IMG/VR virus record: IMGVR_UViG_3300036715_004471 | Location: 124,001-188,000 of that record | Length of the DNA stretch: 64,000 bases | Strand: one strand, 5' to 3' | Part shown: positions 1 through 64,000 of the stretch, piece by piece | Layout of the letters: each line of letters opens with the position of its first letter | Position numbering within the stretch: the first letter of the stretch is position 1 | Translations under genes and position numbers: made by a program | Notes under the pieces: model-generated | Database searches by the model: none | What the model was told of the DNA's origin: nothing | Seen by the model: only the letters and a program-made list of their open reading frames with translations

Positions 1-423
1 CAACGGGGATGGGTCGCTCTCCGTTAGGGCGCGGTAGCTATCTGCTACCGCCTCGCGGTGTCTTGCGACCCGCTTGACTACGCCAGCCGGGAAGGCTGGA
101 TGGGAAGCGCACCATTGCGCTTCGCCCGGCTAGCTCATCAGGGAGCGTCGCCGGTATCTCACCACAATTAGTGCGATTGATGGGCTCCCCCTATTCTGAT
201 TGATGTGCTCAATCTCCCCTAGCTCGGGGCTCGGCAGCCCTCGGCATCGATCTTGCATCTTGCAATCTTCGTGCCAGTCGTATCAGTCCATTCAATATAT
301 TGGTCCGACCTTTGCATATTGCAATCTCTAGACCATATCGTCAATTCTGTGAAAACAGAATTGGTCTTGGCATATTCAATGCAATATGCAAAGAGAGTGC
401 CAAGGTAAAAAGGAAACGCGAAA

Positions 424-443
424 GGGGAGCCCGAAGGCTCCCC
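424..443 (-). terminator. Intrinsic terminator hairpin (8-bp GC stem, UUCG loop on minus strand)
   Basis: ggggagcc-cgaa-ggctcccc. On the minus strand it is followed by a T-rich run and lies just downstream of ORF 463..672. Confidence 0.7.
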
Positions 444-462
444 GCGACTGGCACGGATCTTG

Positions 463-672
463 CTAGAGAGAAGCAATCGCTAGCATGGCAACAAGCTCCG
501 CGCGATCATCAGGATCCCAACCGGGGAGATCCAGATCCCAGAACCATGCCGGGGCGAGATCGCACAGATTCGACGTTACCTCGTCGAAAGCCGCATCGTC
601 ATCGGTCGACGTGGCATGGTAAGTGTAGAGCGCGGCGAGGATATGTTCGACGGTGGTGCACATACTCCACAC
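463..672 (-). CDS. Hypothetical small acidic protein
   Basis: 69-aa ORF in the GC-rich segment followed by a terminator hairpin; true start uncertain. Confidence 0.5.
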   Translation of the reverse strand: MWSMCTTVEHILAALYTYHATSTDDDAAFDEVTSNLCDLAPAWFWDLDLPGWDPDDRAELVAMLAIASL

Positions 673-780
673 GCAAAGCGCAGGAAGATGGGCATTGGAT
701 GGGTTTTACAGTCAGAACGGAAGCGCCCGTTCTCCCCCTCGACGGGGAATATTGGGGCGCTTCCTAGTTGTCGCCGCCCC

Positions 781-969
781 TCAGTTGATGGGGTCGATCC
801 CGTCGAAGTTGACTTCCTTCTCGCGCTCCGCGAGGGTCAGCCGCTCGCGCTTGGCACGCCGCTTGTCCTTGCCGCGGATCTCGCCCGTGAGCTTGGCATC
901 GGCGCGCATGTCGCGCGTCTGCGACTTGATCAGGGAATCCAGCTCCGAACCCGACGAACGCTTCTTCAT
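781..969 (-). CDS. Hypothetical small basic protein (MKKRSSGSELDSL..., 62 aa)
   Basis: Part of ORF 781..1056. The ATG at 969 is preceded by a GAGGGA RBS-like sequence, and codons are GC3-rich. Confidence 0.6.
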   Translation of the reverse strand: MKKRSSGSELDSLIKSQTRDMRADAKLTGEIRGKDKRRAKRERLTLAEREKEVNFDGIDPIN

Positions 970-1122
970 GATGATCCCTCGAATCCTTCGAAAGATTGGT
1001 TGCTTAGAAACGCCTGGGACGGAAAAACCCGTCTTCCAAGCGGGTTGTCCAGGCATCGAACCGAAGCCAGTAATCGAGCAGCTTATCCAGCATACCCGAC
1101 GCCTGGCTCTGGTCTGGATGGG

Positions 1123-1398
1123 TCACAGCATCCCCGCCGCCGAGGCGACGACGAGCACCACGGTCCCGACGATCCACACGATGAGACCCTTCCACTGTCC
1201 GATCCAGATCGACACCACAGCCAGTGCCGTCCCGGCAATGGTGATGGGTACCTCCTGCGGGGCGAGCGACATGCGCCTGGCGCCGAGCAGCACCATGAGC
1301 GCGACCAGCGCCACCGTGCCGAAGAACCACACCGCGATACCCTTGCCCTTGCCGATGAAAAGGGCGACCAGATTGAGAGCGAGAACGAGGAGAGCCAT
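1123..1398 (-). CDS. Hypothetical small membrane protein (about 4 hydrophobic segments)
   Basis: Part of ORF 1123..1545. The ATG at 1398 is preceded by GAAGG, and the product is very hydrophobic. Confidence 0.6.
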   Translation of the reverse strand: MALLVLALNLVALFIGKGKGIAVWFFGTVALVALMVLLGARRMSLAPQEVPITIAGTALAVVSIWIGQWKGLIVWIVGTVVLVVASAAGML

Positions 1399-1557
1399 GA
1401 ACTTGCCTTCGGTCAGTGCAGGATGGGTTGGACCACCAGCGCGGCAGTCGCCGCGGCATAGCCAATGCCACCGAGCCAACGCCAGCGGGCGGTGAAGCCA
1501 TAGAAGCCCACCGCCCAAACCAACATCAGAGTACAGGGGGTCCATCTTGGATCTGGG

Positions 1558-1725
1558 CTACTTGCCCACCACGATGGGCTCCTGCCCCTCCCTCTGCCAG
1601 GTGCCCGACCCACCAGCGATGGTAGTCTGCATCAGGAGGCTCGCGGCGCGACGGCGCGCGATGGGGCTGTCCTCGACCTGGACGGTGGTGGTCTTGCCGG
1701 CGATGGTGGTGGTGAGGGTGATCAT
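1558..1725 (-). CDS. Hypothetical 55-aa protein (MITLTTTIAGKTTTVQVED...), not in the ORF track
   Basis: AGGAGG RBS 7 nt upstream of the ATG, GC3-rich codons, TAG stop. Confidence 0.6.
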   Translation of the reverse strand: MITLTTTIAGKTTTVQVEDSPIARRRAASLLMQTTIAGGSGTWQREGQEPIVVGK

Positions 1726-2443
1726 GGTCCTGCCTCCTACCTCTGGTAGATGGGCTTGGGATAGACGACCGTGATCCCGACCCGCTTGGAATAGCGAACC
1801 AGCTCGCCAAACGTGGCTTGTGCCCGACGTTCACCGTCTTTGGTGTCATGATGGGCACTGATCGCCCAGTAGCTAGGGCTGATCTGAGCCGAAACCACGA
1901 TGATCGCCTTGGGTGACATAAGTATTCTTATTTCCTTACCTTGATGGGATAAAGAAAGAAAAAAGATGTCGATGGGTAGTCGAAGAGTTTTCTTTTCCCT
2001 TTTACTAACACCTTGAGAGATGGGTCGAGGGTTAGGGGCAGCAGTTCGGGTGGTACGGTGGGGCTGTAAAAGGTGGGTGATGGGTCCGCGTTGGCACGAC
2101 TCTTGCCTCCCAAATAGGGGTAATCTAATAACTAATTACATCTAAAAATGTATATGCGACACATTAATACAAATACAAAGCAAATAATCAACATTAAACC
2201 ACCCTATTTGAAATTAAATGGGGTATTTCATCTTTCTATCAATTACATTCACTCAGAATATAATCAAGCATCTTATCGCATTACATAAAGAACAATTCTC
2301 AAGATTGAGCATATAGTTCTTAATGAGCTAAGTGGGGATGGTTATGGGAGGTTGGTGGTTAATCTTGCGTTTAATCGGCATATAATAATTGGGATATGGC
2401 TTGGCGACATTTTTCGCACTAGCTATATAAGGAGATCTTCTCG

Positions 2444-3175
2444 ATGAAATTCTCTTCATTCTTATTCAGGGTCATATGTGGTTTGCTGTTATTGGTAACT
2501 ACGGCAAACTGTTGTTCAGGTTTTAACCATAGAGCGGAGGCGCCGGCGGGCAAACCGGCATATTTATTAGATAGCACGGTAGCGTTGGTGACGGGGAGTC
2601 CTGTTAATGAGTTTCAATATTACACATATTGTGCTGGGGTATGGATTTCTCCCGATCAATTTTTGACGGCGCACCACTGTATTATTCATGAAGAATATGA
2701 AACTAATATGATGGGGAAGATGGTTAGGTTTAAGACTCGTCGTGAAGTGAGTATTAGTAAGAATGAATTAACGGTGAGTGATCCGCATTATGGAGTAGTA
2801 GTAGCGATAGATTCTTTGCATGATTTAGCTTTAGTTAAGTCTGTAGATTTGGGATTGGAGCATTCTGTGGCAAAAATCAAGGAATCTGCTGTAGAGGTTG
2901 GGGAGGGAGTTAAGATAGTGGGGCACACTAGTGGATTAACTTATACTTATATAGTTGGGGTGGTATCAGCTATTAGGGTAGATTTCCCTGAGGATGGGGA
3001 TCATTATTTTCAGGTTTCGACGCCGGGGTATAAGGGGAATTCTGGTGGTGGATTATTTGATAATGATGGTAATTTGATGGGAATCTGTTCTAGTTTATTT
3101 AGAGGGGCGCCGAATGTAATTTTGTTTATTCACAAGGATGAGATGGTTAAGTTTTTGAGAGAGAATCAGATATAA
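2444..3175 (+). CDS. Trypsin-like (S1) serine protease with N-terminal signal/lipoprotein peptide
   Basis: Catalytic motifs TAHH, DLALV and GNSGG; hydrophobic N-terminus with Cys; AAGGAG RBS. Confidence 0.85.
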   Translation: MKFSSFLFRVICGLLLLVTTANCCSGFNHRAEAPAGKPAYLLDSTVALVTGSPVNEFQYYTYCAGVWISPDQFLTAHHCIIHEEYETNMMGKMVRFKTRREVSISKNELTVSDPHYGVVVAIDSLHDLALVKSVDLGLEHSVAKIKESAVEVGEGVKIVGHTSGLTYTYIVGVVSAIRVDFPEDGDHYFQVSTPGYKGNSGGGLFDNDGNLMGICSSLFRGAPNVILFIHKDEMVKFLRENQI

Positions 3176-3498
3176 GCTTTTAGTTTGGATAATCTTACAG
3201 CCACATCTTTCGCATTATTGGGGGAGATGTGGTTTGCATTTGGTAGATTATCCACGATAATTTTATCTTTTAGTTCTAGGGAATAGGTATTAGAGTTTAT
3301 GGCGAGGATTAGGTTATAGCCGGCTTGGGAGTCATCGGTTAATTCGAAATCTTTATTGAAATAGAAAGCCAGGACGAACAATTCATCTTTGAAGAAGCTA
3401 TGGTAGACTTTGCAATGTTCGCAGAAGGCGATATTAGGGATGAATGAGGTATTGAGTCTTTGTTCACAGAAGACGCAGGAGCGATTGAGAGTTTTCAT
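3166..3498 (-). CDS. CxxC zinc-ribbon family protein with C-terminal tag (RLSKLKAYI)
   Basis: CVFC and CEHC motifs; shared C-terminal motif. Confidence 0.75.
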   Translation of the reverse strand: MKTLNRSCVFCEQRLNTSFIPNIAFCEHCKVYHSFFKDELFVLAFYFNKDFELTDDSQAGYNLILAINSNTYSLELKDKIIVDNLPNANHISPNNAKDVAVRLSKLKAYI

Positions 3499-3884
3499 AG
3501 GAAAACCTTTTGATTCATGATACGTTTAACGAAGTCTTTAGCATTTTGCGGATTTATGGATGGGGGATGATCCATTTTAAAAATTGATATGGATTCAGCA
3601 TCAAGATATACTTGGGTTCGTTTAACTTCCAGCATTTCCAAGGTTTTATGAATAAGATCGATATTGATTAGGTATCTTGGGAAAGAATATTGATTTATTA
3701 GGAAACCAATCATTACTAATTTGCCGGGGACTCCATTGGGGGAATTTTCCTGATCGACCACATGGTTAACTTGGATTGGACAGTTATTACAATAGTATAT
3801 TTTATTGAAATCGAAGTATGTATTTCCGCTGCCCATATTATGGTTACAGAAGATGCAATTGAACTGTGTGGGGAAGAGGGTCAT
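3495..3884 (-). CDS. CxxC zinc-ribbon family protein with C-terminal tag (RIMNQKVFL)
   Basis: CIFC and CNNC motifs; 4-bp start/stop overlaps with neighbours. Confidence 0.75.
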   Translation of the reverse strand: MTLFPTQFNCIFCNHNMGSGNTYFDFNKIYYCNNCPIQVNHVVDQENSPNGVPGKLVMIGFLINQYSFPRYLINIDLIHKTLEMLEVKRTQVYLDAESISIFKMDHPPSINPQNAKDFVKRIMNQKVFL

Positions 3885-4207
3885 GAGAAAGCTTTTTGCT
3901 TTAATAAACGCTTTAGATATTGATGTGCTCCTTGTGGGGAGAGGTTAGGAACTTGGGACAATTGCAGAATGCACCGGTCTTTTCCATCTTGTTTATAGAG
4001 GGCGCAGCGATTTAAAATTGTATTTATATTGATGGAATATCGGGATCCTTTTTCATAAAGGAGGAAATCAAAGCTTATGGGGGTTTGATTACGGATATCG
4101 AAATTGTAAGAAACTTGAATGGGGCAATGCAAGCAAGTTAAGGAATAGCAGGGATATTTGGTATATACGCGATTAGATAATTGATTATTACAAAACTGAC
4201 ACTTCAA
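3881..4207 (-). CDS. CxxC zinc-ribbon family protein with C-terminal tag (RLLKQKAFS)
   Basis: CQFC and CLHC motifs. Likely TTG start at 4207 after GAGG; the ORF track extends it to 4321. Confidence 0.7.
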   Translation of the reverse strand: MKCQFCNNQLSNRVYTKYPCYSLTCLHCPIQVSYNFDIRNQTPISFDFLLYEKGSRYSININTILNRCALYKQDGKDRCILQLSQVPNLSPQGAHQYLKRLLKQKAFS

Positions 4208-4230
4208 TGGGCAACCTCTTTGCAGGGTTA

Positions 4231-4551
4231 TTAGGTAAATAGTAAATACAGGGAAAGCTTTTCTTTTAACTTTTCCAATTTGGGGAAATCCAGCTCCATA
4301 ATTTTTGGAATAGCCAGACACATTTTAGGATCTGTGGGCTCATAATAATAGAATGAGCATTGTTTCTCGAAATTAACCTCAAGGGAAGTATAATTATCGA
4401 GATAAACAACAATATGTTCCACTTTTTTATTGGTGGATTTTAATGAGAAAAAGTGGGCGGCGCTTTTGGCGCAGGTGCGATTGACACTTTGGTTAAAGGT
4501 TCTATTTTTTAATTTATTGTAGCAGATGGGACAGTGCGAGAGATCCTGCAT
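4231..4551 (-). CDS. CxxC zinc-ribbon family protein with C-terminal tag (KLSLYLLFT)
   Basis: CPIC motif and later C...H; shared C-terminal motif. Confidence 0.75.
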   Translation of the reverse strand: MQDLSHCPICYNKLKNRTFNQSVNRTCAKSAAHFFSLKSTNKKVEHIVVYLDNYTSLEVNFEKQCSFYYYEPTDPKMCLAIPKIMELDFPKLEKLKEKLSLYLLFT

Positions 4552-4572
4552 ACAGTATATATAACTTGAATT

Positions 4573-4926
4573 TTAGCTGAAGATAATGCACAGCTTTAAT
4601 TTGTTATACAGAGATTTTAAGTTAGAAAAATTTGGTTCAAAAAATGGAAGGATAATGGGATTATTTTCTATCATCTTACCATGCCAACGAGTGATAGAGA
4701 TATATTTCTTGTCTAAATTCCAACTTATCTCGTGTTGGTAATCGCCTCCCACCAGATAGATATCTCTAATGTTATCATCTTCGCCTGGAACAGATTCTAT
4801 ATACAGGCGATGATTTAATCTTCTCTTACAAGATTTGCGCAAGACAGTCTTGTTTGCATTAAGAGATGCCAAGTAATCATTTACCATTGGATCTCTACAT
4901 ACAGGGCACAAAGAGGGCATTTGCAT
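4573..4926 (-). CDS. CxxC zinc-ribbon family protein with C-terminal tag (KLKLCIIFS)
   Basis: CPVC motif and CKRRLNH; shared C-terminal motif. Confidence 0.75.
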   Translation of the reverse strand: MQMPSLCPVCRDPMVNDYLASLNANKTVLRKSCKRRLNHRLYIESVPGEDDNIRDIYLVGGDYQHEISWNLDKKYISITRWHGKMIENNPIILPFFEPNFSNLKSLYNKLKLCIIFS

Positions 4927-5695
4927 GTCTTTTTATAATCGCGTAAATTGTTGGAATAGATACTTCAAATAGCGAAGATAGTTCTTTATTTTTCATACCT
5001 TCATTGTAGTATTTTATCAATTCTATTTCTTTATCAAAAGAAAGTTTAATTTTTGATTTCGACATTTTTTGTCTAGTATCATCTGATTTTGCTTTACCTT
5101 TTTTAGGGATAGACATTTTTTCTTTTGTCTCTTCGCTAAGTTTTGATCCTAGTTTAGCTTCGGACATTGCTTGTCTAGTATCTAATGATCTTTTAACTCC
5201 TAGATTAGACTGAGATATTTTCTTTTTCCATTCTTCAGTTTTGGGGCGTCCTTTATGAGCTTTAGAAGCCTTCTCTCGCCACTCATCTGAATGTGGATTC
5301 AGTTTACCAATATTACTTTCAGAAATCTTCTTTCTTGAATCTTCAGAATGATGCTTTCCGTACATTGGCTGTTGTTCAGCGGGCAATCCAGTATTCCAAG
5401 CGGAATCGCCACCAGGTGCCAGATTATATCCCTTTTCTTTATTACGACTATCATATTGAATGATTAGTTGCTTTTCTGCCTCATTAGCATCTTCTTGTGT
5501 TAATGAGGTACAAATCACTTCATAAGTAAAATTATCAATCCCATACTTATTCATTGCTTTATGAATATATTGGTTAGTTTTGTCAGGATTTCTTCCAAAA
5601 TACTTATGCTGACGCCATCTTTCTTTTTCCTTATTAGACTGACCAATATAAACTTTTCCATTTAGTTGGTTTGTTATTTTATACAGATAAATCAT
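4895..5695 (-). mobile_element. Free-standing GIY-YIG homing endonuclease with NUMOD3 repeats
   Basis: IYLYKITNQLNGKVYIGQS, GYNL motif, and repeated (H)SE(D/E)xxxK(I/M)S units. Confidence 0.9.
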
Positions 5696-5733
5696 AATAT
5701 CTCCTCACAGAGTATATTATACTATGCGTATAA

Positions 5734-6081
5734 TTAAGAAAAAAGTAAATAGGTTTTGATTTTTTGTTTGATCTTATCGAGATTAGACAAATCAGTAGAG
5801 ATGATGCTTGGCACCTTGATGGGACGACGTTCGTTTGCTTTAGTCCACAAACTAGTGGTGTTATCTTGATAATTGAATTGTGCAAAGAACTTGTGGGCGC
5901 CGTCTTTGATTCTCAACTTCATAATTATTAATTCGCCGGCAGCCGATATTCTTTTTGCCAATAGATGATCCTCTTGTCGACAAACTAAATCCACATTCTT
6001 GGATGCAAAGACAGATTCTTCTGTTAATTGAGCGTTACAAATTGGACAAACATTGGACATAAATACCTTTGTATTACACAT
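5734..6081 (-). CDS. CxxC zinc-ribbon family protein with C-terminal tag (KIKTYLLFS)
   Basis: CPIC motif and CRQEDH; shared C-terminal motif. Confidence 0.75.
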   Translation of the reverse strand: MCNTKVFMSNVCPICNAQLTEESVFASKNVDLVCRQEDHLLAKRISAAGELIIMKLRIKDGAHKFFAQFNYQDNTTSLWTKANERRPIKVPSIISTDLSNLDKIKQKIKTYLLFS

Positions 6082-6108
6082 AAAACGCTATATATTTATA
6101 GCAAATGA

Positions 6109-6542
6109 ATGAAAGTCATTATGATAAGATATCACTCCAACAAAACTATTCTTAATTTTAGCGATGGCAAAATCTCTCGCAGTAGACTTAGAAAATCACT
6201 AAGCACTACCAAATTTATTCCATCTATCTATCAAAGCGAAGATTTGCGTTTTTCTTATGTAGAGAATGAAATTATCGTAGGAATGAAATTATCGTAGGAA
6301 TATATAAGATACGCATCCTACTTAATTGGGAAAAGGAAGGGGAATTCCTTCGCAATTACGGCGGATTTCAAATTCGAGTTTATCAAGGCAATGAAGAAAA
6401 AGAGATTGATTTAGAGTCAGACTGTCGATTTAACTTTCAGTCTTGGCTATCATTAAACCATAATTCAAAATTGAAAATCAAACATCTTGCAGAGATTATT
6501 ATCTATTGTCAGCGCCTCAATAAACTAAAAGTTTTCTTATGA
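6109..6542 (+). pseudogene. 138-aa tagged protein (ends RLNKLKVFL) frameshifted by a 17-bp tandem duplication
   Basis: Removing one copy of gaatgaaattatcgtag restores an open frame to TGA at 6540-6542. The C-terminal part resembles ORF 10903..11442. Confidence 0.8.
6264..6297 (+). repeat. Perfect 17-bp tandem duplication (gaatgaaattatcgtag x2)
   Basis: Read directly at 6264-6280 and 6281-6297. Confidence 0.95.
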
Positions 6543-7157
6543 AAATAAGATTAAAGTATTCATTTTGTTAATGAATGTCTGCTTGTTTTTGAACTTGGAC
6601 AAAGGTTGCAATGGCATTTTTAAATCGATAGGTTCTTCGTATTTTATGACTCTATCGGTTGGGACAGAGGTTTTAGCAACCATTAAAATTGACTCCTGAT
6701 TATCCCAATTTGATGTAAGAGAATACATCTTATCTGGCTCTTCAATCAGCAGAAATTCTTTACGTATTGACAATGGTTTTAATATCTTTTTATCAAGATC
6801 AAAAAGCATACTATGAGACCGTATGTAAGAACCACAACGAGTACATTTACTAGTGGCATACATTATATGCTCGGATAGATAATCTGTCAAGGCATTAATA
6901 TCTGAAATAATTTTGTTGCTTTTGTGTAAAATTCTCAAGTTAAGAGTGCCGTCAGAATAATTAACTTTCAAATCCATATCCACCATTTGGGGCGTAACTA
7001 CTGGATGAAGAATAATACCTTTTCCAGCCTTTGTTATAGGATGTTCCGCCATTGGATCATCAAGTTTCCTAGTAATAACCCTAAAAAATGTATTCTCTTG
7101 ACAAGAAAAACAAGGATTATTATAGGTGATAAAATCTTTAAGCGTTAGAAGTTTCAT
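6537..7157 (-). CDS. Long-form CxxC family protein with C-terminal tag (KMNTLILFS)
   Basis: CFSC and CTRC motifs; shared C-terminal motif. Confidence 0.75.
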   Translation of the reverse strand: MKLLTLKDFITYNNPCFSCQENTFFRVITRKLDDPMAEHPITKAGKGIILHPVVTPQMVDMDLKVNYSDGTLNLRILHKSNKIISDINALTDYLSEHIMYATSKCTRCGSYIRSHSMLFDLDKKILKPLSIRKEFLLIEEPDKMYSLTSNWDNQESILMVAKTSVPTDRVIKYEEPIDLKMPLQPLSKFKNKQTFINKMNTLILFS

Positions 7158-8242
7158 TATTCTTTATTGTGCAAATAAGCCATGATGAATTGTTCAATAT
7201 CTCCATCTAAAACCTTATCAGCATTTCTCACTTCGCAATCTGTACGATGATCTTTAACCATTTGGGATGGAAACAAAACATAAGATCTAATCTGATGACC
7301 GAATGAATTATCCTGCATGCTGGTGAAATACTTTTCTTTATCAGCGTTTTTCTTTTTCATTTCTACTTCATAAAGTTTAGCTTTCAACACTTTCATAGCT
7401 ATTTTGCGATTAGTGTGTTGATCTCTTTCTGATCTAGAATTGATTACGATACCAGTGGGAAGATGCTTTAATCTAACGGCGCTTTCTACCTTATTAACAT
7501 TTTGACCACCTGCACCGGATGCGCGCATAGTAGTAATTTCAATATCTTTGTCATTGATTTGAACATCAATAGTATCTTCGATATCTGGGAGTACAGCTAC
7601 CGCAGCAAAAGAGGTATGACGAGCATCGCCAGCATTGAAAGGAGAATTTCTTACTAACCTATGAACTCCAGCTTCTCCTTTCAGATAACCATAAGCATAA
7701 GGTCCATTAATGCGAATAGAGACTGAATCGGTACAAATTCCACCGTGCTCTTCTGATGGTTTCATATCCAGAAGCTCTATTTTGAAATTGGACATATCGG
7801 CATATCGAGAATACATTCTTAAAAGCATAGTAGTCCAATTTGCAGCTTCTAATCCGCCTGCACCAGCATTGATAGTTAAAATGGCTGGACTATCATCCAC
7901 AGGATTATTGAGCATTTGTTTGAATTCAAAATCACATAAGTCTTTATGGAAATCTTGAATTTGATTTGCTAATCCATCCAATTCTTCGGGAATAGATTGT
8001 TGACATTCTATATAAAAATCAGTTTGATCTTTGAAGAAGGAAAGTTTGCTTAACAATTCTGATACTTTTTGACGCTCTTTTAATGTAGCGGCGGCTTCTT
8101 TAGGATTATTCCAGATATTAGAATTATTAATAGCATTATCCAATTCCATTAATTTGTTTTTGTTAATGGAAACGGGTATCATCTGATGCAAATAGTCAAT
8201 TTTCTCTTTACATGATTCAATTAGTTGGGTTGTTGTTTTCAT
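7157..8242 (-). CDS. prfB: Peptide chain release factor 2
   Basis: SPF recognition tripeptide (VRNSPF), GAGGQNVNK and [10 protein letters not shown]. Likely ATG at 8242 after AAAGGA; no internal frameshift. Confidence 0.95.
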
Positions 8243-8301
8243 AATGGGCGTCCTTTCAAGGCACACAACGCAGGTAATATTTGTAGGGCGCCGATGGGAC
8301 G

Positions 8302-9021
8302 TCAAGACATAATGACCCAGGAGTCAAGCCTGTTGAATAATCTTTCTTTATCTTCAAAGTTAATTCGATTATTAAGCAGTGGCATTTCTCTTTCTAAGAG
8401 TTTGGGCTCAAAATCTTCTTTTGAAGCTTCCTCATCGGTAACAGTATAATGATGAAAAACAGTTTTCTTCTCTTCATTATCCAATACGATTACGTAAACT
8501 TTTTCCAAATTCCCAGTTTTATTCTTGACCACATAATATTCATCTCTGTTAATAATTCCATTGTCTTGAATATACTTTACTAATAGTTGTTGTTTTGATT
8601 CATATTCATCAAGTTTAATTAATGGGGTGGATCGATAATAACATCCATAATAAATATCAATTTGATGATCATATCCCAAATCACTTATCGCTCGTGGATT
8701 ACACAGATAATAAAAGTACAGACTTTTCTGATCTTTTGCCATTTTCTGTGCAGATAAAGTATTGAAATTAGCTACATAGTTATCTCCATCTTTTTTAAGA
8801 AGCATAACTATTTCTTGAGATTTTTTAGTATTTCCAAAACCAGAATTAGGCTTATTCTTAGAGTATTCATGCTCTTCAAACCTGATAGTATCATCATTTG
8901 ATTGAGACGCTTTAAAAAGCTTTTTAACATAATCTAATTCGGAACCTCCCCATTGCATATACAATGTAAGCGGTTCTTGACAAATGGGGCAAAGTTTATT
9001 GAAATTCAGGAAGTCTTTCAT
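8302..9021 (-). CDS. Long-form CxxC family protein with C-terminal tag (RLDSWVIMS)
   Basis: N-terminus [14 protein letters not shown]; variant of the tag. Confidence 0.75.
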
Positions 9022-9023
9022 AT

Positions 9024-9638
9024 TTATCCAAAATTAACGATTGTTTTGATTCTATTGAATACTTTATCTTTATTCTCTTGATCTATCTCTATCAAAGGCA
9101 AACTAATAGGTTTAGCATATTGCTTATTGGTCGTGTAAATATTAGTGGATAGTCTTATCATATCATTTTGAACCCAAAATTGGGAAACATTATAACACTC
9201 CCAATCAATCATAATAGGTTCGATTAAAGCACTAGCATGATCATTTACATTAAGTTTAAGATTGGTTGTTGTAATATAATATTTGCTGTAACATTTTTTA
9301 TTACAGCAATGTAACTCAACATTAACTTGAGCGTTTGTAATAACTCTTAATATCCCTATTAACTCAATATTAGCATCTATTAAATCATCTGCCTCATTGG
9401 CTTTTTCCATGTGAAAAAGATTAGAATTAACATCTATATGACAATTCTTATCAATGGATAAACTGGGAGAAGTGTATTTTACTCTAAATGAGAAAACATT
9501 GTTGATTAATCTAGAATTAATTAGCGGAAGGTTAATATTCCAGTAAGAACGTCCCTTCAAATAAGGAATTAAAGAATCTCCACAGATCGCGCAATGCGAC
9601 TTGATATCTAATAAATCTTTAATCTTACTATAAATCAT
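9024..9638 (-). CDS. Long-form CxxC family protein with C-terminal tag (RIKTIVNFG)
   Basis: CAIC and CCNKKC motifs; shared C-terminal motif. Confidence 0.75.
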   Translation of the reverse strand: MIYSKIKDLLDIKSHCAICGDSLIPYLKGRSYWNINLPLINSRLINNVFSFRVKYTSPSLSIDKNCHIDVNSNLFHMEKANEADDLIDANIELIGILRVITNAQVNVELHCCNKKCYSKYYITTTNLKLNVNDHASALIEPIMIDWECYNVSQFWVQNDMIRLSTNIYTTNKQYAKPISLPLIEIDQENKDKVFNRIKTIVNFG

Positions 9639-10205
9639 TTAGGAAAATGTGATAAGAGTTTTAATTTTGCGTAGCGTTTTTTCTTTATCTATCTTTCCAA
9701 AATTAATTAGCGGAAGTTCCGCTAATCCGCCCTTAGTAAGAGTATTATAAGGCGGCTCAATTATAATGTCAAGGACAATGGTTTTTTTATATTTGTAATC
9801 ATTAACAACTTTAAGATAAGATTTTTCATCTTTATGAAGTTTGAACGCTAATATTTCTAATTCTAGCGGACTAATGTATCCATCTTCGTTAAAAATCAAT
9901 GAAGAAGTTTTTATTAACAACCCGCACTCGCATGTCTTGTATATCTTGATTTTTTTAGAATTGAGGGCAACAGCAAGTTTTGATGATTCTTTAGTCCAAG
10001 AGGGAACTTGATAAGAATTATCTAATAAACCTATAGTAACATTTCTAAATAAAGACTGAGTAACCTGCAAGTTAATTTCATTATTTTGATATTCATAATT
10101 GAGCGACTCATTATGTTCACATCTAAAATCTTTGAAAGATAAGATTACAGGATCTTCGCACAGCATACATTGAGTATGAGATGTCATAAACTCAATCAAT
10201 TTCAT
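9639..10205 (-). CDS. Long-form CxxC family protein with C-terminal tag (KIKTLITFS)
   Basis: CMLC and CEC motifs; shared C-terminal motif. Confidence 0.75.
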   Translation of the reverse strand: MKLIEFMTSHTQCMLCEDPVILSFKDFRCEHNESLNYEYQNNEINLQVTQSLFRNVTIGLLDNSYQVPSWTKESSKLAVALNSKKIKIYKTCECGLLIKTSSLIFNEDGYISPLELEILAFKLHKDEKSYLKVVNDYKYKKTIVLDIIIEPPYNTLTKGGLAELPLINFGKIDKEKTLRKIKTLITFS

Positions 10206-10206
10206 A

Positions 10207-10857
10207 TTAATCTTCGTAAAACTTTTCGAAAACTTCTTTGGTTAAACCGGCATCAATCAAGATTGGACGATCATCTTTGGTTCCCCAAGAAGATATTCTT
10301 GCAATATCTCCGGGCATCAATTTGAACTTTTCTCCAACACTTTTCATTTCCTTATAGATGTCTGATTTGGAAATCTCTTCGAAGTGCTTAGGTTTACTTT
10401 TGGAGGATTCAGAGACATCTTTAAGACCATATCTGATAGCATCTCCAAAGTCATTGAAATCTATATCAGTCATTTTCTCAAAATCCTTTTCTGTAATCTT
10501 TTCTAAATAATGAGTTTCAAGCCAAGAAAAATTTTTGGCTTGACTAATAATCTCATTAAGATACTTAGATTTCATCTTAGGATTTGATTCCGCTTTATTT
10601 TGAGCGATTCCTTTATCATTCTTAGCCATCTTGATAATAGTTTTATCAGGAGTCTCATACACTATTCTAGAAGAACCGGAAGAAAGATGTTTTAAATTTT
10701 TCTCAGCATATTTAGTTCTAGCTTGATAGGTTTCTAATTTCTCGAGATTCTTTAATACAGTTTTGAGATTAGATGAATCTGCTGGCAACTCTTCCGATTC
10801 TTGAGTGGCAAGAGAGTAAAATATATCAACCAATCTAATAACTCTGTTTATTCCCAT
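10207..10857 (-). CDS. Protein-kinase-like fold protein
   Basis: SSGSSRIVY glycine loop, IIKMA lysine, QNKAE helix-C glutamate, GDIARISSWG catalytic-loop-like segment, LIDAG (DFG-like). Confidence 0.65.
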   Translation of the reverse strand: MGINRVIRLVDIFYSLATQESEELPADSSNLKTVLKNLEKLETYQARTKYAEKNLKHLSSGSSRIVYETPDKTIIKMAKNDKGIAQNKAESNPKMKSKYLNEIISQAKNFSWLETHYLEKITEKDFEKMTDIDFNDFGDAIRYGLKDVSESSKSKPKHFEEISKSDIYKEMKSVGEKFKLMPGDIARISSWGTKDDRPILIDAGLTKEVFEKFYED

Positions 10858-10902
10858 GCAGTAAATACCAACTTATTAATACCGGGTTATATTTTAAGTA
10901 AT

Positions 10903-11442
10903 ATGACAAATAGATTGAGCACTCAAGAATATTACGATCTCATTAAAAAATTGATTGAACAGCAGTATACTGATGATTCAGAACCGGAATCAACCACATC
11001 TTATTCTGATGGGTGGATTCCTGCTTCACCTGAAATTAAACAAAAAATGAAGCTACTGGCGGATGAAGGAACTGTTGATTTAACTAATGTAAAAAGCAAC
11101 AAAATTAAAGAACTTATTATTCAATCCAAAAATAAGAGCGTTAAGAGTGGAATCAAAATTGGCGATTTTCTAATAAAAATTACACGTTCTGAATGTTACA
11201 ATCCTGATATGTCAGACTTAATTGTTGACATTTGCGTTTATGAAGAACAACATAAAACCAAATCAGGGGCACCGGCTAAATTATTATTCAAAATAGATAC
11301 TATTAAAGATAGTAGATTCACACAATGTTCTTGGAACAGTTATTTTAATCAATTCAAATCTGCTAAAAATGTACCGATTAACATATTGGTAGAAATTGTT
11401 AGGTGGCTCCGGGCGGTTAAAAAATTAACTGCATTTCTTTGA
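10903..11442 (+). CDS. Hypothetical protein with C-terminal tag (AVKKLTAFL), paralog of 6109..6542
   Basis: Likely ATG at 10903; shares an ID...D.RF....W...L.EI...KL..FL pattern with the frameshifted gene. Confidence 0.75.
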   Translation: MTNRLSTQEYYDLIKKLIEQQYTDDSEPESTTSYSDGWIPASPEIKQKMKLLADEGTVDLTNVKSNKIKELIIQSKNKSVKSGIKIGDFLIKITRSECYNPDMSDLIVDICVYEEQHKTKSGAPAKLLFKIDTIKDSRFTQCSWNSYFNQFKSAKNVPINILVEIVRWLRAVKKLTAFL

Positions 11443-11588
11443 TGATCGTACATACGGATCATGCGCACGGGCGAGCAGTATGTCAAGGTCTCTTATCTTA
11501 AAAGATATTAAAAGGTACGCCCCCACTATATGGTCTCATTCCCCCTATAAGATCCCCCAAGTTTTTGTCGAGAGACAGCTCACAAAAA

Positions 11589-11620
11589 GAAAAAGAATCA
11601 GAGCGCTCTGATTCTTTTTC
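11589..11620. repeat. Perfect 32-bp palindrome with no loop, between convergent genes
   Basis: gaaaaagaatcagagc|gctctgattctttttc. Confidence 0.9.
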
Positions 11621-11701
11621 GGTAATTACCAACCGTCATATATTGTTGTATATTCTATCGAACTTACTAACCTGATAGTGCCCTTACTTAACTGCCTTTT
11701 A

Positions 11702-12178
11702 TTAAATCAACTGGTTTCCTGACAATATTTGTGCTAATCCTGATGATGTTATGATATCTTTTTGTAATGTAGGATCTGCATGTGCTCTATTATCTTGATG
11801 TTCTGCTCTCCATCTATTCATTGCTGATTGAGTTCTTGGTCCGAAAACACCATCTGCTTTACTGCCGCTCATACTATCTGGATATAATTTGATTAAAGCT
11901 TTTTGTAATTCTGGATTAATGCGTGATCCATGAGAAATTGGTTTATATACTTGTTCTGAATGTTTCTCTTTAGCTTCTTGAGCTGGATATGGAAGTGGTT
12001 TATTACCTTTTATTTGAGTAGAAGGTAGCTCTACTCCAAAACCAGGATTAAATGAATTTAGTTCATATCCACCATGATCCATTTGTGCTAAGTTTTCAAG
12101 AAAAGCTCTTCTACCACCGTAGACAGCTAATCTTTCAAACAATTCTGCTTTTTTGAGGAGAGCCTTTGTGTCAACCAT
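11702..12178 (-). CDS. Protein with shared N-terminal leader and C-terminal peptidoglycan-binding-like domain
   Basis: LQKALIKL...ADGVFGPRTQSAMNRW resembles the PG_binding_1 signature DGxFGxxT. Confidence 0.65.
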   Translation of the reverse strand: MVDTKALLKKAELFERLAVYGGRRAFLENLAQMDHGGYELNSFNPGFGVELPSTQIKGNKPLPYPAQEAKEKHSEQVYKPISHGSRINPELQKALIKLYPDSMSGSKADGVFGPRTQSAMNRWRAEHQDNRAHADPTLQKDIITSSGLAQILSGNQLI

Positions 12179-12211
12179 TTTAGTTTAATCCTTCTTTAAT
12201 ACACTACTTTT

Positions 12212-12385
12212 TTATACACTATTATGCATGTTTAGTAAATGTTCAGTCGCTCTTTTGATTTGTTTATCTTGCTCCGATTGTTCATCTGCCTGGGCTAATG
12301 CATACAAGAATCCCTTGCGAATACCATATGTAGCTAATTTTTCAAATAAATTTGCTTTTATTAGAATAAGTTTTGTGTCAACCAT
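12212..12385 (-). CDS. 57-aa protein sharing the 32-aa leader of 11702..12178; not in the ORF track
   Basis: MVDTKLILIKANLFEKLATYGIRKGFLYALAQ...; GAAGG RBS. Confidence 0.75.
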   Translation of the reverse strand: MVDTKLILIKANLFEKLATYGIRKGFLYALAQADEQSEQDKQIKRATEHLLNMHNSV

Positions 12386-12429
12386 TTGTACCTTCTTTAA
12401 TTATTATGCCGTATAAGTCAGACATTTAA

Positions 12430-12951
12430 TCAACTTCTATTAATCCAATCCGGATTATTATACTCATTATCACAATTAGCATCATGAACACCACTGAGAT
12501 CAAATGGGTTGATTAACATTTGTTGTAGCTGTATTGGCAAATGCTTGAAACAATTACACTCACAACCACAATGACATTTTCTACATGTAATTGTTTTGCA
12601 AGAAATGTTTTTAATATCCGCCAGCAAATTCCATATATTAAGCCTCTCCACAGGTAAGGAGAGGGTAGGGGGACCGTAATTATTTTGTAAAACGGTAACC
12701 ATCCCCTGCTTGACAAACATTACAACGTCCGCAAGTTGGCGGTTGGTAAAATCTTGCAAAGTTTGACGCAGGACCAAAATCCTCTGATTATTCAAGTGGA
12801 CTAATACTGGATAATTTGGATCCACTGATACACGTAGATCAAATTCTGCATCGCTCATAACTTCATTGAATTCCAATTGTGTTTTCAAATTGTTTAAAGT
12901 TATTGCCGAGATGTCGGCGTTAATAAAAATGATTGCAGAGGGTAATTCCAT
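12430..12951 (-). CDS. Hypothetical protein with Cys-rich segment
   Basis: Likely start at MELPSAIIF; contains CKTITCRKCHCGCECNC. Confidence 0.6.
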   Translation of the reverse strand: MELPSAIIFINADISAITLNNLKTQLEFNEVMSDAEFDLRVSVDPNYPVLVHLNNQRILVLRQTLQDFTNRQLADVVMFVKQGMVTVLQNNYGPPTLSLPVERLNIWNLLADIKNISCKTITCRKCHCGCECNCFKHLPIQLQQMLINPFDLSGVHDANCDNEYNNPDWINRS

Positions 12952-12973
12952 AATTATATGGAATTTTATCCAC

Positions 12974-13001
12974 TTGACGATAAATTGTATGTAATTATGA
13001 T
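12974..13001 (+). promoter_or_regulatory. Sigma70-like promoter TTGACG-N16-TATGAT upstream of dUTPase
   Basis: Consensus match in an intergenic position at an operon head. Confidence 0.65.
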
Positions 13002-13025
13002 AGTTGGATAAATTCGGAGGAAATA

Positions 13026-13622
13026 ATGCTAAATGCACCATGGAATCAACCAGAAGGAATTATGGGATTACAAACCCCAACCTTTAGGTTTGCTGTTAGA
13101 GAAGATTTGAAAGATACCGGAGATTTATTTGTTCCTTCAAGGGGAACTCCTAAATCAACGGGTTGGGATGTAAAAGCTGCTTGGGATGATAGAAAGTCTA
13201 AAGTCATTGCCTTCGGAGAATATGTAAAAATTCCTTTAGGATTTAGAACATTTGCTCCCGCCGGTTGGTGGTATGAACTAAAACCTCGTTCTTCTACTTT
13301 TGGCAAAAAGAAGTTACATTCTCTTTATGGAACTATTGATGAAGATTATGAGGGGCAATTAATATTCGCTTGCCAGTGGTTACCAGATTTTGAATTACAA
13401 GGTCACGGTAATGCTTGGGATGATGGTACAATATCTTTTGTTGTTACAAACGATTATAATCCCAAATTAACAATAGATTTTGGCGAAGCCATTGGGCAAA
13501 TCATTCCAGTTAAACGCCAAGAAATGCAAATTGAAAGTATTAGCAACGAAGAATTTGATCGCTTGTGTAAAGAAAGAGCTGCAATTAGAGGAGCGGGCGG
13601 ATTTGGTTCCACCGGAAAATAA
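13026..13622 (+). CDS. dut: Trimeric dUTPase
   Basis: Motifs STGWD, PRSS, GTIDEDYEG, IGQ and RGAGGFGSTG. Confidence 0.93.
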   Translation: MLNAPWNQPEGIMGLQTPTFRFAVREDLKDTGDLFVPSRGTPKSTGWDVKAAWDDRKSKVIAFGEYVKIPLGFRTFAPAGWWYELKPRSSTFGKKKLHSLYGTIDEDYEGQLIFACQWLPDFELQGHGNAWDDGTISFVVTNDYNPKLTIDFGEAIGQIIPVKRQEMQIESISNEEFDRLCKERAAIRGAGGFGSTGK

Positions 13623-14455
13623 TGAATAAGAACTATGATTTTGATCCAGTAAAAGATACGAAACAAGTGTTCTCCGAATACGAAGATTATGATTTTGATA
13701 TGTTAAAAGACCTTAGAATGATAAGAGCAAACCATAGACCTGAGCCCAAGTTCATAAAAACTAATGCGCCTATTATATCAGAAGAAGATAAGATAGCGTT
13801 AGAGAAGTTTTTTAATGATCATCCAGAATTGAAGAGCAAAGAATCTCCACATGATTTGGCGAAATCGAATGCGTCACGCGGCTTCAAACTACGCTATGAT
13901 GTAGGCTCTGATGAGTTTTATCCCAACGAAGCTTGGATTCAAACTTTTACAGGAAAGAGATTTACTCCAACCAATCCAAATCCAGAGTCTATTGTCATTT
14001 TAGACATTGCTCATGCATTATCTATGCAATGTAGATTTAGTGGTCATGTAAAGAAATTCTATTCAGTAGCCCAGCATAGTGTTCTTGTAAGTTATCTATG
14101 CAACCAAGAGGATTCTCTTTGGGGATTGCTTCATGATGCTACTGAGGCATATCTAGTAGATGTTCCTAGTCCTTTGAAGAGATCCGGCAAGTTTGATGCT
14201 TATTTAGAATTCGAAAAGAATATGCAAACAGCAATTTGCAAGAGATTTGGATTAGAAGATAAAGAGCCGCCCTCTGTTAAAAAAGCCGATTCATTGCTTT
14301 TAGCTACTGAGGCTAGAGATTTAATGTCTCCATTAAGAGAAGATTGGGTTTATCCGGTTAGACCACTTCCTATGAAAATAGATCCTTTGCTTCCAGAAGA
14401 GGCAGAACTATTGTTCCTTAATAGGTTTTACGATCTGATTGATGAATTAAAGTGA
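13622..14455 (+). CDS. HD-domain nucleotide phosphohydrolase (YfbR/YfdR-like) with N-terminal extension
   Basis: RFSGH, YSVAQHSV and LLHDATEAY motifs. Confidence 0.85.
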   Translation: MNKNYDFDPVKDTKQVFSEYEDYDFDMLKDLRMIRANHRPEPKFIKTNAPIISEEDKIALEKFFNDHPELKSKESPHDLAKSNASRGFKLRYDVGSDEFYPNEAWIQTFTGKRFTPTNPNPESIVILDIAHALSMQCRFSGHVKKFYSVAQHSVLVSYLCNQEDSLWGLLHDATEAYLVDVPSPLKRSGKFDAYLEFEKNMQTAICKRFGLEDKEPPSVKKADSLLLATEARDLMSPLREDWVYPVRPLPMKIDPLLPEEAELLFLNRFYDLIDELK

Positions 14456-14467
14456 TATAAATACTCT

Positions 14468-14722
14468 ATGGATCAAAAAGAATTAAAAAAGTTGGCTGAG
14501 CCAAAACCAAAGTATTATTATGATGTTAAAATAGAATGCATGCTTCCGGCTACTCTTCTCTATAGAGTTTTAGCGGAAGATCCTCAACAAGCATCAATGA
14601 TGATTAAAGGGCTAAGTCCAACGGGAGTAAAATATCGTTTGCCAGGTCGCAAAGAAATTAAAATGATGATTTATGATGCGGGTAGCACCATGATTAGGTT
14701 AGTAAAAAACCTACTAGGATAA
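14468..14722 (+). CDS. Hypothetical protein
   Basis: 84-aa ORF within a plus-strand operon. Confidence 0.65.
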   Translation: MDQKELKKLAEPKPKYYYDVKIECMLPATLLYRVLAEDPQQASMMIKGLSPTGVKYRLPGRKEIKMMIYDAGSTMIRLVKNLLG

Positions 14723-14724
14723 CA

Positions 14725-15207
14725 ATGATAGATAGAAAATATCTAAAAGTAAAGCCTAGCAATTTAGATGGTAGTGGATTGTTTACTACTGTCAAAATAA
14801 ATGCCAGATATCCTATTATAGAAGTAACTGGCGATATTTTTGATTTATCTACTGTGCCTGATCATCCAGCTGTAATACAGGTTACTCCTAAGTTATTTAT
14901 AGGACCATCTGGAGGACCTGATGATTATATTAATCATAGTTGTAATCCTAATTGTTTTATCTCTATTATAGGAAATAGGGCAATTTTATATTCGTTGTAT
15001 GTAATTTCTCCAGACACAGAATTAACATTTGATTATTCTAGCGGCTCATCTGAATCATTAGATAGTTGGAAAATGAATTGTTCTTGTGGCGCAGTAACTT
15101 GTCGTAAAATCATCAGTGGATTTCAATATTTGACAGATGAGCAAAAGAAAGTTTTGCTGGATTTAAAGGCGGTTCCTCCATTTATCACGGATGGAATATT
15201 TAGATGA
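14725..15207 (+). CDS. SET-domain lysine methyltransferase with post-SET motif
   Basis: GSGLF, INHSCNPN, ELTFDY and CSCGAVTCR motifs. Confidence 0.9.
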   Translation: MIDRKYLKVKPSNLDGSGLFTTVKINARYPIIEVTGDIFDLSTVPDHPAVIQVTPKLFIGPSGGPDDYINHSCNPNCFISIIGNRAILYSLYVISPDTELTFDYSSGSSESLDSWKMNCSCGAVTCRKIISGFQYLTDEQKKVLLDLKAVPPFITDGIFR

Positions 15208-15482
15208 TCAAAACTCCTCATACTAAGATCTTAAGAATAATTGAAGGATTTCGTAGACTAGTGGATAATGTTTGTTCTTATGATCCATCATCTATTAATG
15301 AAATCATAGGAGATTTTAATATCTTCAATGAAGCGTGCGATGAATTAAGAGATGAATTAACAGCTAAAAAAAACTCTCTTGATGAAGTTGAAGAATTAGA
15401 AAGCAAGCAAAAGATTATTCAGCACGTTGATGAAATGAAGCCTATTATAGAGAAAATGATGAGTTTGAAAGCGTTTTGGTAA
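15204..15482 (+). CDS. Helical hypothetical protein with C-terminal tag (KMMSLKAFW)
   Basis: Operon position; shared C-terminal motif. Confidence 0.7.
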   Translation: MIKTPHTKILRIIEGFRRLVDNVCSYDPSSINEIIGDFNIFNEACDELRDELTAKKNSLDEVEELESKQKIIQHVDEMKPIIEKMMSLKAFW

Positions 15483-15483
15483 A

Positions 15484-15765
15484 ATGAGACCATTTGAACC
15501 TATGAGCGGAAAAAGTAAATACGAAGCAATAGTTGATATTATAGATGATTTTTATGCCGATTTCAAAGATCAGGGGTATTTAGATCGAAGCTGTATCAAC
15601 GAATACAAGATGATTATTCAAATCTATAACTCATACAAAAAGAAAGTTGAATCAGAAAAAGATATACCAAAAGATGAATTAGACGGAATGATGAGTTTAA
15701 TTGAAAAAGTAGAAAAAATTAAACCTGAAGCGGACAGGTTACTTGCAATGAAATGTTTTTGGTAA
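15484..15765 (+). CDS. Helical hypothetical protein with C-terminal tag (RLLAMKCFW)
   Basis: Operon position; shared C-terminal motif. Confidence 0.7.
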   Translation: MRPFEPMSGKSKYEAIVDIIDDFYADFKDQGYLDRSCINEYKMIIQIYNSYKKKVESEKDIPKDELDGMMSLIEKVEKIKPEADRLLAMKCFW

Positions 15766-16022
15766 TAAGTGATAGATTTTTAGAAGATAATATAATAGTT
15801 GCTTTAAATCAGTTGGGCTTTGAAATAAAACAAAGCCCAACTGGACCAAGTGTTTATACATTTTATAAGAATGGTGTCTATGCAGGTGTGAGCTATTGTA
15901 ACACTAATGATTGTGAAGATAGAAAATTCATTCTACATGATCTATTTAATTCTCATTATAATGGAGCAATTATACCGAAAGAGGATTTAAAAAGAATGTT
16001 AAAAATGAAAGCTTTTTGGTGA
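15753..16022 (+). CDS. Hypothetical protein with C-terminal tag (RMLKMKAFW)
   Basis: Operon position; shared C-terminal motif. Confidence 0.7.
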   Translation: MFLVISDRFLEDNIIVALNQLGFEIKQSPTGPSVYTFYKNGVYAGVSYCNTNDCEDRKFILHDLFNSHYNGAIIPKEDLKRMLKMKAFW

Positions 16023-16025
16023 ATT

Positions 16026-16661
16026 ATGTCAGGACTTCAATATTATATTGTAGATACGGAAACTACAGGGTTAAAAGCCAACTTCCATGAAGTTACAGAG
16101 GTAGGCATTATCCGCGCCAAAGATCGTGTTCAAATTCATAGATGCGTTAAATGCGTGTATCCAGAACGCGCCAATTTTGATGCGTTAGCTATTACTAAGA
16201 AAACTATGGCAGATCTTGAAAGAGGGCATGAAAAATCTGATGTAATAGCAGAATGTAATAAGTTTTTTGAAGAAGATGGCACTTCACCTGCACATAGAGT
16301 TATTGTGGCTCACAATGCTCCTTTTGATAGAAGATTTCTTCATGCTATGTGGGAGAGCGAAGGTCTAGAATTTCCTGCCCATTTATGGTTGGATACTATA
16401 TCTTTAACTAAAGAGTATGCCAAGAAAATTGGTTTAATCAAGCCCAAGGTAGGTTTACACGCCGCTTGTGATATAGTAGGAATAAAGAAACTATCAGATG
16501 CTCACAATGCAAAAGTAGATAGTAGAAACTGTTATTTATTACATCGTAGTTTGACGGAAGAGAAAAAGATAGACTATTTACCTTTCATAAAAACAGCTGT
16601 CCATACAATAGCAACCAATCAAGATTATGAAGGATTAGATTTATCATTACTTGATGATTAA
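16026..16661 (+). CDS. DEDDh 3'-5' exonuclease (DnaQ-like)
   Basis: VDTETTG, AHNAPFD and AHNAKVD motifs. Confidence 0.9.
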   Translation: MSGLQYYIVDTETTGLKANFHEVTEVGIIRAKDRVQIHRCVKCVYPERANFDALAITKKTMADLERGHEKSDVIAECNKFFEEDGTSPAHRVIVAHNAPFDRRFLHAMWESEGLEFPAHLWLDTISLTKEYAKKIGLIKPKVGLHAACDIVGIKKLSDAHNAKVDSRNCYLLHRSLTEEKKIDYLPFIKTAVHTIATNQDYEGLDLSLLDD

Positions 16662-17317
16662 TGAAAACGCCAAGCCTAGAAAGATTTCATTTTAATATAG
16701 ATAGGTCTATGCGCCTAGCGGAATCCTATGCCGAAATAAAAGAACTGTCGTTCATATTAAAAAGCTGTAGGATGAAACCATATTCTATTTTCTACGATAA
16801 AGAATTACCAAGACTTAAATTGTATAGGCATTGGTTTGATGAGTTTGGTAATTCTTTATATATTACAAAACGCAAAAGAATTAAGTTAATCTATAATGAT
16901 CTTCTCTTGAGAAAAAAAGATATTATTTGCACTGATTTATATTATGGTTTATCTCTTGACAAATTAGTCAAGATAAGTAAACTACTACATATAGTGATAG
17001 GTAAGAATGAAGATAATCAAGATCATTATTTGATGATTACTTTTTATGGTATAGATGGTTACCTTAAATCTTATTTATACGATGGAGAATGGAAACAAGT
17101 GTCTCCGTTCATGTTAGGGATGAAAAGATTAAAGAACATACATAAGTATGTCGACATTAAGTATTTTCATCAATTGAAGAATTTAGAAAATTTCATGACC
17201 CCTTGCCTCTCGACCGACGAGTGGATAGGATCATTGACACAAGCTTCGGCAGGAGAATTCGTCAAAATTCTCAAAAAGAAATACGAAATAGACTTTTCGT
17301 TTTTGATATCAAATTGA
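16661..17317 (+). CDS. Hypothetical protein
   Basis: 218-aa ORF whose start overlaps the previous stop codon. Confidence 0.65.
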   Translation: MKTPSLERFHFNIDRSMRLAESYAEIKELSFILKSCRMKPYSIFYDKELPRLKLYRHWFDEFGNSLYITKRKRIKLIYNDLLLRKKDIICTDLYYGLSLDKLVKISKLLHIVIGKNEDNQDHYLMITFYGIDGYLKSYLYDGEWKQVSPFMLGMKRLKNIHKYVDIKYFHQLKNLENFMTPCLSTDEWIGSLTQASAGEFVKILKKKYEIDFSFLISN

Positions 17318-17334
17318 GGTAAGATACAATAATC

Positions 17335-17550
17335 ATGACTAATAGAGATAGATTAGAGTTACAGGGTGAAGTTGTTGATGCAAACAAAGGTAAATTCAAA
17401 GTTAAGGTTAATGATGCATTAATCGTTCTTTGTACCTTAAGTGGTAAGATTAGAGTAAATTCTGTCAAAATCCTAATAGGAGATAAGGTGACGGTGGAAG
17501 TATCAGAGTATGATACTTCTCAAGGTCGTATTATCTACAGGCACAAATAA
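17335..17550 (+). CDS. infA: Translation initiation factor IF-1
   Basis: 71 aa; LSGKIRVNSVKILIGDKVTVEVSEYDTSQGRIIYR matches the IF-1 pattern. Confidence 0.92.
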   Translation: MTNRDRLELQGEVVDANKGKFKVKVNDALIVLCTLSGKIRVNSVKILIGDKVTVEVSEYDTSQGRIIYRHK

Positions 17551-17554
17551 GTCT

Positions 17555-18466
17555 TCAGGCTTCTTTACCAAATTGATCGAGTAAGCTATCTATTCTTTGT
17601 AGCAAGGCTACTCTGCCTGATTGTGGTTTTTGTGGAGCGTATGGTTGTGGAGAAGGCGGTTGTTTAATGGCTGCCATTTGAACCGGTGCTTGGTGATCAG
17701 GCACCGGCTTTTTATCTTTTCCATATTGTCTCATTTGTGTAGAATCAGCAATAGCACCTGCCAAATTAGGATTTTCCCTCAGTTTTTTCATAGTAGAGGG
17801 TATTTTCTTACCATTAGGTAAAGTTACGATAATATCATCATCTACAAAACGAGCATTCAAAGCATATTCTGTATGAGCAGCTGCTTGCCCCTTATGAGCA
17901 TAAGTATATGGCTGTAAAGGATCCCCACTAGCACCTTGCCATCCGCCAAAACTTACATCATCTGTGCTGGCGTTTGCTCCTGGTTCAGTAATTTCTTTAC
18001 CATGACCACTAATTAATCCAGGATTTTTATGTTTAGCCAGTTCTTGATCTGTTAAGCTGCTATAGTAGACGGCGGCATCAGATTGACTAATTCTATTCTT
18101 AACTACATCTTTAGCTGAATAATGTTTACCATCTAATGGGCTGGTGTAACCTGTTCCTGATAATGGGGCAGCTCTGACTTTAGTTTTGGCGGCATCATAA
18201 ATCTGTTTAGACATTTTAGGAGTAGGTATTACCATACCAAAATGATTGGCAATTCTCTGGGCTGTTACCGGAGTTACAGTTACCCTAAAACCATCAACAG
18301 TTAAATAATCTGCCATAGTTTTATAGGTTATCTTAGTTCCACCAGGACCATCAACAGTGACAGGGACCAAATTTTTAGGTGGACCTTGTTTGATGGTGGC
18401 TTGATAAACTAATTCCTCCCTGGCAGGACCCGGAGGTAGTTTCATGAATTCATCTTTGAAGCTCAT
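17555..18466 (-). CDS. Hypothetical protein, paralog of 18473..19192
   Basis: Shares R...V..A, AQ..A, GK.I, GW/GF and Q...H...HT(E/D)Y with its neighbour. Confidence 0.7.
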   Translation of the reverse strand: MSFKDEFMKLPPGPAREELVYQATIKQGPPKNLVPVTVDGPGGTKITYKTMADYLTVDGFRVTVTPVTAQRIANHFGMVIPTPKMSKQIYDAAKTKVRAAPLSGTGYTSPLDGKHYSAKDVVKNRISQSDAAVYYSSLTDQELAKHKNPGLISGHGKEITEPGANASTDDVSFGGWQGASGDPLQPYTYAHKGQAAAHTEYALNARFVDDDIIVTLPNGKKIPSTMKKLRENPNLAGAIADSTQMRQYGKDKKPVPDHQAPVQMAAIKQPPSPQPYAPQKPQSGRVALLQRIDSLLDQFGKEA

Positions 18467-18472
18467 TTGAGA

Positions 18473-19192
18473 TTAAACCCCTGGCTGGCGTGTAAAGTGT
18501 AATACTCCTTCATAACTTAGGAGTGGTGCTAAAGTTGAATTTGTCATAACATCTATAACATTCATAGATTGACCATCTACTTCACAAGTGTTACTCATAA
18601 GAATAAGTGTTTGGCTATAATCGGTATGTGATCTGTCATGTCTTGTACCAATAGTTTGCCACATTTTTAATCCGCCTGGTCCAATATATGGGGCAGATTT
18701 ATCGTAAAAACCATAGTTAATAGCGCTAGTAGAAGTAGTTAAACGATTACTCAAAATCCAAGCTTTACCACAATCACGAAATAATCCAGTCTTTCCAGCA
18801 CGTTTACTTTCAACTGAATTATTCCATTGTTTTGATTTAGAAGTTGTTACCATATCCGGACCGGCTGGCAATGTAGTTGCTCTTACAACAACTTCGGCGG
18901 CTTTATATGCAAGATCACTTACCTTAGAAGTAATAAAAGAAGCACTCATTAAATCTGCACATTTTTGCGCCAAAGTAGCAGAAACTTGAAATCTGAATCT
19001 TGTTCCATCATCTAATTCAACACGCGCAGCATCATCACAAACTTGAAAAGTAGCCGTGTGACCATTGATAGTTGAAACAATTGGTAACCAATTACATACT
19101 ACTAATCCATTACTAACAGCATCCAAAACTGCTTGATCTCTTGCGGGAGACGGATTTTCTGGCAATGAATTTATCCAAGATTGTGCGTCCAT
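18473..19192 (-). CDS. Hypothetical protein, paralog of 17555..18466
   Basis: WQTIGTRHDRSHTDYSQ motif; aligns by eye with its neighbour. Confidence 0.7.
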   Translation of the reverse strand: MDAQSWINSLPENPSPARDQAVLDAVSNGLVVCNWLPIVSTINGHTATFQVCDDAARVELDDGTRFRFQVSATLAQKCADLMSASFITSKVSDLAYKAAEVVVRATTLPAGPDMVTTSKSKQWNNSVESKRAGKTGLFRDCGKAWILSNRLTTSTSAINYGFYDKSAPYIGPGGLKMWQTIGTRHDRSHTDYSQTLILMSNTCEVDGQSMNVIDVMTNSTLAPLLSYEGVLHFTRQPGV

Positions 19193-19223
19193 GATTTCCT
19201 CATATCATTTTTAATATGCGGTC

Positions 19224-19251
19224 TTGACATTTATTTCCGCACATTTATACT
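19224..19251 (+). promoter_or_regulatory. Sigma70-like promoter TTGACA-N16-TATACT upstream of IMPDH/GMPR
   Basis: Near-consensus match in a divergent intergenic region. Confidence 0.75.
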
Positions 19252-19289
19252 ATGTAAGCTATAAGTATGCTCAAATATGGAGAAGATAA

Positions 19290-20336
19290 ATGCTGATTAA
19301 AGAAGGATTAACATTTGATGATGTATTGTTGGTTCCAAATCATTCAGAAATAACAACTAGAGCTGACGTATCAACAAGCGTCAAGCTTCCCAAAATAGAT
19401 AAAGAAATAAGTCATCCGATTATTCCTGCCAATATGAAAACCATTATAGATTATCCAATGGCAGAAGCTATTTATATTTCTGGAGGATTAGCTATTCTAC
19501 ATCGATTTATGCCATTAGAAGAGCAAATATCAATTCTAACCAGATTAGAAAATAAATTTGGCAAAGATGTTTGGAAAAGTATAGGATTTTCTATTGGAGT
19601 TAAGAAAGAAGATTTTTTGAGCGTCGAGAAGTTAGTAAGCGCCGGTGCCAGAATTCTATGTATAGATATAGCTCACGGACATTCTCGGCTTTGTATTGAT
19701 ATGTGTGAACATATCTCTGATATTTATCCTAATGTTCTATTAATTGCTGGAAATGTAGCAACTAATAATGGGGCTTTTGATTTATGGGCAGCTGGCGCTG
19801 ACATTGTAAAAGTGGGTGTAGGTCCAGGATCTCTTTGTACTACAAGAATAGAAACTGGAAATGGTGTGCCACAATTAACTGCGTTAATAGATGCGATTGA
19901 GGCAAAAAAAGCGATATGTTCTCGTCACCAAGGCGGAACAGATGACAAACAAAGATTGATAATCTCTGATGGTGGTATTAAAAATACTGGAGATATAGTC
20001 AAAGCATTATGCTTTGCTGATTTAGTGATGATTGGTAATATGTTTGCTGGTTGTGAGGAAACTCCTGGAGAGACGCTAACTATTGATGGCAGAAAATACA
20101 AAGAATATGTTGGTTCATCTACTCATAAAACCAATCACATAGAAGGTGTAGCGGCTATTGTTCCAGCCAAAGGAAGTTTGAAAATTATTCTAACCAAAAT
20201 GCTAGAAGGGATTCAATCAGGATGTTCTTACCAAGGTGTAATGAGCATTGATAAATTGAAGGATAATCCTACATTTATTAGGATAACCGGCGCAGGATTA
20301 AAAGAGTCTCATGCGCATGATGTAATTGTAAGGTAA
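19290..20336 (+). CDS. IMP dehydrogenase / GMP reductase family protein (no CBS domain)
   Basis: [29 protein letters not shown] and ISDGGI motifs. Confidence 0.92.
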
Positions 20337-20338
20337 TT

Positions 20339-20518
20339 ATGAATAAATCTAAATGGTTTCAATGTACGGCTTGGGTATTTTTTATTACAGTATGTGCCCA
20401 TGCCGTGTATCGCGCCCATACATACCATCATTGGTGGGGTTTAGTTATTCTAATTGTAGGATTCGCAATGGGCACTCTATATGATAAAGTTTTAAGGAAA
20501 TTCAAAAATGACAAATGA
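20339..20518 (+). CDS. 59-aa protein with two predicted transmembrane segments; not in the ORF track
   Basis: MNKSKWFQCTAWVFFITVCAHAVYRAHTYHHWWGLVILIVGFAMGTLYDKVLRKFKNDK; fills the gap between IMPDH and ThyX. Confidence 0.6.
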   Translation: MNKSKWFQCTAWVFFITVCAHAVYRAHTYHHWWGLVILIVGFAMGTLYDKVLRKFKNDK

Positions 20519-21152
20519 TAACAAAATAGAATTAATTGGTTTTTACGGCTCTGACGAAACACATGCCATGTCTGCTTGGACATCTACTGCTAGAGACATT
20601 ACTCCAGAAAAAAAACAGAGAATGGACAAGCTACTAGGGATGTTAGGCTCAGAAGGTCATCATACACCATTTGAAAAGTCGAGCCTTCATTTCTTAATCA
20701 CCACGGACATTGCTACACACATTCATTTCTTAAAACATAGGGTAGGAACTTCTTTGAATGCCGAGTCGGCTAGATACAAAGAATTAAAAGATGATAAATT
20801 CTATGTGCCCACCGATTGGGTTTCTTCCGAACAAAGATTATTAATTGAGCATTGTGAAGATTCAATCAAGAAGTATCATGCTTGTTTGGAAAGATTGGTT
20901 AAGGGAGGTATGAGCAAGAAAAGAGCCAAAGAAAGCGCTCGTTTCTATTTGCCATATGCTAATCAAATTACTTCTGATGTTATGTTTAATTTCAGATCTT
21001 TTATGCATTTTCAAGGATTGAGAAACTCAGAACATGCTCAATTAGAAGTTCGTGAATGCGCCCAAAAGATGCTCAAAGAAGTATCCAAGACCGGTCAGTT
21101 TGATTTGTCTTTGAATGCCTTCGGCTGGACTAAGGATAAGATTAATGGATAA
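20508..21152 (+). CDS. thyX: Flavin-dependent thymidylate synthase
   Basis: GHHTPFE, KHRVGTSLNAESARY, ESARFYLP and HAQLEVR motifs. Confidence 0.92.
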   Translation: MTNDNKIELIGFYGSDETHAMSAWTSTARDITPEKKQRMDKLLGMLGSEGHHTPFEKSSLHFLITTDIATHIHFLKHRVGTSLNAESARYKELKDDKFYVPTDWVSSEQRLLIEHCEDSIKKYHACLERLVKGGMSKKRAKESARFYLPYANQITSDVMFNFRSFMHFQGLRNSEHAQLEVRECAQKMLKEVSKTGQFDLSLNAFGWTKDKING

Positions 21153-21339
21153 TCGCGTCACATATGAAATGCTAAGTTACTATGGTGTTAGTGTTGGTAA
21201 TTATATGATAAAATTGTATAATCCAGACTATTATGAAATAATTACTGATAGCAATGCTTCTGAATTTTCAGTATCAGGAAATAAAAAACTTGCTGCTTTA
21301 GCAATCGTAAAATATGTAGAAAAACAATGTCTGAACTAG
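21145..21339 (+). CDS. Hypothetical protein
   Basis: Likely ATG overlapping the end of thyX. Confidence 0.55.
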   Translation: MDNRVTYEMLSYYGVSVGNYMIKLYNPDYYEIITDSNASEFSVSGNKKLAALAIVKYVEKQCLN

Positions 21340-21491
21340 ATTATAGTACAATGGGAATTGGACCATTAGTATTCTATAAAAAACAAAACAGATTAGTAGT
21401 TGAAAGTAACTATAAAAATAACGAATTGGAAAGTTTACCAGAAATGTTGGATATAATCAACAACATTTTAAAGTTCAAAGCATTTTTCTAA
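21327..21491 (+). CDS. 54-aa protein with C-terminal tag (NILKFKAFF); not in the ORF track
   Basis: MSELDYSTMGIGPLVFYKKQNRLVVESNYKNNELESLPEMLDIINNILKFKAFF-stop. Confidence 0.65.
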   Translation: MSELDYSTMGIGPLVFYKKQNRLVVESNYKNNELESLPEMLDIINNILKFKAFF

Positions 21492-22163
21492 GTAGATTTT
21501 AACCAATCCCTCTACTTTTCTTACAGATGCTCTCTTAGAGTTATCTGGAATGTAATCAGATAAAATTCCCACCCCCAGAAAATTAGAATCGCTGATGCTG
21601 TGACTATTGACAACTACAGCATCAGAACGCGGTCCTGAATTACCTTCAACAGAAGTAAATCTATTACGACCATCAAATGATTCTAATACTCCTATATGTC
21701 CCTTCCAAGAATCAGTTCCTCCACGACTCCAAACTACAATATTACCTGGCGTCATAGCCTGGGGAGTAATCTTCTCCCTGGACACCCATTTTCCTATTTG
21801 ACCAAATTGTCCGGCGATATTTCTAGCGCCCACTGCACCCGGAATTGGTCCGCCTCCAGCTTCTTTCATCCAAGCTGAGACCGCCGCCGCACACCAATCT
21901 TGTCCCCCGCCCATATTGAAGTATTTGAAATACTCTCTGATTCTTTTACCATCATTCTTCCCCAAATCCTCACGTACACCTAAATCAGCTTTAGCATTAG
22001 CTAATACTTGGCTTCCGAAAGAGCCGGTAGGTTGGCGCATAGTCTCAGGAGCTTCCTCAAGCAATTTATAGGGATCTTCCTCCTCAACAGTGCCACCGCC
22101 ACGTAAGCTCTGGAGAACGCCATTTAATAGATTATCAAGGTCATCATAGGCAAAAGATTTCAT
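21468..22163 (-). CDS. CHAP-domain peptidoglycan hydrolase
   Basis: WCAAAVSAW, GHIGV and EGNS motifs. Confidence 0.85.
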   Translation of the reverse strand: MKSFAYDDLDNLLNGVLQSLRGGGTVEEEDPYKLLEEAPETMRQPTGSFGSQVLANAKADLGVREDLGKNDGKRIREYFKYFNMGGGQDWCAAAVSAWMKEAGGGPIPGAVGARNIAGQFGQIGKWVSREKITPQAMTPGNIVVWSRGGTDSWKGHIGVLESFDGRNRFTSVEGNSGPRSDAVVVNSHSISDSNFLGVGILSDYIPDNSKRASVRKVEGLVKIYLEKCFEL

Positions 22164-22178
22164 AACATGAATATCAAA

Positions 22179-22565
22179 TTAACGATAGGGGTCGGCACGA
22201 CAAGACCAACAAAGAAATCCATCATTGTCTTGATTTGGGGCAGCTTGGTGAAAAAAGTCTTTGCACCTATCACAAGTGCATCCGTCTACTTCTGACTTGA
22301 CTTTATAAACAAATCCCTCACGAATGTATAGAATCTCATCGCCTAGGTATTTTTTATTTAGCGATAGTTGTTTAAGCAAAAAAGAATCCGCCCTGACACT
22401 TCCTTTAATAAAAGTGTAGGGCGGAATATAGAGATAATATCCTAGATTATCAGAGGCTATAATATCAAACGAAGCTTCTTGATCGTAATCTGAAGTATAA
22501 GGATTGATAACAGTTTTTTCTCTAAGACGGCAGATGATACAAGTACCAATTTTTAGTCTAGGCAT
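22179..22565 (-). CDS. Hypothetical protein with C-terminal zinc finger
   Basis: CDRC...CWSC motifs. Confidence 0.65.
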   Translation of the reverse strand: MPRLKIGTCIICRLREKTVINPYTSDYDQEASFDIIASDNLGYYLYIPPYTFIKGSVRADSFLLKQLSLNKKYLGDEILYIREGFVYKVKSEVDGCTCDRCKDFFHQAAPNQDNDGFLCWSCRADPYR

Positions 22566-22580
22566 GCCTAGAATACTTAA

Positions 22581-23045
22581 TTATGCCGGTTCTTCGTAGA
22601 AGTAAACGCTAACGCCATTGTCTACAAGATGTTTAGAAAGCATTTCAGTCATTTCTGGTACAGCCTCGGTGACTGCGCTCGGTACATGAACCGTTGCTTT
22701 TTCATATTTTGCCATTGAGCAGACCTTTTTTAAACATTCTTCTAGCCCTTTGACATCCGTGACTAGCTTATCATCTTGGCACAACATATGAATAACCCAA
22801 GTGTCGCTTTGCACGGCGGTAGTATTCACGGCACCCAATTTGTAGGCTCCGGTCCTAGTATTGAACCAACCTTTGGCATCTTCCTTAACTCTTCTCCATC
22901 TCTTATCAAAAACTTTGTACCAATCGCCATCTACTTTTCCAAGTACATTGTTGACTGACAATACAAATCTTAATCCGGCATTCTCAGGAGCTAGAATCGT
23001 GCCTTTGATTATTTTCATCTTGCCTTGTGGTTGAAATTTGTTCAT
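22581..23045 (-). CDS. Macro-domain-like protein (degenerate)
   Basis: MKIIKGTIL, YKLGAV, WVIHMLCQ, GLEECL and TVHVP follow the macro-fold pattern, but canonical glycine loops are not evident. Confidence 0.55.
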   Translation of the reverse strand: MNKFQPQGKMKIIKGTILAPENAGLRFVLSVNNVLGKVDGDWYKVFDKRWRRVKEDAKGWFNTRTGAYKLGAVNTTAVQSDTWVIHMLCQDDKLVTDVKGLEECLKKVCSMAKYEKATVHVPSAVTEAVPEMTEMLSKHLVDNGVSVYFYEEPA

Positions 23046-23084
23046 GTTATTCCTTTTATTAACTCCTACGAAATAGATATATCG

Positions 23085-24080
23085 TCAAGAGTAAATTTCT
23101 TCCAGGTACTCATGTAAGAATTTAACTTTATCATTCACTATTCCTGAAATACTCAGCCCAAGATGATCATTCAAATCTATTTGAGTTTCTTCATACGCCG
23201 AGAAACTCAGTCCCCTTTTTTCTGAAAAAAGAGAGTTTGTGATGCATTCAATATCTTTCAAATTAGGCATTACGATAGAATATTTATGATTGTAAAAGGC
23301 ATCAGCCAAGAAACTAGCCTGACCTTCACAAATGAATAATTCACAATTCGCCAGATTACAAAAGTATTCTTCTTGATTGAAATAAGATTTCAGAGATACT
23401 TTTGCGTATGATTCTTGATCAAATTCGCTAAAAGTAATACAGTCCGGATATTTACTGAGAAGTGAAAAGATTTTTTTATTATTGGATAACATGCCCGCCA
23501 CGATATTGTGTTGACATGGAATAGATAATTTTCCCACCTTATGATAAGGTCTTACCCATTCAAAATTATCTTTTATCTGGGGAATATCTAAGGTGTCGCC
23601 AAAATGGGAATAAACAAAATTCCTGGCAGAATTATCTACTATATTGATTATTCGTTGAGATGTTTGGGGATTTTTGTTAGTGAGGTAGGAGTAATTTTTG
23701 AATAGACCAAGATTATATTTCTCTTCTTGAGTCAACGCCATGTTTAACAATGATGAGCTACATTGCCACAATTCAATGTTAAGAATTGTGGCAATATAAG
23801 ATGTGAAGTATTCCAAATCACTGATAATCAAATCAGGTTTGAAATACTTCACTTGCTCAAAATAAGTTAATAGGTTATCGTTATTTTCAATAGAGATATG
23901 TTCTGGGTTGAACATATTGAGAAGGGCATCAAGCGTCCAATCTATGTTAATAGTTGGACTGGATTTTTTATATGCTGCCACTTTGATAAAATACGGTTTG
24001 CCCTCAAGTGATTGAATAAATCTTGAAAGCTGTATTTTAGCATTTTCGTTATTACCGGCAGCATATAGAATTTTAAGCAT
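23085..24080 (-). CDS. GT-B glycosyltransferase-like protein
   Basis: KILYAAG, PDLIISDLEY and FICEGQASFLADAFY...IVMP motifs. Confidence 0.6.
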   Translation of the reverse strand: MLKILYAAGNNENAKIQLSRFIQSLEGKPYFIKVAAYKKSSPTINIDWTLDALLNMFNPEHISIENNDNLLTYFEQVKYFKPDLIISDLEYFTSYIATILNIELWQCSSSLLNMALTQEEKYNLGLFKNYSYLTNKNPQTSQRIINIVDNSARNFVYSHFGDTLDIPQIKDNFEWVRPYHKVGKLSIPCQHNIVAGMLSNNKKIFSLLSKYPDCITFSEFDQESYAKVSLKSYFNQEEYFCNLANCELFICEGQASFLADAFYNHKYSIVMPNLKDIECITNSLFSEKRGLSFSAYEETQIDLNDHLGLSISGIVNDKVKFLHEYLEEIYS

Positions 24081-24660
24081 TCAGTATCTTTTTGAAAGAT
24101 TCTACTTGTTTTTCAAAAACTTCTTTAGTAGCCTTGGTGTCAGCTGTAGAAGAATGAGCTTTTTCATTTTTTATACCGTATTTTTTAACTAGAGCAGATA
24201 AGCTATAACTATCTGCCATGGAGCCCTTGCACCAATCTAGAAAGAACTCAATGATCATAGTGTCCATGGTACGTCTGCCAAAAGGAAAAGAATCTTTAGA
24301 ATTACATTTGATCCAAAGTTGTTCCAACATAGCTTTATCAAAGCTTACATTCTGACCACATAAAACACGATTTTCTACAGGAACACCATCATCAGCAATC
24401 CAATTTTCTATGTCGACTATGTTTTTTACAGGATCAACATATAAGTCGCGACCAACTTTAGTTTCTAATTTCAAGTCTTCTATCTTGTGCCCATTAACTC
24501 TCAAGGCTCCCATATCAATTGTTTCATAATTGATTGGTTTAAACCACCAAGTTTTTTGAACATTGTCATTTAATCTATACAATGATAACTCGATAACATC
24601 ATGACTATGGCTATCTAATCCGGTTGTCTCTGTATCAGCCACGTATATTACATATTCCAT
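24073..24660 (-). CDS. DEDDh 3'-5' exonuclease (second copy)
   Basis: ADTETTG, GQNVSFD and AHSSTAD motifs. Confidence 0.9.
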   Translation of the reverse strand: MEYVIYVADTETTGLDSHSHDVIELSLYRLNDNVQKTWWFKPINYETIDMGALRVNGHKIEDLKLETKVGRDLYVDPVKNIVDIENWIADDGVPVENRVLCGQNVSFDKAMLEQLWIKCNSKDSFPFGRRTMDTMIIEFFLDWCKGSMADSYSLSALVKKYGIKNEKAHSSTADTKATKEVFEKQVESFKKILNA

Positions 24661-24692
24661 TAAATTACACCTCTCTGCGTAGTAATGAGCAT

Positions 24693-24720
24693 AGTATAAT
24701 CACGCGAATTTACCTGTCAA
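24693..24720 (-). promoter_or_regulatory. Sigma70-like promoter TTGACA-N16-TATACT
   Basis: Intergenic, upstream of the exonuclease and its GAGGTG RBS. Confidence 0.75.
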
Positions 24721-24726
24721 TGGGCG

Positions 24727-25146
24727 TTATTTTATTCTTTTCTTCATTTCAGTTTTAATAAAATTTATAGACTTTAGACCTTGTTTATACTGAGATATCA
24801 AAAAGTTTACGCCATCTACAGTCCTGAGAAACTCTTTTTCTTTATTGGTGAGTTTAGCACCTTCTACAGTAAAAATGAGTTTACTATCTTCAAAGATTTT
24901 CCATTTTTCACCCTTATTGGGCATTGAAACTCTTTTGACTCTAATAACTTTTTCTACCACATCATCTTCTTCATGATAAAGATCATATTCGAATTTACTC
25001 AAATTATATTTAAGATTCTGATCTTTGAATTCTTCACCCGCTGCCATGATAGTGGGATCTGTTGGATTACTTTTATTTGACATGTATTTCTCTATCAATT
25101 TAGGATCTACTCTAGGCGTGGTATCTTCTAATAAGACAAAACTCAT
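24727..25146 (-). CDS. Hypothetical protein
   Basis: 139-aa ORF in a minus-strand operon. Confidence 0.65.
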   Translation of the reverse strand: MSFVLLEDTTPRVDPKLIEKYMSNKSNPTDPTIMAAGEEFKDQNLKYNLSKFEYDLYHEEDDVVEKVIRVKRVSMPNKGEKWKIFEDSKLIFTVEGAKLTNKEKEFLRTVDGVNFLISQYKQGLKSINFIKTEMKKRIK

Positions 25147-26354
25147 TTACAAGCCTGATCTGCTGCAATAATTCCCATAGTAGCTGCTGATAATATACCA
25201 TGCACTCCTGCACTTTCGCCAGCGACAAACATTCCATCTATTTCTGTTTCCAAATTGGAGCCAAGATTTATCTTAGGAGCCATTGGAAGAATGGTTGGAA
25301 CATGAAAATAACCTTTGCTATTTATCTCCGGAAGAACTGCACATAACTCAGCAACCGAATCTTTTAACCAGTCATACTCTGGAATAATAGAAATTTTACT
25401 TTTACCACTTAAAATAGTAGATACTTTCTCTTTAATAATTCTGTCATTTGATAAAACGAAAGTTAATTTTCCTAATCTATCTGTTTGCTCAAATCCATTT
25501 TCCGGAAACTTTCTATTACCAATCATAGAAAAAGAAACTTTATCAGTTTTCCACCTATTCTCATTTGATCTAAAAGCTGAAATTGCCAAATCAACATGAT
25601 CCTCTGGAATTACTGTTCCAAACCAATTCAAAGGACCAATTTCTAAATCATCTCCCTTCAAAAGAGTGCAATTAGATTTATTGAAATCTTTCATATGAGA
25701 AGCGTTAAGTTCTATTCTAATACCATATTTGGCAATATCATTGTTGTCAATGATTCCTAAATTAGCATACAGTTCTTTAGACCAACGCCAACCACTTCTG
25801 CCCACAGCTAAAATGATTTTCTTACATTTATATTCTTCTTGTTCTGTAGTAATAACAAATAGGTTCTTTTGTTTTGAGATTTTCTTTACTTCATTATCAA
25901 AACTAAAAGTTATATTTCCACAACTTTCAATTGTTTCTGCCATATATTTGGAAAGAGCATGAATGTCTTTAGGATATATTTGAATGTAATCATTCAAAAT
26001 TACATCATATCCCGCCTTCTTCAATTTTTTATCCAAAGATACTAATGGAGATTTGTCTTTTGTTATTTTGAAATGTCCAACATTGGACATAACATTAGAA
26101 AACCAAGTGTTGGCAGATTTGGCTTTTCTCAAACCAACAAGATCGGCAACCTTGTCAATATTATTCATGTATAATTTGCCATCACTATTTGGAAAGCATC
26201 CTAGCCAACCTTCTAGTTGTCTACGACGTTTCATAGGCGGGCGCCCCAAATCAAAAACAATAGCTTTTGAATCTTTATAGTCTTTTGCTATCTTTAAGGT
26301 GGCAAAAGCGCCAGCTACGCCAGCGCCAATTATACCAATATCAAAATTACTCAT
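25143..26354 (-). CDS. FAD-dependent oxidoreductase
   Basis: IIGAGVAG dinucleotide-binding motif, NSDGKL, LAVGRSG and GMFVAGESAG...GILSAA. Likely start at MSNFD. Confidence 0.85.
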   Translation of the reverse strand: MSNFDIGIIGAGVAGAFATLKIAKDYKDSKAIVFDLGRPPMKRRRQLEGWLGCFPNSDGKLYMNNIDKVADLVGLRKAKSANTWFSNVMSNVGHFKITKDKSPLVSLDKKLKKAGYDVILNDYIQIYPKDIHALSKYMAETIESCGNITFSFDNEVKKISKQKNLFVITTEQEEYKCKKIILAVGRSGWRWSKELYANLGIIDNNDIAKYGIRIELNASHMKDFNKSNCTLLKGDDLEIGPLNWFGTVIPEDHVDLAISAFRSNENRWKTDKVSFSMIGNRKFPENGFEQTDRLGKLTFVLSNDRIIKEKVSTILSGKSKISIIPEYDWLKDSVAELCAVLPEINSKGYFHVPTILPMAPKINLGSNLETEIDGMFVAGESAGVHGILSAATMGIIAADQACK

Positions 26355-26417
26355 GCAAGTCCTACGATAAATTGTGGTGATTACACCCGTATTATATCGC
26401 AAGACTAATAGAATTAT

Positions 26418-26894
26418 TCAAATCTCAAAATTACTTCCACTTATATCAGTTTCATGATTGGTAATAGTTGTTCCCGCCCAACCTTCTTTGTCCATTTGAG
26501 ATAATCTATTGAACTCTTTTTCCAAAGCTGCAATTAACTTAGCGTTCAATGCAGCCAATGCACTTTTAACAATGCTACTAGCAGTTTTATCATTAACTAA
26601 TGATCCTGTAATTTTTAGACCGCTGGTTTGAGGATTTATTTTCCATTTACCACCAACCAAATTGGCGTTAGTAATAAAACTATTAATTGCCAAGCCGCCT
26701 CTTATATTAGCTGCTGCTATTTTGTTAGCCGCAGCTTGTAAAACAGTTGCTAAGCCAGGATTTTGTCCAAGTATAGTGTTAGCTGTAGGTCTAACAGCCA
26801 AAGTTACACCAGTACTATCTACTTCTTTAGCTGCTTGAGCTTCTTTTCTAAGTTTATATTCAAAATGATTTGCTAAAATATCTATTTGTCTCAT
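26418..26894 (-). CDS. Hypothetical protein with a leader ending KEAQ (possible virion protein)
   Basis: N-terminus MRQIDILANHFEYKLRKEAQ. Confidence 0.6.
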   Translation of the reverse strand: MRQIDILANHFEYKLRKEAQAAKEVDSTGVTLAVRPTANTILGQNPGLATVLQAAANKIAAANIRGGLAINSFITNANLVGGKWKINPQTSGLKITGSLVNDKTASSIVKSALAALNAKLIAALEKEFNRLSQMDKEGWAGTTITNHETDISGSNFEI

Positions 26895-26947
26895 TGTTAT
26901 CCTAAAATATTAAGTAGTAATATGATTGGTAGTCAATCCAGTAATAA

Positions 26948-28294
26948 TTACGGTGGTGAAGCAATAATCCAATAAACTTGTCCATTATCTGAAGTCTCTA
27001 TAGTACCATCAGATTTTAAAGAGTTTATAATAAAACTAGCTAATCCACTTGCTGGATTTGATGTCACACTTACTACACTTGGAACACCAACATTTCCAAG
27101 ATTTAATCCGTGTCCAACTATAATTGGAGTAAATGCGCTAGTAATTGTAATTCCTGTAATTGATATTACTCCGGAAACAAAATTGTCTACTCCTGATTGC
27201 CAAGCCGGTCCAGTAGGACCTGTTGCTCCAGTAGGACCTGTCGCTCCGGTGGAACCCGCTGCTCCAGTAGCTCCCACATCTCCTATAATACCTATATTCC
27301 AAGAAGAATAACTGGCAACAGCGCCGGCTTTACGATCAGAATTTATACCTAAATTAGTTCCAGAATATGATATTACAATACCTTCCATATAAATAGATGA
27401 ATTTATAGAATAAGTTACTCTGACTCTATTACCTGGCACATATGCTAATCCTGATTGTACAGTAAATGAAACTACGCCCAATTGAAGAAGAACATTTGAT
27501 GTTGATGTTGCGCTATATCCAGGTCCTGTAGGTCCTGTAGGACCTGCGGGTCCAATAGCCGTTATCCACGTTTGTGTTTTAGTGTCCCACATATAGATAA
27601 AAGAATTAATAATACTTCTATGTGCTTGTGCTGGTACTAATTCAGAAAAACTGGCTCCATATCCAAATGTTCTTATTCCAGGATCAGTTGATGGAAGTAA
27701 TATTTCATCTCCATCATTGTAGTCACCACCATTTCTAGTATATTGTAGAATTTTCATCGTACTAACAGTACCAAAAATACGGTCTGTAGTAGTGCTAGAT
27801 GGATTTGTTTTTCTACCAATAATTCCTACATAATCAGGATGTTCAATAAAAAAAGTTATATTACCACTAACAGGGGTGGCTATACTCATATAATAATTAC
27901 TATAGCCATCTATTGCATCAGATAAATTTTGCATTGTAATATAACGATCTGAATCAATTAAAACTTCAAATGGTGCTGGAGAAGAATTAACAAAAGTCCA
28001 AGTTTCTGTGGCGCTTTCATTTTTTATGGTGAAAGTATCATTAACGTTAGGATTGATAGTTAATAAAAATGCAACAATTGGCACCACAAATCCATCATCA
28101 CTGCTACTAGACGTACTATTTTGTAATTGGAAATTATCAATTAATGTTACTTTCCAAGAATTGGCGGGACCAACTGGACCAGTTGGACCTGAAGCACCTT
28201 GCGGTCCAACTGGTCCAACTATCTCTATATCTGGATCGGTAACATACTTGGTGCCATCCCACCTAAGATACCCTGGTTGCAATATATTAGCCAT
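26948..28294 (-). CDS. Collagen-repeat fibre/structural protein
   Basis: Three G-X-Y tracts (GPVGPQGASGPTGP; GPAGPTGPTGP; GATGAAGSTGATGPTG). Confidence 0.8.
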   Translation of the reverse strand: MANILQPGYLRWDGTKYVTDPDIEIVGPVGPQGASGPTGPVGPANSWKVTLIDNFQLQNSTSSSSDDGFVVPIVAFLLTINPNVNDTFTIKNESATETWTFVNSSPAPFEVLIDSDRYITMQNLSDAIDGYSNYYMSIATPVSGNITFFIEHPDYVGIIGRKTNPSSTTTDRIFGTVSTMKILQYTRNGGDYNDGDEILLPSTDPGIRTFGYGASFSELVPAQAHRSIINSFIYMWDTKTQTWITAIGPAGPTGPTGPGYSATSTSNVLLQLGVVSFTVQSGLAYVPGNRVRVTYSINSSIYMEGIVISYSGTNLGINSDRKAGAVASYSSWNIGIIGDVGATGAAGSTGATGPTGATGPTGPAWQSGVDNFVSGVISITGITITSAFTPIIVGHGLNLGNVGVPSVVSVTSNPASGLASFIINSLKSDGTIETSDNGQVYWIIASPP

Positions 28295-28349
28295 TTTGTT
28301 CCTCTTGAATTACTTAAGAGAATATCAAAAATTTAGTATATAAGTCTAG

Positions 28350-28898
28350 TTAGATGCGCAGAGACAAAATAGAATCTATTAATCTAACTCTTTCTTGCAT
28401 ACTATCAGTATTGATTTGAAAATATCTTAATTGAAACATTTCACACAGAAATTTAACCTGCGCATCAATTGAAATAATTCCATCCCAGGAAATAGCTTCT
28501 CTTATTCCGTCTTCTTTCAAAGTAGCTTTAGAAGGTCTGACAAAGAAAATATATGAATCGGGAGATTTTAATTCATCGATATACAATTGTAATTCTTTAG
28601 ATTTCAATAGTTTAGGAAGTATTCTACTATGTTGAGCGGCATAAGCCAAACAATCAAAACTTCTATCAGACACAAAGCTATCGAATTTACTTTCTTGCTC
28701 AATTTGCCTGCTGAATATCTTAGATTGATATTCATCAACTATATCCAAATTGGTTCTTAAAGAATCTAAATGTAATTCTTTTTCTGATAGAATCATTCTG
28801 GCTACTTCTGTAATCATAGGAATATTATATGTTTCTGAGACATATCTAGCACAAGTGGTTTTGCCAGTTGAATGAGATCCAATAAAGTATACTTTCAT
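28350..28898 (-). CDS. P-loop nucleoside/nucleotide kinase (AAA_28/NadR-like)
   Basis: GSHSTGKTT, ITEVAR and SDRSFD motifs. Confidence 0.8.
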   Translation of the reverse strand: MKVYFIGSHSTGKTTCARYVSETYNIPMITEVARMILSEKELHLDSLRTNLDIVDEYQSKIFSRQIEQESKFDSFVSDRSFDCLAYAAQHSRILPKLLKSKELQLYIDELKSPDSYIFFVRPSKATLKEDGIREAISWDGIISIDAQVKFLCEMFQLRYFQINTDSMQERVRLIDSILSLRI

Positions 28899-29377
28899 AC
28901 GAATGCCTTTAACTTTTCAAATTTTTCTAAAATGTGGAGAGTTTCATTTTCACTTAATGTGAACATCATTAAGTAAACGTCTTTATAATCATCACCATGA
29001 GGACAATCATAATCATGCGCGAATTGATAATCGACATAGTATATGGGTATTTTATCCCTACAATACTTTTCATAAATAGATCCTGACCAGCCTCTTTTAT
29101 TCAAGCATTGTAATATATATTTGCCAGCATTTACTTTATCTTGAGTCTTATGAATAGCTGTAATACAGAAATTTTCGTCAAATTTCTTATGAAAATCTAC
29201 GAATCCTTTTAGATATCCATAAGTAATAGGCTTTTTATTCTTTAAGAAATCGGTAATAGACAAAGATTCTGTCAATAAATACTTAGATGTTAACTCTTGC
29301 CATAAATCTTTGGCTTTGTCTTCAGCTTTTTGATTTATGAATTCGTCATTATGTTTTAATGATTTACGTCTGGACAT
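28895..29377 (-). CDS. Hypothetical protein with C-terminal tag (KFEKLKAFV)
   Basis: Shared C-terminal motif. Confidence 0.7.
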   Translation of the reverse strand: MSRRKSLKHNDEFINQKAEDKAKDLWQELTSKYLLTESLSITDFLKNKKPITYGYLKGFVDFHKKFDENFCITAIHKTQDKVNAGKYILQCLNKRGWSGSIYEKYCRDKIPIYYVDYQFAHDYDCPHGDDYKDVYLMMFTLSENETLHILEKFEKLKAFV

Positions 29378-30038
29378 CCGAAATCAACTTACTACCTTTT
29401 TTCATATTCATAGTTTTTTCTAAAGGTCTTAGATTATTTAATGACCAACACTTTTTGAAATTCTCATCATTCATACTTGTATATAGTAATTTACTTTGAG
29501 GGATGATATGATCAATGTGCCAGTAAGAGCCATAATTATTCCATGACATATTTTGATCAAATTGTTTTTCTAAATGCTCTTTTAATTCAACAATAGAATA
29601 AGGAATATACTTCAAAAATGTTAGATTTTTCTTATTATTTTTCAATATGTGATGAATCAATCTAGAACAATTTTGTTTTAACTTATACGCAGGATCATTT
29701 TTTCTTCTGTTTTTAACATATTCATTTTGATAATTACGTATTTTACTTTTATTAACCTTGCGATATTCTTTTTGTTGTGACAAAATATCATTTATATTGT
29801 CTTTATAATATTCTTTTTGTTCTACCAATAACTCTTCTCTATGAATTTCATAATATCTTTTCTTATTCAATAAGATATGTTCAATATTATTCTCATAATA
29901 TTTTTGTCTTTTTACTGAAAGTTCTTTGTTATGATCATTTCTATATATTTTTTGATATTCACAATTGCAATCTTTGCATTTTTTAGTTCCTTTAACAAAA
30001 TCCTCCTTTTCTAGATTACAAAATTTACATATTTTCAT
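29364..30038 (-). mobile_element. HNH-like homing endonuclease
   Basis: N-terminal CxxC...CxxC, K/Y-rich repeats, and WHIDHIIP...CWSLNNLRPL...N. Confidence 0.8.
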
Positions 30039-30039
30039 A

Positions 30040-30222
30040 TTATTCCTTATATTTTAAATCTGATATCAAGTCTTTGAATTCCAAAATTGATACCTCACAT
30101 GTATTAACTATTTTCTTTAAAGGATTATCATAATCCTTGGCAGAAATGGTCAAGATAATTTTACTGTTATCATCAGACATATAAAAATATACATAGCTTT
30201 TATCATCAAATTGAATTTTCAT
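30040..30222 (-). CDS. Hypothetical protein
   Basis: 60-aa ORF with coupled start/stop. Confidence 0.6.
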   Translation of the reverse strand: MKIQFDDKSYVYFYMSDDNSKIILTISAKDYDNPLKKIVNTCEVSILEFKDLISDLKYKE

Positions 30223-30428
30223 GGTGCCCTTCTAAATATTGGTTTGGGTGGAATAAAAAATATCAAATCGGTAAATAATATTTTGCCAGCCGTTAATAAC
30301 AAATGTATATCGTCACCCGACCACCCTTCATTTAAGTAGTCAGTAATAATATCTTGTTCACTCATACCATTAGATAGTGCTTGAAAGATTATTTTTATGT
30401 GTTTATCGGCTAAATCAATATTTTTCAT
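30219..30428 (-). CDS. Hypothetical protein
   Basis: 69-aa ORF with coupled start/stop. Confidence 0.6.
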   Translation of the reverse strand: MKNIDLADKHIKIIFQALSNGMSEQDIITDYLNEGWSGDDIHLLLTAGKILFTDLIFFIPPKPIFRRAP

Positions 30429-30775
30429 AAGAATAACTTAAGTTTCTTAAATCTATTCCATCTGTACCAAAAATCTTTTACATCAGTACAGATCCCATAC
30501 TTTTTCTTATTGTTAGATAATTCGAAGACCCAAGGGTATATATTTTGCCAACTATGCCAAGTTGGACCAACTTGTCTGCCCTTAACAATTATTGTGCTAG
30601 AACTTTTGAAAATCTTTTTAGGAATAGGTAAGAAGAAGTTTTTTCTTTCACATGGGAACAGTTTCATAAACTCTACCAATAATTCATGTGAATGTTTTTC
30701 TATTTCTTGTTTGATTTCATTCCATTGATTCATACAAAAGACCTCACTCTTGAAAACTTCTTCCATCTTTTCCAA
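30425..30775 (-). CDS. Hypothetical protein with C-terminal tag (RFKKLKLFL)
   Basis: Shared C-terminal motif. Confidence 0.65.
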   Translation of the reverse strand: MEKMEEVFKSEVFCMNQWNEIKQEIEKHSHELLVEFMKLFPCERKNFFLPIPKKIFKSSSTIIVKGRQVGPTWHSWQNIYPWVFELSNNKKKYGICTDVKDFWYRWNRFKKLKLFL

Positions 30776-30846
30776 AATTCTTCTGGGTTTTCATACTTAA
30801 TATGCTCAGTGGTATATGCTTCATTTATTGCTTTTGGCTCAACCCC

Positions 30847-31089
30847 TTAATTTCTAGCAACCTTCATTTTAACAGCAATTATATTCTGCTCAGCCACATA
30901 TTCTTTGTTTCTTACCTCTACAGTATGAACTGGATTCTTACATGGAAAAAGTTCCTCAAATTTTCTTATAGTTTTCCAGGAGAATTTAGACAATTCTTCG
31001 TCAATTAATCTATTCGCCCTACGAGTCTCGCGGTGCTCGTCGCCATATTTTTCGTCATCTTCAGTATAAATTACAACATCATCAACCAT
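30847..31089 (-). CDS. Hypothetical protein
   Basis: Likely start MVDDV after AAGGTG. Confidence 0.55.
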   Translation of the reverse strand: MVDDVVIYTEDDEKYGDEHRETRRANRLIDEELSKFSWKTIRKFEELFPCKNPVHTVEVRNKEYVAEQNIIAVKMKVARN

Positions 31090-31445
31090 GTCAGCACCTT
31101 GTTTCTTATATTTGTTGGAGATATTGCCAAACACTCATCATAGGAATATATAATTCTACCACAAATCAAATTGGTTTTGTTTTTCATCAAATCTAATTGA
31201 ACAGTATAAGATTTTTCATTAATTTCTGTATCAATTTCTAATTTGATCAGAATATCATCTTTACCAATATACTGACATTTACAATTTTTGTAGTAATAAT
31301 AGCATTTGGTTTCGGATAAAAGATGAGCCTTAATGTCTTCTTTGCAATACAAACAATTAAAAAACTTCTCCCTTTTCTCATGTAAAAAAGATCTATTTAA
31401 TTGTCCTTGACTAGAAATGAATACTAAGTCAGATTTTTCCGACAT
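31071..31445 (-). CDS. CxxC family protein with C-terminal tag variant (KVLTWLMML)
   Basis: CLYC and CKC motifs; ISPTN before the tag matches ISPNN/INPQN in 3166..4207. Confidence 0.7.
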   Translation of the reverse strand: MSEKSDLVFISSQGQLNRSFLHEKREKFFNCLYCKEDIKAHLLSETKCYYYYKNCKCQYIGKDDILIKLEIDTEINEKSYTVQLDLMKNKTNLICGRIIYSYDECLAISPTNIRNKVLTWLMML

Positions 31446-32238
31446 TATCTCTCCTAGTAATTATCTCAACTTTATCTTCATGTACAAAAACAGAATGTTC
31501 AAAGTGGGCACTAATATTTTGTCCCCACACAGTCCATCCATCTTTATCCACATAAGTATAAGTATCACCAATAACCAACATTGGTTCAATAGCAATAGCT
31601 AGACCTGGCTGAATTCTAATACCGTCTCCTGGATCTGCTTTATTCTCTACAAATGGGGCGGCATGAGGATGATTCCAATCTAATCCGTGACCGCCGTATT
31701 TAGTAATCAAACCAAATCCATATTTCTTATTAGTTTTATGGATGGCATTTCCAATACATCCTAATTTCTTACCCACTTGAATAGCATTTATTCCTGCCAT
31801 TAAGGCTTCCTCTGTAGCTTGAAGAAGAGAGGTATGAACAGATGATTTGGGCTCACCAAAAATACATGTGATAGCAGAATCAGCTATTGCGCCTTTATAA
31901 GTAGCACCCAAATCAAAACTTATCACATCGCCTTCTTGCAAATGATAATCAATAGGAATACCGTGTACTAATTGTTTGTTTACAGAAATACAAACTCCCG
32001 CGGGAAATCCTTTATAACCTTTGAAAGTTAATTCACAGTCTTGGTCAAGAATGAATTCTTCCGCCAATTCATTCATTTTTATTAATGAAAGATCACTTTT
32101 AGATTCAACAAAGCCTTGTAATAACAAAAGGGCGCCAGCTACTACTCTGCCGGCTACCCTTTGTTTTTCAAGCCAATCTAGATCTTTGAGTGTTACAAAA
32201 CTATCTGAGGCAAATGCCCCTTGTGATGAGATTCTCAT
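31429..32238 (-). CDS. map: Methionine aminopeptidase type I
   Basis: CISVNKQLVHGIP, DLG...DSA, GHGL, IEPM and SAHFEHSV motifs. Confidence 0.95.
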   Translation of the reverse strand: MRISSQGAFASDSFVTLKDLDWLEKQRVAGRVVAGALLLLQGFVESKSDLSLIKMNELAEEFILDQDCELTFKGYKGFPAGVCISVNKQLVHGIPIDYHLQEGDVISFDLGATYKGAIADSAITCIFGEPKSSVHTSLLQATEEALMAGINAIQVGKKLGCIGNAIHKTNKKYGFGLITKYGGHGLDWNHPHAAPFVENKADPGDGIRIQPGLAIAIEPMLVIGDTYTYVDKDGWTVWGQNISAHFEHSVFVHEDKVEIITRRDNVGKI

Positions 32239-32262
32239 TTCAACTTACCTTAAATGAAACCC

Positions 32263-32508
32263 TTACTTTTTGAGACCAGATTTGATATTTGTGATACGAA
32301 CTACATCTTCGATGGCTTGCTTAACGCCCTCATAACCAATGTAATCCTTAAACTCAGTACCCTTCAAGATTCCAACAATTTTCTTATCTAAAAGAATGAG
32401 TATTCCATTCAACTCATTAACTGTTGGTCTGTCCAGACTCATATTGCCAGTGGAATTTACTACGTATTGTCTGATGGTTATCAGATCACTTAATTCTTTG
32501 AGGTCCAT
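32263..32508 (-). CDS. Hypothetical protein
   Basis: 81-aa ORF in an operon. Confidence 0.65.
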   Translation of the reverse strand: MDLKELSDLITIRQYVVNSTGNMSLDRPTVNELNGILILLDKKIVGILKGTEFKDYIGYEGVKQAIEDVVRITNIKSGLKK

Positions 32509-32510
32509 TG

Positions 32511-32783
32511 TTAAGCCTTTTGAACTGCTCCGCCTCTAAGAATCTCGCCAGCTTCAGAAATAGCATCTACTTCCGTAAGACCATACTTCATGTATAGCTG
32601 AAGAACTACATACTTATATGCTAATTCGGAAGTTTCATTTTGAGCTAATGCCTTTTCAGCATTAGCTAAAGTCACCTTACGATTAGCTTTAGCTAATTCC
32701 AAAGCCATTCTATCTATTTCTTGTAGTTTAGGTGTTACAGCTTGTTCAACTACTGCTGCCGCATCTTTTTCTTCTGAAACCAT
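32511..32783 (-). CDS. Hypothetical coiled-coil protein
   Basis: 90-aa ORF with GAGG RBS. Confidence 0.65.
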   Translation of the reverse strand: MVSEEKDAAAVVEQAVTPKLQEIDRMALELAKANRKVTLANAEKALAQNETSELAYKYVVLQLYMKYGLTEVDAISEAGEILRGGAVQKA

Positions 32784-32792
32784 TTTAACCTC

Positions 32793-34124
32793 TTACAAAA
32801 TTTCTGCTGCCTTAGATGCTAGCTTGCTTCTCTCACCTTGAACGAAAGTTACATGTCCAGCCAACTCAGAATCTTTAAACTTTTCAATTATATGAGTTAA
32901 GCCGTTGCTCGTAGCATCCAGTGATGAATTATCAATTTGCTCTATATCGCCAGTCAAAATTATTTTTGTACCCTCACCGGCACGTGTCAAGATAGTCTTG
33001 ACTTCATCCTTCGTCAAGTTCTGGCATTCATCAATCAAAATTATTGAATTTGGAATGCTTCTTCCACGAATATAAGTAATTGCTTCCATTTCAATGGCGC
33101 CCTTTTTCTGGAACATTTCTAGGTCTCTTTTCCATTCATAGGTATTACTATTACTCTTAGATGATTTATTGGCAAATAAGAATTCAAAGTTATCCATGAT
33201 AGCTTGAAACCAAGGAGCCAGCTTTTCTTCCATTGTACCAGGCAAATATCCAATATCATTTCCGACAGGTTGAATTGGTCTATAGATAACAAACTTCTCG
33301 TATTCTTTTCTATTCAAAACTAGTTCAAGAGCGGCTGCCAAAGCTACTAAACTTTTGCCAGTACCAGCCTTACCAATTAAAGTTACCAAATCAATGCTTT
33401 TATCCATTATCAAATCAACAGCAAATGACTGCTCTTTGTTTCTGCATGAAACGCCCCAGGGAAAATGCTTCTTCAAAAGCTTAACTTTGTCCCCTGCTAT
33501 CTTACGTCCCATGGCAATTCCATCTCCCTGTTCATTTTGAAATAGAATACATTCATGTGGGTGCAATTCTGCTAATCCAAAATCTCTTGGATTAATAGAG
33601 CCAAATTGTTGAATAGCATAACCAGCTTCTTCATTAACTATTGTTTGAATACCAGCATACAATTCACTGAAAGAATACTTAACATCTTCATGTGATTGTG
33701 CGTCCATACTTCTAGATTTAGCTTTGATTCTTAGATTGATGTCATTACTTACTAAGGTTACATCACGAAATGGATGTTCTTTCCAAGTAATATATAAGCA
33801 AGCCAAGATCTGCGTATCTCCATAATCTGGATCTCCAAACCCAGCAAAAGCAGGATTATTCAAATCATAATAAGTCGCGTCTATTTTTAACAAAATATCA
33901 TTATCTAACAATATTCCAGTGCTAATATCTCCCAAGTTAGAAATTTCATCTATCATACGGGAAGCAACTCTTGCATTTTTGCCGGCTTCATTAAGTTGTT
34001 TCTTCAACTTATCTAATTCGGTCAAAACAGCGATAGGAATAACGACATCGCTGTGTGAGAAATGCTTGTAAGCGCCCGGGTCTTGAATCAATGCGGATGT
34101 ATCTAAGACGTATGTTTTTCTCAT
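32793..34124 (-). CDS. phoH: PhoH-family ATPase with N-terminal PIN domain
   Basis: YVLDTS PIN motif, GKAGTGKS, GYLPG, RGRS, DECQN and TGDIEQID. Likely start at MRKTY. Confidence 0.92.
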   Translation of the reverse strand: MRKTYVLDTSALIQDPGAYKHFSHSDVVIPIAVLTELDKLKKQLNEAGKNARVASRMIDEISNLGDISTGILLDNDILLKIDATYYDLNNPAFAGFGDPDYGDTQILACLYITWKEHPFRDVTLVSNDINLRIKAKSRSMDAQSHEDVKYSFSELYAGIQTIVNEEAGYAIQQFGSINPRDFGLAELHPHECILFQNEQGDGIAMGRKIAGDKVKLLKKHFPWGVSCRNKEQSFAVDLIMDKSIDLVTLIGKAGTGKSLVALAAALELVLNRKEYEKFVIYRPIQPVGNDIGYLPGTMEEKLAPWFQAIMDNFEFLFANKSSKSNSNTYEWKRDLEMFQKKGAIEMEAITYIRGRSIPNSIILIDECQNLTKDEVKTILTRAGEGTKIILTGDIEQIDNSSLDATSNGLTHIIEKFKDSELAGHVTFVQGERSKLASKAAEIL

Positions 34125-34132
34125 TAGTTCTC

Positions 34133-34510
34133 TTATGTGGGTTCTTCTTGCTCTTCGAATAGTGACCAACAATTAATTTCCATTTCTAGATATAATTGTT
34201 TTTTGGGATCAATTTGACCAAGATCCCTTTTTAATTTGTAGTTGCATCTGCGCCATTCTCCAACTAATTCTTTTTCAACGTACACTGCTAAGTATCCGTC
34301 CGAATCATCTATAACCTGAATAGCATAGTTGGAGAGCGTGTTTCTCAATTTCATTTTTTGTTCAATAGATAATGTTAATTCATCTGCTTTCCAAAATTCT
34401 TGAATTGGAAGACCTATTTCCTCCAGCAGATATCGAAGAAATCTGTTTTTCTCTTCTTTCTCAATCTGCTGGAGATTTTCATTGTATTTAAGTTGGATGA
34501 TAGCTTGCAT
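34133..34510 (-). CDS. Hypothetical protein
   Basis: 125-aa ORF in an operon. Confidence 0.65.
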   Translation of the reverse strand: MQAIIQLKYNENLQQIEKEEKNRFLRYLLEEIGLPIQEFWKADELTLSIEQKMKLRNTLSNYAIQVIDDSDGYLAVYVEKELVGEWRRCNYKLKRDLGQIDPKKQLYLEMEINCWSLFEEQEEPT

Positions 34511-34554
34511 TTACGTAGAGAATATCTTTTAATTAGTAACAACTTGCAAAACTT

Positions 34555-37077
34555 TTATCCACACTTGCTTGCTTTACAAGAAGTGCAAGTTATACATCCT
34601 TCTTGATATACCAAAGTTCCTTCTGCTCCGCAAGAAACACAAGCTTTTTCAGCCGTAGCTTTGCTTCCATCTTTAATGTAAGATTTTAGAACCCTGGCGA
34701 CAACTTTAGAAAACGATGTCATTTCCGCATACTTGTCTTTCGTTAATTGTTCTACTACATATTGAATTGGAGTGCCATGTCTAAGATTAAGAGAAATCAT
34801 TCTAGTAAAAGCTTCGTGAGTTTTATTCTCAAAGATTTTGGCAATATCCTTAATGACCATCTTATCATCTGGTGTAGGCTCTCCTATTACCAAATTGTAA
34901 GTAGTTAATCCATCAGCGTTTTTACCATTCTTAAGAATTTTTCCAGTCTTATATTTATTGGGGATATCAACAAACTTGGAAAGACCCCCGAATATTTCAT
35001 ATGGTTTTCCACCTAACAATCCTACAAATATAGTCCAAGCCTCTCCACTTACCTTAGCTTTCCTGATGTCACAAGTTAATTCTATAGGTCTTTTAGGAGC
35101 CATAACACAATCTATATCGGCGGGTCTTTCTCCTGGAGCTTTTAACTTCTTAGCATCTTCTTCGCTAACCAACACGCCGGTACGACAACCATCACGATAT
35201 ACTGTGAAACCTTTGCAACCAGATTCCCAAGCGCGCATATATACTTGAGAAACAATTTCTCTTGTAGCATCACTTGGTAAATTACAGGTTTTACTAATAC
35301 TATGGTCAACAGATTGTTGAGCAGCCGCTTGTAAATCTACAGAAGCGATCCAATCAATATCATTAGAAGTTGCTTTCCAATAAGGTGATTTAACAATATC
35401 AGATTCTCCAGTAATATCCATCCATTTCTTAACACCATGATGGTAAATGGTAAATTCTTGCCACCTATCGCCCAAAGTATCAACAAAATCTACTCTAGCA
35501 TTCTTATCTGATGGATTTATCTTCTTACGTCTCACATAAGAAAGAAGATAAGCTGGCTCAATACCAGAAGTTGTCTGAGTCAATGTAGAGACAGAACCAG
35601 TTGGCGCTGTAGTAGTCAAAGCAATATTACGACGACCATATTTCTTCCACATTGTACTAACTGACTTACCAGCATTAGTCATGATACCTTTTAAGTAAGC
35701 ATGATCTTTTTCTTTGGCATAATTAAATGTAGGAAAAGCTCCTCTTTCTTTTGCCATAATACAAGATGAAGTGTGAGCACCAATTGCCAGCGCACGATAA
35801 ATCTTACGAGTTAATTCGATAGATTCTGGAGAGCCGTATTTGACGCCTAACATAGCAATGCAATCGCCTAAAGCGGTAATACCTAAACCTGTTCTACGAC
35901 CACCAATATTAGCGGTGCGAATCTTTTTCCAAAGATTTAATTCGGTTTGTTTCGCTTCTTCCGGTTCGGGATCTGATTTTATTTTCTCAATGATACGATC
36001 AATACACTCTATTTCTAGATCAATAATATCATCCATCAATCTTTGTGCAATAATCGTATGTTCATGAAACAAATTATAATCGAATTCGGCGGCACTTGTA
36101 AATGGATTTTTTACATAGCTGGACAAATTCAAAACCAACAAACGGCAAGCGTCATAAGCTGATAATACGATTTCTCCACATGGATTAGTAGAGATAGATC
36201 CGTAACCTTCTTCTTCATAGATATCTGCCGGAGTAGTTGATTTAACATTATCCCAAAACAAAACACCTGGTTCAGCAGATGTCCAAGCGGCATCAACTAA
36301 TTGATCCCAAATGCTTTTGGCATCTACTACTTTAGTAATCTTGGCATTTTCAGGTGTTGCATCAACTGGCCAACGTAGAGTGTACTTTTCATTATTCTTA
36401 ACAGCGTTCATAAATTGATCATTGAAACGAATAGAAATATTCGCCCCAGTGACTTTCTTTAAGTTTCTTTTGATATTAATGAATGTTTCAATTTCAGGAT
36501 GATTAACCGAAATGGTAATCATTTCGGCACCACGTCTACCATTTTGGGCAACTTCGCGGCAAGTATTGCTAAATCTTTCCATGAAAACACCAATACCATC
36601 AGTAGTTTTTGCGGCATTGGCAGTTAATGTATCTTTAGGTCTAATACCTGAAATATCAAGACCTACTCCACCACGACGTTTCATGATTTGAGCTAGCTCT
36701 TGATCAGCTAACATAATTCCACCATAGGAATCTAGCTTATTAGAATATACTCCTTGAATTACAAAACAATTCGATAAGCTTTGTAATTGATATGGATTTC
36801 CAATAGCAGACATAGGGCTGCCTTGAGGAACGATGTATTGAAAACGATCAATTAAATTGAAAATTTGTTCTTCTGATAAAGAATTAGGATACTTTTTTTC
36901 AATTCTAGCAAATTCTTTTGCTAAACGATGATGCATATCAACAGGGGTTAACTCTAAATATTCTCCATCTGTAGTTTGTAATGCATATTTATCTACGAAT
37001 ACTTTGGCAGCAAATTCATCTCCATTAAAATAATCCGTGGACTTTTCCAAAACCTGAGCATAAGTGTGTCCCTGCAT
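34555..37077 (-). CDS. nrdJ: Class II (B12-dependent) ribonucleotide reductase
   Basis: SNCFV, TNPCGEI, TTAPTGSVS, SISKTCN and C-terminal CxxC...CxxC; no small subunit gene nearby. Confidence 0.88.
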   Translation of the reverse strand: MQGHTYAQVLEKSTDYFNGDEFAAKVFVDKYALQTTDGEYLELTPVDMHHRLAKEFARIEKKYPNSLSEEQIFNLIDRFQYIVPQGSPMSAIGNPYQLQSLSNCFVIQGVYSNKLDSYGGIMLADQELAQIMKRRGGVGLDISGIRPKDTLTANAAKTTDGIGVFMERFSNTCREVAQNGRRGAEMITISVNHPEIETFINIKRNLKKVTGANISIRFNDQFMNAVKNNEKYTLRWPVDATPENAKITKVVDAKSIWDQLVDAAWTSAEPGVLFWDNVKSTTPADIYEEEGYGSISTNPCGEIVLSAYDACRLLVLNLSSYVKNPFTSAAEFDYNLFHEHTIIAQRLMDDIIDLEIECIDRIIEKIKSDPEPEEAKQTELNLWKKIRTANIGGRRTGLGITALGDCIAMLGVKYGSPESIELTRKIYRALAIGAHTSSCIMAKERGAFPTFNYAKEKDHAYLKGIMTNAGKSVSTMWKKYGRRNIALTTTAPTGSVSTLTQTTSGIEPAYLLSYVRRKKINPSDKNARVDFVDTLGDRWQEFTIYHHGVKKWMDITGESDIVKSPYWKATSNDIDWIASVDLQAAAQQSVDHSISKTCNLPSDATREIVSQVYMRAWESGCKGFTVYRDGCRTGVLVSEEDAKKLKAPGERPADIDCVMAPKRPIELTCDIRKAKVSGEAWTIFVGLLGGKPYEIFGGLSKFVDIPNKYKTGKILKNGKNADGLTTYNLVIGEPTPDDKMVIKDIAKIFENKTHEAFTRMISLNLRHGTPIQYVVEQLTKDKYAEMTSFSKVVARVLKSYIKDGSKATAEKACVSCGAEGTLVYQEGCITCTSCKASKCG

Positions 37078-37126
37078 AATTCACCTTGTGAGAATTAATT
37101 CCTTGAAATTCATGTTATGTAATTGC

Positions 37127-37750
37127 TTATACTGCAATATTGTTCTTCATAAGGGCAAGCGCACTATTAATCGTTTTAATGCAACTCAGCCTAGATATGC
37201 TTAGTTTTTTACATATCTTATTAATAGACATTGGTTTGTCTCCATCAAACCCATATGCCAAATTGATAATATCTTTTTGCTCATTTGTTAATACAGCAAA
37301 AGCATTTTGAATAGCATTATTCAATTGAGATTCTTCCAGTTCCTTATCAGGACAATGTCTTTCTTCAATCAAAGTAGGCATGATAGCCTCTTTGTGTGGA
37401 GTATTCATCTTAGCAACCTTCAAAGGATATCTAATAGTGGTGTGTAAATTAGCACTTCTAGAAATACGAGTGTCAATATACTTATGTGCCCACCAGAAAA
37501 AAGATCCTTTCTTAGGATTATAGTTATTCATGGCTTTAATCAAAGCCTCGAAACCTTCTTGATTCAAATCATCATAATTACTGAATGCTTTGTAGCGACC
37601 AGTTTTCATAGTAACTAAATACTTGAAATTTTGAATACAAATCTTCTCATGTTTTTTCAATTCTATATCAATTTGAGGATCTGTTTTAGATTTGGATCTA
37701 AGATCTATCAATTTGATCATTAAGTCTTGTGCTTCTTGTTCTGTTAACAT
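37127..37750 (-). CDS. RNA polymerase sigma70-family factor
   Basis: Region 2 (DDLNQEGFEALIKAMNNYNPKKGSFFWWA) and region-4 HTH (LTNEQKDII...SINKICKKLSISR). Confidence 0.88.
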   Translation of the reverse strand: MLTEQEAQDLMIKLIDLRSKSKTDPQIDIELKKHEKICIQNFKYLVTMKTGRYKAFSNYDDLNQEGFEALIKAMNNYNPKKGSFFWWAHKYIDTRISRSANLHTTIRYPLKVAKMNTPHKEAIMPTLIEERHCPDKELEESQLNNAIQNAFAVLTNEQKDIINLAYGFDGDKPMSINKICKKLSISRLSCIKTINSALALMKNNIAV

Positions 37751-37813
37751 TTATATTCTCGCTCTATTCAGCCAATGGAAGTATCTGTTATACTCAATTA
37801 TTGATACACATTA

Positions 37814-37960
37814 TTACTTGTTACTTATGTCTTCCAAACTTTCAATAACAGATTCAATAGTTGATTTGATTAGCTCTTCATCGTCTAATGTTAGAACGAA
37901 TTTAAGCAGATCAATGATCTGTTTCATTTTAGTCTTTCGACTTACTTTGTTGGTTGCCAT
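37814..37960 (-). CDS. 48-aa hypothetical protein; not in the ORF track
   Basis: MATNKVSRKTKMKQIIDLLKFVLTLDDEELIKSTIESVIESLEDISNK; starts immediately after the stop of the upstream gene. Confidence 0.55.
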   Translation of the reverse strand: MATNKVSRKTKMKQIIDLLKFVLTLDDEELIKSTIESVIESLEDISNK

Positions 37961-37961
37961 G

Positions 37962-38153
37962 TCAACTATAATTGTCGCGCGCCCAACCAGAGCCGTTTAA
38001 GATAAATCCAGTACCTGTACAGATTAATCTAGTTACTGTATGAGGCTCCTCCCCTTCTTCTTCACATTTAGGGCAAGTTTCTAGTTTATCTTTGATGGAG
38101 TGTTCATACTCGAATTCTCCATGTTTTTCACATTTGTACAAATACGTGGGCAT
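37962..38153 (-). CDS. FmdB-family zinc-ribbon protein
   Basis: MPTYLYKC...CPKC...GFILNGSGW. Confidence 0.85.
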   Translation of the reverse strand: MPTYLYKCEKHGEFEYEHSIKDKLETCPKCEEEGEEPHTVTRLICTGTGFILNGSGWARDNYS

Positions 38154-38181
38154 CGTCTACAGTCTCCCGGTTTCACAGCAT

Positions 38182-38209
38182 AATGTAAATTGTTTTTTTA
38201 TGCTGTCAA
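38182..38209 (-). promoter_or_regulatory. Sigma70-like promoter TTGACA-N16-TACATT
   Basis: Intergenic, upstream of the FmdB/sigma-factor operon. Confidence 0.6.
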
Positions 38210-38249
38210 TTCAGAACAATCTTTTTTTATTCTTCAATGATTTTTAATA

Positions 38250-38561
38250 TTAGCCGCGCTTTCTATCATCCATTCGCGATTGCATAGATTGATATCTATC
38301 TTCTCCCAAAAGATTAGCATACACCTTTTCGCTTTTAGCTGCATCCTTTTGCAGAGCTTTAGCGTCACCTTTTAACTTGGCTACTAATTCATTGACACCA
38401 AGTTCTACTATTCCTCTACCGCCACCGCCGCTAACTAATCTCTTAGCAGTTTCTTTTTGGCATTTCGGACATACTTTGGGAGGATCTTTTTTAATTGAAT
38501 ATTCATCTTCCCATTCGTGACCGCATTCTATTGATTGACATTTGTGTTCGTAAGTAGGCAT
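38250..38561 (-). CDS. FmdB-family zinc-ribbon protein (second copy)
   Basis: MPTYEHKC...CGHEWE...CPKC. Confidence 0.8.
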   Translation of the reverse strand: MPTYEHKCQSIECGHEWEDEYSIKKDPPKVCPKCQKETAKRLVSGGGGRGIVELGVNELVAKLKGDAKALQKDAAKSEKVYANLLGEDRYQSMQSRMDDRKRG

Positions 38562-38562
38562 A

Positions 38563-38817
38563 TTATTCTCCAACATCCTTATTGTTTATGAAATCGAAAT
38601 CGTGTATATTCTCTCCAGATAACTCTGTTTTAACATCTTTTGTATTTTTCACTTTCAAACCAAGTGTTTGTAAAACGAAATAACATGCGGCAGCTCCACT
38701 CAGCTCAGAATAACCTGGATCACTAGAACCACCATACAGGAGATCACTTATGGTATCATTCATCTTTTTCTGAATTTGCTTCAAATTCTTTGCATCTATC
38801 TCCATATTATTCCTCAT
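38563..38817 (-). CDS. Hypothetical protein
   Basis: ORF in an operon. Confidence 0.6.
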   Translation of the reverse strand: MRNNMEIDAKNLKQIQKKMNDTISDLLYGGSSDPGYSELSGAAACYFVLQTLGLKVKNTKDVKTELSGENIHDFDFINNKDVGE

Positions 38818-38989
38818 TTATGACCAAATGTTTATCTACAATCTTATATTCAATATCTTTAGTCCAATTCTTCTTTATATCTTGTTTTAGCTTTTCGTTT
38901 GTTACTTCAAACACAATAAATAACTTGCCTGTTTTTTCTTCGTATTCTATGCGGATTGCTTCTGCTATTGTTTCTTGATCAGGCTTCAT
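38807..38989 (-). CDS. Hypothetical protein
   Basis: GGAGG RBS; 60 aa. Confidence 0.65.
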   Translation of the reverse strand: MKPDQETIAEAIRIEYEEKTGKLFIVFEVTNEKLKQDIKKNWTKDIEYKIVDKHLVINEE

Positions 38990-39001
38990 GTGCCTCCATT
39001 T

Positions 39002-40411
39002 TTACAAATCCAATAAATCCAATTTCTCAGAAATATCATCTGGATCTCTATCGTAAAACTCTGTATCATCTTCATCAATTTTATCATCTAGCAAGGTGCC
39101 ACAAGCTAAATTCTTGATAAGTTTACCTTTACCCAATTCGCCATCTCTGTTCTTAATCAAATGGTAATACATATCTGGGTATTGTTTTTCATTTGGACGG
39201 GTTTCAATTTGAATAGCAATATTGGCATTTTGCATAATCAAAGCAGAACGACCAATTCTATGTAAACCAATTTTATCTTCTATCTCTTTACCACCTTTGG
39301 CTCTATTCAACTGAACGGCACTTAATACAATAAGGTTATGAACTCTGGCGAATTCGTGAATCTTTTCAGCAATTTTTCCTAATTTCAACCAGTCATCCAA
39401 ATCAGCACTTTCATAATCCATTAAACCCAGATAATCAATAACTACAATCTTAGGATCATAATGAACTTTTGCTTCCTCATATATTAATTCCAAACTTTCC
39501 ATAGTAGCCCCTCTGGGAATATCTACTATTTCAAATTGATGAGGATACTTAGTAATAAACTTAAGTGATCTCTTAAGCTTACTAGCCTCTTCCGGGTTCA
39601 GCTTGGCATTTCTAATCAATTTTGAGGGAGCACTTGACATTCTGGCTAGTACGCGATTCAAACATGGTTTAAAAGGCATTTCCAGCGAAAAATACAATAC
39701 ACTATTTCCTCCAGTGAAATTAGCCTCATCTGTATAAATAGTATTATCTTGCATCCACAGTTGGACTGCCATATTCATAAGCAACATGGACTTACCACCA
39801 CCTGATTCACCACCAATTAAAACTAACTCTCCAGATCTTAATCCATCTGTTGCATGATCGAAATAAGAATAACCTGTTTTAATACCACGATCGAAATGAG
39901 GATCATCCATCTTGGCATTATACTCTTCTCTAAAGATAGGTACGGCTTCTTTTAGAGTTTTTCTTTCATAAGCCCTAGTTTGACTAAGGCTTTTGATAGA
40001 TTGTACTGTTTTTTGTAATTCCCCAAGCGTACGACTAATATCCATCGAACCAGGTTCAATAGATGCTAATTTTTCTTTGACAGCTATAATTTGCTTCTCG
40101 GCAAAACGCTTTTTGATTTTCTCTAGATCATGCTTGTATTCCTTGTCATTATATTCGACAGTATCTAAAGAGGTCCAAACTTTTTTGACGCTTTCAATTA
40201 GCTTGTCATTGGATCCTTTTTCAAGCTTTTCTACAATTACTCTTAATGTAGGCAAATCTTTGTAGGTTTTAACGTAACCCACAACAAGATTGGCAAAGTT
40301 CCACACATCTGGAGAGAACAGTTTAGGATCACACTCATTGGCAAAGTCTAAAGCATGTTTTTTGTTAGTGATAAGAGTTTTTAAGATAACTAAATCTAAA
40401 TTGTAATTCAT
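39002..40411 (-). CDS. dnaB: Replicative DNA helicase (DnaB-like)
   Basis: GESGGGKS, FSLEM, VIDYLGL, AVQLNR and KNRDG motifs. Confidence 0.92.
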   Translation of the reverse strand: MNYNLDLVILKTLITNKKHALDFANECDPKLFSPDVWNFANLVVGYVKTYKDLPTLRVIVEKLEKGSNDKLIESVKKVWTSLDTVEYNDKEYKHDLEKIKKRFAEKQIIAVKEKLASIEPGSMDISRTLGELQKTVQSIKSLSQTRAYERKTLKEAVPIFREEYNAKMDDPHFDRGIKTGYSYFDHATDGLRSGELVLIGGESGGGKSMLLMNMAVQLWMQDNTIYTDEANFTGGNSVLYFSLEMPFKPCLNRVLARMSSAPSKLIRNAKLNPEEASKLKRSLKFITKYPHQFEIVDIPRGATMESLELIYEEAKVHYDPKIVVIDYLGLMDYESADLDDWLKLGKIAEKIHEFARVHNLIVLSAVQLNRAKGGKEIEDKIGLHRIGRSALIMQNANIAIQIETRPNEKQYPDMYYHLIKNRDGELGKGKLIKNLACGTLLDDKIDEDDTEFYDRDPDDISEKLDLLDL

Positions 40412-41112
40412 GCTCTCTTCTTTCTAAAATCTTCGCCCAAGACTGGAAACATTTTTGTATAACCCTTCATCAAACTATCTATACTTTGCTTTAATGGTCC
40501 ATTAAAAGATTCAACAATATTAGGACTATTTGTGCACATTAGTGTAGGCAGCTTATTTTGACTGCGTGTTCTAAATACGCCCTCTAAACTTCTGGCGTAT
40601 AAGTCCGACGCATTTTCTGATGGCATAAATCTAGAATCAAATTCATCAATCACCAAGAAATCTACTAATGCTAATTCTCTTCTAGAAAGATATTTGTCTT
40701 CTCCTGAAGATTGTGTTAATACATTTACAATATCACTAAGTGTAGTATACAAACAAGTATAGTTTTTACTACAAGCCCTTTTTAAGATACAACAAACCGT
40801 CATGGTTTTTCCTAATCCATGACCGCCAGCGAAACAAATGGAACTTCCATTAATGTACGAGCTTTTCAAATCACTAATGTATTCATTATACTTTGTTAAC
40901 AATCCGGGATAGCCATGGAAATCTCTTTCCATTTTCAATCCCCAATATTCTATTGGGATGTTGCTCTCTGCATATCTATTAACAGCAATTAACTTTACAT
41001 TCTTAGAAGATAAATCCAATTCTGAATTATTAATTTCATTCAGTTTTTCTTGTAATTTCTTTTGTGGAACATTATTGAGGGCGCGGCTTCTAGAAAAATC
41101 TAAATTATCCAT
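40408..41112 (-). CDS. DnaC/IstB-like AAA+ helicase loader
   Basis: GGHGLGKT, LVIDE and CTN motifs; adjacent to DnaB. Confidence 0.85.
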   Translation of the reverse strand: MDNLDFSRSRALNNVPQKKLQEKLNEINNSELDLSSKNVKLIAVNRYAESNIPIEYWGLKMERDFHGYPGLLTKYNEYISDLKSSYINGSSICFAGGHGLGKTMTVCCILKRACSKNYTCLYTTLSDIVNVLTQSSGEDKYLSRRELALVDFLVIDEFDSRFMPSENASDLYARSLEGVFRTRSQNKLPTLMCTNSPNIVESFNGPLKQSIDSLMKGYTKMFPVLGEDFRKKRA

Positions 41113-41665
41113 TTATAACTCCATGTCTAATTCTATGAATACCATCTAAAAAATTCTGTTTAGCAGATAATGGTCTAAGATTTTCTAAAGCCCAACATTT
41201 ACGAAAATTATCTTCTTCCATTGACTTATAGGACAAATCAGATTGAGGAATAATATGATCTACATTCCAAGTCCAAGTTGAACGGTTATTATCATTCCAT
41301 ATTTTAGGATCATAGACCCCATGATTTTCCCAATTCATCCAAGATTCGAATTGAAATTCTAAATGATTTCTCAATTCATCAAATGAATAAGGTAAGTATT
41401 TGGTAACAGAAAGGTTATGTTTTTTGATAGCATATCCAATCGCCCTTGTCACTAAACTTCGCAATTTGTATGTTGGATTATTTTCGTATTGTTCTTTTTT
41501 ATATTCTCGATGAGATTCAAGTATGGCTTTTTTATTCTCTAGATAGTATTTCTTTCTCTTTTTTGATATCTCAATTTTTTTGTTTTGATAATTATTTCTG
41601 TTGTAATCAGAAACATATTTTTTCTCTTTACTTGGCGGTTTTCTTAAAGAATCCTGGTGTTCCAT
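41105..41665 (-). mobile_element. HNH-like homing endonuclease (paralog of 29364..30038)
   Basis: WNVDHIIPQS...CWALENLRPL...N. Confidence 0.8.
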
Positions 41666-42029
41666 AGGTCACTTTCTTTACATCGTCATTAACATGATGC
41701 TCTTTGAGCTTCTCTGCAATGATTTTCTTTTCTTGCTCATTCAAAAGTGTTTTCAATTCCGCCATGTTTTTGAGTCTAAGTTGATCATTACTTGGCTTGG
41801 CATATTCTTCCTCAAATTGAGAAGATAAATCACTTTTTAATTTTTCAGGCTCTTTCAGTATGATTTTGATCACAACTATATCCTGCGATGAATGTTGGAT
41901 AATAGAAACAGATGAGTTATCTAAAGATCGTAATACTGATTTGGCATCTGACCAAGATTCCACAATACCATCGATTATCAAATTGTTGCGTAACAAGCAT
42001 CTAATATGTTGTCCTATTTGTGGAATCAT
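41628..42029 (-). CDS. Hypothetical protein
   Basis: 133-aa ORF. Confidence 0.65.
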   Translation of the reverse strand: MIPQIGQHIRCLLRNNLIIDGIVESWSDAKSVLRSLDNSSVSIIQHSSQDIVVIKIILKEPEKLKSDLSSQFEEEYAKPSNDQLRLKNMAELKTLLNEQEKKIIAEKLKEHHVNDDVKKVTYGTPGFFKKTAK

Positions 42030-42277
42030 AAAAATGCCCTTATGTTTACTATTCTTTCCATTTTTTCAATCAATTCCTCAAGAGTGTCTTCGGTGTATAG
42101 AAAACAACAAATAGCATCATCTGATATTCTAGAATCACTAATATGAAAACAGATAATTTTATCAATATTTTGATCTAAATCATCGGGGAAATTCAAAAAG
42201 GATATTAAGAATTTCATACTATTTTTTATGTAGCTTGTAACATCTTCTTCTATTGTTTCTATTTTAGCAATCGTCAT
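42026..42277 (-). CDS. Hypothetical protein with C-terminal tag (RIVNIRAFL)
   Basis: Shared C-terminal motif. Confidence 0.65.
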   Translation of the reverse strand: MTIAKIETIEEDVTSYIKNSMKFLISFLNFPDDLDQNIDKIICFHISDSRISDDAICCFLYTEDTLEELIEKMERIVNIRAFL

Positions 42278-42411
42278 GCCCACTTAATATTCAATGAAGG
42301 TAATATGTGATGAGGAGACATCCCATTGAATCTTTTTGCATATTTGCCATATGATTCTAGTATCATACAATAACACTCATAATTTCTTTATTGGAGAATA
42401 TTTTAATGAAA

Positions 42412-42798
42412 TCATAAAAATGCTTTCAACTTATTAATTTTTAATACCTTCTTAAGATCATCAACACTAGAACTAGAAATAGCAATAATGTTGTAATAAC
42501 AAAAATTAGGGTGAAATTTATTTAATTTAGAATACATAACTACATAATTTTTGTTAGATAATTGTTTTTCAAGTTGATTTTTCATTAATTCTAACTGATT
42601 ATCATGCGGATTACCATGCTGATGATTTAGTAATATGATTTTATCTTTTTCTGGTTGGTATTTTTGGAATAACATGGTTCCTCCGCCAATATATGGAATT
42701 GATAAAATTTTACATCCCTCTTTAATTAAAGACAAAGAAACATTATAATCAGTATCTAAAAAATGTTTGACATCTTGCGCATCAACATAGGTAATCAT
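42412..42798 (-). CDS. Hypothetical protein with C-terminal tag (KINKLKAFL)
   Basis: Shared C-terminal motif. Confidence 0.7.
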   Translation of the reverse strand: MITYVDAQDVKHFLDTDYNVSLSLIKEGCKILSIPYIGGGTMLFQKYQPEKDKIILLNHQHGNPHDNQLELMKNQLEKQLSNKNYVVMYSKLNKFHPNFCYYNIIAISSSSVDDLKKVLKINKLKAFL

Positions 42799-43403
42799 TA
42801 TACAATTCTACCCAAAACTTCTTTATCAAATCCCATTTTTTCTATGGAAGAAAAAGCTGCTTTAAGTTCATTGGACATATCGTTCATCTGAGAGACAAAA
42901 GCCAAATCACCATAAGTGTTAATTGAAACGCCGGCTCCTGAAAAAACGGTCTTATACTTGTCAGGAAGGGGCGTTGATCTATCAACATTGAGATTTCTCT
43001 TGCCTGCAAGGAGTACATTGAATTTATATTCATTTACAATTCCTTCGTTAGTCATAAAAGAAATAGAAGTCAATCTTCTTTTAGCTTTTACAACTTTGTT
43101 TTCATACACCCAATCTATATATTCTTTCAATAAAGTTGGATTAGAAGTCAAATGCATTGCCAGTTTCTTTATTTGAAAGACCTCAAAACATTTCATTGGC
43201 GATGGACTATTAAACTTGAATTGATACTTTTTGTCATAAGCTTCTTGATACTTTTTACAGAAGTATCCTAATACATGAACTGGTTTCCAACTCTCGGCGC
43301 TCAATGTATCTACTTCGGAAAACTTATCGAAGAACTTTTTATATTGTTCATTGGGCACATCGGTTAATTCACCGCCCGTCAAATCGTCTTTTTTATTAAC
43401 CAT
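42798..43403 (-). CDS. Hypothetical protein in the replication module
   Basis: 201-aa ORF between the SF2 helicase and DnaC/DnaB. Confidence 0.65.
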   Translation of the reverse strand: MVNKKDDLTGGELTDVPNEQYKKFFDKFSEVDTLSAESWKPVHVLGYFCKKYQEAYDKKYQFKFNSPSPMKCFEVFQIKKLAMHLTSNPTLLKEYIDWVYENKVVKAKRRLTSISFMTNEGIVNEYKFNVLLAGKRNLNVDRSTPLPDKYKTVFSGAGVSINTYGDLAFVSQMNDMSNELKAAFSSIEKMGFDKEVLGRIV

Positions 43404-43416
43404 ACTTCACCAATCA

Positions 43417-44934
43417 TTATTCGTTAGATAATTTACCTTTTCTCCATTTAACAGAGCTAGGTAGTTGAACATCAAATCCATCTTCTGATGAATAGATTTT
43501 GTATCTAATCTTAGAGTGCTCTTGTAAGAAATGAGCCTGATCAACAAAATCTATAATTATAGAAAACTTCTTACCTGGATACTTTCTAATAACTCTACCC
43601 ACTCTTTGTAAAGCTTTGACTGTAGATTTACCGCCACAAGCTATAACTAAACCTGATAAGCTGGGTATGTCAACACCAATATCAAATATCTTAGATGCTA
43701 AAACACAATCTATTTTGTGTTCCATCAAATCTTTTTTAACTTTATCTCTTTCTTCTTGATCATTATTGCCATCAAGAAGCGCGCACTTCATATGCTCTTG
43801 AAATAGTTCATGTAAAATTTTACCATGTTTCAAACTATTGAAAAGAACTAATGTTTGATATCCCTTTTCAACCATAGTCTTGGCAGCATCTAAAACCAAA
43901 CCATTTCTAACTTCATTTTCAACAACATATTTCTTATAAACAGATGGATAAACCTTATCTAAAAACAATGGATATGGAGGTACAACTCTAAATCTGATTA
44001 AAGGTTGCGCCAAAAATCCTTGCTTAATCAATTCCGACGCAGAAATATTAACAATGTACTTACCGAGCACTGATTCAATTAATAAATCGGCGCCGTCATC
44101 TCTCCATGGCGAACCACTTAATCCATAAATATGTTCTGCTTTAGATGAGTTCTTGAAGATTTGTTGAATAGTATCGCAAGCAGACATATGACATTCATCA
44201 ATAATGTGAACTCTGGTTTCTTTCATCATCTTATTGATTTCAATATATTTGCTTTTAACAACTTCTTTCTCATCTCCATTTTCATCTAATAAGATATCTT
44301 TTTTGTCTAAACCAATAGCTTGACCAACAGACCAAATACTAGCTATATTGATATCTTTGATTACACACTTGCCATCACCAATGATTCCAATTTCTTCATC
44401 AAATACTTCAGAGAAAAAATCGTAAAATTGATAAAGCAAATCTTTACCAATTACATAAATTATGGATTTCTTGCCCAATTTTGCGGCAATAAGGGCGGCG
44501 ATGAGACTTTTACCTCCACCTGTAGCTACCTTAATAATTCCTCGATCATTGTTGTCAATGACCTTAAGAATTTCCATTTGATAGGGGCGCGGATCCTTCT
44601 CTAATTTTTTCAAATTCTCTAATATATGTTTCTCAACACCAATGGATTTAGCAGGGCGCTTATCAACAATTTCATAAGTCTTGCCCGCTTCGTCATAAAA
44701 TGCTTTGACTCTTTCCAATAGTCCAGATGGAAAAAGCAAAGTGGGAGTCAGCAGTTTTTTCATGCCGTCCCACTTTACGAAATCGCCACCTTTGTTAAAG
44801 AATCCTCTGTAGGCAGCAGTATGCTCTGCTCCCTGGACCTTGAATGATAAATGCTTATCTAGCGCAAGAATGTGATTTACATCAGATTCTTCGGTAATTT
44901 GCGAGTTGTTGCCTTTGATGATTATCTTAGTCAT
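43417..44934 (-). CDS. SF2 DNA helicase (UvsW-like)
   Basis: ATGGGKS, IIDECH, GLSGSP, GVDIP and QRVGRVIR motifs. Confidence 0.9.
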   Translation of the reverse strand: MTKIIIKGNNSQITEESDVNHILALDKHLSFKVQGAEHTAAYRGFFNKGGDFVKWDGMKKLLTPTLLFPSGLLERVKAFYDEAGKTYEIVDKRPAKSIGVEKHILENLKKLEKDPRPYQMEILKVIDNNDRGIIKVATGGGKSLIAALIAAKLGKKSIIYVIGKDLLYQFYDFFSEVFDEEIGIIGDGKCVIKDINIASIWSVGQAIGLDKKDILLDENGDEKEVVKSKYIEINKMMKETRVHIIDECHMSACDTIQQIFKNSSKAEHIYGLSGSPWRDDGADLLIESVLGKYIVNISASELIKQGFLAQPLIRFRVVPPYPLFLDKVYPSVYKKYVVENEVRNGLVLDAAKTMVEKGYQTLVLFNSLKHGKILHELFQEHMKCALLDGNNDQEERDKVKKDLMEHKIDCVLASKIFDIGVDIPSLSGLVIACGGKSTVKALQRVGRVIRKYPGKKFSIIIDFVDQAHFLQEHSKIRYKIYSSEDGFDVQLPSSVKWRKGKLSNE

Positions 44935-45004
44935 ATGGGTACTATAGTCAATATATAACTAGTACCCACCTCTCGACAAAATATCAATTATTATACGGCA
45001 AATA

Positions 45005-46414
45005 TTACTTTCTTCTATCTACTACGCCACCCATAAGCTTACCAAATGCGGAGGATTTAGCAGCGATCTTTTCCTTGATTTTTTGTGCAGCAGATACGGT
45101 ATCATTAGTGCCAGTATCTAAGTGTAAAGTCAAGTTTCTAGATTCATCCTTGGTCTTGACCTTAGATTGTAATTCTTTTGTTTCACTCTTAAGTTGCTCA
45201 ACTCTAACAGAAGGCAAGCCTAATCCAGAGAACATTGAATATACTTTCACAGTATCTTCTGGCGCATCAACAACATACATACCTTTGAATACACCCTTTG
45301 GGTTTCCGCATAAATCATTAATCATACTGCTGGCATAATTGACGCTTGAAGCTGGAATTTTAGACCAAACATTTTTGTTTGCAGCAATAATAAATCCAAC
45401 ATATTTTGATTGTTTAAGATCAAAGCCTTCAGCTAGAAGATTACCTGACAAGTTATTGATAACAGCTTCTGCAATGGCGGTATCCTCTTGATAGTTATCA
45501 ACTGAGAATTCTCCATAGACGCTTAATCCTTCACCATCAATGAAAAGTTTAGACCATTCCATTGGATCTAGTGCTTTAGTTGAAGAGGGCATAGAAGAAA
45601 GAGTATTAAACATATCAATTGGATCTACAATGGCTCTATTGGCTACGCCATAGAAATCCATTTGACCAACATGATGATAGATAGTTTCTATCTTAGCATT
45701 ATCTACAACAATCAAATTGTTTACTTTTTTGGATTGTGCTAGCTTAGATAATTTGGACAAAGTTTCTAAAGCATTACTTTTGGTTTGAGAGTCCTCCGTA
45801 TCCATTGGTAGTACAGTAATGACAATTAGTGGTTTGCCCAAATCTGACAATAAATCCACTAATGTTTCGCATGAGCCGGCGCCAGAACCACCGCCAAGAC
45901 TCAGGCACAAAAGATTTACTTGAGAATTACTTAGTTTATCATTCACTAATTCTAGTATTTCTGCACGATGTGCTTCGGCAGCAGCTTTTCCAATTTCAAT
46001 TTCTTTAGCCGCCCCACCCAAACCATATTCTAGCAACAATTTGTTGGAATCTGGAACATCAATAAACTTAAGATCTTGCATAGCAGTATTGACCACTATA
46101 GAGTCATATCCTAATTTATAGAATGCTTCTGCAATTCTGGAACCAGCTTGACCTGAGCCTAATACTCCTAATGCTAGGCTTCTTTCTTTTTTAGCTACTA
46201 TTTTTGATGCCACTTTTGCCTCTTGTTGTTTTGCTTGGTTTTTAGCTTTTAAGACAGCTAGTTTATCTGTACTAACCTGCGCTGTTTCTAAATTTTCTGC
46301 TTCTTTTACTTGGGCTATTTCTGATCTTAATTTCTGAATTTCAGCTTCTTTATCAGTCATATCGTCAACTATCTCCTCTGGCTTATCATAATTCATGAAA
46401 TGTCTTATTGACAT
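45005..46414 (-). CDS. Tubulin/FtsZ-family GTPase with N-terminal coiled-coil extension
   Basis: GSGQAGSRI, VNTAMQD, GGAAK, SLGGGSGAG tubulin signature, VVDN. Confidence 0.9.
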   Translation of the reverse strand: MSIRHFMNYDKPEEIVDDMTDKEAEIQKLRSEIAQVKEAENLETAQVSTDKLAVLKAKNQAKQQEAKVASKIVAKKERSLALGVLGSGQAGSRIAEAFYKLGYDSIVVNTAMQDLKFIDVPDSNKLLLEYGLGGAAKEIEIGKAAAEAHRAEILELVNDKLSNSQVNLLCLSLGGGSGAGSCETLVDLLSDLGKPLIVITVLPMDTEDSQTKSNALETLSKLSKLAQSKKVNNLIVVDNAKIETIYHHVGQMDFYGVANRAIVDPIDMFNTLSSMPSSTKALDPMEWSKLFIDGEGLSVYGEFSVDNYQEDTAIAEAVINNLSGNLLAEGFDLKQSKYVGFIIAANKNVWSKIPASSVNYASSMINDLCGNPKGVFKGMYVVDAPEDTVKVYSMFSGLGLPSVRVEQLKSETKELQSKVKTKDESRNLTLHLDTGTNDTVSAAQKIKEKIAAKSSAFGKLMGGVVDRRK

Positions 46415-46459
46415 AATACCTTCTCCTTTATATAACGGTCTCGTTGAATATTTGGTTTA

Positions 46460-46768
46460 TTAAACAGTAGCATTAATCAATAAATAATGGCTTTTACCTG
46501 TTGAATCTTCTATTGATATTTTGTATCCGTTTTTCACAAAATTATGCATTGTTTTATGAAATAGAATAATAGCTAATATCGCTCCTGTTACTATCTGATG
46601 ATTAATTTTTGCAAGGTCCTTAATGTAAATCATAAAATCTTGTGGTAAAGAGAGATTTAATCTCACTTTACAGGCAGACATTAATGCCGTCGCCAACGGT
46701 ATACACAATTCTTCTTTTTCAGATTGTGTATCAAGTGCATGTTCTATATTTATTCGTGTGTTCTCCAT
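46460..46768 (-). CDS. Hypothetical protein
   Basis: Likely start MENTR after AGGAG. Confidence 0.55.
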   Translation of the reverse strand: MENTRINIEHALDTQSEKEELCIPLATALMSACKVRLNLSLPQDFMIYIKDLAKINHQIVTGAILAIILFHKTMHNFVKNGYKISIEDSTGKSHYLLINATV

Positions 46769-46913
46769 CTGTTCTCCTAACATATTTAGTGTGCAAAAAA
46801 TGCACAATGCATAAATAATGATAGATTTTATCAAAAAAATGCTCAGTATACTACATATCCTTATATTATCATAGAAGCGAAAGATAAATAATTCCAACAA
46901 AGGATATAATCAA

Positions 46914-47684
46914 ATGATTGAAATAATTCCAGCCGGCGCAAGCGCCGTAGTTTCCGAAAGACACGATCACGATCATGGAAGCAGACACCCAGATAACTGG
47001 GACCTCAGTACTGAAATGCAAAGAGATCTCAATCAAATGAGAAGTCGTGCAGAATCAGAATTCATTGAAGTAACTAATCAAGCAGAGCGTAACAGTGCTG
47101 CTGTTGCTCTAGCATCAGCTCATACAGATGAAGAAAACAAAGAAGATTTTGGTGCTGCTTCTCGTCAAGTAGCCGAAATAGAAGGTAGAGGTCTATTAGA
47201 GGCTGCTAAAAATGCTGCTGCAATAGGTGTTCAAGCTGAAAAGCTTGCCGCAGCCGGTGTAGCTCAAGTTGAAAGAGCTTATAATGGTGTACAAATTCAA
47301 GCAAATTCCAATACAAGTCAACTTGGTATTCAAGCTACATCTAACTTCAATTTAGCATCTGTTCAAGCTACCGGCAATTTTAATGCATTGACTGTTCAAA
47401 GTAACTTAATGCAATATACAATTTTTTTGGATTCCCAAAAAAATGCTGCTGCTGCATATCTACAAGCTGCTCAATTAGCCGCTCAAGCTTCTAAAGAAGC
47501 AGCAGAATGTTGCTGTGAGCTTAAAGAGAGAATTCACGCAGAAGGTGAAAGAACTCGTGATCTTATTAATGCTCAAGAAGTTGCTGATCTTAGAGAAAAA
47601 TTAGCTGATGCAAAAGCTCGTGGTCATCGCCGTACCTTTGCTCCAGTTCCTGCTGGAACATTAACTGCTACAGATGATTGTTAA
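46914..47684 (+). CDS. Ala/Gln-rich coiled-coil protein with CCC motif
   Basis: AAECCCELKERIHAEGERTRDLINAQEVADLREKL; stands alone on the opposite strand to its neighbours. Confidence 0.75.
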   Translation: MIEIIPAGASAVVSERHDHDHGSRHPDNWDLSTEMQRDLNQMRSRAESEFIEVTNQAERNSAAVALASAHTDEENKEDFGAASRQVAEIEGRGLLEAAKNAAAIGVQAEKLAAAGVAQVERAYNGVQIQANSNTSQLGIQATSNFNLASVQATGNFNALTVQSNLMQYTIFLDSQKNAAAAYLQAAQLAAQASKEAAECCCELKERIHAEGERTRDLINAQEVADLREKLADAKARGHRRTFAPVPAGTLTATDDC

Positions 47685-47722
47685 TTCATTATCTAAGTAA
47701 GTTGTAGTTACAAAATTAAAAA

Positions 47723-47753
47723 AGTTGAACTGATTCGTTAGTTCAACTCTTTT
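47723..47753. terminator. Bidirectional intrinsic terminator
   Basis: agttgaactga-ttcg-ttagttcaact, flanked by A and T runs, between convergent genes. Confidence 0.7.
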
Positions 47754-47989
47754 AATTTGTCTGTTCTCAGAAATTTTTCTATCTCCACCATTAAAACTTG
47801 AGGCTCTCTTTGCAAATCTTCTTCATCCAAAAGGAAATTCTTAAACTCATGACCTGTATTTATCGTTAACACTAACTGGTCTTTTTCTATAGTTAATGCA
47901 TGCTTCCCTTTGCCAAATAGACCACTTTGATCTATTTTGATAGCGTCACTTGCTATTTGTAATAATTCTACAGCAGATTTTAATGACAT
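47738..47989 (-). CDS. Hypothetical protein
   Basis: 83-aa ORF. Confidence 0.6.
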   Translation of the reverse strand: MSLKSAVELLQIASDAIKIDQSGLFGKGKHALTIEKDQLVLTINTGHEFKNFLLDEEDLQREPQVLMVEIEKFLRTDKLKELN

Positions 47990-47996
47990 ATCTTTC

Positions 47997-48956
47997 TCAT
48001 TTCAAAAACCATTGATTATTCATGTACCAGGTGGCAGTATCTATAACACCATCCTTAAATTTGTATTTTGGTTCCCAGCCCAAAGACCTTATTTTGGAGG
48101 AATCCATGCTATATCTAAAATCGTGCCCGCTGCGAGAATCTTTTACAAAAGAAATTAATTCATGACCCTTGCCAACAGAATTGCAAATTTTTTGAACCAC
48201 TTCCACATTAGGAAATTCTTGATTGGCAGAAATATTGTAGATTTGATTTGACTCACCCTTATTTAAGACAGTCAAAATTGCCGCACAATTATCAAAAACA
48301 TGGGTCCAGTCCCTTGTCTGCAAACCTCTCCCATAAATAGGAATCTTCTCACCATGAAGAATGCACTTAATCGCTTTAGGAATCAATTTCTCTGGTGTTT
48401 GACGTGGACCATAATTATTGGAACTCCTGGTAATATTATAAATTAGTCCGTGCGATTGATAGGCGGCTTTAACCAACATCTCTCCGGCAGCTTTAGTGAC
48501 AGAATAGGGGTTACTTGGATTTAAGATTGCCTCTTCATTCCAAGCCGGATCTTGTTCATTAGTTAATTGACCATAAACACTATCGGTAGAAATGTAAATT
48601 AGCCTTTCTATTTTATGTTTTATACAAGCATTAATAATCACTTGTGTGCCTAATACATTAGAGGTCACAAAAGAATTAGGGTCACTTAAAGATAAATCTA
48701 CGGCAGTTTCTGCTGCCCCATGAATAACAATATCAGGCTTTTCAAATTGAAAAATGACATCTATAATATGTTGATCTCGCACATCGGCAACATGGAAAGT
48801 ATGATTCTTGTTCCAATACATTGAGTTAATTGCATTTGCGCTAACCCTATCTAAACTGACAAACTGATAAGGGTGTTTTTCATAAATGGCTTTTCTAACA
48901 AAATTGCCAAAAATGAAACCACAAGAACCAGTTATTAAGACTTTTTTCTTACTCAT
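47997..48956 (-). CDS. dTDP-glucose 4,6-dehydratase-like NAD-dependent epimerase/dehydratase
   Basis: ITGSCGFI, HGAAETAVD, ISTDSVYG, PYSVTK, NNYGPRQTPEKLIP and GHDFRY motifs. Confidence 0.88.
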   Translation of the reverse strand: MSKKKVLITGSCGFIFGNFVRKAIYEKHPYQFVSLDRVSANAINSMYWNKNHTFHVADVRDQHIIDVIFQFEKPDIVIHGAAETAVDLSLSDPNSFVTSNVLGTQVIINACIKHKIERLIYISTDSVYGQLTNEQDPAWNEEAILNPSNPYSVTKAAGEMLVKAAYQSHGLIYNITRSSNNYGPRQTPEKLIPKAIKCILHGEKIPIYGRGLQTRDWTHVFDNCAAILTVLNKGESNQIYNISANQEFPNVEVVQKICNSVGKGHELISFVKDSRSGHDFRYSMDSSKIRSLGWEPKYKFKDGVIDTATWYMNNQWFLK

Positions 48957-49150
48957 ATAGCCTTTTCAAATCTTGAAACCCAAGAACCTTCAATTTGCAC
49001 TTGTTCTAAAAACATTGATAAGGGACGAGCCCAATATTGATCTTTGAGATCTCTATAGATCACCATATCTTCCAAAGTTTCAGTATGTTTAGCAATTGAA
49101 ACCACTTCGTATAATTTGCCTTTATAGTGCCTGTAAATTCCAAGTTCCAT
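48953..49150 (-). CDS. DUF1653-family protein
   Basis: GIYRHYKG...HTET...YWARPLSMF. Confidence 0.85.
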   Translation of the reverse strand: MELGIYRHYKGKLYEVVSIAKHTETLEDMVIYRDLKDQYWARPLSMFLEQVQIEGSWVSRFEKAI

Positions 49151-49155
49151 ATTTA

Positions 49156-50121
49156 TTATAGTCCTACTCTTAATCCTGCCATAATTGAAATACTGCCGTC
49201 TATGCCAACTTGCAAAGATGGTGCAATATAAGTATTATTCATTAATGGAATATGCTTTCCAATATTATAAGCTCCCGGAGTTAATATGAATTGCGGTTTT
49301 TGCGACACAACTCCTATACCAACGCCTACTTGTAGTACAGAAAAATCTGGAGAAGTTTTATACTGACCATAAGACATAATTCCCAAATTAATACTAGGGG
49401 CAAACTCTCCCTTTACTTTATTAGCATTAATGCCACCATCAGCCCCAATAAACAATCGAGGATTCCACCAACTCCATTTGGCTGTAGGATATTCTTGTTT
49501 AGTTTCTGCTTTAGCTATCTTAACTTCATAATCTTTGTTATCAACAGTTACAACAAACTTATTATACACATAAGTTCTTTGATTATCATCTGTTCCAATA
49601 ACATTGGTTACTTTGTATTGTCTTGGCAAAACATTAATATTCCAAGGGCTAGGTTGCCATGCAGAAAAACCGACCTGACCAATTGGAACAGGAGTTCCGG
49701 AAAAGTCTTCATGAAGATTTAATATTTGAGCATTTTTCAAATATCCATATGTATCTATAGACGTAGGAGTTGGATTAACTGCGCCGGTTGAACTGCTTGA
49801 CAAGTTACCCATTACCTGTCCCGAACTAGTTACAACTATTGTATTGGCTGCACTAATAGAAGCGTGTAGTTTATTTAGATCATCTTGAATGGCTCGCAGA
49901 TTTACACCACTATCTTTTATAAACTTTTCAATATCGTCTTTGGTAGCATAACCATTTTGTGAACGCATGATATTGCCAGCCAATTCTTTTTGCTGAACAA
50001 TTTGTGTTTCAATAGCTTGTTGACGATTTGAAATTTCGTTTTGTTTATAAATAATGAATCCTAGTCCCAAAATGACTATGATTGCTCCGAGGAAAATTAA
50101 TATCTTAGTTAGTAGCGACAT
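49156..50121 (-). CDS. Membrane-anchored coiled-coil/beta-rich protein (spanin-like candidate)
   Basis: N-terminal TM helix, coiled coil, and amphipathic beta strands ending GLRVGL. Confidence 0.55.
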   Translation of the reverse strand: MSLLTKILIFLGAIIVILGLGFIIYKQNEISNRQQAIETQIVQQKELAGNIMRSQNGYATKDDIEKFIKDSGVNLRAIQDDLNKLHASISAANTIVVTSSGQVMGNLSSSSTGAVNPTPTSIDTYGYLKNAQILNLHEDFSGTPVPIGQVGFSAWQPSPWNINVLPRQYKVTNVIGTDDNQRTYVYNKFVVTVDNKDYEVKIAKAETKQEYPTAKWSWWNPRLFIGADGGINANKVKGEFAPSINLGIMSYGQYKTSPDFSVLQVGVGIGVVSQKPQFILTPGAYNIGKHIPLMNNTYIAPSLQVGIDGSISIMAGLRVGL

Positions 50122-50164
50122 ACTTCATCTCTTTATGAAAGTTCGCTATGTCTATATCTTGTAG

Positions 50165-50404
50165 TTAAGGATTATTTTTGAATTGTAGGGCACCAATAAT
50201 AACAGATTTATTAACTTTTGTGATGCCACTGGTATTAATAATTGCAATACCTATTGTTTCTTTGACAGTAAATCCTATTTTACCTATGTTTCTTTTAACG
50301 CGTAATTTACCACCAGATGTAATTACAAGACGGCGATGTGCCTCTAAATGAACCATACCTGGATCGGCGGATAAAATAGTTAATTCTTGTCTAATAGGTT
50401 CCAT
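50165..50404 (-). CDS. Hypothetical protein
   Basis: 79-aa ORF. Confidence 0.55.
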   Translation of the reverse strand: MEPIRQELTILSADPGMVHLEAHRRLVITSGGKLRVKRNIGKIGFTVKETIGIAIINTSGITKVNKSVIIGALQFKNNP

Positions 50405-50407
50405 TAT

Positions 50408-51544
50408 TCACTCGCACAAAGAAATGATTCTTTCAGTTACATTCTTCCAAGTATAATGAGGTAATATTTCCTGCATCTTGGGTGAGAATTTGGCTAAGTA
50501 ATCATCATAATTAGCAATAACATCTTTCAATTTCTTCGCACATTCATCAATATCTGGAGCAAACACTTTTGCATAAGGAGATGGTTCCCAATACTGCATC
50601 TTAATATCGGCACGAATTTCTTTTCCACCAATTAGAATAGAGTTATCATCATTCATATAATCAAGTTGTCCACCATAACGCGGAGCAACAACAATCTTAT
50701 TGGCGGCGAATCCTTCTAACCCGGGCATCCAAAAACATTCGCTATTTGCCATGGTAATTACCATGTCACAAGCATTATAAAGACATTCAATATCTACAAT
50801 GAATTTGTCCAGAATTTCTATGTCTCCATGATTTTTGAATTTAGTTTTGAATTCTTTAAGAATCTCATCAAAATTCACTTCGAAAGAAGATTTATTACTA
50901 CGTTTTGAAATTTTCAGAACCAAACATACATCATCATTTTTAGTGAATGCTTTGCCGTATGTTTTTAACAAATTAGGAATATTCTTTCTTAAATGGGGCT
51001 GAGCAATATTGGCAAGTATCTTATATTTCTTTTTTGTTTTAAGAGGATATTTGGACAAATTCTGAAATCTATCTAAATGAATACCGTGATGTATCGTCAC
51101 TTGATTCTCATCAGGTATTCCATTGTCTACAAATATCTTCTTTGAAAAGGATGAAGATGGCAATACCTTATCAACAGCTTTGTAACATTTGGCAAATGCT
51201 GTCGGTAAGACAGTTGTTTCATAATTCCAAATACCAAATCTATTTTTGTTTCCTCTTACAAAGTAATGAGGGAAATTCTTCAAAGCAGTATATGATAGCT
51301 GCATATCATATTTGGTATCCAATTTGGAACCAATTAAAGATTGGTAATTGTTCGATGTAATTTGTGTATGCTCTTCTATAGCGCCCTTTAGATTTGATTT
51401 AAGATCATCTGGAAAATACTCTAAACCATTGGTAGAGAATAAATCTACTTCATGACCCAATCTGATTAGTTCTCTTGAAATATTTTGAGCTACAATGGAC
51501 CAACTATGGTTTTTGCCCAAAAACCCAAACCAACATACTTTCAT
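50408..51544 (-). CDS. GT4-family glycosyltransferase
   Basis: GHEVDLF, HHGI, RKN and ECFWMPGLEGFA (EX7E) motifs. Confidence 0.88.
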   Translation of the reverse strand: MKVCWFGFLGKNHSWSIVAQNISRELIRLGHEVDLFSTNGLEYFPDDLKSNLKGAIEEHTQITSNNYQSLIGSKLDTKYDMQLSYTALKNFPHYFVRGNKNRFGIWNYETTVLPTAFAKCYKAVDKVLPSSSFSKKIFVDNGIPDENQVTIHHGIHLDRFQNLSKYPLKTKKKYKILANIAQPHLRKNIPNLLKTYGKAFTKNDDVCLVLKISKRSNKSSFEVNFDEILKEFKTKFKNHGDIEILDKFIVDIECLYNACDMVITMANSECFWMPGLEGFAANKIVVAPRYGGQLDYMNDDNSILIGGKEIRADIKMQYWEPSPYAKVFAPDIDECAKKLKDVIANYDDYLAKFSPKMQEILPHYTWKNVTERIISLCE

Positions 51545-51560
51545 GTCAAGCCTTATATCA

Positions 51561-51797
51561 TCAGGTAAAAACTAATAGGTCGAGCAGCCTGCAAAACTCA
51601 TCTTCAGAGTAAACTTGCTGTTCATACTCGAAAGTATTATTTACTGCATTTTGTACGAAAAATGGTTTAATATTCGGAGTTATTTTGCTAAAACTCTCCG
51701 TGTAAACCATAATCAGTTTTTTGTCGTTTGGGTTAAACGCAAACAAAAAATATGGCAATACTTTTTCCATCTTTTCTCTGACTTTTCCATAAATCAT
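51561..51797 (-). CDS. Hypothetical protein with C-terminal tag (RLLDLLVFT)
   Basis: Shared C-terminal motif; has its own promoter upstream. Confidence 0.65.
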   Translation of the reverse strand: MIYGKVREKMEKVLPYFLFAFNPNDKKLIMVYTESFSKITPNIKPFFVQNAVNNTFEYEQQVYSEDEFCRLLDLLVFT

Positions 51798-51815
51798 AAG
51801 TTTGCCTGCCCCACC

Positions 51816-51843
51816 AAGGTAATTCTGGTAAATTATGTGTCAA
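51816..51843 (-). promoter_or_regulatory. Sigma70-like promoter TTGACA-N16-TACCTT
   Basis: Intergenic, with the same spacing as four other promoters in the window. Confidence 0.55.
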
Positions 51844-51858
51844 GTGGGCGGAATTAAA

Positions 51859-54800
51859 TTATATTGGAGTTGGAGATGGTAGATAAGGAACAAAGTTGGA
51901 GCTATGAGCTGTTGGAGGTGCAGCACCAACTGGATTGTTATACGTCATAACCAAACGAGACATATAACAAGTTGCTTCTGTACTTACTGTTTCTCCACTT
52001 AAATACATCGCATAAATATAATCATCAGCGCCTGATAAGAATTGCTCTTTTAAATCATCAGAAACTACATAAGTAATGGTATCATTAGTAGTAGATAGAT
52101 ATGTTGATACGCCAACAAGGGGCAAATAACCACTATTAGAAACATTTAACAATCTTACTTGTGCTTTTTCACCCGCAGTACTACTTTTTAAAATTGCTTC
52201 AAAAGTAATAGACTCTAACCCTTCTAATATATATTTATCAAATCTAAAAGTACAAGCTCCAAAATTTATTTCAGTACTACCAACAGTTGCATCTCTACCG
52301 GAAGATGTATAAATGTACATTGGGTTTTTGTACATAAAACTAGGATCTAATAATCCATATCCATCTGTTTTTGGAACTCTATCTGCGTCTGGGATACCAG
52401 TAGAGAATGGAATGACACCTACCATATCAAAAATGAATTGATAACTTAAACCGCTTCCATTACTAGTCAACACTGTTCCGAAAGCGCCCACATCATTTAA
52501 TCCGGTACCGCCATGAATAATTGGTAAGACACCTGTTATGTCATTTTGCAAGTCTACTAAAGCAGATGGTCCACCATCTACAGCTCCGCTGAATACGCTG
52601 ATAAGTTTCAACATATTCTGCATTTTACCAGAATCTATAAATAATGTTTGATTGTTGAATCCGCCTTTTTTCAAGAAAACATTTATTTGTATTTTAGTAC
52701 TTAAGGTTTGCAAAACGGCGTCTTGATATAAGTTTGTGAAATTAAGTGTTAACAATCCAGTATTATAATCAATCGAAACACCAATTTTTCCATCTACGAT
52801 GGCTCCATCATATCCATCTACACTTAATCCATTTGTATTTGGAGAGAAAGATTGTACCGCTACAGAAAATCTTAATTGATCATTTGTTAAAGCATCATTA
52901 GTAACTAATGAACAATCAGCAAATTTCATGGCAGGGAAGCCTAAACGAGTTCTTCCGTCGCCAGTATAATCAGAAATGAAATCATCCAAAATATTGATGG
53001 TGCGTTCTGAGCCAAATAAACCATCAGGAATTTCTAAAACTATAGTACCAACTTCAAAATCTACTTTATAGAAATTACCATCTGGTCTATGTAGTTCGCC
53101 GCCGCGACCAATAATAAGATTGTTTGGTACAAATATATCAACACGACCTTGATCAAAATCAGGTCCCGATTCATACACGCTAATACTTACTCCATCTATA
53201 TGACAACTATTGTTTTGAAATCCAGAAAGACTGGTGAAAACAGTAGGAACACCTCTTGGTTTACTGTTAGTAACTATTAAAGATTCATCCCAAGTCAATT
53301 GTTTTTGGATTGACCAAACAACGGGGCTCAAATAGAAATCATGATCTGCAAAATATCCATCAGATAAGAAAATATCTGGAGCCAAATGAACAACTGTTGT
53401 TCTATCAACAGTAACAGATGAATAATCATCCGCCCTATCTATAAACTCTTCTAATTTGAATCTAATAACATTGAATCTAGTACCGATTTTTGTAAATGGA
53501 TTAGTTGAAGGACCTGGGTAAGTGCTAGTTGGAGAGTTGGTTAATACATTTCTATCTATATAGTTCTGTAATAGATATCCATCTGTGTAAGTAATATGAA
53601 AATCTCCATCAATATCTGCCCTCAACATTTGCATTAACACATCGCCAGTCAAAAAGACTTTTCTAAGAGTTAAAACATCTGTCAAAGAATCTACAGAAAT
53701 GATATCAAATCCTCCATAATTTTCTTGATTTGAAGGCAACAAAAGAATAAGTTTGAAAGAACCTAATCCAATAATAGTATTAAAAGAAACGCTAGCGCTA
53801 GTAAATTGAGCTAGCCTATTATCATTTGGATTAGCTACTAAAACGCCATCATTAGCACTTTCTAATACTGCACCAGTATCAGGATCTACTAACTGGAAAT
53901 TGATGCCGAAAGCACTACTAAATGGTTTAGTATAAGTATTGTAACCATTAGTAAAAGTAGTAGTAATGCCGTCGGTAACTAATATAGTATCAGTTGGTAA
54001 ACCAGTATTTAAATCGTAATTTAGATATGTATTTAAGATATTCAAATCATTGACATCTATAATTCCATTACCATCAACATCGCCTAAAATGCATGAAGCT
54101 AATTTGGCTGATGCTATTCTAAAGTAATTATTGGTATTACTTGCATGTGGAAAAATTTGAGCCCCAACAAAATCTCCATTCAATAAATTAGTTACTAATC
54201 CACTGACTGAAGAATCAAACCTAACAACATCTGTTGAATCATCTACAATTTTGATAATCAATTCGTCATGCACCATAGTAGCGGAATACAAATTGGAATT
54301 GATTATAGACGAAATAGAATCGAAGAATTTGATATTTTTATCTGAAATTGCCCCAATGATCAATGGCTCAGAAGCTTTTTCCAAATTAGTAATATCAATG
54401 GTATTTAACAGTTTGATACTTGGAACAAATTCTTGTCTAGACAAAACAGGATTACCTGTACGCTGATCTGGTATTGGGGTATTTTCTTCTATAGATGCCG
54501 CAACAACTGCTCTAAACACACCGTTACCAGTAAACTGTAAATCTTCCAAAGAATAGTCTATTGTAGTTAAAGTATTTGGATCTTGAGATGTTTTAGGAAG
54601 AACAACTCCATGACCTGTTTCATATATTTGACCATCTGATATTTTTGCAGCATCAGTCCAAACTCTGAACCATAAATCTTGATCCGGAATATCTACCCAT
54701 AGAGTACCAGTGAAAGTTGTAATTCTAGAATCTGGTACCCTATCAGACCCAACAGCTATCAAAATATCACATTTGTTTGCTGAGCCCGATCTTTTAATAG

Positions 54801-55854
54801 TAACAGCATAATAACTACCAACAGTTAAAACATTACCAGAAGCAACAGAGCTGTTACTAAATATAAAATCAACAGGCTGAGGAACTGTATTTAAAATTGT
54901 TCCTGAAGACTGTAATGTATTATAATTAACACTAAGCTGAGCAACTGGAATATTAGATGGTGAAAAATCTATTGGAAGGTTGGGTGCGATATCAGATGCG
55001 CATTCAATAGTAGATTGCAATGGATAAATACTTATTACTAAGTCGCCATTCCAAACTAAATCATCTTCATTTCCAACCTCTGTATTTCTAACAGAAAGTA
55101 ATAGATTGATTTTTTGAATGTTATTGGTAGAAGCAATGAATTTTTGTCCAATTTGTGTAGTTACATCTCCATTTAATAAAACATGATTATCTAATGGAGT
55201 AGTAAAAATACCCAAAGTATCTATGTTGTAAAATGGTAGAGCAGCACTTAATAATGCTTGTAAAGATAAATATCCTTCCAAAAAGAAATCTCTAAAGAAT
55301 AAATTTGGCTCAACGTCTTGGGCAATCATTAGAGGACTTCTGGAAAGTGAAAATGGATTGGCTTCACGAATTACAACTTGACCGCCCAGATTCAATGACA
55401 AAGTAGGGTCGCCTATGAAATCATTAAAAAGAATTAATAAGATATTGGTAAAATGTTTATGGCTAACTTGTATTTCATTAGTTCTGAAATAAAAAGTTTC
55501 ATATTGTAAATTACTTTCAAAATCTAAACCAATAATACAGATTTTGATAGCTTTTTTTCCAGCAACCTGAGATTTGTTTAATTCAATTTCTAATTGATTT
55601 CCAAAATTGCTATCTGTAGGCTGATATTGTGCTCGAACGATTGTACCATCTAAAAAGCCGACAGACAATGCAGAATCAAAAATGATATTTTGTTCCAATA
55701 CTTCGGGCAATACACCAGAACCTACATGGTTATTGATTATCCCAGAAGTTATAGTATTATTGTAGTTTTGTTCCAGTGTTAAATCGGTATCGTCAACTTG
55801 TTGAGCATCGAACCAGATATTTTGTGGAGCAGAAATAGGGCTTCTTTTTGTCAT
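51859..55854 (-). CDS. Large virion structural protein (baseplate/tail) with dockerin-like Ca-binding repeats
   Basis: 1331 aa, beta-rich. Contains GDVDGNGIIDVNDL, ADIDGDFHITYTDG and a fibre-like GVLPIIHGGTG motif. Confidence 0.7.
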   Translation of the reverse strand: MTKRSPISAPQNIWFDAQQVDDTDLTLEQNYNNTITSGIINNHVGSGVLPEVLEQNIIFDSALSVGFLDGTIVRAQYQPTDSNFGNQLEIELNKSQVAGKKAIKICIIGLDFESNLQYETFYFRTNEIQVSHKHFTNILLILFNDFIGDPTLSLNLGGQVVIREANPFSLSRSPLMIAQDVEPNLFFRDFFLEGYLSLQALLSAALPFYNIDTLGIFTTPLDNHVLLNGDVTTQIGQKFIASTNNIQKINLLLSVRNTEVGNEDDLVWNGDLVISIYPLQSTIECASDIAPNLPIDFSPSNIPVAQLSVNYNTLQSSGTILNTVPQPVDFIFSNSSVASGNVLTVGSYYAVTIKRSGSANKCDILIAVGSDRVPDSRITTFTGTLWVDIPDQDLWFRVWTDAAKISDGQIYETGHGVVLPKTSQDPNTLTTIDYSLEDLQFTGNGVFRAVVAASIEENTPIPDQRTGNPVLSRQEFVPSIKLLNTIDITNLEKASEPLIIGAISDKNIKFFDSISSIINSNLYSATMVHDELIIKIVDDSTDVVRFDSSVSGLVTNLLNGDFVGAQIFPHASNTNNYFRIASAKLASCILGDVDGNGIIDVNDLNILNTYLNYDLNTGLPTDTILVTDGITTTFTNGYNTYTKPFSSAFGINFQLVDPDTGAVLESANDGVLVANPNDNRLAQFTSASVSFNTIIGLGSFKLILLLPSNQENYGGFDIISVDSLTDVLTLRKVFLTGDVLMQMLRADIDGDFHITYTDGYLLQNYIDRNVLTNSPTSTYPGPSTNPFTKIGTRFNVIRFKLEEFIDRADDYSSVTVDRTTVVHLAPDIFLSDGYFADHDFYLSPVVWSIQKQLTWDESLIVTNSKPRGVPTVFTSLSGFQNNSCHIDGVSISVYESGPDFDQGRVDIFVPNNLIIGRGGELHRPDGNFYKVDFEVGTIVLEIPDGLFGSERTINILDDFISDYTGDGRTRLGFPAMKFADCSLVTNDALTNDQLRFSVAVQSFSPNTNGLSVDGYDGAIVDGKIGVSIDYNTGLLTLNFTNLYQDAVLQTLSTKIQINVFLKKGGFNNQTLFIDSGKMQNMLKLISVFSGAVDGGPSALVDLQNDITGVLPIIHGGTGLNDVGAFGTVLTSNGSGLSYQFIFDMVGVIPFSTGIPDADRVPKTDGYGLLDPSFMYKNPMYIYTSSGRDATVGSTEINFGACTFRFDKYILEGLESITFEAILKSSTAGEKAQVRLLNVSNSGYLPLVGVSTYLSTTNDTITYVVSDDLKEQFLSGADDYIYAMYLSGETVSTEATCYMSRLVMTYNNPVGAAPPTAHSSNFVPYLPSPTPI

Positions 55855-55861
55855 CGTTTTC

Positions 55862-58800
55862 TCATTTAGTATACTGGATAAACACCCTAGAGTTGGCTGG
55901 TTTCAAGACTCGTATTAACTTCTCCAAGGCTTCTTTGGACTTTATACTACTACTAACTATACCTAAAGAATCTATTATATTTACTGAAAAATCAAACAAA
56001 CCTGTTTCTCTATTCTTTAATATAGCAAAATCGGTGTTGATCGATGACACTATGTCAGAATTTAATAAGTATGTCGTAAACAGATCCATTGTTACAGGGA
56101 ATACTGTGCTCAAATTGGAAGAATAGTTAACATCTATAGCCTCACCATAAGGAGCATAAATCGGTCTTGACATGTCACTTATTCTTAGGTTATCAATTAA
56201 ACTAAAAGTTGGGAATTGATTATCAAATTGGGTTCCTATAAACAATTGATTAATGGAATCTTTGAACTTGATATTTCCTAAAATGGTATAACCATCTCCT
56301 ACTATAACGGATCCCATAACAGTAGGTGAGATGCCACTAATAAGACCAGTTCCAAATAGAACATCACTATATTGATATCCATCTAAAAACAATCTCATTT
56401 CATCAGTAGATGGTCCACTATTTACACGATAACTAGCTTTGATTCTATGCCAAGTATTTCTGGACCAGAATGTGGGCGCCTTAATTACATAGTCTTTATT
56501 AGAAGCAGTAATAGCAAAATTGATATATCCAGTTTCATCTTTGAAAATGGCTATACGATCACCTTGTAATCCTTTAGGAACATACTTAACAGTAATATGT
56601 GATTTGTGGTATGGTAATCTTCTATTAAGCCTCACAACTTGTGTATTAATATTTTGATTATTGTTTTCTGTAGATTGATATGTTACAATAACTAGTACAT
56701 TATTTGTTGGTAATAATTTACCTAAATAAATAGTTTTCATATCTGTACTAATACTACCATTAACGAAATAATCTGTATTAGTTGGGTCACCGGCTATTTT
56801 AACAGTAATTACTTGTAAAATAGGATGTGAGACAACTACTGAATTATCACCAATGCTTGTACTGGTTTCCTGCGTAGCATTTTGTGTGTCAATTTCTATC
56901 TTTCCGCCAGCAAAATAATCTATACGGGGGTCGCCACCTTTCAATTGAACACTTAAAATTTGACTGGCGGGAGCAGATAGTTTTAATGAAACATTATTCA
57001 CACTTACCACATCTTCCACAACAGCTCCAAAAGCATCAAAATAAAATCTCTTATGAGGATCATTAGCCGTGTCGAACAATGGACTCATCCAAAACTCTAT
57101 AGTACCTTCTTTTCTAGTATTCAAAATACCTTCATTTGGCAAAACAATGGGCTCATCTAATAAAACCAAACTGTTACCAAAATTCTCGTTTACTACCAAA
57201 GAAGAATAAAAATGATTCTTAGTTGGTGTTGGAGAAATATAAAAATCAGCTTGATTAGTAAATGGAAAACTATTAAAACTAATTAACATCAAAGTATTAG
57301 AATCTTTGGTCAAAGCTTTCAATGAATTAAAATCTTTAGTAATAGAGCGCTGATTAGATGGAATACTCTCACCAATTCTAGTATCAGTTAACATTACTGA
57401 GTATATTTTAACTTGATCCATTAAGCCGTGTAACTGCAATTGACTGTTATAATCACTGCCCAAGAATACCTTAGCACGAGTTGGTTCTAAGTTTATTCTT
57501 GTATAAGTGAAATATTCAAATTCATAAAACCCCTTACTTAAATAATATGGAGTTCCTGGTTCATTCTTAATTTCAAAAGTAAAGAATCCATTTTGCAATC
57601 CACTTCTATAAGCATTAACATTCAAAATTTGATAAGTACCGTTATTGAAAATTGGTACATCGCCACCTAATGTTGGTTCTACAAATAAAGTTTTTCTGTC
57701 TGAAGAAATACCTGTAATCAAATAAAATCCGGCAGCATTTGAAGGAGCAGAGATAACTAAGTAATTATTTATATCCAAGTCACTAAACAATCTATTATCA
57801 TCTGTGACAGAGTTAATGGCACTTTGATACAAGGTATCACCATATCCAATTGAATAGCTAAATCTGATGATTGGTGCATAACCATCATTATTTTCTGCAT
57901 GAATGATAGAGTATTTTTCTTTAACCGTAGCAATACATGCCGCCCTATTAAGTACCAATGGTTGAGCAACTACATTAACAAAATTAACAGAAAGGTATTG
58001 ATTTACGGAATCTAATGTACCATAATCAGTAAAAATAATTATCTCATTAGATGGTCCGCCAATTGTTGTTCCATCAATAGTAACTTGAACGGCAGTGGAA
58101 AAATCTACATTAGTTCCCGCAACAGTGGCGCTCAATGTTCTGCCAGTTAAAGAAAGAGAAGGTTGATCAACCGTTAAATTAACAGATGAATTAGATGTAT
58201 TAATAGCAGTATTTGGTAAAATTACTTTTATAATATCTACTTCGTCTAAAGAAATTGGTGGCGGTAATTTAGTCATCAAAATATTTTCTACACCACTACT
58301 CCACACATAATAATTTCTCTTTATTTTTCTATGATTTATTCCAAGTGTTCTGATAAGAATTAAATCATTCATAATAACTTTATCAGATATTGTTAATACA
58401 TTATTGAAATTGATATCTTTAGATACACTATATGCTGGACGTAAAGCTCTAACTCCTGGTATTTCTTGTTCAGTATTGGTATTATATATTGTATACGAAG
58501 TATTACTAATATCAATTGGTAAATTATCATTGATTATTAATGAATTCCCTGACACTTGCAAAATGGTGTATATATTTTGCAACGTCATGTTTTCGATTTT
58601 GATTAAATAACCCACTTGTACTTCTACTGATGAAAAATCTAATGAAGAAGAGGTAACTATATTTGAATCGGTAAAGCCATTTATATCTGAACCAACAATA
58701 AATGCGTTAATTGTTGATACTGCAATGTTGGGGGACACATCAATATCAGATACTACAGTAAAATGAGTTCTATTAACAGAAAATCTACCATTAGATAATG

Positions 58801-61800
58801 TTTGAGGCATTGGAGAAGATAACGTCAAACTTTGTCCATTGATTGATAATATGTTGTATCCAGAACTAGAAAAACCAATTTCATCTATGTAAATAGTATT
58901 TCCAATAAATACGTTATACGCACCGAAATCTATACTAGATGTAACAACTGCGCTTCCCGAATTGGTTTGTAAATCAGTTGAAGAAATAATATCTCCATTA
59001 GTTGATCCGATTATTTCTTCTGGGTCAACTGTTCTGAATTTTTCATGTAAGTATGGTCTCAGTTTTTGACCAGATTTTATGATATTTGGAACTTCAAAAC
59101 CATCTACGAATAGATGTATTTCATCTCTACCATTTCTAGTATTTAATTTCCAAGAAGTTGCTACATGATGCGGGTCGCCGGCTTTCCATCCAGATACATC
59201 GGCACTTACTATGTAAGGAGTTTTATCTTTATCAAAAACTCTAAAATTCAAATAACCACTAATATCTTTAAAAATGGAAATTCTATTTCTGCTTTTCTCT
59301 TCTCCCGCATCTAAGATGTAATGATCAACATCTGAAATAAAAGTAATGCCCTCATCAATTGGGGAGCCGCCCATTATACTAAAATTAATTGTACTGGTTC
59401 CAGTAGTAATTTTAATATTTGAAGGTTTTGGAATTACTAAACTCTTAGCATCATAAAACATACCGTTAGAAGTAATTTTGAAACTGTAATTTGAACTTGA
59501 TGATGAAACATATCCATCTATAATTTCGACATACCATCTCAAAAAATTACCCGAAATGTCTTTGTCATAATAAATGAAAACACCGTCTTTATTCTTATTC
59601 GGAGTACCTACCGCATCACTTAATTTAGTAAGTGAAAAAACATCATTGGTTATTTCTGGATGATTTTCTCCTACACCAATAAAGACAAATGCAGGATTGA
59701 TGGTGTAACCATCTTTTTGAATATTAAAAGATAATGATGCATCATTATCTAATCCATTCCAAGAAGGACTAATCCAGGTTTCAAAAGTACCCTCTTCTAA
59801 TCTAATATTAGAATTGAAAGGGAAATTAATTGATTGTTCAGATGAATTTAACAATACTCCATTGTCATATTTGACTGGTAATAATTGAAAACTTCCTGTA
59901 GTATTAATTGATTCGGGATTTAATAAGCTGCTGCCTAAAGACCAATTTTGAAAAACAGATTCGATTATTTCTGGCTCTATATGAGAAATAGTTTTACCTA
60001 TGTTTTTAATGGCAGTTAAAGTTGGTCCTTGAATAAAAGAAGTTAAAGCTGCTGTTAACGCATCACGATATCTCTCACGATTGAAATCTACATCGAAATT
60101 GGATAGTTCCGGAATATTAACCAATGTTCCAAAGTTTCTTAACAATGCATCCCTAAGTGCCCCTACTTTGTAACTGACATAATAAGTGGTATTGGTTGGT
60201 AAGTTTTTGTTTTTTCTAAAATCAATAACATTATCACCGTATTCATAACTAATAATAATTTCATCAGCTACATATGTATAATCAATATAATATTCGCCCT
60301 TATTATAATCTACCACTACTCTAGATGCATCGTCAATTGTAAAGGTAAAAACTACATTAACTAAATCGCCAACCACAGGAGAACCAATGCCTGGTAGAAT
60401 CAATTTAATTGGATTTCCTGGAACCAAGGTTCCTGAATTATCCCACAGAGAAACAGAATCAGAAACTCTGGTGATTTGAAAAGAATAATTTACATTAGTA
60501 GATAAATATGGAATATTCTGATCAATTATTACGTAGTAATTAGATCCGTCAAATTGTACATTTTCAAATGACTGACCAGTTAATGGGTTTACTTGAATAT
60601 TGAATCCATTGCTAGTACTTGAGAAAGCAAAATTCAAAGGTTTTGTACTGTTAATTAAATCTTGATATTCAAATACTGATCTGACAAATTTAATTTGGTT
60701 TGTCACACCAGAAATAAAACTAGAATCAACAAAAGTGCCAATGTCCCCATTGCTTATTTGATAAACGGAATTTAAATCTCCATTCAATGATAATTCATCA
60801 GAATAATCTAAAGTTTGCGGAATAATAAATCCATCTCCAAAAGAAGTATAGGAGAAAGTTTTATTCTTTTGATCTAATACGCTAATCTGATAGTAAATAT
60901 CATCTACGCTAATCAAATGTGGAAATTGTGGAACAATACTATCATTTTTGTAAGATACTGTGCCAATATTAAAATTTTGTGGATTTGTTACTGCACAGTA
61001 TATAATACCATGAGTATAATCAACAAGGTATTCTCCCAAACTAGATAACCTATTTATATTAGTAGCCTCATCTAATTGTCTATTGAACCATTTCTCAGCA
61101 GAAAAAATAGTAGTATCAGAAAATGTTAAACTAGTATTAAAAGAAGAGGCAATGCCATCTTCTGTTCCACCAATAATAGAATTGTTTGCTAAAAATATCT
61201 TGATGATACTTAATAGACTAGAATTAACTAAAGAAGTATTGATGTACAATAATTCATTAATAACATTATTGAAACTAACTCTTTCTCCAATTAATTGCTT
61301 TATAGCTGGCGGGGTATTGTATCTAAAGTAAACTTTATCATTATTCCATCTGTCTAATGTATAGATTTCACCAGATGTTTCATTATATATTCTGAATACA
61401 TTAGTAACCGGCGCGTTTTGTACTCTAATAGCATTAGCTGCAACCAAATTATTTGCAATTCTTTCTGTTAATACTTCTTGATGTAAATCTGCTACATAAT
61501 CTACACCAGGAATTAATACTTTTTCGTAATTGAAATTAATATTTCCTTGGGCAAATCTTAAGTTACCATTAGGTAGTGTGACCAAATCTAATAGATCTGC
61601 ATCATAAACATAATCTTGTTCTAATTTATATGTCAATAAGTAATTATATGTAGCCAATGGAGGATATGGACCTGTACCATCGTTGGTTAAATCTACCCCA
61701 TATACATAAACAGTTCCAGTAGCATAATCAATACTGTACTGTCCTGGACTAAATGGAAGACCATTTAATCTAAATGGTAATTCATATAAAAACGCAGGAT

Positions 61801-62971
61801 GTTTTGTGCTATCAACAACATTAGGATCAATAAAAGAAATGCCGCCCATAGTAATAACATTACCATTCAAATCTGTTATAGGGGCATGTTGCAAATTAAA
61901 AATGTTGATAACTGGTGGAAGAACTTCTCTAAAAGAAGATTTCACCGTAGTAACAGTAACAGTATTTTCATTAACTATTCTGCCTAAATCTTTAGATTCA
62001 TATTGAATTTGAACGTTGAAAATATCAGTTAGAGAAAAATTTGGATCTTCCAAAATTTTATCGCTAATTCTAATTTGATTATCATCCAGCAAAGAATAAT
62101 CAAAAGAAAATTCTTGATCATATCTGGAATTCTTAATCTGATATCCATACTTAGCAATGTCATAAGTATATGACGGGCTTGCGGTGAGTAAGGTAAATAC
62201 AATACTATTAACTTTAGTAATAGGAGATGTTGATAGATTTAGCACCAAACTATTAATATTAAAGTGACCAGCTTGATCAGTTGAGCTTGGTTTCAATTGT
62301 TCTACATTACTTTGTCTCTGTAAAGTAATTGGATAATCGGGGAAATTATCAATAGGAAATACTAAATTAGCATTAGATGTACTAACGCCTCTACCAACTC
62401 TAGTAATTTCGTAAGCACACTCTTGATTAAGTCTATCAGTTGGACCACTGCCCCTAGTTTTTTGTTCATCAGTAACAGTAAAACTTAGATAATTTTCATT
62501 TTTAACTTGATTAATATCATACAAAGCCCTAGACAAAGACACTGATAAAGAGTCAATATATTTAGAGATTAACCCATTACTATCACTTAAATCATAAATG
62601 TTGTTTTGAAAATATGATTTGAAATATTCTCTTACAATATTATCTGAAGGTAATGGACCAGTGATTAGATATTTGTTTTGCACTCCATCTTCAACTACCT
62701 TAGCATCACCATTAACTGAAGTGAATGGGTTAGTTGGTGTAGAAGAGAATTTAATGAAATATGCAGCAAGCGCAGTTAATGGTTGACAAGTAATACTCAA
62801 AATACTTCCAGTAATTTTAAGAATCAGTGGCTCTGAATCTGGAACGCCTGTAGTTTCTGATATGATAGCAACGTTAGATGTAACAAGACCCATTGTCAAG
62901 TTTTCTGTAAAAGTGACATCAATATTTGAGCTGTCATTTATCTGTACGTTAACTATTCTGAGATTTTGCAT
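55862..62971 (-). CDS. Very large baseplate/tail protein with LamG/ConA-like domains
   Basis: 2369 aa; two EGT(F/I)ExW...HH/WH...LF(V/L)DG LamG-like units; directly downstream of the baseplate J-like gene. Confidence 0.7.
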   Translation of the reverse strand: MQNLRIVNVQINDSSNIDVTFTENLTMGLVTSNVAIISETTGVPDSEPLILKITGSILSITCQPLTALAAYFIKFSSTPTNPFTSVNGDAKVVEDGVQNKYLITGPLPSDNIVREYFKSYFQNNIYDLSDSNGLISKYIDSLSVSLSRALYDINQVKNENYLSFTVTDEQKTRGSGPTDRLNQECAYEITRVGRGVSTSNANLVFPIDNFPDYPITLQRQSNVEQLKPSSTDQAGHFNINSLVLNLSTSPITKVNSIVFTLLTASPSYTYDIAKYGYQIKNSRYDQEFSFDYSLLDDNQIRISDKILEDPNFSLTDIFNVQIQYESKDLGRIVNENTVTVTTVKSSFREVLPPVINIFNLQHAPITDLNGNVITMGGISFIDPNVVDSTKHPAFLYELPFRLNGLPFSPGQYSIDYATGTVYVYGVDLTNDGTGPYPPLATYNYLLTYKLEQDYVYDADLLDLVTLPNGNLRFAQGNINFNYEKVLIPGVDYVADLHQEVLTERIANNLVAANAIRVQNAPVTNVFRIYNETSGEIYTLDRWNNDKVYFRYNTPPAIKQLIGERVSFNNVINELLYINTSLVNSSLLSIIKIFLANNSIIGGTEDGIASSFNTSLTFSDTTIFSAEKWFNRQLDEATNINRLSSLGEYLVDYTHGIIYCAVTNPQNFNIGTVSYKNDSIVPQFPHLISVDDIYYQISVLDQKNKTFSYTSFGDGFIIPQTLDYSDELSLNGDLNSVYQISNGDIGTFVDSSFISGVTNQIKFVRSVFEYQDLINSTKPLNFAFSSTSNGFNIQVNPLTGQSFENVQFDGSNYYVIIDQNIPYLSTNVNYSFQITRVSDSVSLWDNSGTLVPGNPIKLILPGIGSPVVGDLVNVVFTFTIDDASRVVVDYNKGEYYIDYTYVADEIIISYEYGDNVIDFRKNKNLPTNTTYYVSYKVGALRDALLRNFGTLVNIPELSNFDVDFNRERYRDALTAALTSFIQGPTLTAIKNIGKTISHIEPEIIESVFQNWSLGSSLLNPESINTTGSFQLLPVKYDNGVLLNSSEQSINFPFNSNIRLEEGTFETWISPSWNGLDNDASLSFNIQKDGYTINPAFVFIGVGENHPEITNDVFSLTKLSDAVGTPNKNKDGVFIYYDKDISGNFLRWYVEIIDGYVSSSSSNYSFKITSNGMFYDAKSLVIPKPSNIKITTGTSTINFSIMGGSPIDEGITFISDVDHYILDAGEEKSRNRISIFKDISGYLNFRVFDKDKTPYIVSADVSGWKAGDPHHVATSWKLNTRNGRDEIHLFVDGFEVPNIIKSGQKLRPYLHEKFRTVDPEEIIGSTNGDIISSTDLQTNSGSAVVTSSIDFGAYNVFIGNTIYIDEIGFSSSGYNILSINGQSLTLSSPMPQTLSNGRFSVNRTHFTVVSDIDVSPNIAVSTINAFIVGSDINGFTDSNIVTSSSLDFSSVEVQVGYLIKIENMTLQNIYTILQVSGNSLIINDNLPIDISNTSYTIYNTNTEQEIPGVRALRPAYSVSKDINFNNVLTISDKVIMNDLILIRTLGINHRKIKRNYYVWSSGVENILMTKLPPPISLDEVDIIKVILPNTAINTSNSSVNLTVDQPSLSLTGRTLSATVAGTNVDFSTAVQVTIDGTTIGGPSNEIIIFTDYGTLDSVNQYLSVNFVNVVAQPLVLNRAACIATVKEKYSIIHAENNDGYAPIIRFSYSIGYGDTLYQSAINSVTDDNRLFSDLDINNYLVISAPSNAAGFYLITGISSDRKTLFVEPTLGGDVPIFNNGTYQILNVNAYRSGLQNGFFTFEIKNEPGTPYYLSKGFYEFEYFTYTRINLEPTRAKVFLGSDYNSQLQLHGLMDQVKIYSVMLTDTRIGESIPSNQRSITKDFNSLKALTKDSNTLMLISFNSFPFTNQADFYISPTPTKNHFYSSLVVNENFGNSLVLLDEPIVLPNEGILNTRKEGTIEFWMSPLFDTANDPHKRFYFDAFGAVVEDVVSVNNVSLKLSAPASQILSVQLKGGDPRIDYFAGGKIEIDTQNATQETSTSIGDNSVVVSHPILQVITVKIAGDPTNTDYFVNGSISTDMKTIYLGKLLPTNNVLVIVTYQSTENNNQNINTQVVRLNRRLPYHKSHITVKYVPKGLQGDRIAIFKDETGYINFAITASNKDYVIKAPTFWSRNTWHRIKASYRVNSGPSTDEMRLFLDGYQYSDVLFGTGLISGISPTVMGSVIVGDGYTILGNIKFKDSINQLFIGTQFDNQFPTFSLIDNLRISDMSRPIYAPYGEAIDVNYSSNLSTVFPVTMDLFTTYLLNSDIVSSINTDFAILKNRETGLFDFSVNIIDSLGIVSSSIKSKEALEKLIRVLKPANSRVFIQYTK

Positions 62972-62972
62972 A

Positions 62973-64000
62973 TTATCTAGTTTCTGTGTTGATAACTACA
63001 TTGTTAGGAATTAGATACTCATCTTGCTGTGCTTGAATACTTTGTACTTGACCTTGATTTCCAGTTTTATTAAAGTACAAAATTCTGGCTCTTGCAATAC
63101 CATTAACAGCTTGAGCTACATTAATCAATGTAGGTGCATCAACAATTTGCCCAAGTTTGGTAGGGGTCATGGCTGAGATTAACTGATCTCTCAAATTCTG
63201 TAACACAGTTGTTGTTGAAGAAAGAAAACTGTCAGCAATTACAACGTTGATAGTTAAATCTGTTAGCACTCTTTTTGATTGACGTACTAAAACATCAGCA
63301 TTAATAGGTCTTGTATTTTCTATACTGAAAGTTACATCAGTGATAATTTTATTGTAGTTGTACTTAACCACAATTCTTTCATTAGGTTTTGGTCCCAAAT
63401 AATTATAGAACACCTTATATCTAGAGCCCAAACTTGGTTGTGTGAAAGAAGCTCCGGTAAATTTCGTAGACTGAGAAGCCTTAAATCCGCTAGAAATATA
63501 GACCTTATTAATATGAGAGAATTTCTTGTTAGTATATAACGTACCGTTTTTGGTATAAGAAAGATTTTCAGAATCACCATCAACTGTATAATAAAAGGTG
63601 ATTCTAATTTTATCTCCTAGAGCTGGTAAATTATGAACACTGGTATTCAATGTATTATTACTGGTATTTGGCAGCACTATATCTAAATTATGAAGTGTCG
63701 GGTCGGCTAGTACTTCATTAGTATACAACAGATTATTTTGAATAGTAGTATTTTTCAAATCATATGTCGTTAATATTTGTAAGACTTCATCATTGCTGGC
63801 GCTAACTGTAATTACTTTTTCTAATTTAGTTATTCTGGCTATTTTTATATTGCTAGGTATTGTTGCTGCGCTAGAAATACCCAAAGCTTTTCTCAAAGCC
63901 TCGGCTATGTTTAATTTCAATCCAGTGTTAGTAGATGTAAAAACAATATCTTGAGCTTTGAATAAAGTGGTTCCAGCAACAGTAATAACACCAGTATTTA
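62973..64000 (-). CDS. Baseplate J/wedge-like protein, 5' end outside the window
   Basis: The frame stays open towards the window edge. The C-terminus RPINADVLV...LGQIVD...AVNGIARARI resembles baseplate J. Confidence 0.6.
   Translation of the reverse strand, partial: NTGVITVAGTTLFKAQDIVFTSTNTGLKLNIAEALRKALGISSAATIPSNIKIARITKLEKVITVSASNDEVLQILTTYDLKNTTIQNNLLYTNEVLADPTLHNLDIVLPNTSNNTLNTSVHNLPALGDKIRITFYYTVDGDSENLSYTKNGTLYTNKKFSHINKVYISSGFKASQSTKFTGASFTQPSLGSRYKVFYNYLGPKPNERIVVKYNYNKIITDVTFSIENTRPINADVLVRQSKRVLTDLTINVVIADSFLSSTTTVLQNLRDQLISAMTPTKLGQIVDAPTLINVAQAVNGIARARILYFNKTGNQGQVQSIQAQQDEYLIPNNVVINTETR

Follow-up and report, generated by a model that had tools for sequence, protein, structure and literature searches.

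The analysed window is a 64,000-nt stretch covering bases 124,001-188,000 of the 446,541-bp contig IMGVR_UViG_3300036715_004471, a huge-phage genome referred to here as G000. The hexamer GATGGG occurs 25 times in this window, always on the + strand, and no CCCATC is found on the + strand anywhere in the 64 kb. The features of the window are as follows (positions are those of the window).

1..2100 (+): last 2.1 kb of a GC-rich, motif-dense arm (59 % GC), with 17 GATGGG sites at 8, 99, 179, 687, 698, 787, 1117, 1243, 1422, 1573, 1660, 1749, 1850, 1943, 1971, 2019 and 2079 and no reverse site; part of the dense arm at genome 100-126.1 kb
687..692 (+): junction-type site, reading CCCATC-N23-ATG on the coding (-) strand, upstream of the small - strand ORF that starts at 663
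1117..1122 (+): junction-type site; the stop codon (TGA, 1123-1125) of the upstream - strand ORF abuts CCCATC, followed by N23 and an ATG at 1091-1093
1422..1427 (+): junction-type site, 23 nt upstream of an in-frame ATG (1396-1398) of the - strand ORF 1123-1545
1749..1754 (+): junction-type site, 23 nt upstream of the start (1723-1725) of the - strand ORF 1558-1725, with a GGAGG ribosome-binding site between
1943..1948 (+): junction-type site, 23 nt upstream of the start (1917-1919) of the - strand ORF 1737-1919
2085..2443 (no strand): the boundary, an AT-rich non-coding spacer between the first arm gene (- strand) and the + strand protease gene, where GC drops from about 0.63 to about 0.35 within roughly 300 nt; its position is syntenic in the relatives, and the contig of the source sample breaks at 2323-2336
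2100..4600 (+): polar G-run zone on the AT-rich side, spanning a + strand gene and - strand ORFs
2444..3175 (+): trypsin-like peptidase gene containing three forward GATGGG sites (2710, 2993, 3076)
3559..3564 (+): right-tail GATGGG site in AT-rich DNA
4525..4530 (+): right-tail GATGGG site
5818..5823 (+): right-tail GATGGG site
8293..8298 (+): right-tail GATGGG site
11008..11013 (+): last GATGGG site of the right tail
11014..64000 (no strand): start of the motif-free conserved core, which holds replication genes, tubulin and a sigma factor, with no GATGGG on either strand

Distribution and polarity of GATGGG

The first-pass annotation had listed these sites, and we found that its observation holds, every position being exact. 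A shuffle test pooling both strands and the whole window looks unimpressive (25 found, 19 expected). However, scaling the 10.9 sites expected per 26.1 kb of dense arm gives about 0.9 sites per strand in the first 2.1 kb, where 17 are seen. A further 8 sites lie in the 10.9 kb beyond the boundary compared to about 2.3 expected. The first 2 kb are 59 % GC while the rest of the window is about 33 %. Bases 2001-4000 have a GC skew of +0.30 and the ratio of TGGGG to CCCCA is 17:0 in the first 2.5 kb beyond the boundary, confirming the earlier remark that this DNA is G-rich on the + strand regardless of gene direction. The relative G001 shows the same pattern (15:0).

The left end of the window is not a sequence end, and the motif continues leftward for about 277 kb. 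The whole genome has 352 forward and 4 reverse sites, and GATGGG is its most strand-asymmetric hexamer (z = 18). Flanking positions carry no information and one-mismatch variants behave normally, so that the signal is the exact hexamer only. Site density and GC content (31 % to 63 %) rise together toward a sharp boundary at window position ~2100 and then collapse. We compared forward sites to expectation by zone and found 180 observed against 11 expected in the dense arm, 104 against 15 in the mid arm, 60 against 18 in the far arm and 0 against 13 in the core. Reverse sites number 4 overall compared to about 106 expected. In the ~158-kb conserved core the two strands carry 0 and 1 sites where about 13 and 29 are expected.

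The annotation had noted that its inference would fail if codon usage (Pro-Ile, CCC-ATC) on the minus strand explained the counts. We addressed this question with synonymous-codon shuffles within each ORF and found 105 forward sites against 34 +/- 4 in the dense arm, 51 against 19 in the mid arm and 34 against 15 in the far arm, with reverse sites totalling 1 against about 45. The codon-aware null is thus rejected for both the excess and the avoidance. Sites fall in all three frames and in spacers. Polarity follows the genome axis and not gene direction, with + strand ORFs carrying 17 forward and 0 reverse sites at the same density as - strand ORFs; the three sites inside the + strand peptidase gene show this directly.

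Individual sites are under purifying selection. Of the G000 sites in DNA alignable with G001, 26 of 51 are kept, compared to 18.5 % for all hexamers, a 2.8-fold difference. Spacing is more even than random (coefficient of variation of 0.72 against 0.99 for random placement), with a median of 116 bp in both G000 and G001 and a depletion of gaps under 60 bp.

Conservation and variation among relatives

The same architecture is found at the same syntenic boundary in independent assemblies. The relatives G001, G004 and G010 share the bare-hexamer system, with forward to reverse ratios of 360:7, 246:4 and 273:7 respectively, and two core fragments have 0:0. The relatives G002, G003 and G005 share the architecture but embed an ATGGG core in longer cassettes of 10-45 nt upstream of genes, at a fixed 24 nt from start codons. 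Total core avoidance occurs only in genomes where the bare hexamer is the arm motif.

The CAT of a start codon lies 23-24 nt to the left of the motif in 39 of 111 sites in G003, 15 of 60 in G002, 33 of 350 in G000 and 36 of 359 in G001, an exact spacing in four diverged genomes. About 10-16 % of dense-arm sites in G000 and G001 lie in a stop-CCCATC-N23-ATG junction, with a ribosome-binding site within the N23 in G000, while about 85-90 % of the sites in these two genomes are not near starts. G003, G002 and G005 have one long cassette per gene, with hairpins. In G005 the sigma-70-like promoter in the cassette faces away from the ORFs.

Interpretation of the polar signal

The interpretation offered by the first-pass annotation is partly supported by these results. 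It had inferred an oriented protein-binding signal by analogy with KOPS, Chi or parS-like arrays. GATGGG is indeed an oriented, selected DNA signal and not a by-product of codon usage or composition, which puts it in the same logical class as KOPS or Chi. The idea that the motif is seeded at the left end and fades with distance is not supported: what had been seen is the steep right-hand edge of a genome-scale gradient that peaks at genome 100-126 kb and decays leftward over about 277 kb. A parS- or tubC/parC-type segregation array, a compact cluster of direct repeats next to the adaptor and filament genes, is unlikely since the sites spread over 277 kb and lie about 40 kb from the tubulin gene, which is at 45005-46414 inside the motif-free core.

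We hypothesize that GATGGG is an orientation-dependent signal laid along the genome axis and read by a machine that tracks along the DNA, such as a helicase-nuclease, a translocase or a replisome-blocking protein, in the class of Chi, KOPS and Ter sites. We consider this reading tentative (probability of about 0.4). What our data demonstrate is that the sites are co-oriented over a ~277-kb accessory domain whatever the direction of the genes they sit in, that their density climbs roughly as 1/distance to a saturating one site per ~116 bp at a fixed, syntenic boundary, that the wrong orientation is purged from the whole genome (4 sites left) and that both orientations are purged from the conserved core (0 and 1 left). 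The reader protein, the mechanism and the nature of the boundary are, in contrast, inferences from sequence alone. In this view the boundary would be where the tracking enzyme enters or must be stopped, the most likely candidate being the genome end that enters the cell first, or the terminus of replication or packaging. Each site would act with low probability, so that many are needed close to the entry point and progressively fewer are worth keeping further in, while a site facing the other way, or one placed in the core, would misdirect or block the same machine and be lethal enough to be eliminated. The coincident GC gradient and gene turnover may be consequences or companions of this end-proximal activity, through recombination or early expression in a GC-rich host, and are not read as the cause of the motif.

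Comparison with the closest systems shows both similarities and differences. Like KOPS (GGGNAGGG) and the SpoIIIE SRS, GATGGG is a short G-rich asymmetric word co-oriented along the axis regardless of genes, with a density rising toward one point and a counter-selected non-permissive orientation. An FtsK/SpoIIIE-family ATPase (332 aa) is encoded at genome 306.6-307.6 kb, but it matches only the motor domain, with no detectable gamma (KOPS-reading, winged-helix) domain, and no reader protein was identified. GATGGG is a hexamer, its skew (99 %) is far stricter, it is confined to about 62 % of the genome and purged from the rest, and its polarity does not invert at the boundary as KOPS does at dif: 8 more sites follow in the same orientation, then none, with no CCCATC array.

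As for Chi sites and RecBCD-AddAB, an enzyme entering at the boundary and moving into the arm would meet 5'-GATGGG-3' from its 3' side, an orientation that is right if a DNA end lies there. The 1/distance decay fits a low-probability stop signal, and the site-rich arm is also where gene turnover is highest. However, reverse Chi is neutral in known systems while the reverse orientation is almost forbidden here, and density is 10-40 times that of any Chi. Avoidance of forward sites in the core is not predicted by simple Chi or KOPS models. The hexamer is neither enriched nor polar in G009, a Polyangiaceae MAG that represents a candidate host lineage only (135:131 in 400 kb against 101-140 expected). 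As in Tus-Ter or RTP-type polar fork traps, co-oriented asymmetric sites with many back-ups spread away from a fixed boundary, there a terminus; a wrongly oriented site would be lethal, which would explain avoidance in regions that forks must cross. The array differs in having hundreds of 6-bp sites instead of a few of about 23 bp and no opposite set, and no terminator protein was identified.

Alternatively, the motif may be the core of a gene-expression cassette (a promoter, a -10-like element or a 5'-leader signal of the arm genes) read by host RNA polymerase with a phage factor, such as the region-2-only sigma at 37127-37750. The specificity would have collapsed to the bare hexamer in the G000/G001 lineage while copies multiplied, as a mobile regulatory cassette of a hyperplastic early region resembling the PeSL cassettes of T4-type phages (PMC2839356, PMC4122927). 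The fixed distance to start codons looks like gene regulation, and the junction geometry would fit a -10 element with a leader of about 17 nt. A short strong promoter would explain avoidance of both orientations in the late core, the arm consists of small, fast-turning-over ORFs, and a sigma factor is present while no phage RNA polymerase was detected. PeSL cassettes, composites of a promoter and a stem-loop placed one per gene, are likewise repeated between small ORFs in hypervariable regions next to conserved core blocks, and the cassettes of G003 and G005 are per-gene and include hairpins. We nevertheless consider this reading unlikely, although it is the strongest of the alternatives. Orientation does not follow gene direction, most sites in G000 and G001 are not near starts and lie in all frames, one site per 116 bp is two to three per gene, no -10 or -35 partner appears on either strand, the cassette promoter of G005 faces away from the ORFs, and in G000 and G001 the unit is a bare hexamer without a sigma-70 consensus, mostly inside genes and actively excluded from the core.

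Two further readings remain possible but improbable. Polarity could be imposed by a host restriction system (Type III or Type ISP) that cuts only between inversely oriented asymmetric sites, the forward copies being harmless survivors or decoys. EcoP15I sites are co-oriented in phage T7, a non-palindromic hexamer is typical of such enzymes, the near elimination of reverse sites implies a large fitness cost per site as cleavage would give, and avoidance is limited to the lineage using the bare hexamer. The T7 sites are, however, at about chance frequency and evenly spread, and this reading does not explain the 6-16-fold enrichment of forward sites in the arm, their gradient, even spacing and conservation, their purge from the core or the longer motifs in relatives. 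Slightly less likely still, the sites could be targets of a strand-specific nicking endonuclease, giving T5-like single-strand interruptions confined to one strand of the arm. One-strand placement would avoid double-strand breaks, the depletion of sites closer than about 60 bp would avoid loss of short oligonucleotides, GC-rich surroundings would stabilise nicked DNA and several HNH endonuclease genes lie in the arm. But hundreds of sites would be far more than in any known nicked phage genome, and neither the gradient nor the cassette contexts are explained. Finally, a by-product of codon usage, GC-rich composition, a repeat family or a chimeric assembly might be suspected since most genes are on the - strand and the arm is GC-rich. 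This is refuted by the Markov and synonymous-shuffle nulls, the presence of sites in all frames and in intergenic DNA, the uninformative flanks and the recurrence of the architecture in at least 5 independent assemblies with a syntenic boundary.

Implications for huge-phage genomes

Polar architecture motifs (KOPS, Chi, Ter) are known for bacterial chromosomes, and we found no description of such a motif for a phage in full-text searches. The hexamer is unusual in its 99 % strand purity, a density graded over 277 kb, its exclusion from the core and a density that parallels a two-fold GC gradient inside one genome. The host-like GC arm makes IMG/VR label these records 'provirus', although G000 has no integrase or resolvase and G001 assembles as a circle; such gradients can therefore mislead viral-genome quality tools.

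It is conceivable, though doubtful on present evidence, that a clade of huge phages, probably infecting GC-rich myxobacteria, encodes position along its genome in two coupled gradients, GC content from 31 % to 63 % and an axis-polar hexamer, forming a viral counterpart of bacterial chromosome-architecture motifs. A tracking motor or nuclease would read them to find, protect or stop at one genome terminus, and the motif would act as a strict 'keep out' mark for the conserved core, with a reader specificity that evolves within the clade (GATGGG, CCGTTAnnnGATGGG, TGAATGGGAG, TTGACCGATGGGT). If the signal directs a tracking enzyme, it offers a handle on how half-megabase phage genomes are injected, replicated, protected or packaged directionally, and it would also help explain why their accessory genes concentrate in one hypervariable arm.

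Distribution of GATGGG along the genome

Every coordinate given in the first-pass annotation was found to be correct, and its observation of a strand-polarised GATGGG motif holds: the window contains 25 GATGGG sites on the + strand and none on the - strand. The first 2 kb are 59 % GC against about 33 % for the rest of the window, and bases 2001-4000 have a GC skew of +0.30. The interpretation offered in that annotation is only partly supported. The oriented character of the signal is confirmed, but the window is bases 124,001-188,000 of a single 446,541-bp contig listed in IMG/VR as a virus record, so that the 'left end' at which the motif appeared to be seeded is only the edge of the window. 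Genome-wide we counted 352 forward and 4 reverse sites. GATGGG is the most strand-asymmetric hexamer of the genome (z = 18), flanking positions carry no information, and all 18 one-mismatch variants behave normally. The exact hexamer is the unit.

The genome belongs to a huge tailed phage with 56 tRNA genes, all on the - strand, and about 80 % of its ORFs on the - strand. The window also encodes PhoH, ribonucleotide reductase, a DnaB-like helicase and a UvsW-like helicase. Searches for a T7-like or multisubunit RNA polymerase, and for an integrase or resolvase, detected none. The release factor is closest (44-56 % amino-acid identity) to those of Polyangiaceae such as Sorangium and Polyangium, myxobacteria of about 70 % GC, which provides a weak lead to the host. 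Further features of the genome are as follows.

Window 3166-4551 (-): four contiguous small Cys-rich ORFs (106-146 aa) next to the boundary described below, on a C-rich coding strand, with no Pfam family apart from a sub-threshold Radical SAM hit (E 0.0046) on one of them; possible zinc-ribbon DNA binders.
Window 4895-5695 (-): GIY-YIG/NUMOD3 homing-endonuclease gene.
Window 7157-8305 (-): class-I release factor (PCRF + RF-1 domains).
Window 14725-15207 (+): SET-domain protein, in a + strand block of the core.
Window 19290-20336 (+): IMP dehydrogenase/GMP reductase, in a + strand block of the core.
Window 37127-37750 (-): sigma factor with region 2 only, inside the motif-free core.
Window 45005-46414 (-): TubZ/PhuZ-like tubulin, inside the motif-free core.
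Genome 15230-15303 and 320811-320884: two tRNAs with anticodon CTA, which reads TAG.
Genome 256.6 kb: weak TerL match.
Genome 305280-307609 (-; 17280-19609 of locus L013 of this genome): FtsK/SpoIIIE-family ATPase (332 aa, motor domain only, genome 306.6-307.6 kb) overlapping by one base with a 443-aa Cys-rich ORF that has no Pfam match.

An FtsK/SpoIIIE-family ATPase is unusual for a tailed phage that also appears to have a terminase. Despite the release factor and the two tRNAs, ORF coverage gives no sign of recoding, since it is already 0.89 under code 11 and changes little (0.90) when TAG is read as sense.

GC content is 31-36 % over about 130-330 kb, creeps upward through the contig ends to about 50 % at 60-100 kb and 56-63 % at 100-126 kb, and then drops to about 35 % within roughly 300 nt at window ~2100. 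GATGGG density follows the same course. To estimate how far the counts depart from composition, we compared them with an order-1 Markov model.

Table. GATGGG sites by zone, observed / expected.
Dense arm (100-126.1 kb): forward 180 / 11; reverse 3 / 10
Mid arm (30-100 kb): forward 104 / 15; reverse 0 / 25
Far arm (295-446.5 kb plus 1-30 kb): forward 60 / 18; reverse 0 / 42
Core (137-295 kb): forward 0 / 13; reverse 1 / 29

Three things happen at once: one orientation is strongly enriched in the arm, the other is nearly eliminated everywhere, and both are eliminated from the core save for the one reverse site. Eight further forward sites trail 11 kb into the AT-rich side, against 2.3 expected. 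By our reading of the counts, density falls roughly as 1/distance after a saturated plateau of about 40 sites per 5 kb. The three reverse sites in the arm are not upstream of + strand starts. The extremes of the cumulative GC skew do not fall at the boundary and are dominated by gene-strand bias.

One explanation for such counts is codon usage, which the first-pass annotation had named as the possibility that would overturn its reading. We addressed this question by shuffling synonymous codons within each - strand ORF, keeping the protein sequence and the gene's own codon usage. Forward sites were 105 observed against 34 +/- 4 in the dense arm, 51 against 19 in the mid arm, 34 against 15 in the far arm and 3 against 11.6 in the core, the 3 being sites of the right tail, while the reverse orientation gave 1 against about 45 in total. 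The related genome G001 gives the same picture. Sites occupy all three frames and also spacers. Both the Markov models and the synonymous shuffles reject the codon-usage and composition explanation.

Individual sites also show signs of selection. Where this genome (G000) and G001 can be aligned, at about 70 % identity, 26 of 51 G000 sites are GATGGG at the aligned G001 position, while the figure for all hexamers is 18.5 %. In the dense arm the spacing is more even than random placement, with a coefficient of variation of 0.72 against 0.99 and none of 2000 simulations reaching the observed value. The median spacing is 116 bp in both genomes and gaps under 60 bp are strongly depleted.

Relatives and the syntenic boundary

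A tubulin search found 47 related IMG/VR loci. The relatives include genomes with the bare hexamer and others in which the polar word is longer and contains ATGGG.

Table. Polar word in G000 and related IMG/VR records (forward:reverse counts, or copies).
G000, this genome: GATGGG, 352:4
G001: bare hexamer, 360:7
G004: bare hexamer, 246:4
G010: bare hexamer, 273:7
G012 and G013, core fragments of the closest relatives: GATGGG, 0:0 in 191 kb
G003: CCGTTAnnnGATGGG, 79 copies
G002: TGAATGGGAG, 61:1
G005: GTTGACCGATGGGT, 43:0, inside a ~45-nt cassette

The relatives with a longer word keep the architecture, that is a sharp boundary, a GC-rich decaying arm and an AT-rich core, and the word differs between lineages (GATGGG, TGAATGGGAG and TTGACCGATGGGT). 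In G003, G002 and G005 the bare hexamer is not avoided in the core. Avoidance therefore tracks what is actually recognised. In the G005 arm (15000-20000 of its locus L156), each ~45-nt cassette reads TTGACC-N17-TAGAAT/TAGATT/TATATT on the + strand, a near-consensus sigma-70 promoter that faces away from the - strand ORF it precedes, with GATGGG forming the first six bases of the spacer. No known RNA family was found in the arm cassettes. G005 also carries, at about 325,975-327,122 (locus L155), about 50 copies of CCGTAACC in one orientation within about 1.1 kb, at 6-nt multiples, a dense tandem array unrelated in sequence to GATGGG.

The boundary is syntenic and lies just upstream of a + strand trypsin-like protease gene, which is followed by the release-factor gene. 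On its AT-rich side (window 2100-4600) lies a burst of polar G-runs, with TGGGG:CCCCA at 17:0 in 2.5 kb across a + strand gene and - strand ORFs. G001 shows the same (15:0), and G002 and G003 show a weaker version. The alignable fraction between G000 and G001 falls from about 0.9 in the core to 0.05-0.1 next to the boundary, although the arms remain collinear. The arm is the hypervariable part of the genome, and holds auxiliary genes (RtcB, RNA ligases, PurA, PRPP synthetase, several HNH endonucleases) and many small unknown ORFs. Integron-like cassette capture was considered and rejected, as no tyrosine or serine recombinase is present.

The same variability is seen between closer strains. 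In a strain 3-4 % divergent (sequencing run X4), the GIY-YIG/NUMOD3 gene is replaced by 271 other bases and window 404-763, including a small arm ORF, is replaced by 57 bases. In the source run (X1), the contig breaks at window 2323-2336, with an assembler depth of 13 for the contig covering the GC-rich side and 4-6 for contigs on the AT-rich side over window 1-6000. This could be GC bias, a terminal repeat or a replication copy-number step. IMG/VR classes G000, G002, G004, G005 and G010 as 'provirus', although no integrase or resolvase was found in G000 and G001 assembles with a 254-bp end overlap; the host-like GC arm probably misleads the classifier.

GC1, GC2, GC3 and spacer GC all rise toward the boundary in all four compared genomes. 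The GC gradient, from about 31 % to about 63 % with an abrupt drop at one point, recurs in G001, G002, G003 and G005 with different amplitudes. Accretion of GC-rich foreign DNA followed by amelioration was rejected as the sole cause, since orthologous segments 50-120 kb from the boundary are still 45-57 % GC in both G000 and G001 at about 70 % nucleotide identity. Local GC-biased conversion around each site was also rejected, as single far-arm sites show no kb-scale GC bump. These results favour, without proving, a position-dependent equilibrium maintained by recombination-linked bias or by selection for host-like early DNA, and argue against simple decay of recently captured DNA; the cause of the gradient is unresolved.

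Gene context and genome axis

Two lines of evidence point in opposite directions as to whether the motif serves gene expression. In all four compared genomes a subset of sites lies exactly 23-24 nt upstream of a start codon. In G000 these junctions read stop codon, CCCATC, 23 nt containing a ribosome-binding site, then ATG, and five of the 17 sites in the arm portion of the window are of this type (687, 1117, 1422, 1749 and 1943). In G003, G002 and G005 nearly every copy is such a per-gene cassette, which recalls the PeSL cassettes of T4-type hyperplastic regions (PMC2839356, PMC4122927).

For G000 and G001, however, only about 10-16 % of dense-arm sites, and essentially none further out, are near starts. 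A sigma-70 promoter context is absent, with no -10 or -35 partner on either strand. Upstream regions of core genes (genome 137-290 kb) are enriched in TGATATA (GATATA z = 6.1 in G000 and 8.4 in G001), a candidate core promoter element distinct from the arm motif. Decisively, orientation ignores gene direction. In reliably called AT-rich ORFs of the motif domain, + strand ORFs carry GATGGG on the + strand at the same density as - strand ORFs, with 8 per 21.7 kb against 30 per 132.6 kb in G000 and 9 per 23.9 kb against 58 per 143.8 kb in G001, and none of the + strand ORFs carries the reverse word. The + strand protease gene in the window holds three forward sites (2710, 2993, 3076). An RNA-level signal or a sense promoter would flip with the gene; this signal does not.

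A polar signal for a tracking machine as the tentative reading

Taken together, we consider that the best fit is a signal for a machine that tracks along DNA, of the Chi, KOPS or Ter class, although this reading remains tentative (probability about 0.4) and no reader protein is identified, the FtsK-like ATPase having no detectable gamma domain. Our analysis shows polarity with respect to the DNA axis, the exactness of the word, its saturating density next to one landmark and its scarcity in the wrong orientation anywhere and in either orientation in the core; that a tracking machine reads it, that misplaced sites are costly and that the boundary is the point of entry are inferred from sequence alone. 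A low per-site efficiency would explain why hundreds of sites are kept, and the same assumption would explain why the benefit, and hence the density, decays roughly hyperbolically away from the entry point. The orientation would be the active one for a Chi-type enzyme that enters at the boundary and moves into the arm.

None of the classical systems predicts every feature: Chi predicts a neutral reverse orientation, KOPS predicts a polarity flip and genome-wide presence, and Ter predicts few long sites. A polar role in a host chromosome was suggested by 100 consecutive + strand matches listed in a Polyangiaceae MAG, but 800 kb of that genome showed mixed samples, and direct counting gave 135:131 in 400 kb against 101-140 expected; the listing order was an artefact and the lead is rejected for that genome. 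Alternatively the motif may be the core of a promoter or expression cassette, which we regard as unlikely given its indifference to gene direction. Polarity driven by restriction appears less likely still, followed closely by nick sites, and an artefact is all but excluded. Literature searches on GATGGG, on GC gradients in phages and on polar motifs in phages found nothing relevant.

The pattern is real, much larger than the first-pass annotation reported, conserved and under strong selection, and it resembles known polar architecture motifs in logic while meeting the definition of none of them. In the reading that we tentatively prefer, the arm genes, transcribed away from the boundary, of host-like GC, small and variable, would suit first-entering early DNA.

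What the first reader, a model, noticed from the sequence alone, without database searches (positions are those of the whole stretch)
3166..51797. A shared C-terminal nonapeptide tag on 22 otherwise diverse small proteins: candidate adaptor/targeting system
Seen: the last nine residues are RLSKLKAYI (3166), RIMNQKVFL (3495), RLLKQKAFS (3881), KLSLYLLFT (4231), KLKLCIIFS (4573), KIKTYLLFS (5734), RLNKLKVFL (6109, repaired), KMNTLILFS (6537), RLDSWVIMS (8302), RIKTIVNFG (9024), KIKTLITFS (9639), AVKKLTAFL (10903), KMMSLKAFW (15204), RLLAMKCFW (15484), RMLKMKAFW (15753), NILKFKAFF (21327), KFEKLKAFV (28895), RFKKLKLFL (30425), KVLTWLMML (31071), RIVNIRAFL (42026), KINKLKAFL (42412) and RLLDLLVFT (51561). 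Aligned to the stop codon, position -9 is R/K in 20/22, -8 is hydrophobic in 22/22, -5 is hydrophobic in 20/22 and -2 is Phe in 19/22 (Tyr or Met otherwise). The genes lie on both strands in several operons and have different bodies (Zn ribbons, helical, mixed). None of the recognisable enzymes carries the tag. Inference: this is a free-C-terminus amphipathic helix read by one partner, giving a 'variable body + constant docking tail' library. Known analogies are HbYX tails that dock on proteasomes, T4 gp33/gp55 C-terminal clamp-binding peptides, and C-terminal degrons. It could recruit host targets (e.g. defence proteins) to a protease or chaperone, route proteins to a compartment or the virion, or set a shared turnover rate.
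Basis: partly seen in the sequence, partly recalled or inferred. Interest (0 to 1): 0.92.

Follow-up and report, generated by a model that had tools for sequence, protein, structure and literature searches.

The report
Shared tail helix on megaphage proteins
Dozens of small proteins of an uncultured ~450-kb phage, and a nucleotide kinase in its close relatives, end in the same 16-18-residue helix placed exactly at the C-terminus; it most likely acts as a common docking or address tag, but what reads it is unknown.

Summary
All 22 nonapeptides exist and are followed by a stop codon. A matrix built from them, applied to other contigs, marks 219 of 1395 C-termini but only 6e-5 of internal 9-mers, and essentially only at offset 0.

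The window is part of a 446-kb IMG/VR megaphage. "22 diverse proteins" is overstated:
- 11 belong to one zinc-ribbon paralog family with 1670 clusters in public data.
- The other 11 fall into about 8 families.

The motif is longer than nine residues; it is a 14-20-residue terminal helix. AlphaFold2 places it confidently inside the fold in two families (beta-sheet plus C-terminal helix), so it is not a floppy tag.

It is modular, though:
- Bodies share no profile similarity once the tail is removed.
- The tail also sits on beta-hairpin-repeat proteins with 1-4 repeats.
- In close relatives it is a 17-18-residue add-on to a dNMP kinase. More distant kinase homologs lack it.

Best reading (about 0.5): a docking/address helix read by a common, unidentified partner that also serves as a structural cap. 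Main rival (about 0.25): a purely structural capping helix. No hub was found.

The parts
3166..3498 (-). Zn-ribbon family member, 110 aa, tail RLSKLKAYI (class 1-like)
3495..3884 (-). Zn-ribbon family member, 129 aa, tail RIMNQKVFL
3881..4321 (-). Zn-ribbon family member (longest ORF 146 aa; the true start is probably further in), tail RLLKQKAFS; paralog of 3495-3884
4231..4551 (-). Zn-ribbon family member, 106 aa, tail KLSLYLLFT (class 2)
4573..4926 (-). Zn-ribbon family member, 117 aa, tail KLKLCIIFS
5734..6081 (-). Zn-ribbon family member, 115 aa, tail KIKTYLLFS; this is the protein modelled with AlphaFold2 (7 strands plus C-terminal helix, pLDDT 93)
6109..6542 (+). Broken member of the 10801-type family, tail RLNKLKVFL; frame disrupted by a 17-bp tandem duplication at 6264-6297
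6537..7157 (-). Two-domain Zn-ribbon family member, 206 aa, tail KMNTLILFS
8302..9021 (-). Two-domain Zn-ribbon family member, 239 aa, tail RLDSWVIMS (Met at -2, conserved as WI[IL]MS in orthologs)
9024..9638 (-). Two-domain Zn-ribbon family member, 204 aa, tail RIKTIVNFG
9639..10205 (-). Two-domain Zn-ribbon family member, 188 aa, tail KIKTLITFS
10903..11442 (+). Non-Zn family (21 members in the fetched loci), 179 aa, tail AVKKLTAFL; AlphaFold2 gives N-terminal helices, 5 strands and a C-terminal helix at 159-178
15204..15482 (+). 92-aa protein, helical by composition, tail KMMSLKAFW; paralog of 15484-15765
15484..15765 (+). 93-aa paralog, tail RLLAMKCFW
15753..16022 (+). 89-aa protein, tail RMLKMKAFW; weak profile link to the 51561 family
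21327..21491 (+). 54-aa protein, tail NILKFKAFF
28895..29377 (-). 160-aa protein, tail KFEKLKAFV; no Pfam family
30425..30775 (-). 116-aa protein, tail RFKKLKLFL
31071..31445 (-). Dispersed Zn-ribbon family member, 124 aa, weak tail KVLTWLMML; joins the family by HMM iteration
42026..42283 (-). 85-aa protein, tail RIVNIRAFL; orthologs in relatives keep the tail
42412..42798 (-). 128-aa protein, tail KINKLKAFL; ortholog in L039 keeps the tail
51561..51797 (-). 78-aa protein, tail RLLDLLVFT; up to three tandem copies in relatives

Best explanation
The 'tag' is a modular C-terminal alpha-helix of about 14-20 residues that ends exactly one residue after a conserved Phe.

Two forms occur:
- Class 1: h-x-[RK]-h-x-K-[LM]-K-A-F-[WLI].
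- Class 2: P-D-F-x-[DN]-L-x-K-L-K-x-K-[ILV]-K-T-Y-h-h-F-S.

It is used by many lineage-specifically expanded small-protein families of one clade of roughly 180-500-kb uncultured megaphages.

Shown:
- It is under amino-acid-level selection.
- It is strictly anchored to the stop codon.
- It is retained while the bodies diverge beyond recognition.
- It sits on at least three kinds of body: zinc-ribbon beta-meander proteins, beta-hairpin repeat proteins and a P-loop dNMP kinase.
- In the kinase it was added as an extension.

Inferred: the helix is a common docking or address handle read by one clade-specific partner. That partner would recognise the conserved basic residues at -9, -6 and -4, the LxxF-hydrophobic last turn and the free terminus. 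This would bring a changing repertoire of small, probably host-interaction, proteins and at least one nucleotide enzyme to the same place. In the beta-sheet families the same helix also packs on the sheet as a structural cap.

The partner is unknown. My split of the 0.5 is:
- about 0.15 for a replication/transcription hub such as a sliding clamp;
- about 0.15 for virion or ejection-protein targeting like the T4 capsid targeting sequence;
- about 0.2 for another phage or host hub or compartment.
For: - Anchoring and enrichment on independent contigs.
- Protein-level selection.
- Diversity of bodies: 407 distinct tail-bearing ORFs fall into 120 BLAST-level body clusters.
- Profile similarity between families is confined to the tail.
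- Homologs that truly lack the tail are few, and several of these look degraded.
- Hairpin-repeat number varies from 1 to 4 while the tail stays constant.
- dNMP kinase, Pfam DNMK 57 bits. Its six closest homologs (71-100% identity) all carry the extension. None of the remaining, more distant homologs listed ends in the motif.
- The kinase tail is as conserved as the enzyme body, 0.75 against 0.75 pairwise identity.
- Basic residues are conserved at positions that are probably solvent-exposed (inferred from helical periodicity, not measured): R/K at -9 in 68 of 72 non-Zn clusters, K at -4 in 53 of 72, and K at -9 in 136 of 150 Zn-family representatives.
- Pattern scans of IMG/VR find the tail almost only in this clade.
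- The Zn-ribbon family (the only family searched this way) was not found in 185,579 bacterial and archaeal genomes or in cultured phages.
Against: - AlphaFold2 models of two families place the helix as a confident part of a compact fold (pLDDT 92-95 with pTM 0.83; about 77-92 with pTM 0.71). That fits a purely structural role.
- Most tail families look like small beta-sheet proteins, so they could share ancestry.
- Only one enzyme lineage with the tail was found.
- No candidate receptor was seen in the window.
- No multimer prediction or experiment was possible.
- Selecting 'tail-bearing' ORFs with the matrix makes the tail logos partly circular.
Confidence: 0.5

Rival explanations
1. Purely structural capping helix. 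All tail-bearing proteins would be one very fast-evolving superfamily (or one architecture) of small single-layer beta-sheet or beta-hairpin-repeat proteins. Their only hydrophobic core lies between the sheet and this terminal helix, so the helix is the one element that cannot vary. No common partner would exist.
For: - AlphaFold2 gives strands followed by a confident C-terminal helix in both modelled families.
- The ~200-aa members and the repeat proteins lengthen the sheet but keep a single terminal helix.
- The conserved hydrophobic positions at -11/-12, -8, -5 and -2, together with Pro/Gly depletion, fit a packed helix.
- Zn-ribbon members carry both tail classes, which links the classes.
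Against: - The tail was added to a P-loop dNMP kinase, which has no beta-hairpin sheet to cap, and it is conserved there as strongly as the enzyme.
- The exact distance to the C-terminus is kept (219 hits at offset 0 against 2 at other offsets). The basic residues are also conserved. A core helix does not require either.
- 15204 and 15484 look all-helical by composition. This is inferred and was not modelled.
- Bodies show no profile similarity.
Confidence: 0.25
2. Membrane-targeting amphipathic helix, like the C-terminal membrane targeting sequences of MinD or FtsA, which would hold these proteins at the inner membrane.
For: - The tail is C-terminal, helical, hydrophobic with Phe, and has a net charge of about +1.6 over the last 16 residues.
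- The resemblance to MinD/FtsA tails rests on established knowledge, not on a test made here.
Against: - The hydrophobic moment is only 0.31, against 0.24 for internal segments, and only 3% of tails exceed 0.5.
- Exact anchoring to the stop codon and a small residue at -3 are not needed for membrane binding.
- AlphaFold2 packs the helix on the body with high confidence.
Confidence: 0.08
3. C-terminal degron or turnover signal read by a host or phage protease, setting a shared lifetime for early proteins.
For: - Strict anchoring to the free C-terminus, as with known C-terminal degrons (established knowledge).
- A trypsin-like peptidase gene at 2444-3175 abuts the array.
Against: - Conservation extends over 14-20 helical residues, not just 2-5 terminal ones.
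- The helix is predicted to be folded into the domain.
- The neighbouring peptidase has a signal peptide and lipobox, so it is probably exported.
- A degron on a dNMP kinase is hard to explain.
Confidence: 0.08
4. Nucleotide-level signal (translational coupling, promoter or terminator in the 3' end of each gene) or an AT-rich compositional artefact.
For: - 138 of 288 tail genes overlap the next start codon as ATGA.
- The third base of the last codon is biased to A.
Against: - Synonymous codon usage at -2, -5 and -9, including CGN against AGR for Arg, equals genome usage.
- Tails also occur on genes at the ends of operons.
- Spurious ORFs and shuffled termini do not show the motif.
Confidence: 0.01

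Closest known systems
Capsid targeting sequence (CTS) of T4-type internal proteins (IPI-III, Alt)
   Same: A short conserved terminal peptide is the only thing shared by a highly diverse, fast-changing set of small phage proteins, plus an enzyme (PMC3012670). The genes sit in variable arrays, and the peptide is modular and transferable.
   Different: The CTS is N-terminal, about 10 residues long, and is cut off by the prohead protease. This tail is C-terminal, helical and 14-20 residues long, and no conserved cleavage motif precedes it. Presence in the virion is untested, and there is no sequence resemblance.
Encapsulation peptides of bacterial microcompartments and cargo-loading peptides of encapsulins
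   Same: Terminal peptides on unrelated cargo proteins dock on one shell protein. Microcompartment peptides are short amphipathic helices, and encapsulin peptides are C-terminal (established knowledge).
   Different: No shell or encapsulin gene was seen in the window. Encapsulin peptides are extended and rich in Gly/Ser rather than helical. Here AlphaFold2 packs the helix on the body rather than leaving it on a flexible linker.
Sliding-clamp binding motifs (PIP box Qxx[LIM]xx[FY][FY]; bacterial QL[SD]LF; C-terminal tails of T4 gp43, gp33 and gp55)
   Same: The motif is at the extreme C-terminus. Class 1 tails end in [LM]-x-x-F-[WLI], which has the same spacing as the hydrophobic plug of a PIP box. 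The tail occurs on a nucleotide-metabolism enzyme and amid replication genes. One hub would serve many clients.
   Different: There is no Gln; position -8 is hydrophobic. The tail is basic, not acidic as in T4. Class 2 tails end in F-S. It is a long helix, not a disordered peptide. No clamp gene was identified and no binding was tested.
Lineage-specific expansion of zinc-ribbon proteins in Bacillus phage G (Iyer et al. 2021, PMC7824862)
   Same: About 35 copies of a small zinc-ribbon protein in a ~500-kb phage. Phage G's tubulin-like protein is the only cultured-phage match to the window's. The function is unknown; the authors proposed transcription factors or DNA-binding proteins.
   Different: tblastn found no similarity. 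The small N-terminal CxxC proteins in the first 50 kb of phage G end differently and score low with the tail matrix. Only 50 kb of its 497 kb was examined.
MinD/FtsA C-terminal membrane targeting sequences; PTS1 (SKL-COOH); ssrA-type C-terminal degrons
   Same: All are C-terminal signals on otherwise unrelated proteins. PTS1 and degrons are read together with the free carboxylate, which would explain the exact anchoring to the stop codon.
   Different: The motif here is much longer, helical and predicted to be partly packed. Its hydrophobic moment is modest. The last residues (F-S, F-L, F-W) match none of these signals.

Membership tests
T4-type capsid targeting sequence | Located at the N-terminus and removed by the prohead protease | tested here: not met
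   The motif is anchored to the C-terminus. No conserved cleavage-type motif precedes it; position -10 is E in only about 20-25% of sequences.
T4-type capsid targeting sequence | The only element shared by otherwise diverse small proteins in variable loci | tested here: met
   120 body clusters. Profile similarity is confined to the tail. Array size differs between relatives.
T4-type capsid targeting sequence | Carrier proteins are packaged in the virion | not testable with these tools
   The clade is uncultured and no proteomics data are available.
PIP-box / clamp-binding motif | Gln at motif position 1 (three residues before the first hydrophobic) | tested here: not met
   Position -8 is hydrophobic in 22 of 22 window tails and in nearly all others.
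PIP-box / clamp-binding motif | h-x-x-aromatic-aromatic/hydrophobic at the extreme terminus | tested here: inconclusive
   Met by class 1: L/M at -5 in 63 of 72 clusters, F at -2 in 71 of 72, W/L/I at -1. Not met by class 2 tails, which end in F-S.
PIP-box / clamp-binding motif | Physical binding to a sliding clamp encoded by the phage or the host | not testable with these tools
   No multimer prediction was available, and no clamp gene was recognised in the window.
MinD/FtsA-type membrane targeting sequence | Strongly amphipathic C-terminal helix detached from the folded domain | tested here: inconclusive
   Hydrophobic moment 0.31 against 0.24 for the background. AlphaFold2 places the helix at pLDDT 92-95 within a model of pTM 0.83.
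Encapsulin / microcompartment cargo peptides | Shell protein genes in the neighbourhood | tested here: not met
   None among the window proteins scanned with Pfam and PHROGs. Only 64 kb of the 446 kb was seen.
MORN repeat proteins (for the hairpin-repeat bodies) | Match to the Pfam MORN models | tested here: not met
   The proteins scanned included six repeat proteins. None gave a MORN hit at E<=0.01, and one matched DUF6745. The repeat W-x-x-N-G-x-x-H-R-x-D-G-P-A resembles MORN only by eye.
Phage G zinc-ribbon expansion | Sequence homology to the phage G zinc-ribbon proteins | tested here: inconclusive
   tblastn gave no hit. In the first 50 kb of phage G, the small CxxC proteins lack the tail. 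The rest of the genome was not examined.
C-terminal degrons (ssrA-like) | Signal carried by the last 2-5 residues, small and hydrophobic at the very end | tested here: not met
   Conservation spans 14-20 residues, and the ends are F-S, F-L or F-W.

The most novel reading that the evidence does not exclude
A protein-sorting code encoded by a bacteriophage. One receptor would read a ~17-residue, stop-anchored C-terminal helix on about 50 or more proteins per genome, including hypervariable zinc-ribbon and hairpin-repeat arrays and at least one nucleotide enzyme. It would route them to one destination: virion, replication factory, compartment or host machine. That would be a bacterial-virus counterpart of PTS1 or the T4 capsid targeting sequence, with a new motif and a new reader.
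Probability: 0.4. Interest if true: 0.9.

Novelty: new variant of a known kind. Interest (0 to 1): 0.7.

Why it matters
If the tail is an address or docking tag, it gives a one-line rule for picking out a whole functional class among the otherwise unannotatable small genes of huge phages. The zinc-ribbon family alone has more than 1600 clusters, and 407 tail-bearing ORFs were seen here. It also gives a handle, the tail peptide, for fishing out the hub they converge on, and a portable tag for delivering cargo to that site. The copy-number variation and hypervariable bodies suggest an arms-race repertoire such as anti-defence or host take-over, so the hub could be central to how megaphages control their hosts. 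If the tail is only a structural cap, the result still defines a large, previously undescribed fold family specific to megaphages.

Tried and rejected
- DNA similarity to cultured phages: none. A Zn-family member by tblastn against phages: none.
- Pfam and PHROGs on the window's tail proteins: nothing significant.
- PDB sequence searches with both family profiles: only generic zinc-ribbon noise.
- Foldseek against the PDB for both models: no hit with E<0.001. The best for the Zn model were p32/C1QBP and the OspA sheet at TM about 0.4.
- Foldseek against BFVD: only uncharacterised proteins, nearly all from entries named 'uncultured Caudovirales phage'.
- The first hhalign run used a wrong mode and stale files. 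It was discarded and redone.
- Tail-region word search in the 5.8-billion-protein set: only 3 candidates, uninformative.
- Phage G: only the first 50 kb was examined, and it has no tail. The rest was not fetched because the expected value was low.
- Rfam on the whole window: no match.
- Looking for a hub among unannotated window proteins by PDB sequence search: nothing.
- A second IMG/VR pattern (EF.[RK]hh.LK.F.-stop) added no new kind of body. Most of its newly fetched loci were on contigs where no tail-bearing ORF was called.
I found no evidence or mechanism for it, beyond small known effects of the last residues on termination.

Full report
**What the window is**

The window is AT-rich (GC about 0.33). 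It carries genes typical of a very large phage:
- ribonucleotide reductase, a DnaB-like helicase with a DnaC-like loader, and PhoH;
- a tubulin-like protein and a sigma-factor-like protein;
- dUTPase, ThyX, a GMP-reductase/IMPDH-type enzyme and a dNMP phosphatase;
- two giant ORFs of 1331 and 2369 aa.

It has no DNA match among 50,697 cultured-phage records. It is 100% identical to part of IMG/VR contig IMGVR_UViG_3300036715_004471, which is 446,541 bp. Dozens of related contigs of 180-480 kb exist.

**Check of the observation**

All 22 nonapeptides are present and each is followed by a stop codon.

The stronger test uses independent data. A matrix built only from the 22 window peptides was applied to ORFs of other contigs.
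- It scores >=10 bits at 219 of 1395 C-termini.
- It scores that high at 6e-5 of internal 9-mers.
- It does so only when the motif ends exactly at the terminus: 219 hits at offset 0, 2 hits at offsets 1-12.
- Shuffling each terminal 9-mer gives 1.4 hits on average.
- Overlapping, mostly spurious ORFs give 16 of 3445.

Synonymous codon usage at positions -2, -5 and -9 equals genome usage, including the split of Arg between CGN and AGR. The constraint is therefore on the protein. Only the last codon's third base is biased, because 138 of 288 tail genes overlap the next start as ATGA.

The conserved element is longer than nine residues. It is poor in Pro and Gly: 13% of tails contain either, against 67% of internal 14-mers. 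In both models it is helical.

**How independent the 22 are**

- The ten genes from 3166 to 10205 and the gene at 31071 all begin with a CxxC...C zinc ribbon and form one family.
- The four ~200-aa members match the family profile twice and look like internal duplications with a single terminal helix.
- In relatives this array is syntenic and can reach about 25 tandem copies.
- A profile of the family finds 1670 clusters (E<=0.001) among 1.84 billion representatives. The 150 best matches listed are about 100-140 aa (one is 204 aa), and nearly all match end to end. Their consensus is PDF[SP][DN]LxKLKxK[IVL]KTY[LIV]xFS.
- The ten representatives looked up carry no informative name, and the longest contigs that hold them are 450-500 kb.
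- The family was not found in 185,579 bacterial and archaeal genomes or in cultured phages.

The other eleven fall into about eight sequence families:
- 6109 (broken) with 10801;
- 15204 with 15484;
- 15753, weakly linked to 51561;
- 21327, 28895, 30425, 42026 and 42412 on their own.

**Is the tail part of a fold or a tag?**

Both appear to be true.

AlphaFold2 on a zinc-ribbon member (59-sequence alignment) gives pLDDT 93 and pTM 0.83. The model has seven strands followed by a C-terminal helix at pLDDT 92-95. The 10801 family gives N-terminal helices, five strands and a 20-residue terminal helix, with pLDDT 74 and pTM 0.71. Neither model has a significant match in the PDB. The first matches only uncharacterised proteins, nearly all from 'uncultured Caudovirales phage' entries, in BFVD. 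So the helix is not a floppy appendage.

Four results argue that the helix is more than a fold element.
1. Profile-profile alignments between families are tail-to-tail only (P from 1e-5 to 0.05). Nothing is left when the last 18 residues are removed. The 407 distinct tail-bearing ORFs fall into 120 body clusters.
2. A scan of IMG/VR for [KR]h..hKAFW-stop returned 67 loci, most of them on large AT-rich contigs of this clade, including the window's own. It also exposed a large second family. Its body is 1-4 copies of a beta-hairpin repeat (W-x-x-N-G-x-x-H-R-x-D-G-P-A), always ending in C-x-T-[ST]-Q-E-E-F-E-R-L-M-K-L-K-A-F-W, in arrays of up to 11 copies.
3. A 217-aa dNMP kinase (Pfam DNMK, 57 bits, domain ending near residue 187) on contigs from the same samples as close relatives ends in FNSADEFRRILKLKSFL.
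   - Its six closest homologs (71-100% identity) all keep this 17-18-residue extension.
   - The more distant homologs that align to the end of the domain stop at the kinase's last helix, and none of the other listed homologs scores above zero with the matrix.
   - Among the tailed kinases the tail is as conserved as the enzyme, 0.75 against 0.75.
4. Basic residues, which are probably solvent-exposed (inferred from helical periodicity, not measured), are conserved across unrelated bodies. The distance to the free terminus never varies.

**Mechanism**

What is shown is a modular helix, selected at the protein level and anchored to the terminus, on unrelated bodies within one phage clade.

What I infer is that it is a docking or address handle for a common partner, and that in the beta-sheet families it also serves as the capping helix. 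I give this about 0.5.

The identity of the partner is open.
- For a replication/transcription hub such as a sliding clamp: the last five residues of class 1 tails ([LM]-K-A-F-[WLI]) have the spacing of a clamp-binding plug; the one enzyme that gained the tail makes DNA precursors; and the tail genes lie among replication and nucleotide genes.
- Against that hub: the tail has no Gln, it is basic, and class 2 tails end in F-S.
- The T4 capsid targeting sequence is the closest conceptual precedent. There, a terminal peptide is the only thing shared by a diverse set of internal anti-restriction proteins (PMC3012670). That peptide is N-terminal and is cleaved off.

The kinase case is the chief argument against it. 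A membrane-targeting helix is weakened by the modest hydrophobic moment, 0.31 against 0.24. A degron is weakened by the length and predicted packing of the motif, and by the signal peptide and lipobox on the adjacent trypsin-like peptidase. A nucleotide-level signal is excluded.

**Known or new**

I found no paper describing this motif. The nearest published observation is the roughly 35-copy zinc-ribbon expansion in Bacillus phage G (PMC7824862). Phage G's tubulin-like protein is the only cultured-phage match to the window's. The zinc-ribbon proteins in the first 50 kb of phage G lack the tail.

I rate the finding a new variant of a known kind (terminal targeting or docking peptides), with interest 0.7.

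**Limits**

- Gene calls are a greedy longest-ORF heuristic.
- The tail logos come from ORFs chosen with the matrix.
- Only two families were modelled, and no coordinates or multimer predictions were available.
- Only 64 kb of the 446-kb genome, plus scattered loci of relatives, were seen.

Noticed in passing
window 1-2000: GC-rich island (GC 0.47-0.66 per 250 bp) inside a genome of GC about 0.33. Its ORFs have no Pfam hit, Rfam finds nothing, and the DNA is not conserved in relatives. GC-rich-looking stretches (judged from ORF amino-acid composition, not computed) also sit next to the zinc-ribbon array in relatives (L049 about 13.6-20 kb, L050 about 14.3-21 kb).
   Followed up: partly
window 2444-3175 (+): Trypsin-like serine peptidase (Pfam Trypsin_2) with an N-terminal signal peptide and lipobox-like Cys, convergent with the array and overlapping its end. 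A similar lipoprotein-like gene flanks the array in L050.
   Followed up: partly
window 7157-8305 (-): Phage-encoded release factor of the RF2 type (PCRF and RF-1 domains, SPF and GGQ motifs), embedded in the zinc-ribbon array in the window and in every relative inspected (L049, L050, L052, L062, L067). TAG is only about 2% of stop codons in long ORFs of the clade, which hints at stop-codon manipulation. No in-frame recoding was evident in the window.
   Followed up: partly
window 6264-6297: A perfect 17-bp tandem duplication (GAATGAAATTATCGTAG twice) shifts the frame of the 6109-6542 tail gene and creates a TAG stop. Relatives have intact orthologs of 138-152 aa. This is either a pseudogene or an assembly error.
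   Followed up: yes
window 4895-5695 (-): GIY-YIG / NUMOD3 homing-endonuclease-like gene inserted within the zinc-ribbon array.
   Followed up: no
window 14725-15207 (+): SET-domain protein immediately followed by three KAFW-type tail genes. In L049 and L050 the matching ~160-aa gene also sits next to KAFW tail genes (flanked on both sides in L049).
   Followed up: partly
window 45005-46414 (-): Tubulin-like protein (weak PHROG PhuZ hit). Its only cultured-phage match is Bacillus phage G at 23% identity. It is well conserved (63-87%) in 47 related IMG/VR loci.
   Followed up: partly
window 51859-55854 and 55862-62971 (-): Two adjacent giant ORFs of 1331 and 2369 aa with no PHROG family. They are not in the same reading frame.
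   Followed up: no
window 16026-16661 (+) / 24073-24660 (-); 29364-30038 / 41105-41665 (-); 17555-18466 / 18473-19192 (-): Three further paralog pairs: RNase T-like exonucleases; proteins of which one is endonuclease VII-like, at 42% identity; and two unannotated neighbouring genes.
   Followed up: no
L118, L127, L134 (IMG/VR contigs 3300036893_000036 and 3300048502_000185): Tandem arrays of up to 11 genes made of 1-4 beta-hairpin repeats (W.xNG..HR.DGPA) plus the KAFW tail. Pfam does not recognise them as MORN.
   Followed up: partly

What the first reader, a model, noticed from the sequence alone, without database searches (positions are those of the whole stretch)
3166..10205. Array of ten divergent CxxC zinc-ribbon paralogs with variable middles
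Seen: ten minus-strand genes start with CxxC (CVFC, CIFC, CQFC, CPIC, CPVC, CPIC, CFSC, CPIC, CAIC, CMLC) and carry further Cys/His ligands. They end with a Pro-containing segment (ISPNN, INPQN, LSPQG, IPKI, LPFF, VPSI, MPL, LPLI) before the tag. There are two size classes, about 105-130 aa and about 190-240 aa, and an eleventh member lies at 31071. The middles share little visible identity. Inference: an expanded, fast-diverging family with conserved ends and a variable core, as expected for target-recognition modules in a host-phage arms race. The array is interrupted by a GIY-YIG endonuclease, RF2 and the opposite-strand frameshifted gene at 6109.
Basis: partly seen in the sequence, partly recalled or inferred. 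Interest (0 to 1): 0.72.

Follow-up and report, generated by a model that had tools for sequence, protein, structure and literature searches.

The report
Zinc-ribbon paralog array in jumbo phage
A giant uncultured phage carries a conserved tandem array of ten (17 genome-wide) small proteins from a large, unnamed family, each built from a zinc knuckle, a beta-sheet and an invariant C-terminal helix; their function is unknown, and they are old, selectively maintained paralogs rather than rapidly evolving arms-race genes.

Summary
Ten minus-strand genes (3166-10205) each carry an N-terminal CxxC, a Pro-containing segment and a C-terminal amphipathic helix that ends ...ΦΦF-S. They come as six short (106-129 aa) and four long (188-239 aa) forms. 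HMM and profile-profile comparisons link them into one superfamily, with 17 members in this 446.5-kb genome. The group-B profile finds 786 unnamed clusters in metagenomes. No Pfam, PHROG, NCBIfam or PDB family matches.

AlphaFold models show a zinc knuckle, a 7-strand antiparallel meander and a C-terminal helix. Long forms add an N-terminal beta lobe.

The same array, with RF2 embedded, recurs in at least five related jumbo-phage contigs. Its core order is conserved and the distal run of short copies varies (7 to at least 21 members). dN/dS against a relative is 0.05-0.29 for all ten genes, including the middles. The "fast arms race" reading is therefore not supported, although these genes diverge faster than their neighbours.

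The closest described thing is the ~35-copy zinc-ribbon expansion of Bacillus phage G (Iyer et al. 2021). It shares the knuckle and the organisation but has a different C-terminal helix.

Function is inferred only: non-enzymatic binding modules, perhaps binding nucleic acid.

The parts
3166..3498 (-). Short member, group A (110 aa; CVFC...CEHC; ends KLKAYI).
   Evidence: group-A HMM 6e-30. Ortholog L003 9445-9771, 74% identity, dN/dS 0.29.
3495..3884 (-). Short member, group A (129 aa; CIFC...CNNC; ends NQKVFL).
   Evidence: A 2e-35, B 4e-3. dN/dS 0.08.
3881..4207 (-). Short member, group A (108 aa from TTG 4207; CQFC...CLHC; ends KQKAFS).
   Evidence: Start corrected from the ortholog and from the SD AAGAGG 7 nt upstream. 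A 6e-37, B 9e-4. dN/dS 0.15.
4231..4551 (-). Short member, group B (106 aa; CPIC..C..H; ends LYLLFT).
   Evidence: B 4e-23. dN/dS 0.08.
4573..4926 (-). Short member, group B (117 aa; CPVC..C..H; ends LCIIFS).
   Evidence: B 1e-21. 94% identical to the L003 ortholog, dN/dS 0.05.
4895..5695 (-). GIY-YIG/NUMOD3 homing-type endonuclease. It interrupts the array and is not a member. It is the only gene in the block that ends in TAG.
   Evidence: Pfam. It sits at a different place in relatives, with 44-58% identity. Stop codon.
5734..6060 (-). Short member, group B (108 aa from ATG 6060; CPIC..C..H; ends KTYLLFS). This is the modelled representative.
   Evidence: AF2 pLDDT 87.8; B 4e-34. dN/dS 0.08.
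6109..6539 (+). Frameshifted remnant of an opposite-strand gene whose reading frame ends ...RLNKLKVFL. It is not a zinc-ribbon member.
   Evidence: tblastn to the intact 143-aa gene L002 2754-3185: 35% over 93 aa, E 1e-11, frame change near 6290. Absent in L003.
6537..7157 (-). Long member (206 aa; exactly four Cys: C16, C19, C105, C108; ends TLILFS).
   Evidence: AF2 pLDDT 74.7. Residues 95-203 align to the whole group-B module (hhalign 92.7%). dN/dS 0.17.
7157..8242 (-). Class-I release factor of RF2 type (361 aa, SPF and GGQ motifs, no programmed frameshift). It is embedded in the array.
   Evidence: Pfam PCRF + RF-1. SPF and GGQ read from the translation. Same position in L001-L005 and L030. 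dN/dS 0.03.
8302..9021 (-). Long member (239 aa; CPIC; ends DSWVIMS).
   Evidence: hhalign to B 84% over the C-terminal 49 columns, and to 9024 and 6537 over the N-terminal ~25 residues. dN/dS 0.15.
9024..9638 (-). Long member (204 aa; CAIC...CCNKKC; ends TIVNFG).
   Evidence: hhalign to 9639 full length, 64%. dN/dS 0.12.
9639..10205 (-). Long member (188 aa; CMLC...CEC; ends TLITFS).
   Evidence: hhalign to 6537 full length, 94.7%. dN/dS 0.12.
31071..31445 (-). Probable dispersed member, group A (124 aa; CLYC...CKC; ends TWLMML).
   Evidence: Jackhmmer from 3881 recruits it. Group-A HMM E 2e-3.
10207..10857 (-). Context: conserved 216-aa gene immediately upstream of the array on the same strand. 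No family hit. It shows kinase-like motifs by eye only.
   Evidence: Present in L003, L004 and L006 at 65-88% identity. No Pfam match above cut-off.
10903..11442 (+). Context: divergent 179-aa gene with a similar C-terminal end (...KKLTAFL) but no zinc knuckle.
   Evidence: Conserved in L003, L004 and L006. hhalign to the family below 1%.
2444..3175 (+). Context: trypsin-like protease with a signal/lipobox-like N-terminus. It is a conserved neighbour at the distal end of the array.
   Evidence: Pfam Trypsin_2, 1.5e-16. Also beside the arrays in L003 and L031.

Best explanation
Shown:
- The ten genes are real, selectively maintained members of one large, so far unnamed superfamily of small phage proteins.
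- The basic module is about 105-125 aa. It has an N-terminal zinc knuckle (CxxC, plus a second C..H or CxxC about 20 residues later), a seven-strand antiparallel beta-meander, a Pro-containing turn, and a 13-residue amphipathic, Lys-rich helix.
- The chain always ends one residue after a hydrophobic residue, mostly ...Y-L-L-F-S.
- Long forms (about 190-240 aa) add an N-terminal beta lobe in front of the module. In the 6537 gene, one zinc site appears to be shared between the N-terminal knuckle and the module's knuckle.
- The paralogs are ancient. A core order (9639, 9024, 8302, RF2, 6537, 5734, 4573, 4231) is kept across a clade of ~450-kb uncultured phages from mats, sediments and lakes. It is followed by a run of short copies that expands and contracts.

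Inferred:
- These are non-enzymatic binding modules.
- The zinc site and the C-terminal helix hold the fold. The helix covers the hydrophobic face of the sheet.
- The other face of the sheet carries alternating conserved Lys/Arg and aromatic residues and is the paralog-specific binding surface.
- I think the most likely ligand class is nucleic acid, so that members regulate or organise phage or host gene expression. Protein targets come a close second.
- Each paralog has its own conserved specificity, which would explain why all are retained.
For: Family and census:
- Family reality and in-genome links.
- 786 representative clusters at E<=1e-3, all full-length and about 105-125 aa, none named.
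- Invariant C, C, C, H and the consensus ...PDFsdLxKLKxKIKTYLLFS.
- The penultimate residue is hydrophobic in 153/153 representatives and the last is Ser in 113/153.

Fold:
- AF2 short form: pLDDT 87.8, pTM 0.78, strands 13-83, helix 94-106.
- AF2 long form: pLDDT 74.7.
- Both models hit more than 20 short and long uncharacterised proteins labelled 'uncultured Caudovirales phage' (TM up to 0.90).

Conservation:
- Synteny and copy number.
- Purifying selection: dN/dS 0.05-0.29, middle 0.15.

No enzyme:
- No enzyme family or catalytic motif appears in Pfam, PHROG, NCBIfam or PDB.

Binding face (inference):
- Strand patterns in the 153-sequence alignment alternate buried L/I with exposed K119/R121, F137/K139/N141 and W150 (read against the strands).
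- Median pI is 8.7 against 7.5 for other ORFs.

Literature:
- Iyer et al. 2021 (PMC7824862) proposed transcription-factor or structural DNA-binding roles for the analogous phage G expansion.
Against: - There is no direct evidence for any ligand.
- The basic bias is mild, and 8302 is acidic (pI 5.5).
- Seventeen or more specific regulators would be many for one phage.
- No structural match to a known nucleic-acid-binding fold was found. The best PDB matches are generic beta-meanders (Z<=6.9, TM<=0.45).
- The assignment of sheet faces is read from sequence periodicity, not from coordinates.
- A chain end fixed one residue after F is not required by a purely structural helix and hints at a docking role.
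- Zinc binding is predicted, not measured.
- One natural variant of the 4231 ortholog (L001) lacks the Pro and the second Cys of the knuckle.
Confidence: 0.4

Rival explanations
1. Host-takeover or anti-defence protein binders. Each paralog uses its variable sheet to bind and neutralise a different host protein, and the family diversifies in an arms race.
For: - Large copy-number differences between relatives: 7 to at least 21 per array, with the distal short copies gained and lost.
- Members diverge 2-3 times faster than RF2, p216 and p179.
- They are small, have no enzyme signature and are phage-restricted.
- The block contains a mobile endonuclease.
Against: - All ten have positional orthologs under purifying selection, middles included (dN/dS 0.05-0.29).
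- The core order is conserved in phages whose RF2 is only 59-76% identical.
- No member was compared with any anti-defence library. PADLOC, which holds defence rather than anti-defence models, was not run.
Confidence: 0.25
2. The invariant C-terminal helix with a fixed ...ΦΦF-S-COOH end is a docking or targeting tag. It would be a common handle that brings many different binding modules to one hub, such as a host or phage machine or the membrane, by analogy with F-box/PRANC adaptor families or C-terminal membrane-targeting helices.
For: - The chain ends exactly one residue after the hydrophobic residue in 153/153 representatives that are no more than 50% identical to each other.
- The tail is the most conserved segment of the family.
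- A similar end occurs on proteins with no detectable relation to the zinc-ribbon module: p179, genome ORFs 332948, 333458, 351478 and 386209, and the L002 143-aa gene. hhalign of p179 to the family is below 1%.
- The helix pLDDT (77-80) is lower than that of the sheet (90+).
Against: - AF2 places the helix within a compact fold (pTM 0.78), and the hydrophobic periodicity fits packing on the sheet.
- The tail-bearing 'unrelated' proteins also look beta-rich before the helix. They may be zinc-less members that sequence methods miss.
- No hub was identified, and no beta-clamp gene was found in the genome.
- The phage G counterpart has a conserved helix that is not at the exact C-terminus.
Confidence: 0.2
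3. Virion-packaged internal or ejected proteins, or a structural/assembly multigene family. This would be analogous to T4 internal proteins or phiKZ inner-body paralogs, which share a terminal targeting element.
For: - A shared terminal element combined with variable bodies.
- A conserved trypsin-like protease sits next to the array.
Against: - The protease has a signal/lipobox-like N-terminus, which suggests export rather than prohead processing (inference).
- The array lies with RF2 and small regulatory-looking genes, not with the large structural genes at 51859-62971.
- No proteomic data exist.
Confidence: 0.08

Closest known systems
[quoted passage not shown]
   Same: - A giant phage (498 kb) that is also the nearest cultured relative by the tubulin homolog (22.8% identity).
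- I counted 36 copies.
- Both short (100-106 aa) and long (180-220 aa) forms occur, and the short module forms the C-terminal half of the long ones.
- There is a long tandem array, gp447-gp474.
- The first knuckle has the same CPICxxxL motif, followed by a second knuckle, beta strands and a strongly conserved C-terminal helix.
- hhalign probability is 90-92%, but the confident alignment covers only 18-25 columns around the first knuckle.
- Function is unknown there too. The authors guessed specific transcription factors or structural DNA-binding proteins.
   Different: - The C-terminal helix has another sequence (I-x-YWKENDRYLxKIL) and is followed by variable extra residues, instead of ending at ...F-S.
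- Sequence similarity does not extend confidently beyond the zinc knuckles.
- The structural match of my short model to phage G Gp166 is weak (TM 0.33, E 0.027).
- In phage G the long forms make up the big array. Here the short forms do.
Uncharacterised proteins of 'uncultured Caudovirales phage' in BFVD (UniProt A0A6J5R... series)
   Same: True structural and sequence relatives of both the short and the long forms: TM 0.90 at 31% identity for the short form and TM 0.80 at 29% for the long form. More than 20 entries match.
p32/MAM33/gC1qR-type fold and other single-sheet beta-meanders (OspA, LolA/LolB-like)
   Same: A run of antiparallel strands with a C-terminal helix laid on one face. These entries recur among the weak hits for both models.
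   Different: - Scores are in the range of unrelated folds (Foldseek E>=0.08, TM 0.42-0.45; VIA Z 6.0-6.9 short, <=4.9 long).
- p32 has no zinc knuckle, is acidic and is trimeric.
- A homodimer prediction for the short form gave no answer either way.
RING finger first knuckle (RING2, BRCA1)
   Same: A CPIC-x3-L motif. The weak PDB sequence hits come only from this motif (E 0.009-0.5).
   Different: Only four conserved metal ligands are present instead of the eight in a cross-brace, and the rest of the protein is a beta-meander.

Membership tests
Zinc ribbon (fold class) | Two knuckles supplying four Cys/His ligands. | tested here: met
   C, C, C and H are invariant or nearly so in 153 representatives. 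Groups A and the long forms use a CxxC-type second knuckle. 6537 has exactly four Cys.
Zinc ribbon (fold class) | The knuckles sit on beta-hairpins. | tested here: inconclusive
   In the AF2 model, the second ligand pair (C27, H32) flanks the turn between strands 23-28 and 32-38. The first knuckle (C5, C8) lies in a coil before strand 13-16. No coordinates were available for inspection.
Zinc ribbon (fold class) | Zinc is actually bound. | not testable with these tools
   Needs metal analysis of purified protein.
Phage G zinc-ribbon expansion (Iyer et al. 2021) | CPIC-type first knuckle and a second C-x3-C/H knuckle. | tested here: met
   hhalign A1 against A4: 89.5% over 18 columns. Phage G module against group B: 91.9%, E 7e-7.
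Phage G zinc-ribbon expansion (Iyer et al. 2021) | Conserved C-terminal YWKENDRYLxKIL helix. | tested here: not met
   The window family has ...KLKxKIKTYLLFS at the exact C-terminus instead. The profile alignment does not pair the two helices.
Phage G zinc-ribbon expansion (Iyer et al. 2021) | Tens of copies in tandem arrays, with short forms and long forms that carry the module at the C-terminus. | tested here: met
   Phage G: 36 matches, and the gp447-474 array. Here: 17 per genome, 10 in the array, and 6537 residues 95-203 equal the module.
Phage G zinc-ribbon expansion (Iyer et al. 2021) | Homology over the whole module. | tested here: inconclusive
   The confident alignment is limited to the knuckle region. 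The structural match to Gp166 has TM 0.33.
Any Pfam / PHROG / NCBIfam family | Score above the family cut-off. | tested here: not met
   Best Pfam hits reach 10-20 bits against cut-offs of 23-30. PHROG E>=1e-3. NCBIfam found nothing relevant.
RING finger | Eight ligands in a cross-brace. | tested here: not met
   Only four ligand positions are conserved. PDB hits are limited to the first knuckle, E>=0.009.
p32/MAM33 fold | Seven antiparallel strands flanked by an N-terminal helix and C-terminal helices; homotrimer. | tested here: inconclusive
   TM 0.42-0.45 and Z 6.0-6.1, within the background range. The short form has no N-terminal helix. Oligomer prediction was uninformative.

The most novel reading that the evidence does not exclude
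The invariant C-terminal helix, with the chain ending exactly at ...ΦΦF-S-COOH, is a portable docking tag. A clade of ~450-kb phages would then encode a repertoire of 10 to more than 20 different zinc-ribbon/beta-sheet recognition modules, plus a few unrelated proteins with the same tag. All would be plugged into one common hub, possibly the translation machinery, given that the array is built around a phage RF2. That would make it a phage-encoded adaptor system with no described bacterial-virus counterpart.
Probability: 0.15. Interest if true: 0.8.

Novelty: new variant of a known kind. Interest (0 to 1): 0.45.

Why it matters
Giant phages carry large blocks of unexplained small genes. This block proves to be one coherent family.
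- It is very widespread in metagenomes: 786 clusters at 50% identity from one subfamily profile alone.
- It has a confidently predicted fold with no solved relative.
- It has a sharply defined signature and a conserved genomic position around a phage release factor.

The work gives Pfam-style family definitions: a short module, a long form and a C-terminal signature. It links the family to the only comparable case in a cultured phage (phage G), where experiments are possible. It replaces an arms-race story with a testable one, namely many old, individually conserved binding specificities on one scaffold. If the fixed C-terminus proves to be a docking tag, it would be a new organising principle for phage accessory proteins.

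Tried and rejected
- DNA similarity to known phages found only chance-level short hits.
- tblastn of the short member against 50,697 phage records found nothing.
- The search for related loci with the ortholog alignment found nothing in viral contigs or metagenome contigs.
- Foldseek against PDB and AFDB clusters, VIA-align wide search, the ESM Atlas structure search and the Atlas feature search gave only generic beta-meander or sub-threshold hits.
- Homodimer prediction for the short member scored 0.00: no support and no evidence against. It is not used either way.
- Clamp-binding idea for the tail: the genome has no DNA_pol3_beta homolog by Pfam, so there was no partner to test. T4-type clamp families were not searched. 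The idea was dropped as untestable here.
- Promoter and terminator scan: site counts are not above shuffles, so no operon map was drawn from it.
- RNA evidence: no RNA run holds the locus.
- Rfam on 1-12000 found no match.
- Assembly chimera as the explanation for the GC jump beside the array was rejected. The same jump follows the array in four independent contigs.
- Alternative genetic code for these genes is not needed. All ten are open under table 11 and end in TAA or TGA.

Full report
**1. Setting**

The window is bases 124001-188000 of a single 446,541-bp record, which IMG/VR classes as a provirus and CheckV rates 100% complete.

- From window position ~2.4 kb onward the DNA is ~33% GC and looks like a jumbo phage. 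It carries a tubulin/TubZ-like gene, class I ribonucleotide reductase, a DnaB-type helicase, a UvsW-like helicase and ORFs of 1331 and 2369 aa.
- The nearest cultured relative by the tubulin homolog is Bacillus phage G, at 22.8% identity.
- Near-identical DNA occurs in microbial-mat, sediment and lake metagenomes.

**2. The observation**

All ten minus-strand ORFs, their CxxC tetrads, their Pro segments and their hydrophobic ends are present as described.

Two starts are too long in a naive ORF call:
- The 3881 gene starts at TTG 4207, behind an AAGAGG ribosome-binding site.
- The 5734 gene starts at ATG 6060.

The sizes then fall into two classes: 106-129 aa (six genes) and 188-239 aa (four genes).

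None of the ten reaches any Pfam, PHROG or NCBIfam threshold.

The interrupting genes are:
- a GIY-YIG/NUMOD3 endonuclease;
- an RF2-type release factor (PCRF + RF-1; SPF and GGQ motifs read from the translation; no frameshift);
- a frameshifted plus-strand remnant at 6109-6539, homologous to an intact 143-aa gene in a relative.

**3. Are they one family?**

Plain BLAST gives only two sets of full-length pairs. In-genome jackhmmer confirms two groups:
- group A: 3166, 3495, 3881, 31071;
- group B: 4231, 4573, 5734, plus an ORF at genome 414753.

Profile-profile comparison of ortholog alignments gave these links:

| Pair | Probability | Extent |
|---|---|---|
| B and 6537 | 92.7% | whole short module aligns to residues 95-203 of the long protein |
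| 6537 and 9639 | 94.7% | full length |
| 9024 and 9639 | 64% | full length |
| B and 8302 | 84% | C-terminal 49 columns |
| A and B | 56% | |
| family and neighbouring genes p179, p216 (controls) | <1% | |

- HMMs of the subgroups find 17 members in the genome, with cross-hits between subgroups.
- In a relative with 21 copies, best hits alternate between the A and B models. This argues for a continuum.
- I therefore accept one superfamily. The A-B link and the position of 8302 are the weakest parts.

**4. Distribution**

- A profile of group B finds 786 representative clusters (E<=1e-3) among 1.84 billion proteins. The 150 best listed are full-length and 90-139 aa, mostly 105-125 aa. The ten clusters checked carry no informative name.
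- The consensus is M..CPICxxxL...C...H...(strands)...PDFsdLxKLKxKIKTYLLFS.
- In all 153 representatives examined, the penultimate residue is hydrophobic (F in 122). The last residue is Ser in 113. The chain therefore always stops one residue after that position.
- Members sit on very large contigs of 447.7 kb, 214 kb and 63 kb.

**5. Structure**

- AlphaFold2 on the group-B alignment gives a confident model: pLDDT 87.8, pTM 0.78. The zinc ligands are C5/C8 and C27/H32. Seven antiparallel strands span residues 13-83, and a helix spans 94-106.
- The long form is modelled less well (pLDDT 74.7). It has about thirteen strands and the same terminal helix.
- The 6537 gene has exactly four Cys (16, 19, 105, 108). 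One zinc site probably ties the N-terminal lobe to the module. This is inference.
- Neither model has a convincing match in PDB, AFDB clusters or the ESM Atlas. Best values are Foldseek E 0.03-0.08, TM<=0.54 and VIA Z 6.9.
- The only real matches are more than 20 uncharacterised short and long proteins labelled 'uncultured Caudovirales phage' in BFVD, with TM up to 0.90. The folds of the short and long forms are therefore related to each other and, on present evidence, are unlike any solved structure.

**6. Comparative genomics**

The array recurs in contigs from other samples:
- L001/L003 (JGI);
- L002;
- L004/L005 (a 447.7-kb ENA contig);
- L006/L007 (an NCBI MAG contig);
- L030;
- L031.

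- The core order is conserved: 216-aa gene, then 9639-like, 9024-like, 8302-like, RF2, 6537-like, 5734-like, 4573-like and 4231-like.
- After the core comes a variable run of short copies.
- Totals per array are 7 (L006), 9 (L004), 10 (window), 12 (L003), at least 11 (L031) and at least 21 (L030).
- The GIY-YIG gene occupies different positions and is only 44-58% identical, as expected of a mobile element.
- A trypsin-like protease is a recurrent neighbour at the distal end.

**7. Selection**

- Against L003, where dS is 0.5-1.6, dN/dS is 0.05-0.29 for the ten genes. For comparison, RF2 is 0.03, p216 0.08, p179 0.05 and the protease 0.28.
- Pooled over the ten genes, dN/dS is 0.105 for the first 25 codons, 0.150 for the middles and 0.108 for the last 22 codons.
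- All parts are therefore under purifying selection. The ends are only slightly more constrained between orthologs.
- At greater distance the members diverge faster than their neighbours. In L004, RF2 is 76% identical and p216 69%, while the family members are 31-48%.
- Overall these are ancient paralogs, each kept, evolving fairly quickly but not under detectable diversifying selection. Gain and loss are concentrated in the distal short copies.

**8. The C-terminal element**

- A 9-residue pattern taken from the tails sits at the exact C-terminus of 18 ORFs, against two internal matches in 107,691 positions. The pattern was derived from the family, so this is partly circular.
- Similar ends occur on proteins with no N-terminal knuckle and no detectable relation to the family:
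  - p179 beside the array, which is conserved in relatives;
  - genome ORFs 332948, 333458, 351478 and 386209;
  - the 143-aa gene of L002 and its remnant here.
- Two readings remain.
  - The helix may be the lid of the hydrophobic face of the sheet. Its i, i+3, i+7 hydrophobic spacing and the compact AF2 model favour this.
  - It may also, or instead, be a docking or targeting handle. The fixed chain end and its presence on other proteins favour this.
- I could not decide between them. The one complex job, a homodimer of the short form, gave no answer.

**9. Likely function**

- Nothing suggests catalysis.
- In the 153-sequence alignment, the central strands alternate buried L/I/V with conserved exposed residues: K119/R121 on one strand, F137/K139/N141 on the next and W150 on the third (read against the strands).
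- Exposed aromatic and basic residues on adjacent antiparallel strands are typical of nucleic-acid-binding sheets. They can equally serve peptide binding.
- The proteins are mildly basic (median pI 8.7 against 7.5), but not uniformly so.
- I therefore favour paralog-specific binding modules with nucleic acid as the most likely ligand (about 0.35-0.4). Protein targets in host takeover come second (about 0.25).
- The embedding of RF2 in the array is conserved in most relatives but absent in L006. I treat a functional link to translation as speculation.

**10. What is known**

- Iyer et al. [quoted passage not shown] They suggested these might be specific transcription factors or structural DNA-binding proteins.
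- I located that family: 36 matches in total. Short copies are 100-106 aa. Long copies are 180-220 aa and lie in the gp447-474 array, with the module at their C-terminus.
- It shares the CPICxxxL knuckle, the second knuckle, the strands-then-helix layout and the short/long/array organisation.
- Its conserved helix is different (YWKENDRYLxKIL) and is not at the chain end. The confident profile alignment covers only the knuckle region.
- I therefore file the window family as a new variant of that kind, not as a member of the phage G family.

**11. Verdict**

- The arms-race interpretation is only partly supported.
- The family is real, large, unnamed and structurally without a solved relative. 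Its function is unknown.
- Interest is moderate. It would be high if the fixed C-terminus proves to be a common docking tag.

Noticed in passing
window 1-2400; genome 1-126000; L004 12000-20342, L005, L006, L007: There is a sharp compositional boundary just beyond the distal end of the array. GC rises gradually from 37% to 62% over the first 125 kb of the genome, then drops to ~33% within about 2 kb. GC3 goes from 0.35 to 0.63, then to 0.2-0.3. The same jump (0.25-0.30 to 0.5-0.6) follows the array in four contigs from other samples, so it is not an assembly chimera. The cause is unknown.
   Followed up: partly
window 7157-8242; genome tRNAs at 15230-15303 and 320811-320884: The phage encodes an RF2 without a programmed frameshift, and 56 tRNAs including two with anticodon CUA. 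TAG terminates only 3 of 257 long ORFs in the AT-rich part (TAA 161, TGA 93). All seven same-frame ORF pairs (each of 100 aa or more) separated by a single TAG lie in the first 125 kb. This suggests TAG avoidance or partial reassignment. I did not establish recoding and used table 11 throughout.
   Followed up: partly
window 4895-5695: The GIY-YIG/NUMOD3 endonuclease lies between 5734 and 4573 here, but between the 8302-like gene and RF2 in L001-L003. Identity is only 44-58%. It is the only gene in the block that ends in TAG, and it overlaps the start of the 4573 gene by 32 nt. It behaves like a mobile homing endonuclease.
   Followed up: partly
window 6109-6539 (+): A frameshifted remnant of a 143-aa opposite-strand gene that is intact in L002 (2754-3185) and absent in L003. 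Its last frame ends ...RLNKLKVFL, which resembles the family tail although the protein has no zinc knuckle.
   Followed up: yes
window 10207-10857 (-): A conserved 216-aa gene lies immediately upstream of the array on the same strand. By eye it shows protein-kinase-like motifs (a SSGSSRIVY loop, IIKMAK, GDIARISSWG, LIDAG), but no Pfam hit reaches its cut-off. It may be an atypical kinase.
   Followed up: no
window 9772-9744 and 6890-6862 (-): Two perfect TTGACA-17-TATAAT matches lie inside the coding regions of 9639 and 6537, upstream of the next genes. The first is conserved in L003 (about position 2400) despite saturated synonymous sites. It also encodes conserved residues, so this may reflect coding constraint.
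   Followed up: partly
L001 3994-4314 versus L003 7665-7985: In one of two nearly identical relatives, the 4231 ortholog reads HCLIF instead of HCPIC. It has lost the Pro and the second Cys of the knuckle. This could be a natural variant, a decaying copy or a sequencing error.
   Followed up: no
window 2444-3175 (+); L003 9772-10500; L031 4322-5230: A trypsin-like serine protease with a signal/lipobox-like N-terminus is a conserved neighbour of the distal end of the array in several relatives.
   Followed up: no
genome 332948-333976, 351478-351942, 386209-387252: Four further ORFs without an N-terminal CxxC end in ...KLLIFS, ...KLLVFT, ...LYIVFS and ...KFLVFS. None has a Pfam match. They may be zinc-less relatives of the family, or independent carriers of the same C-terminal element.
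   Followed up: partly
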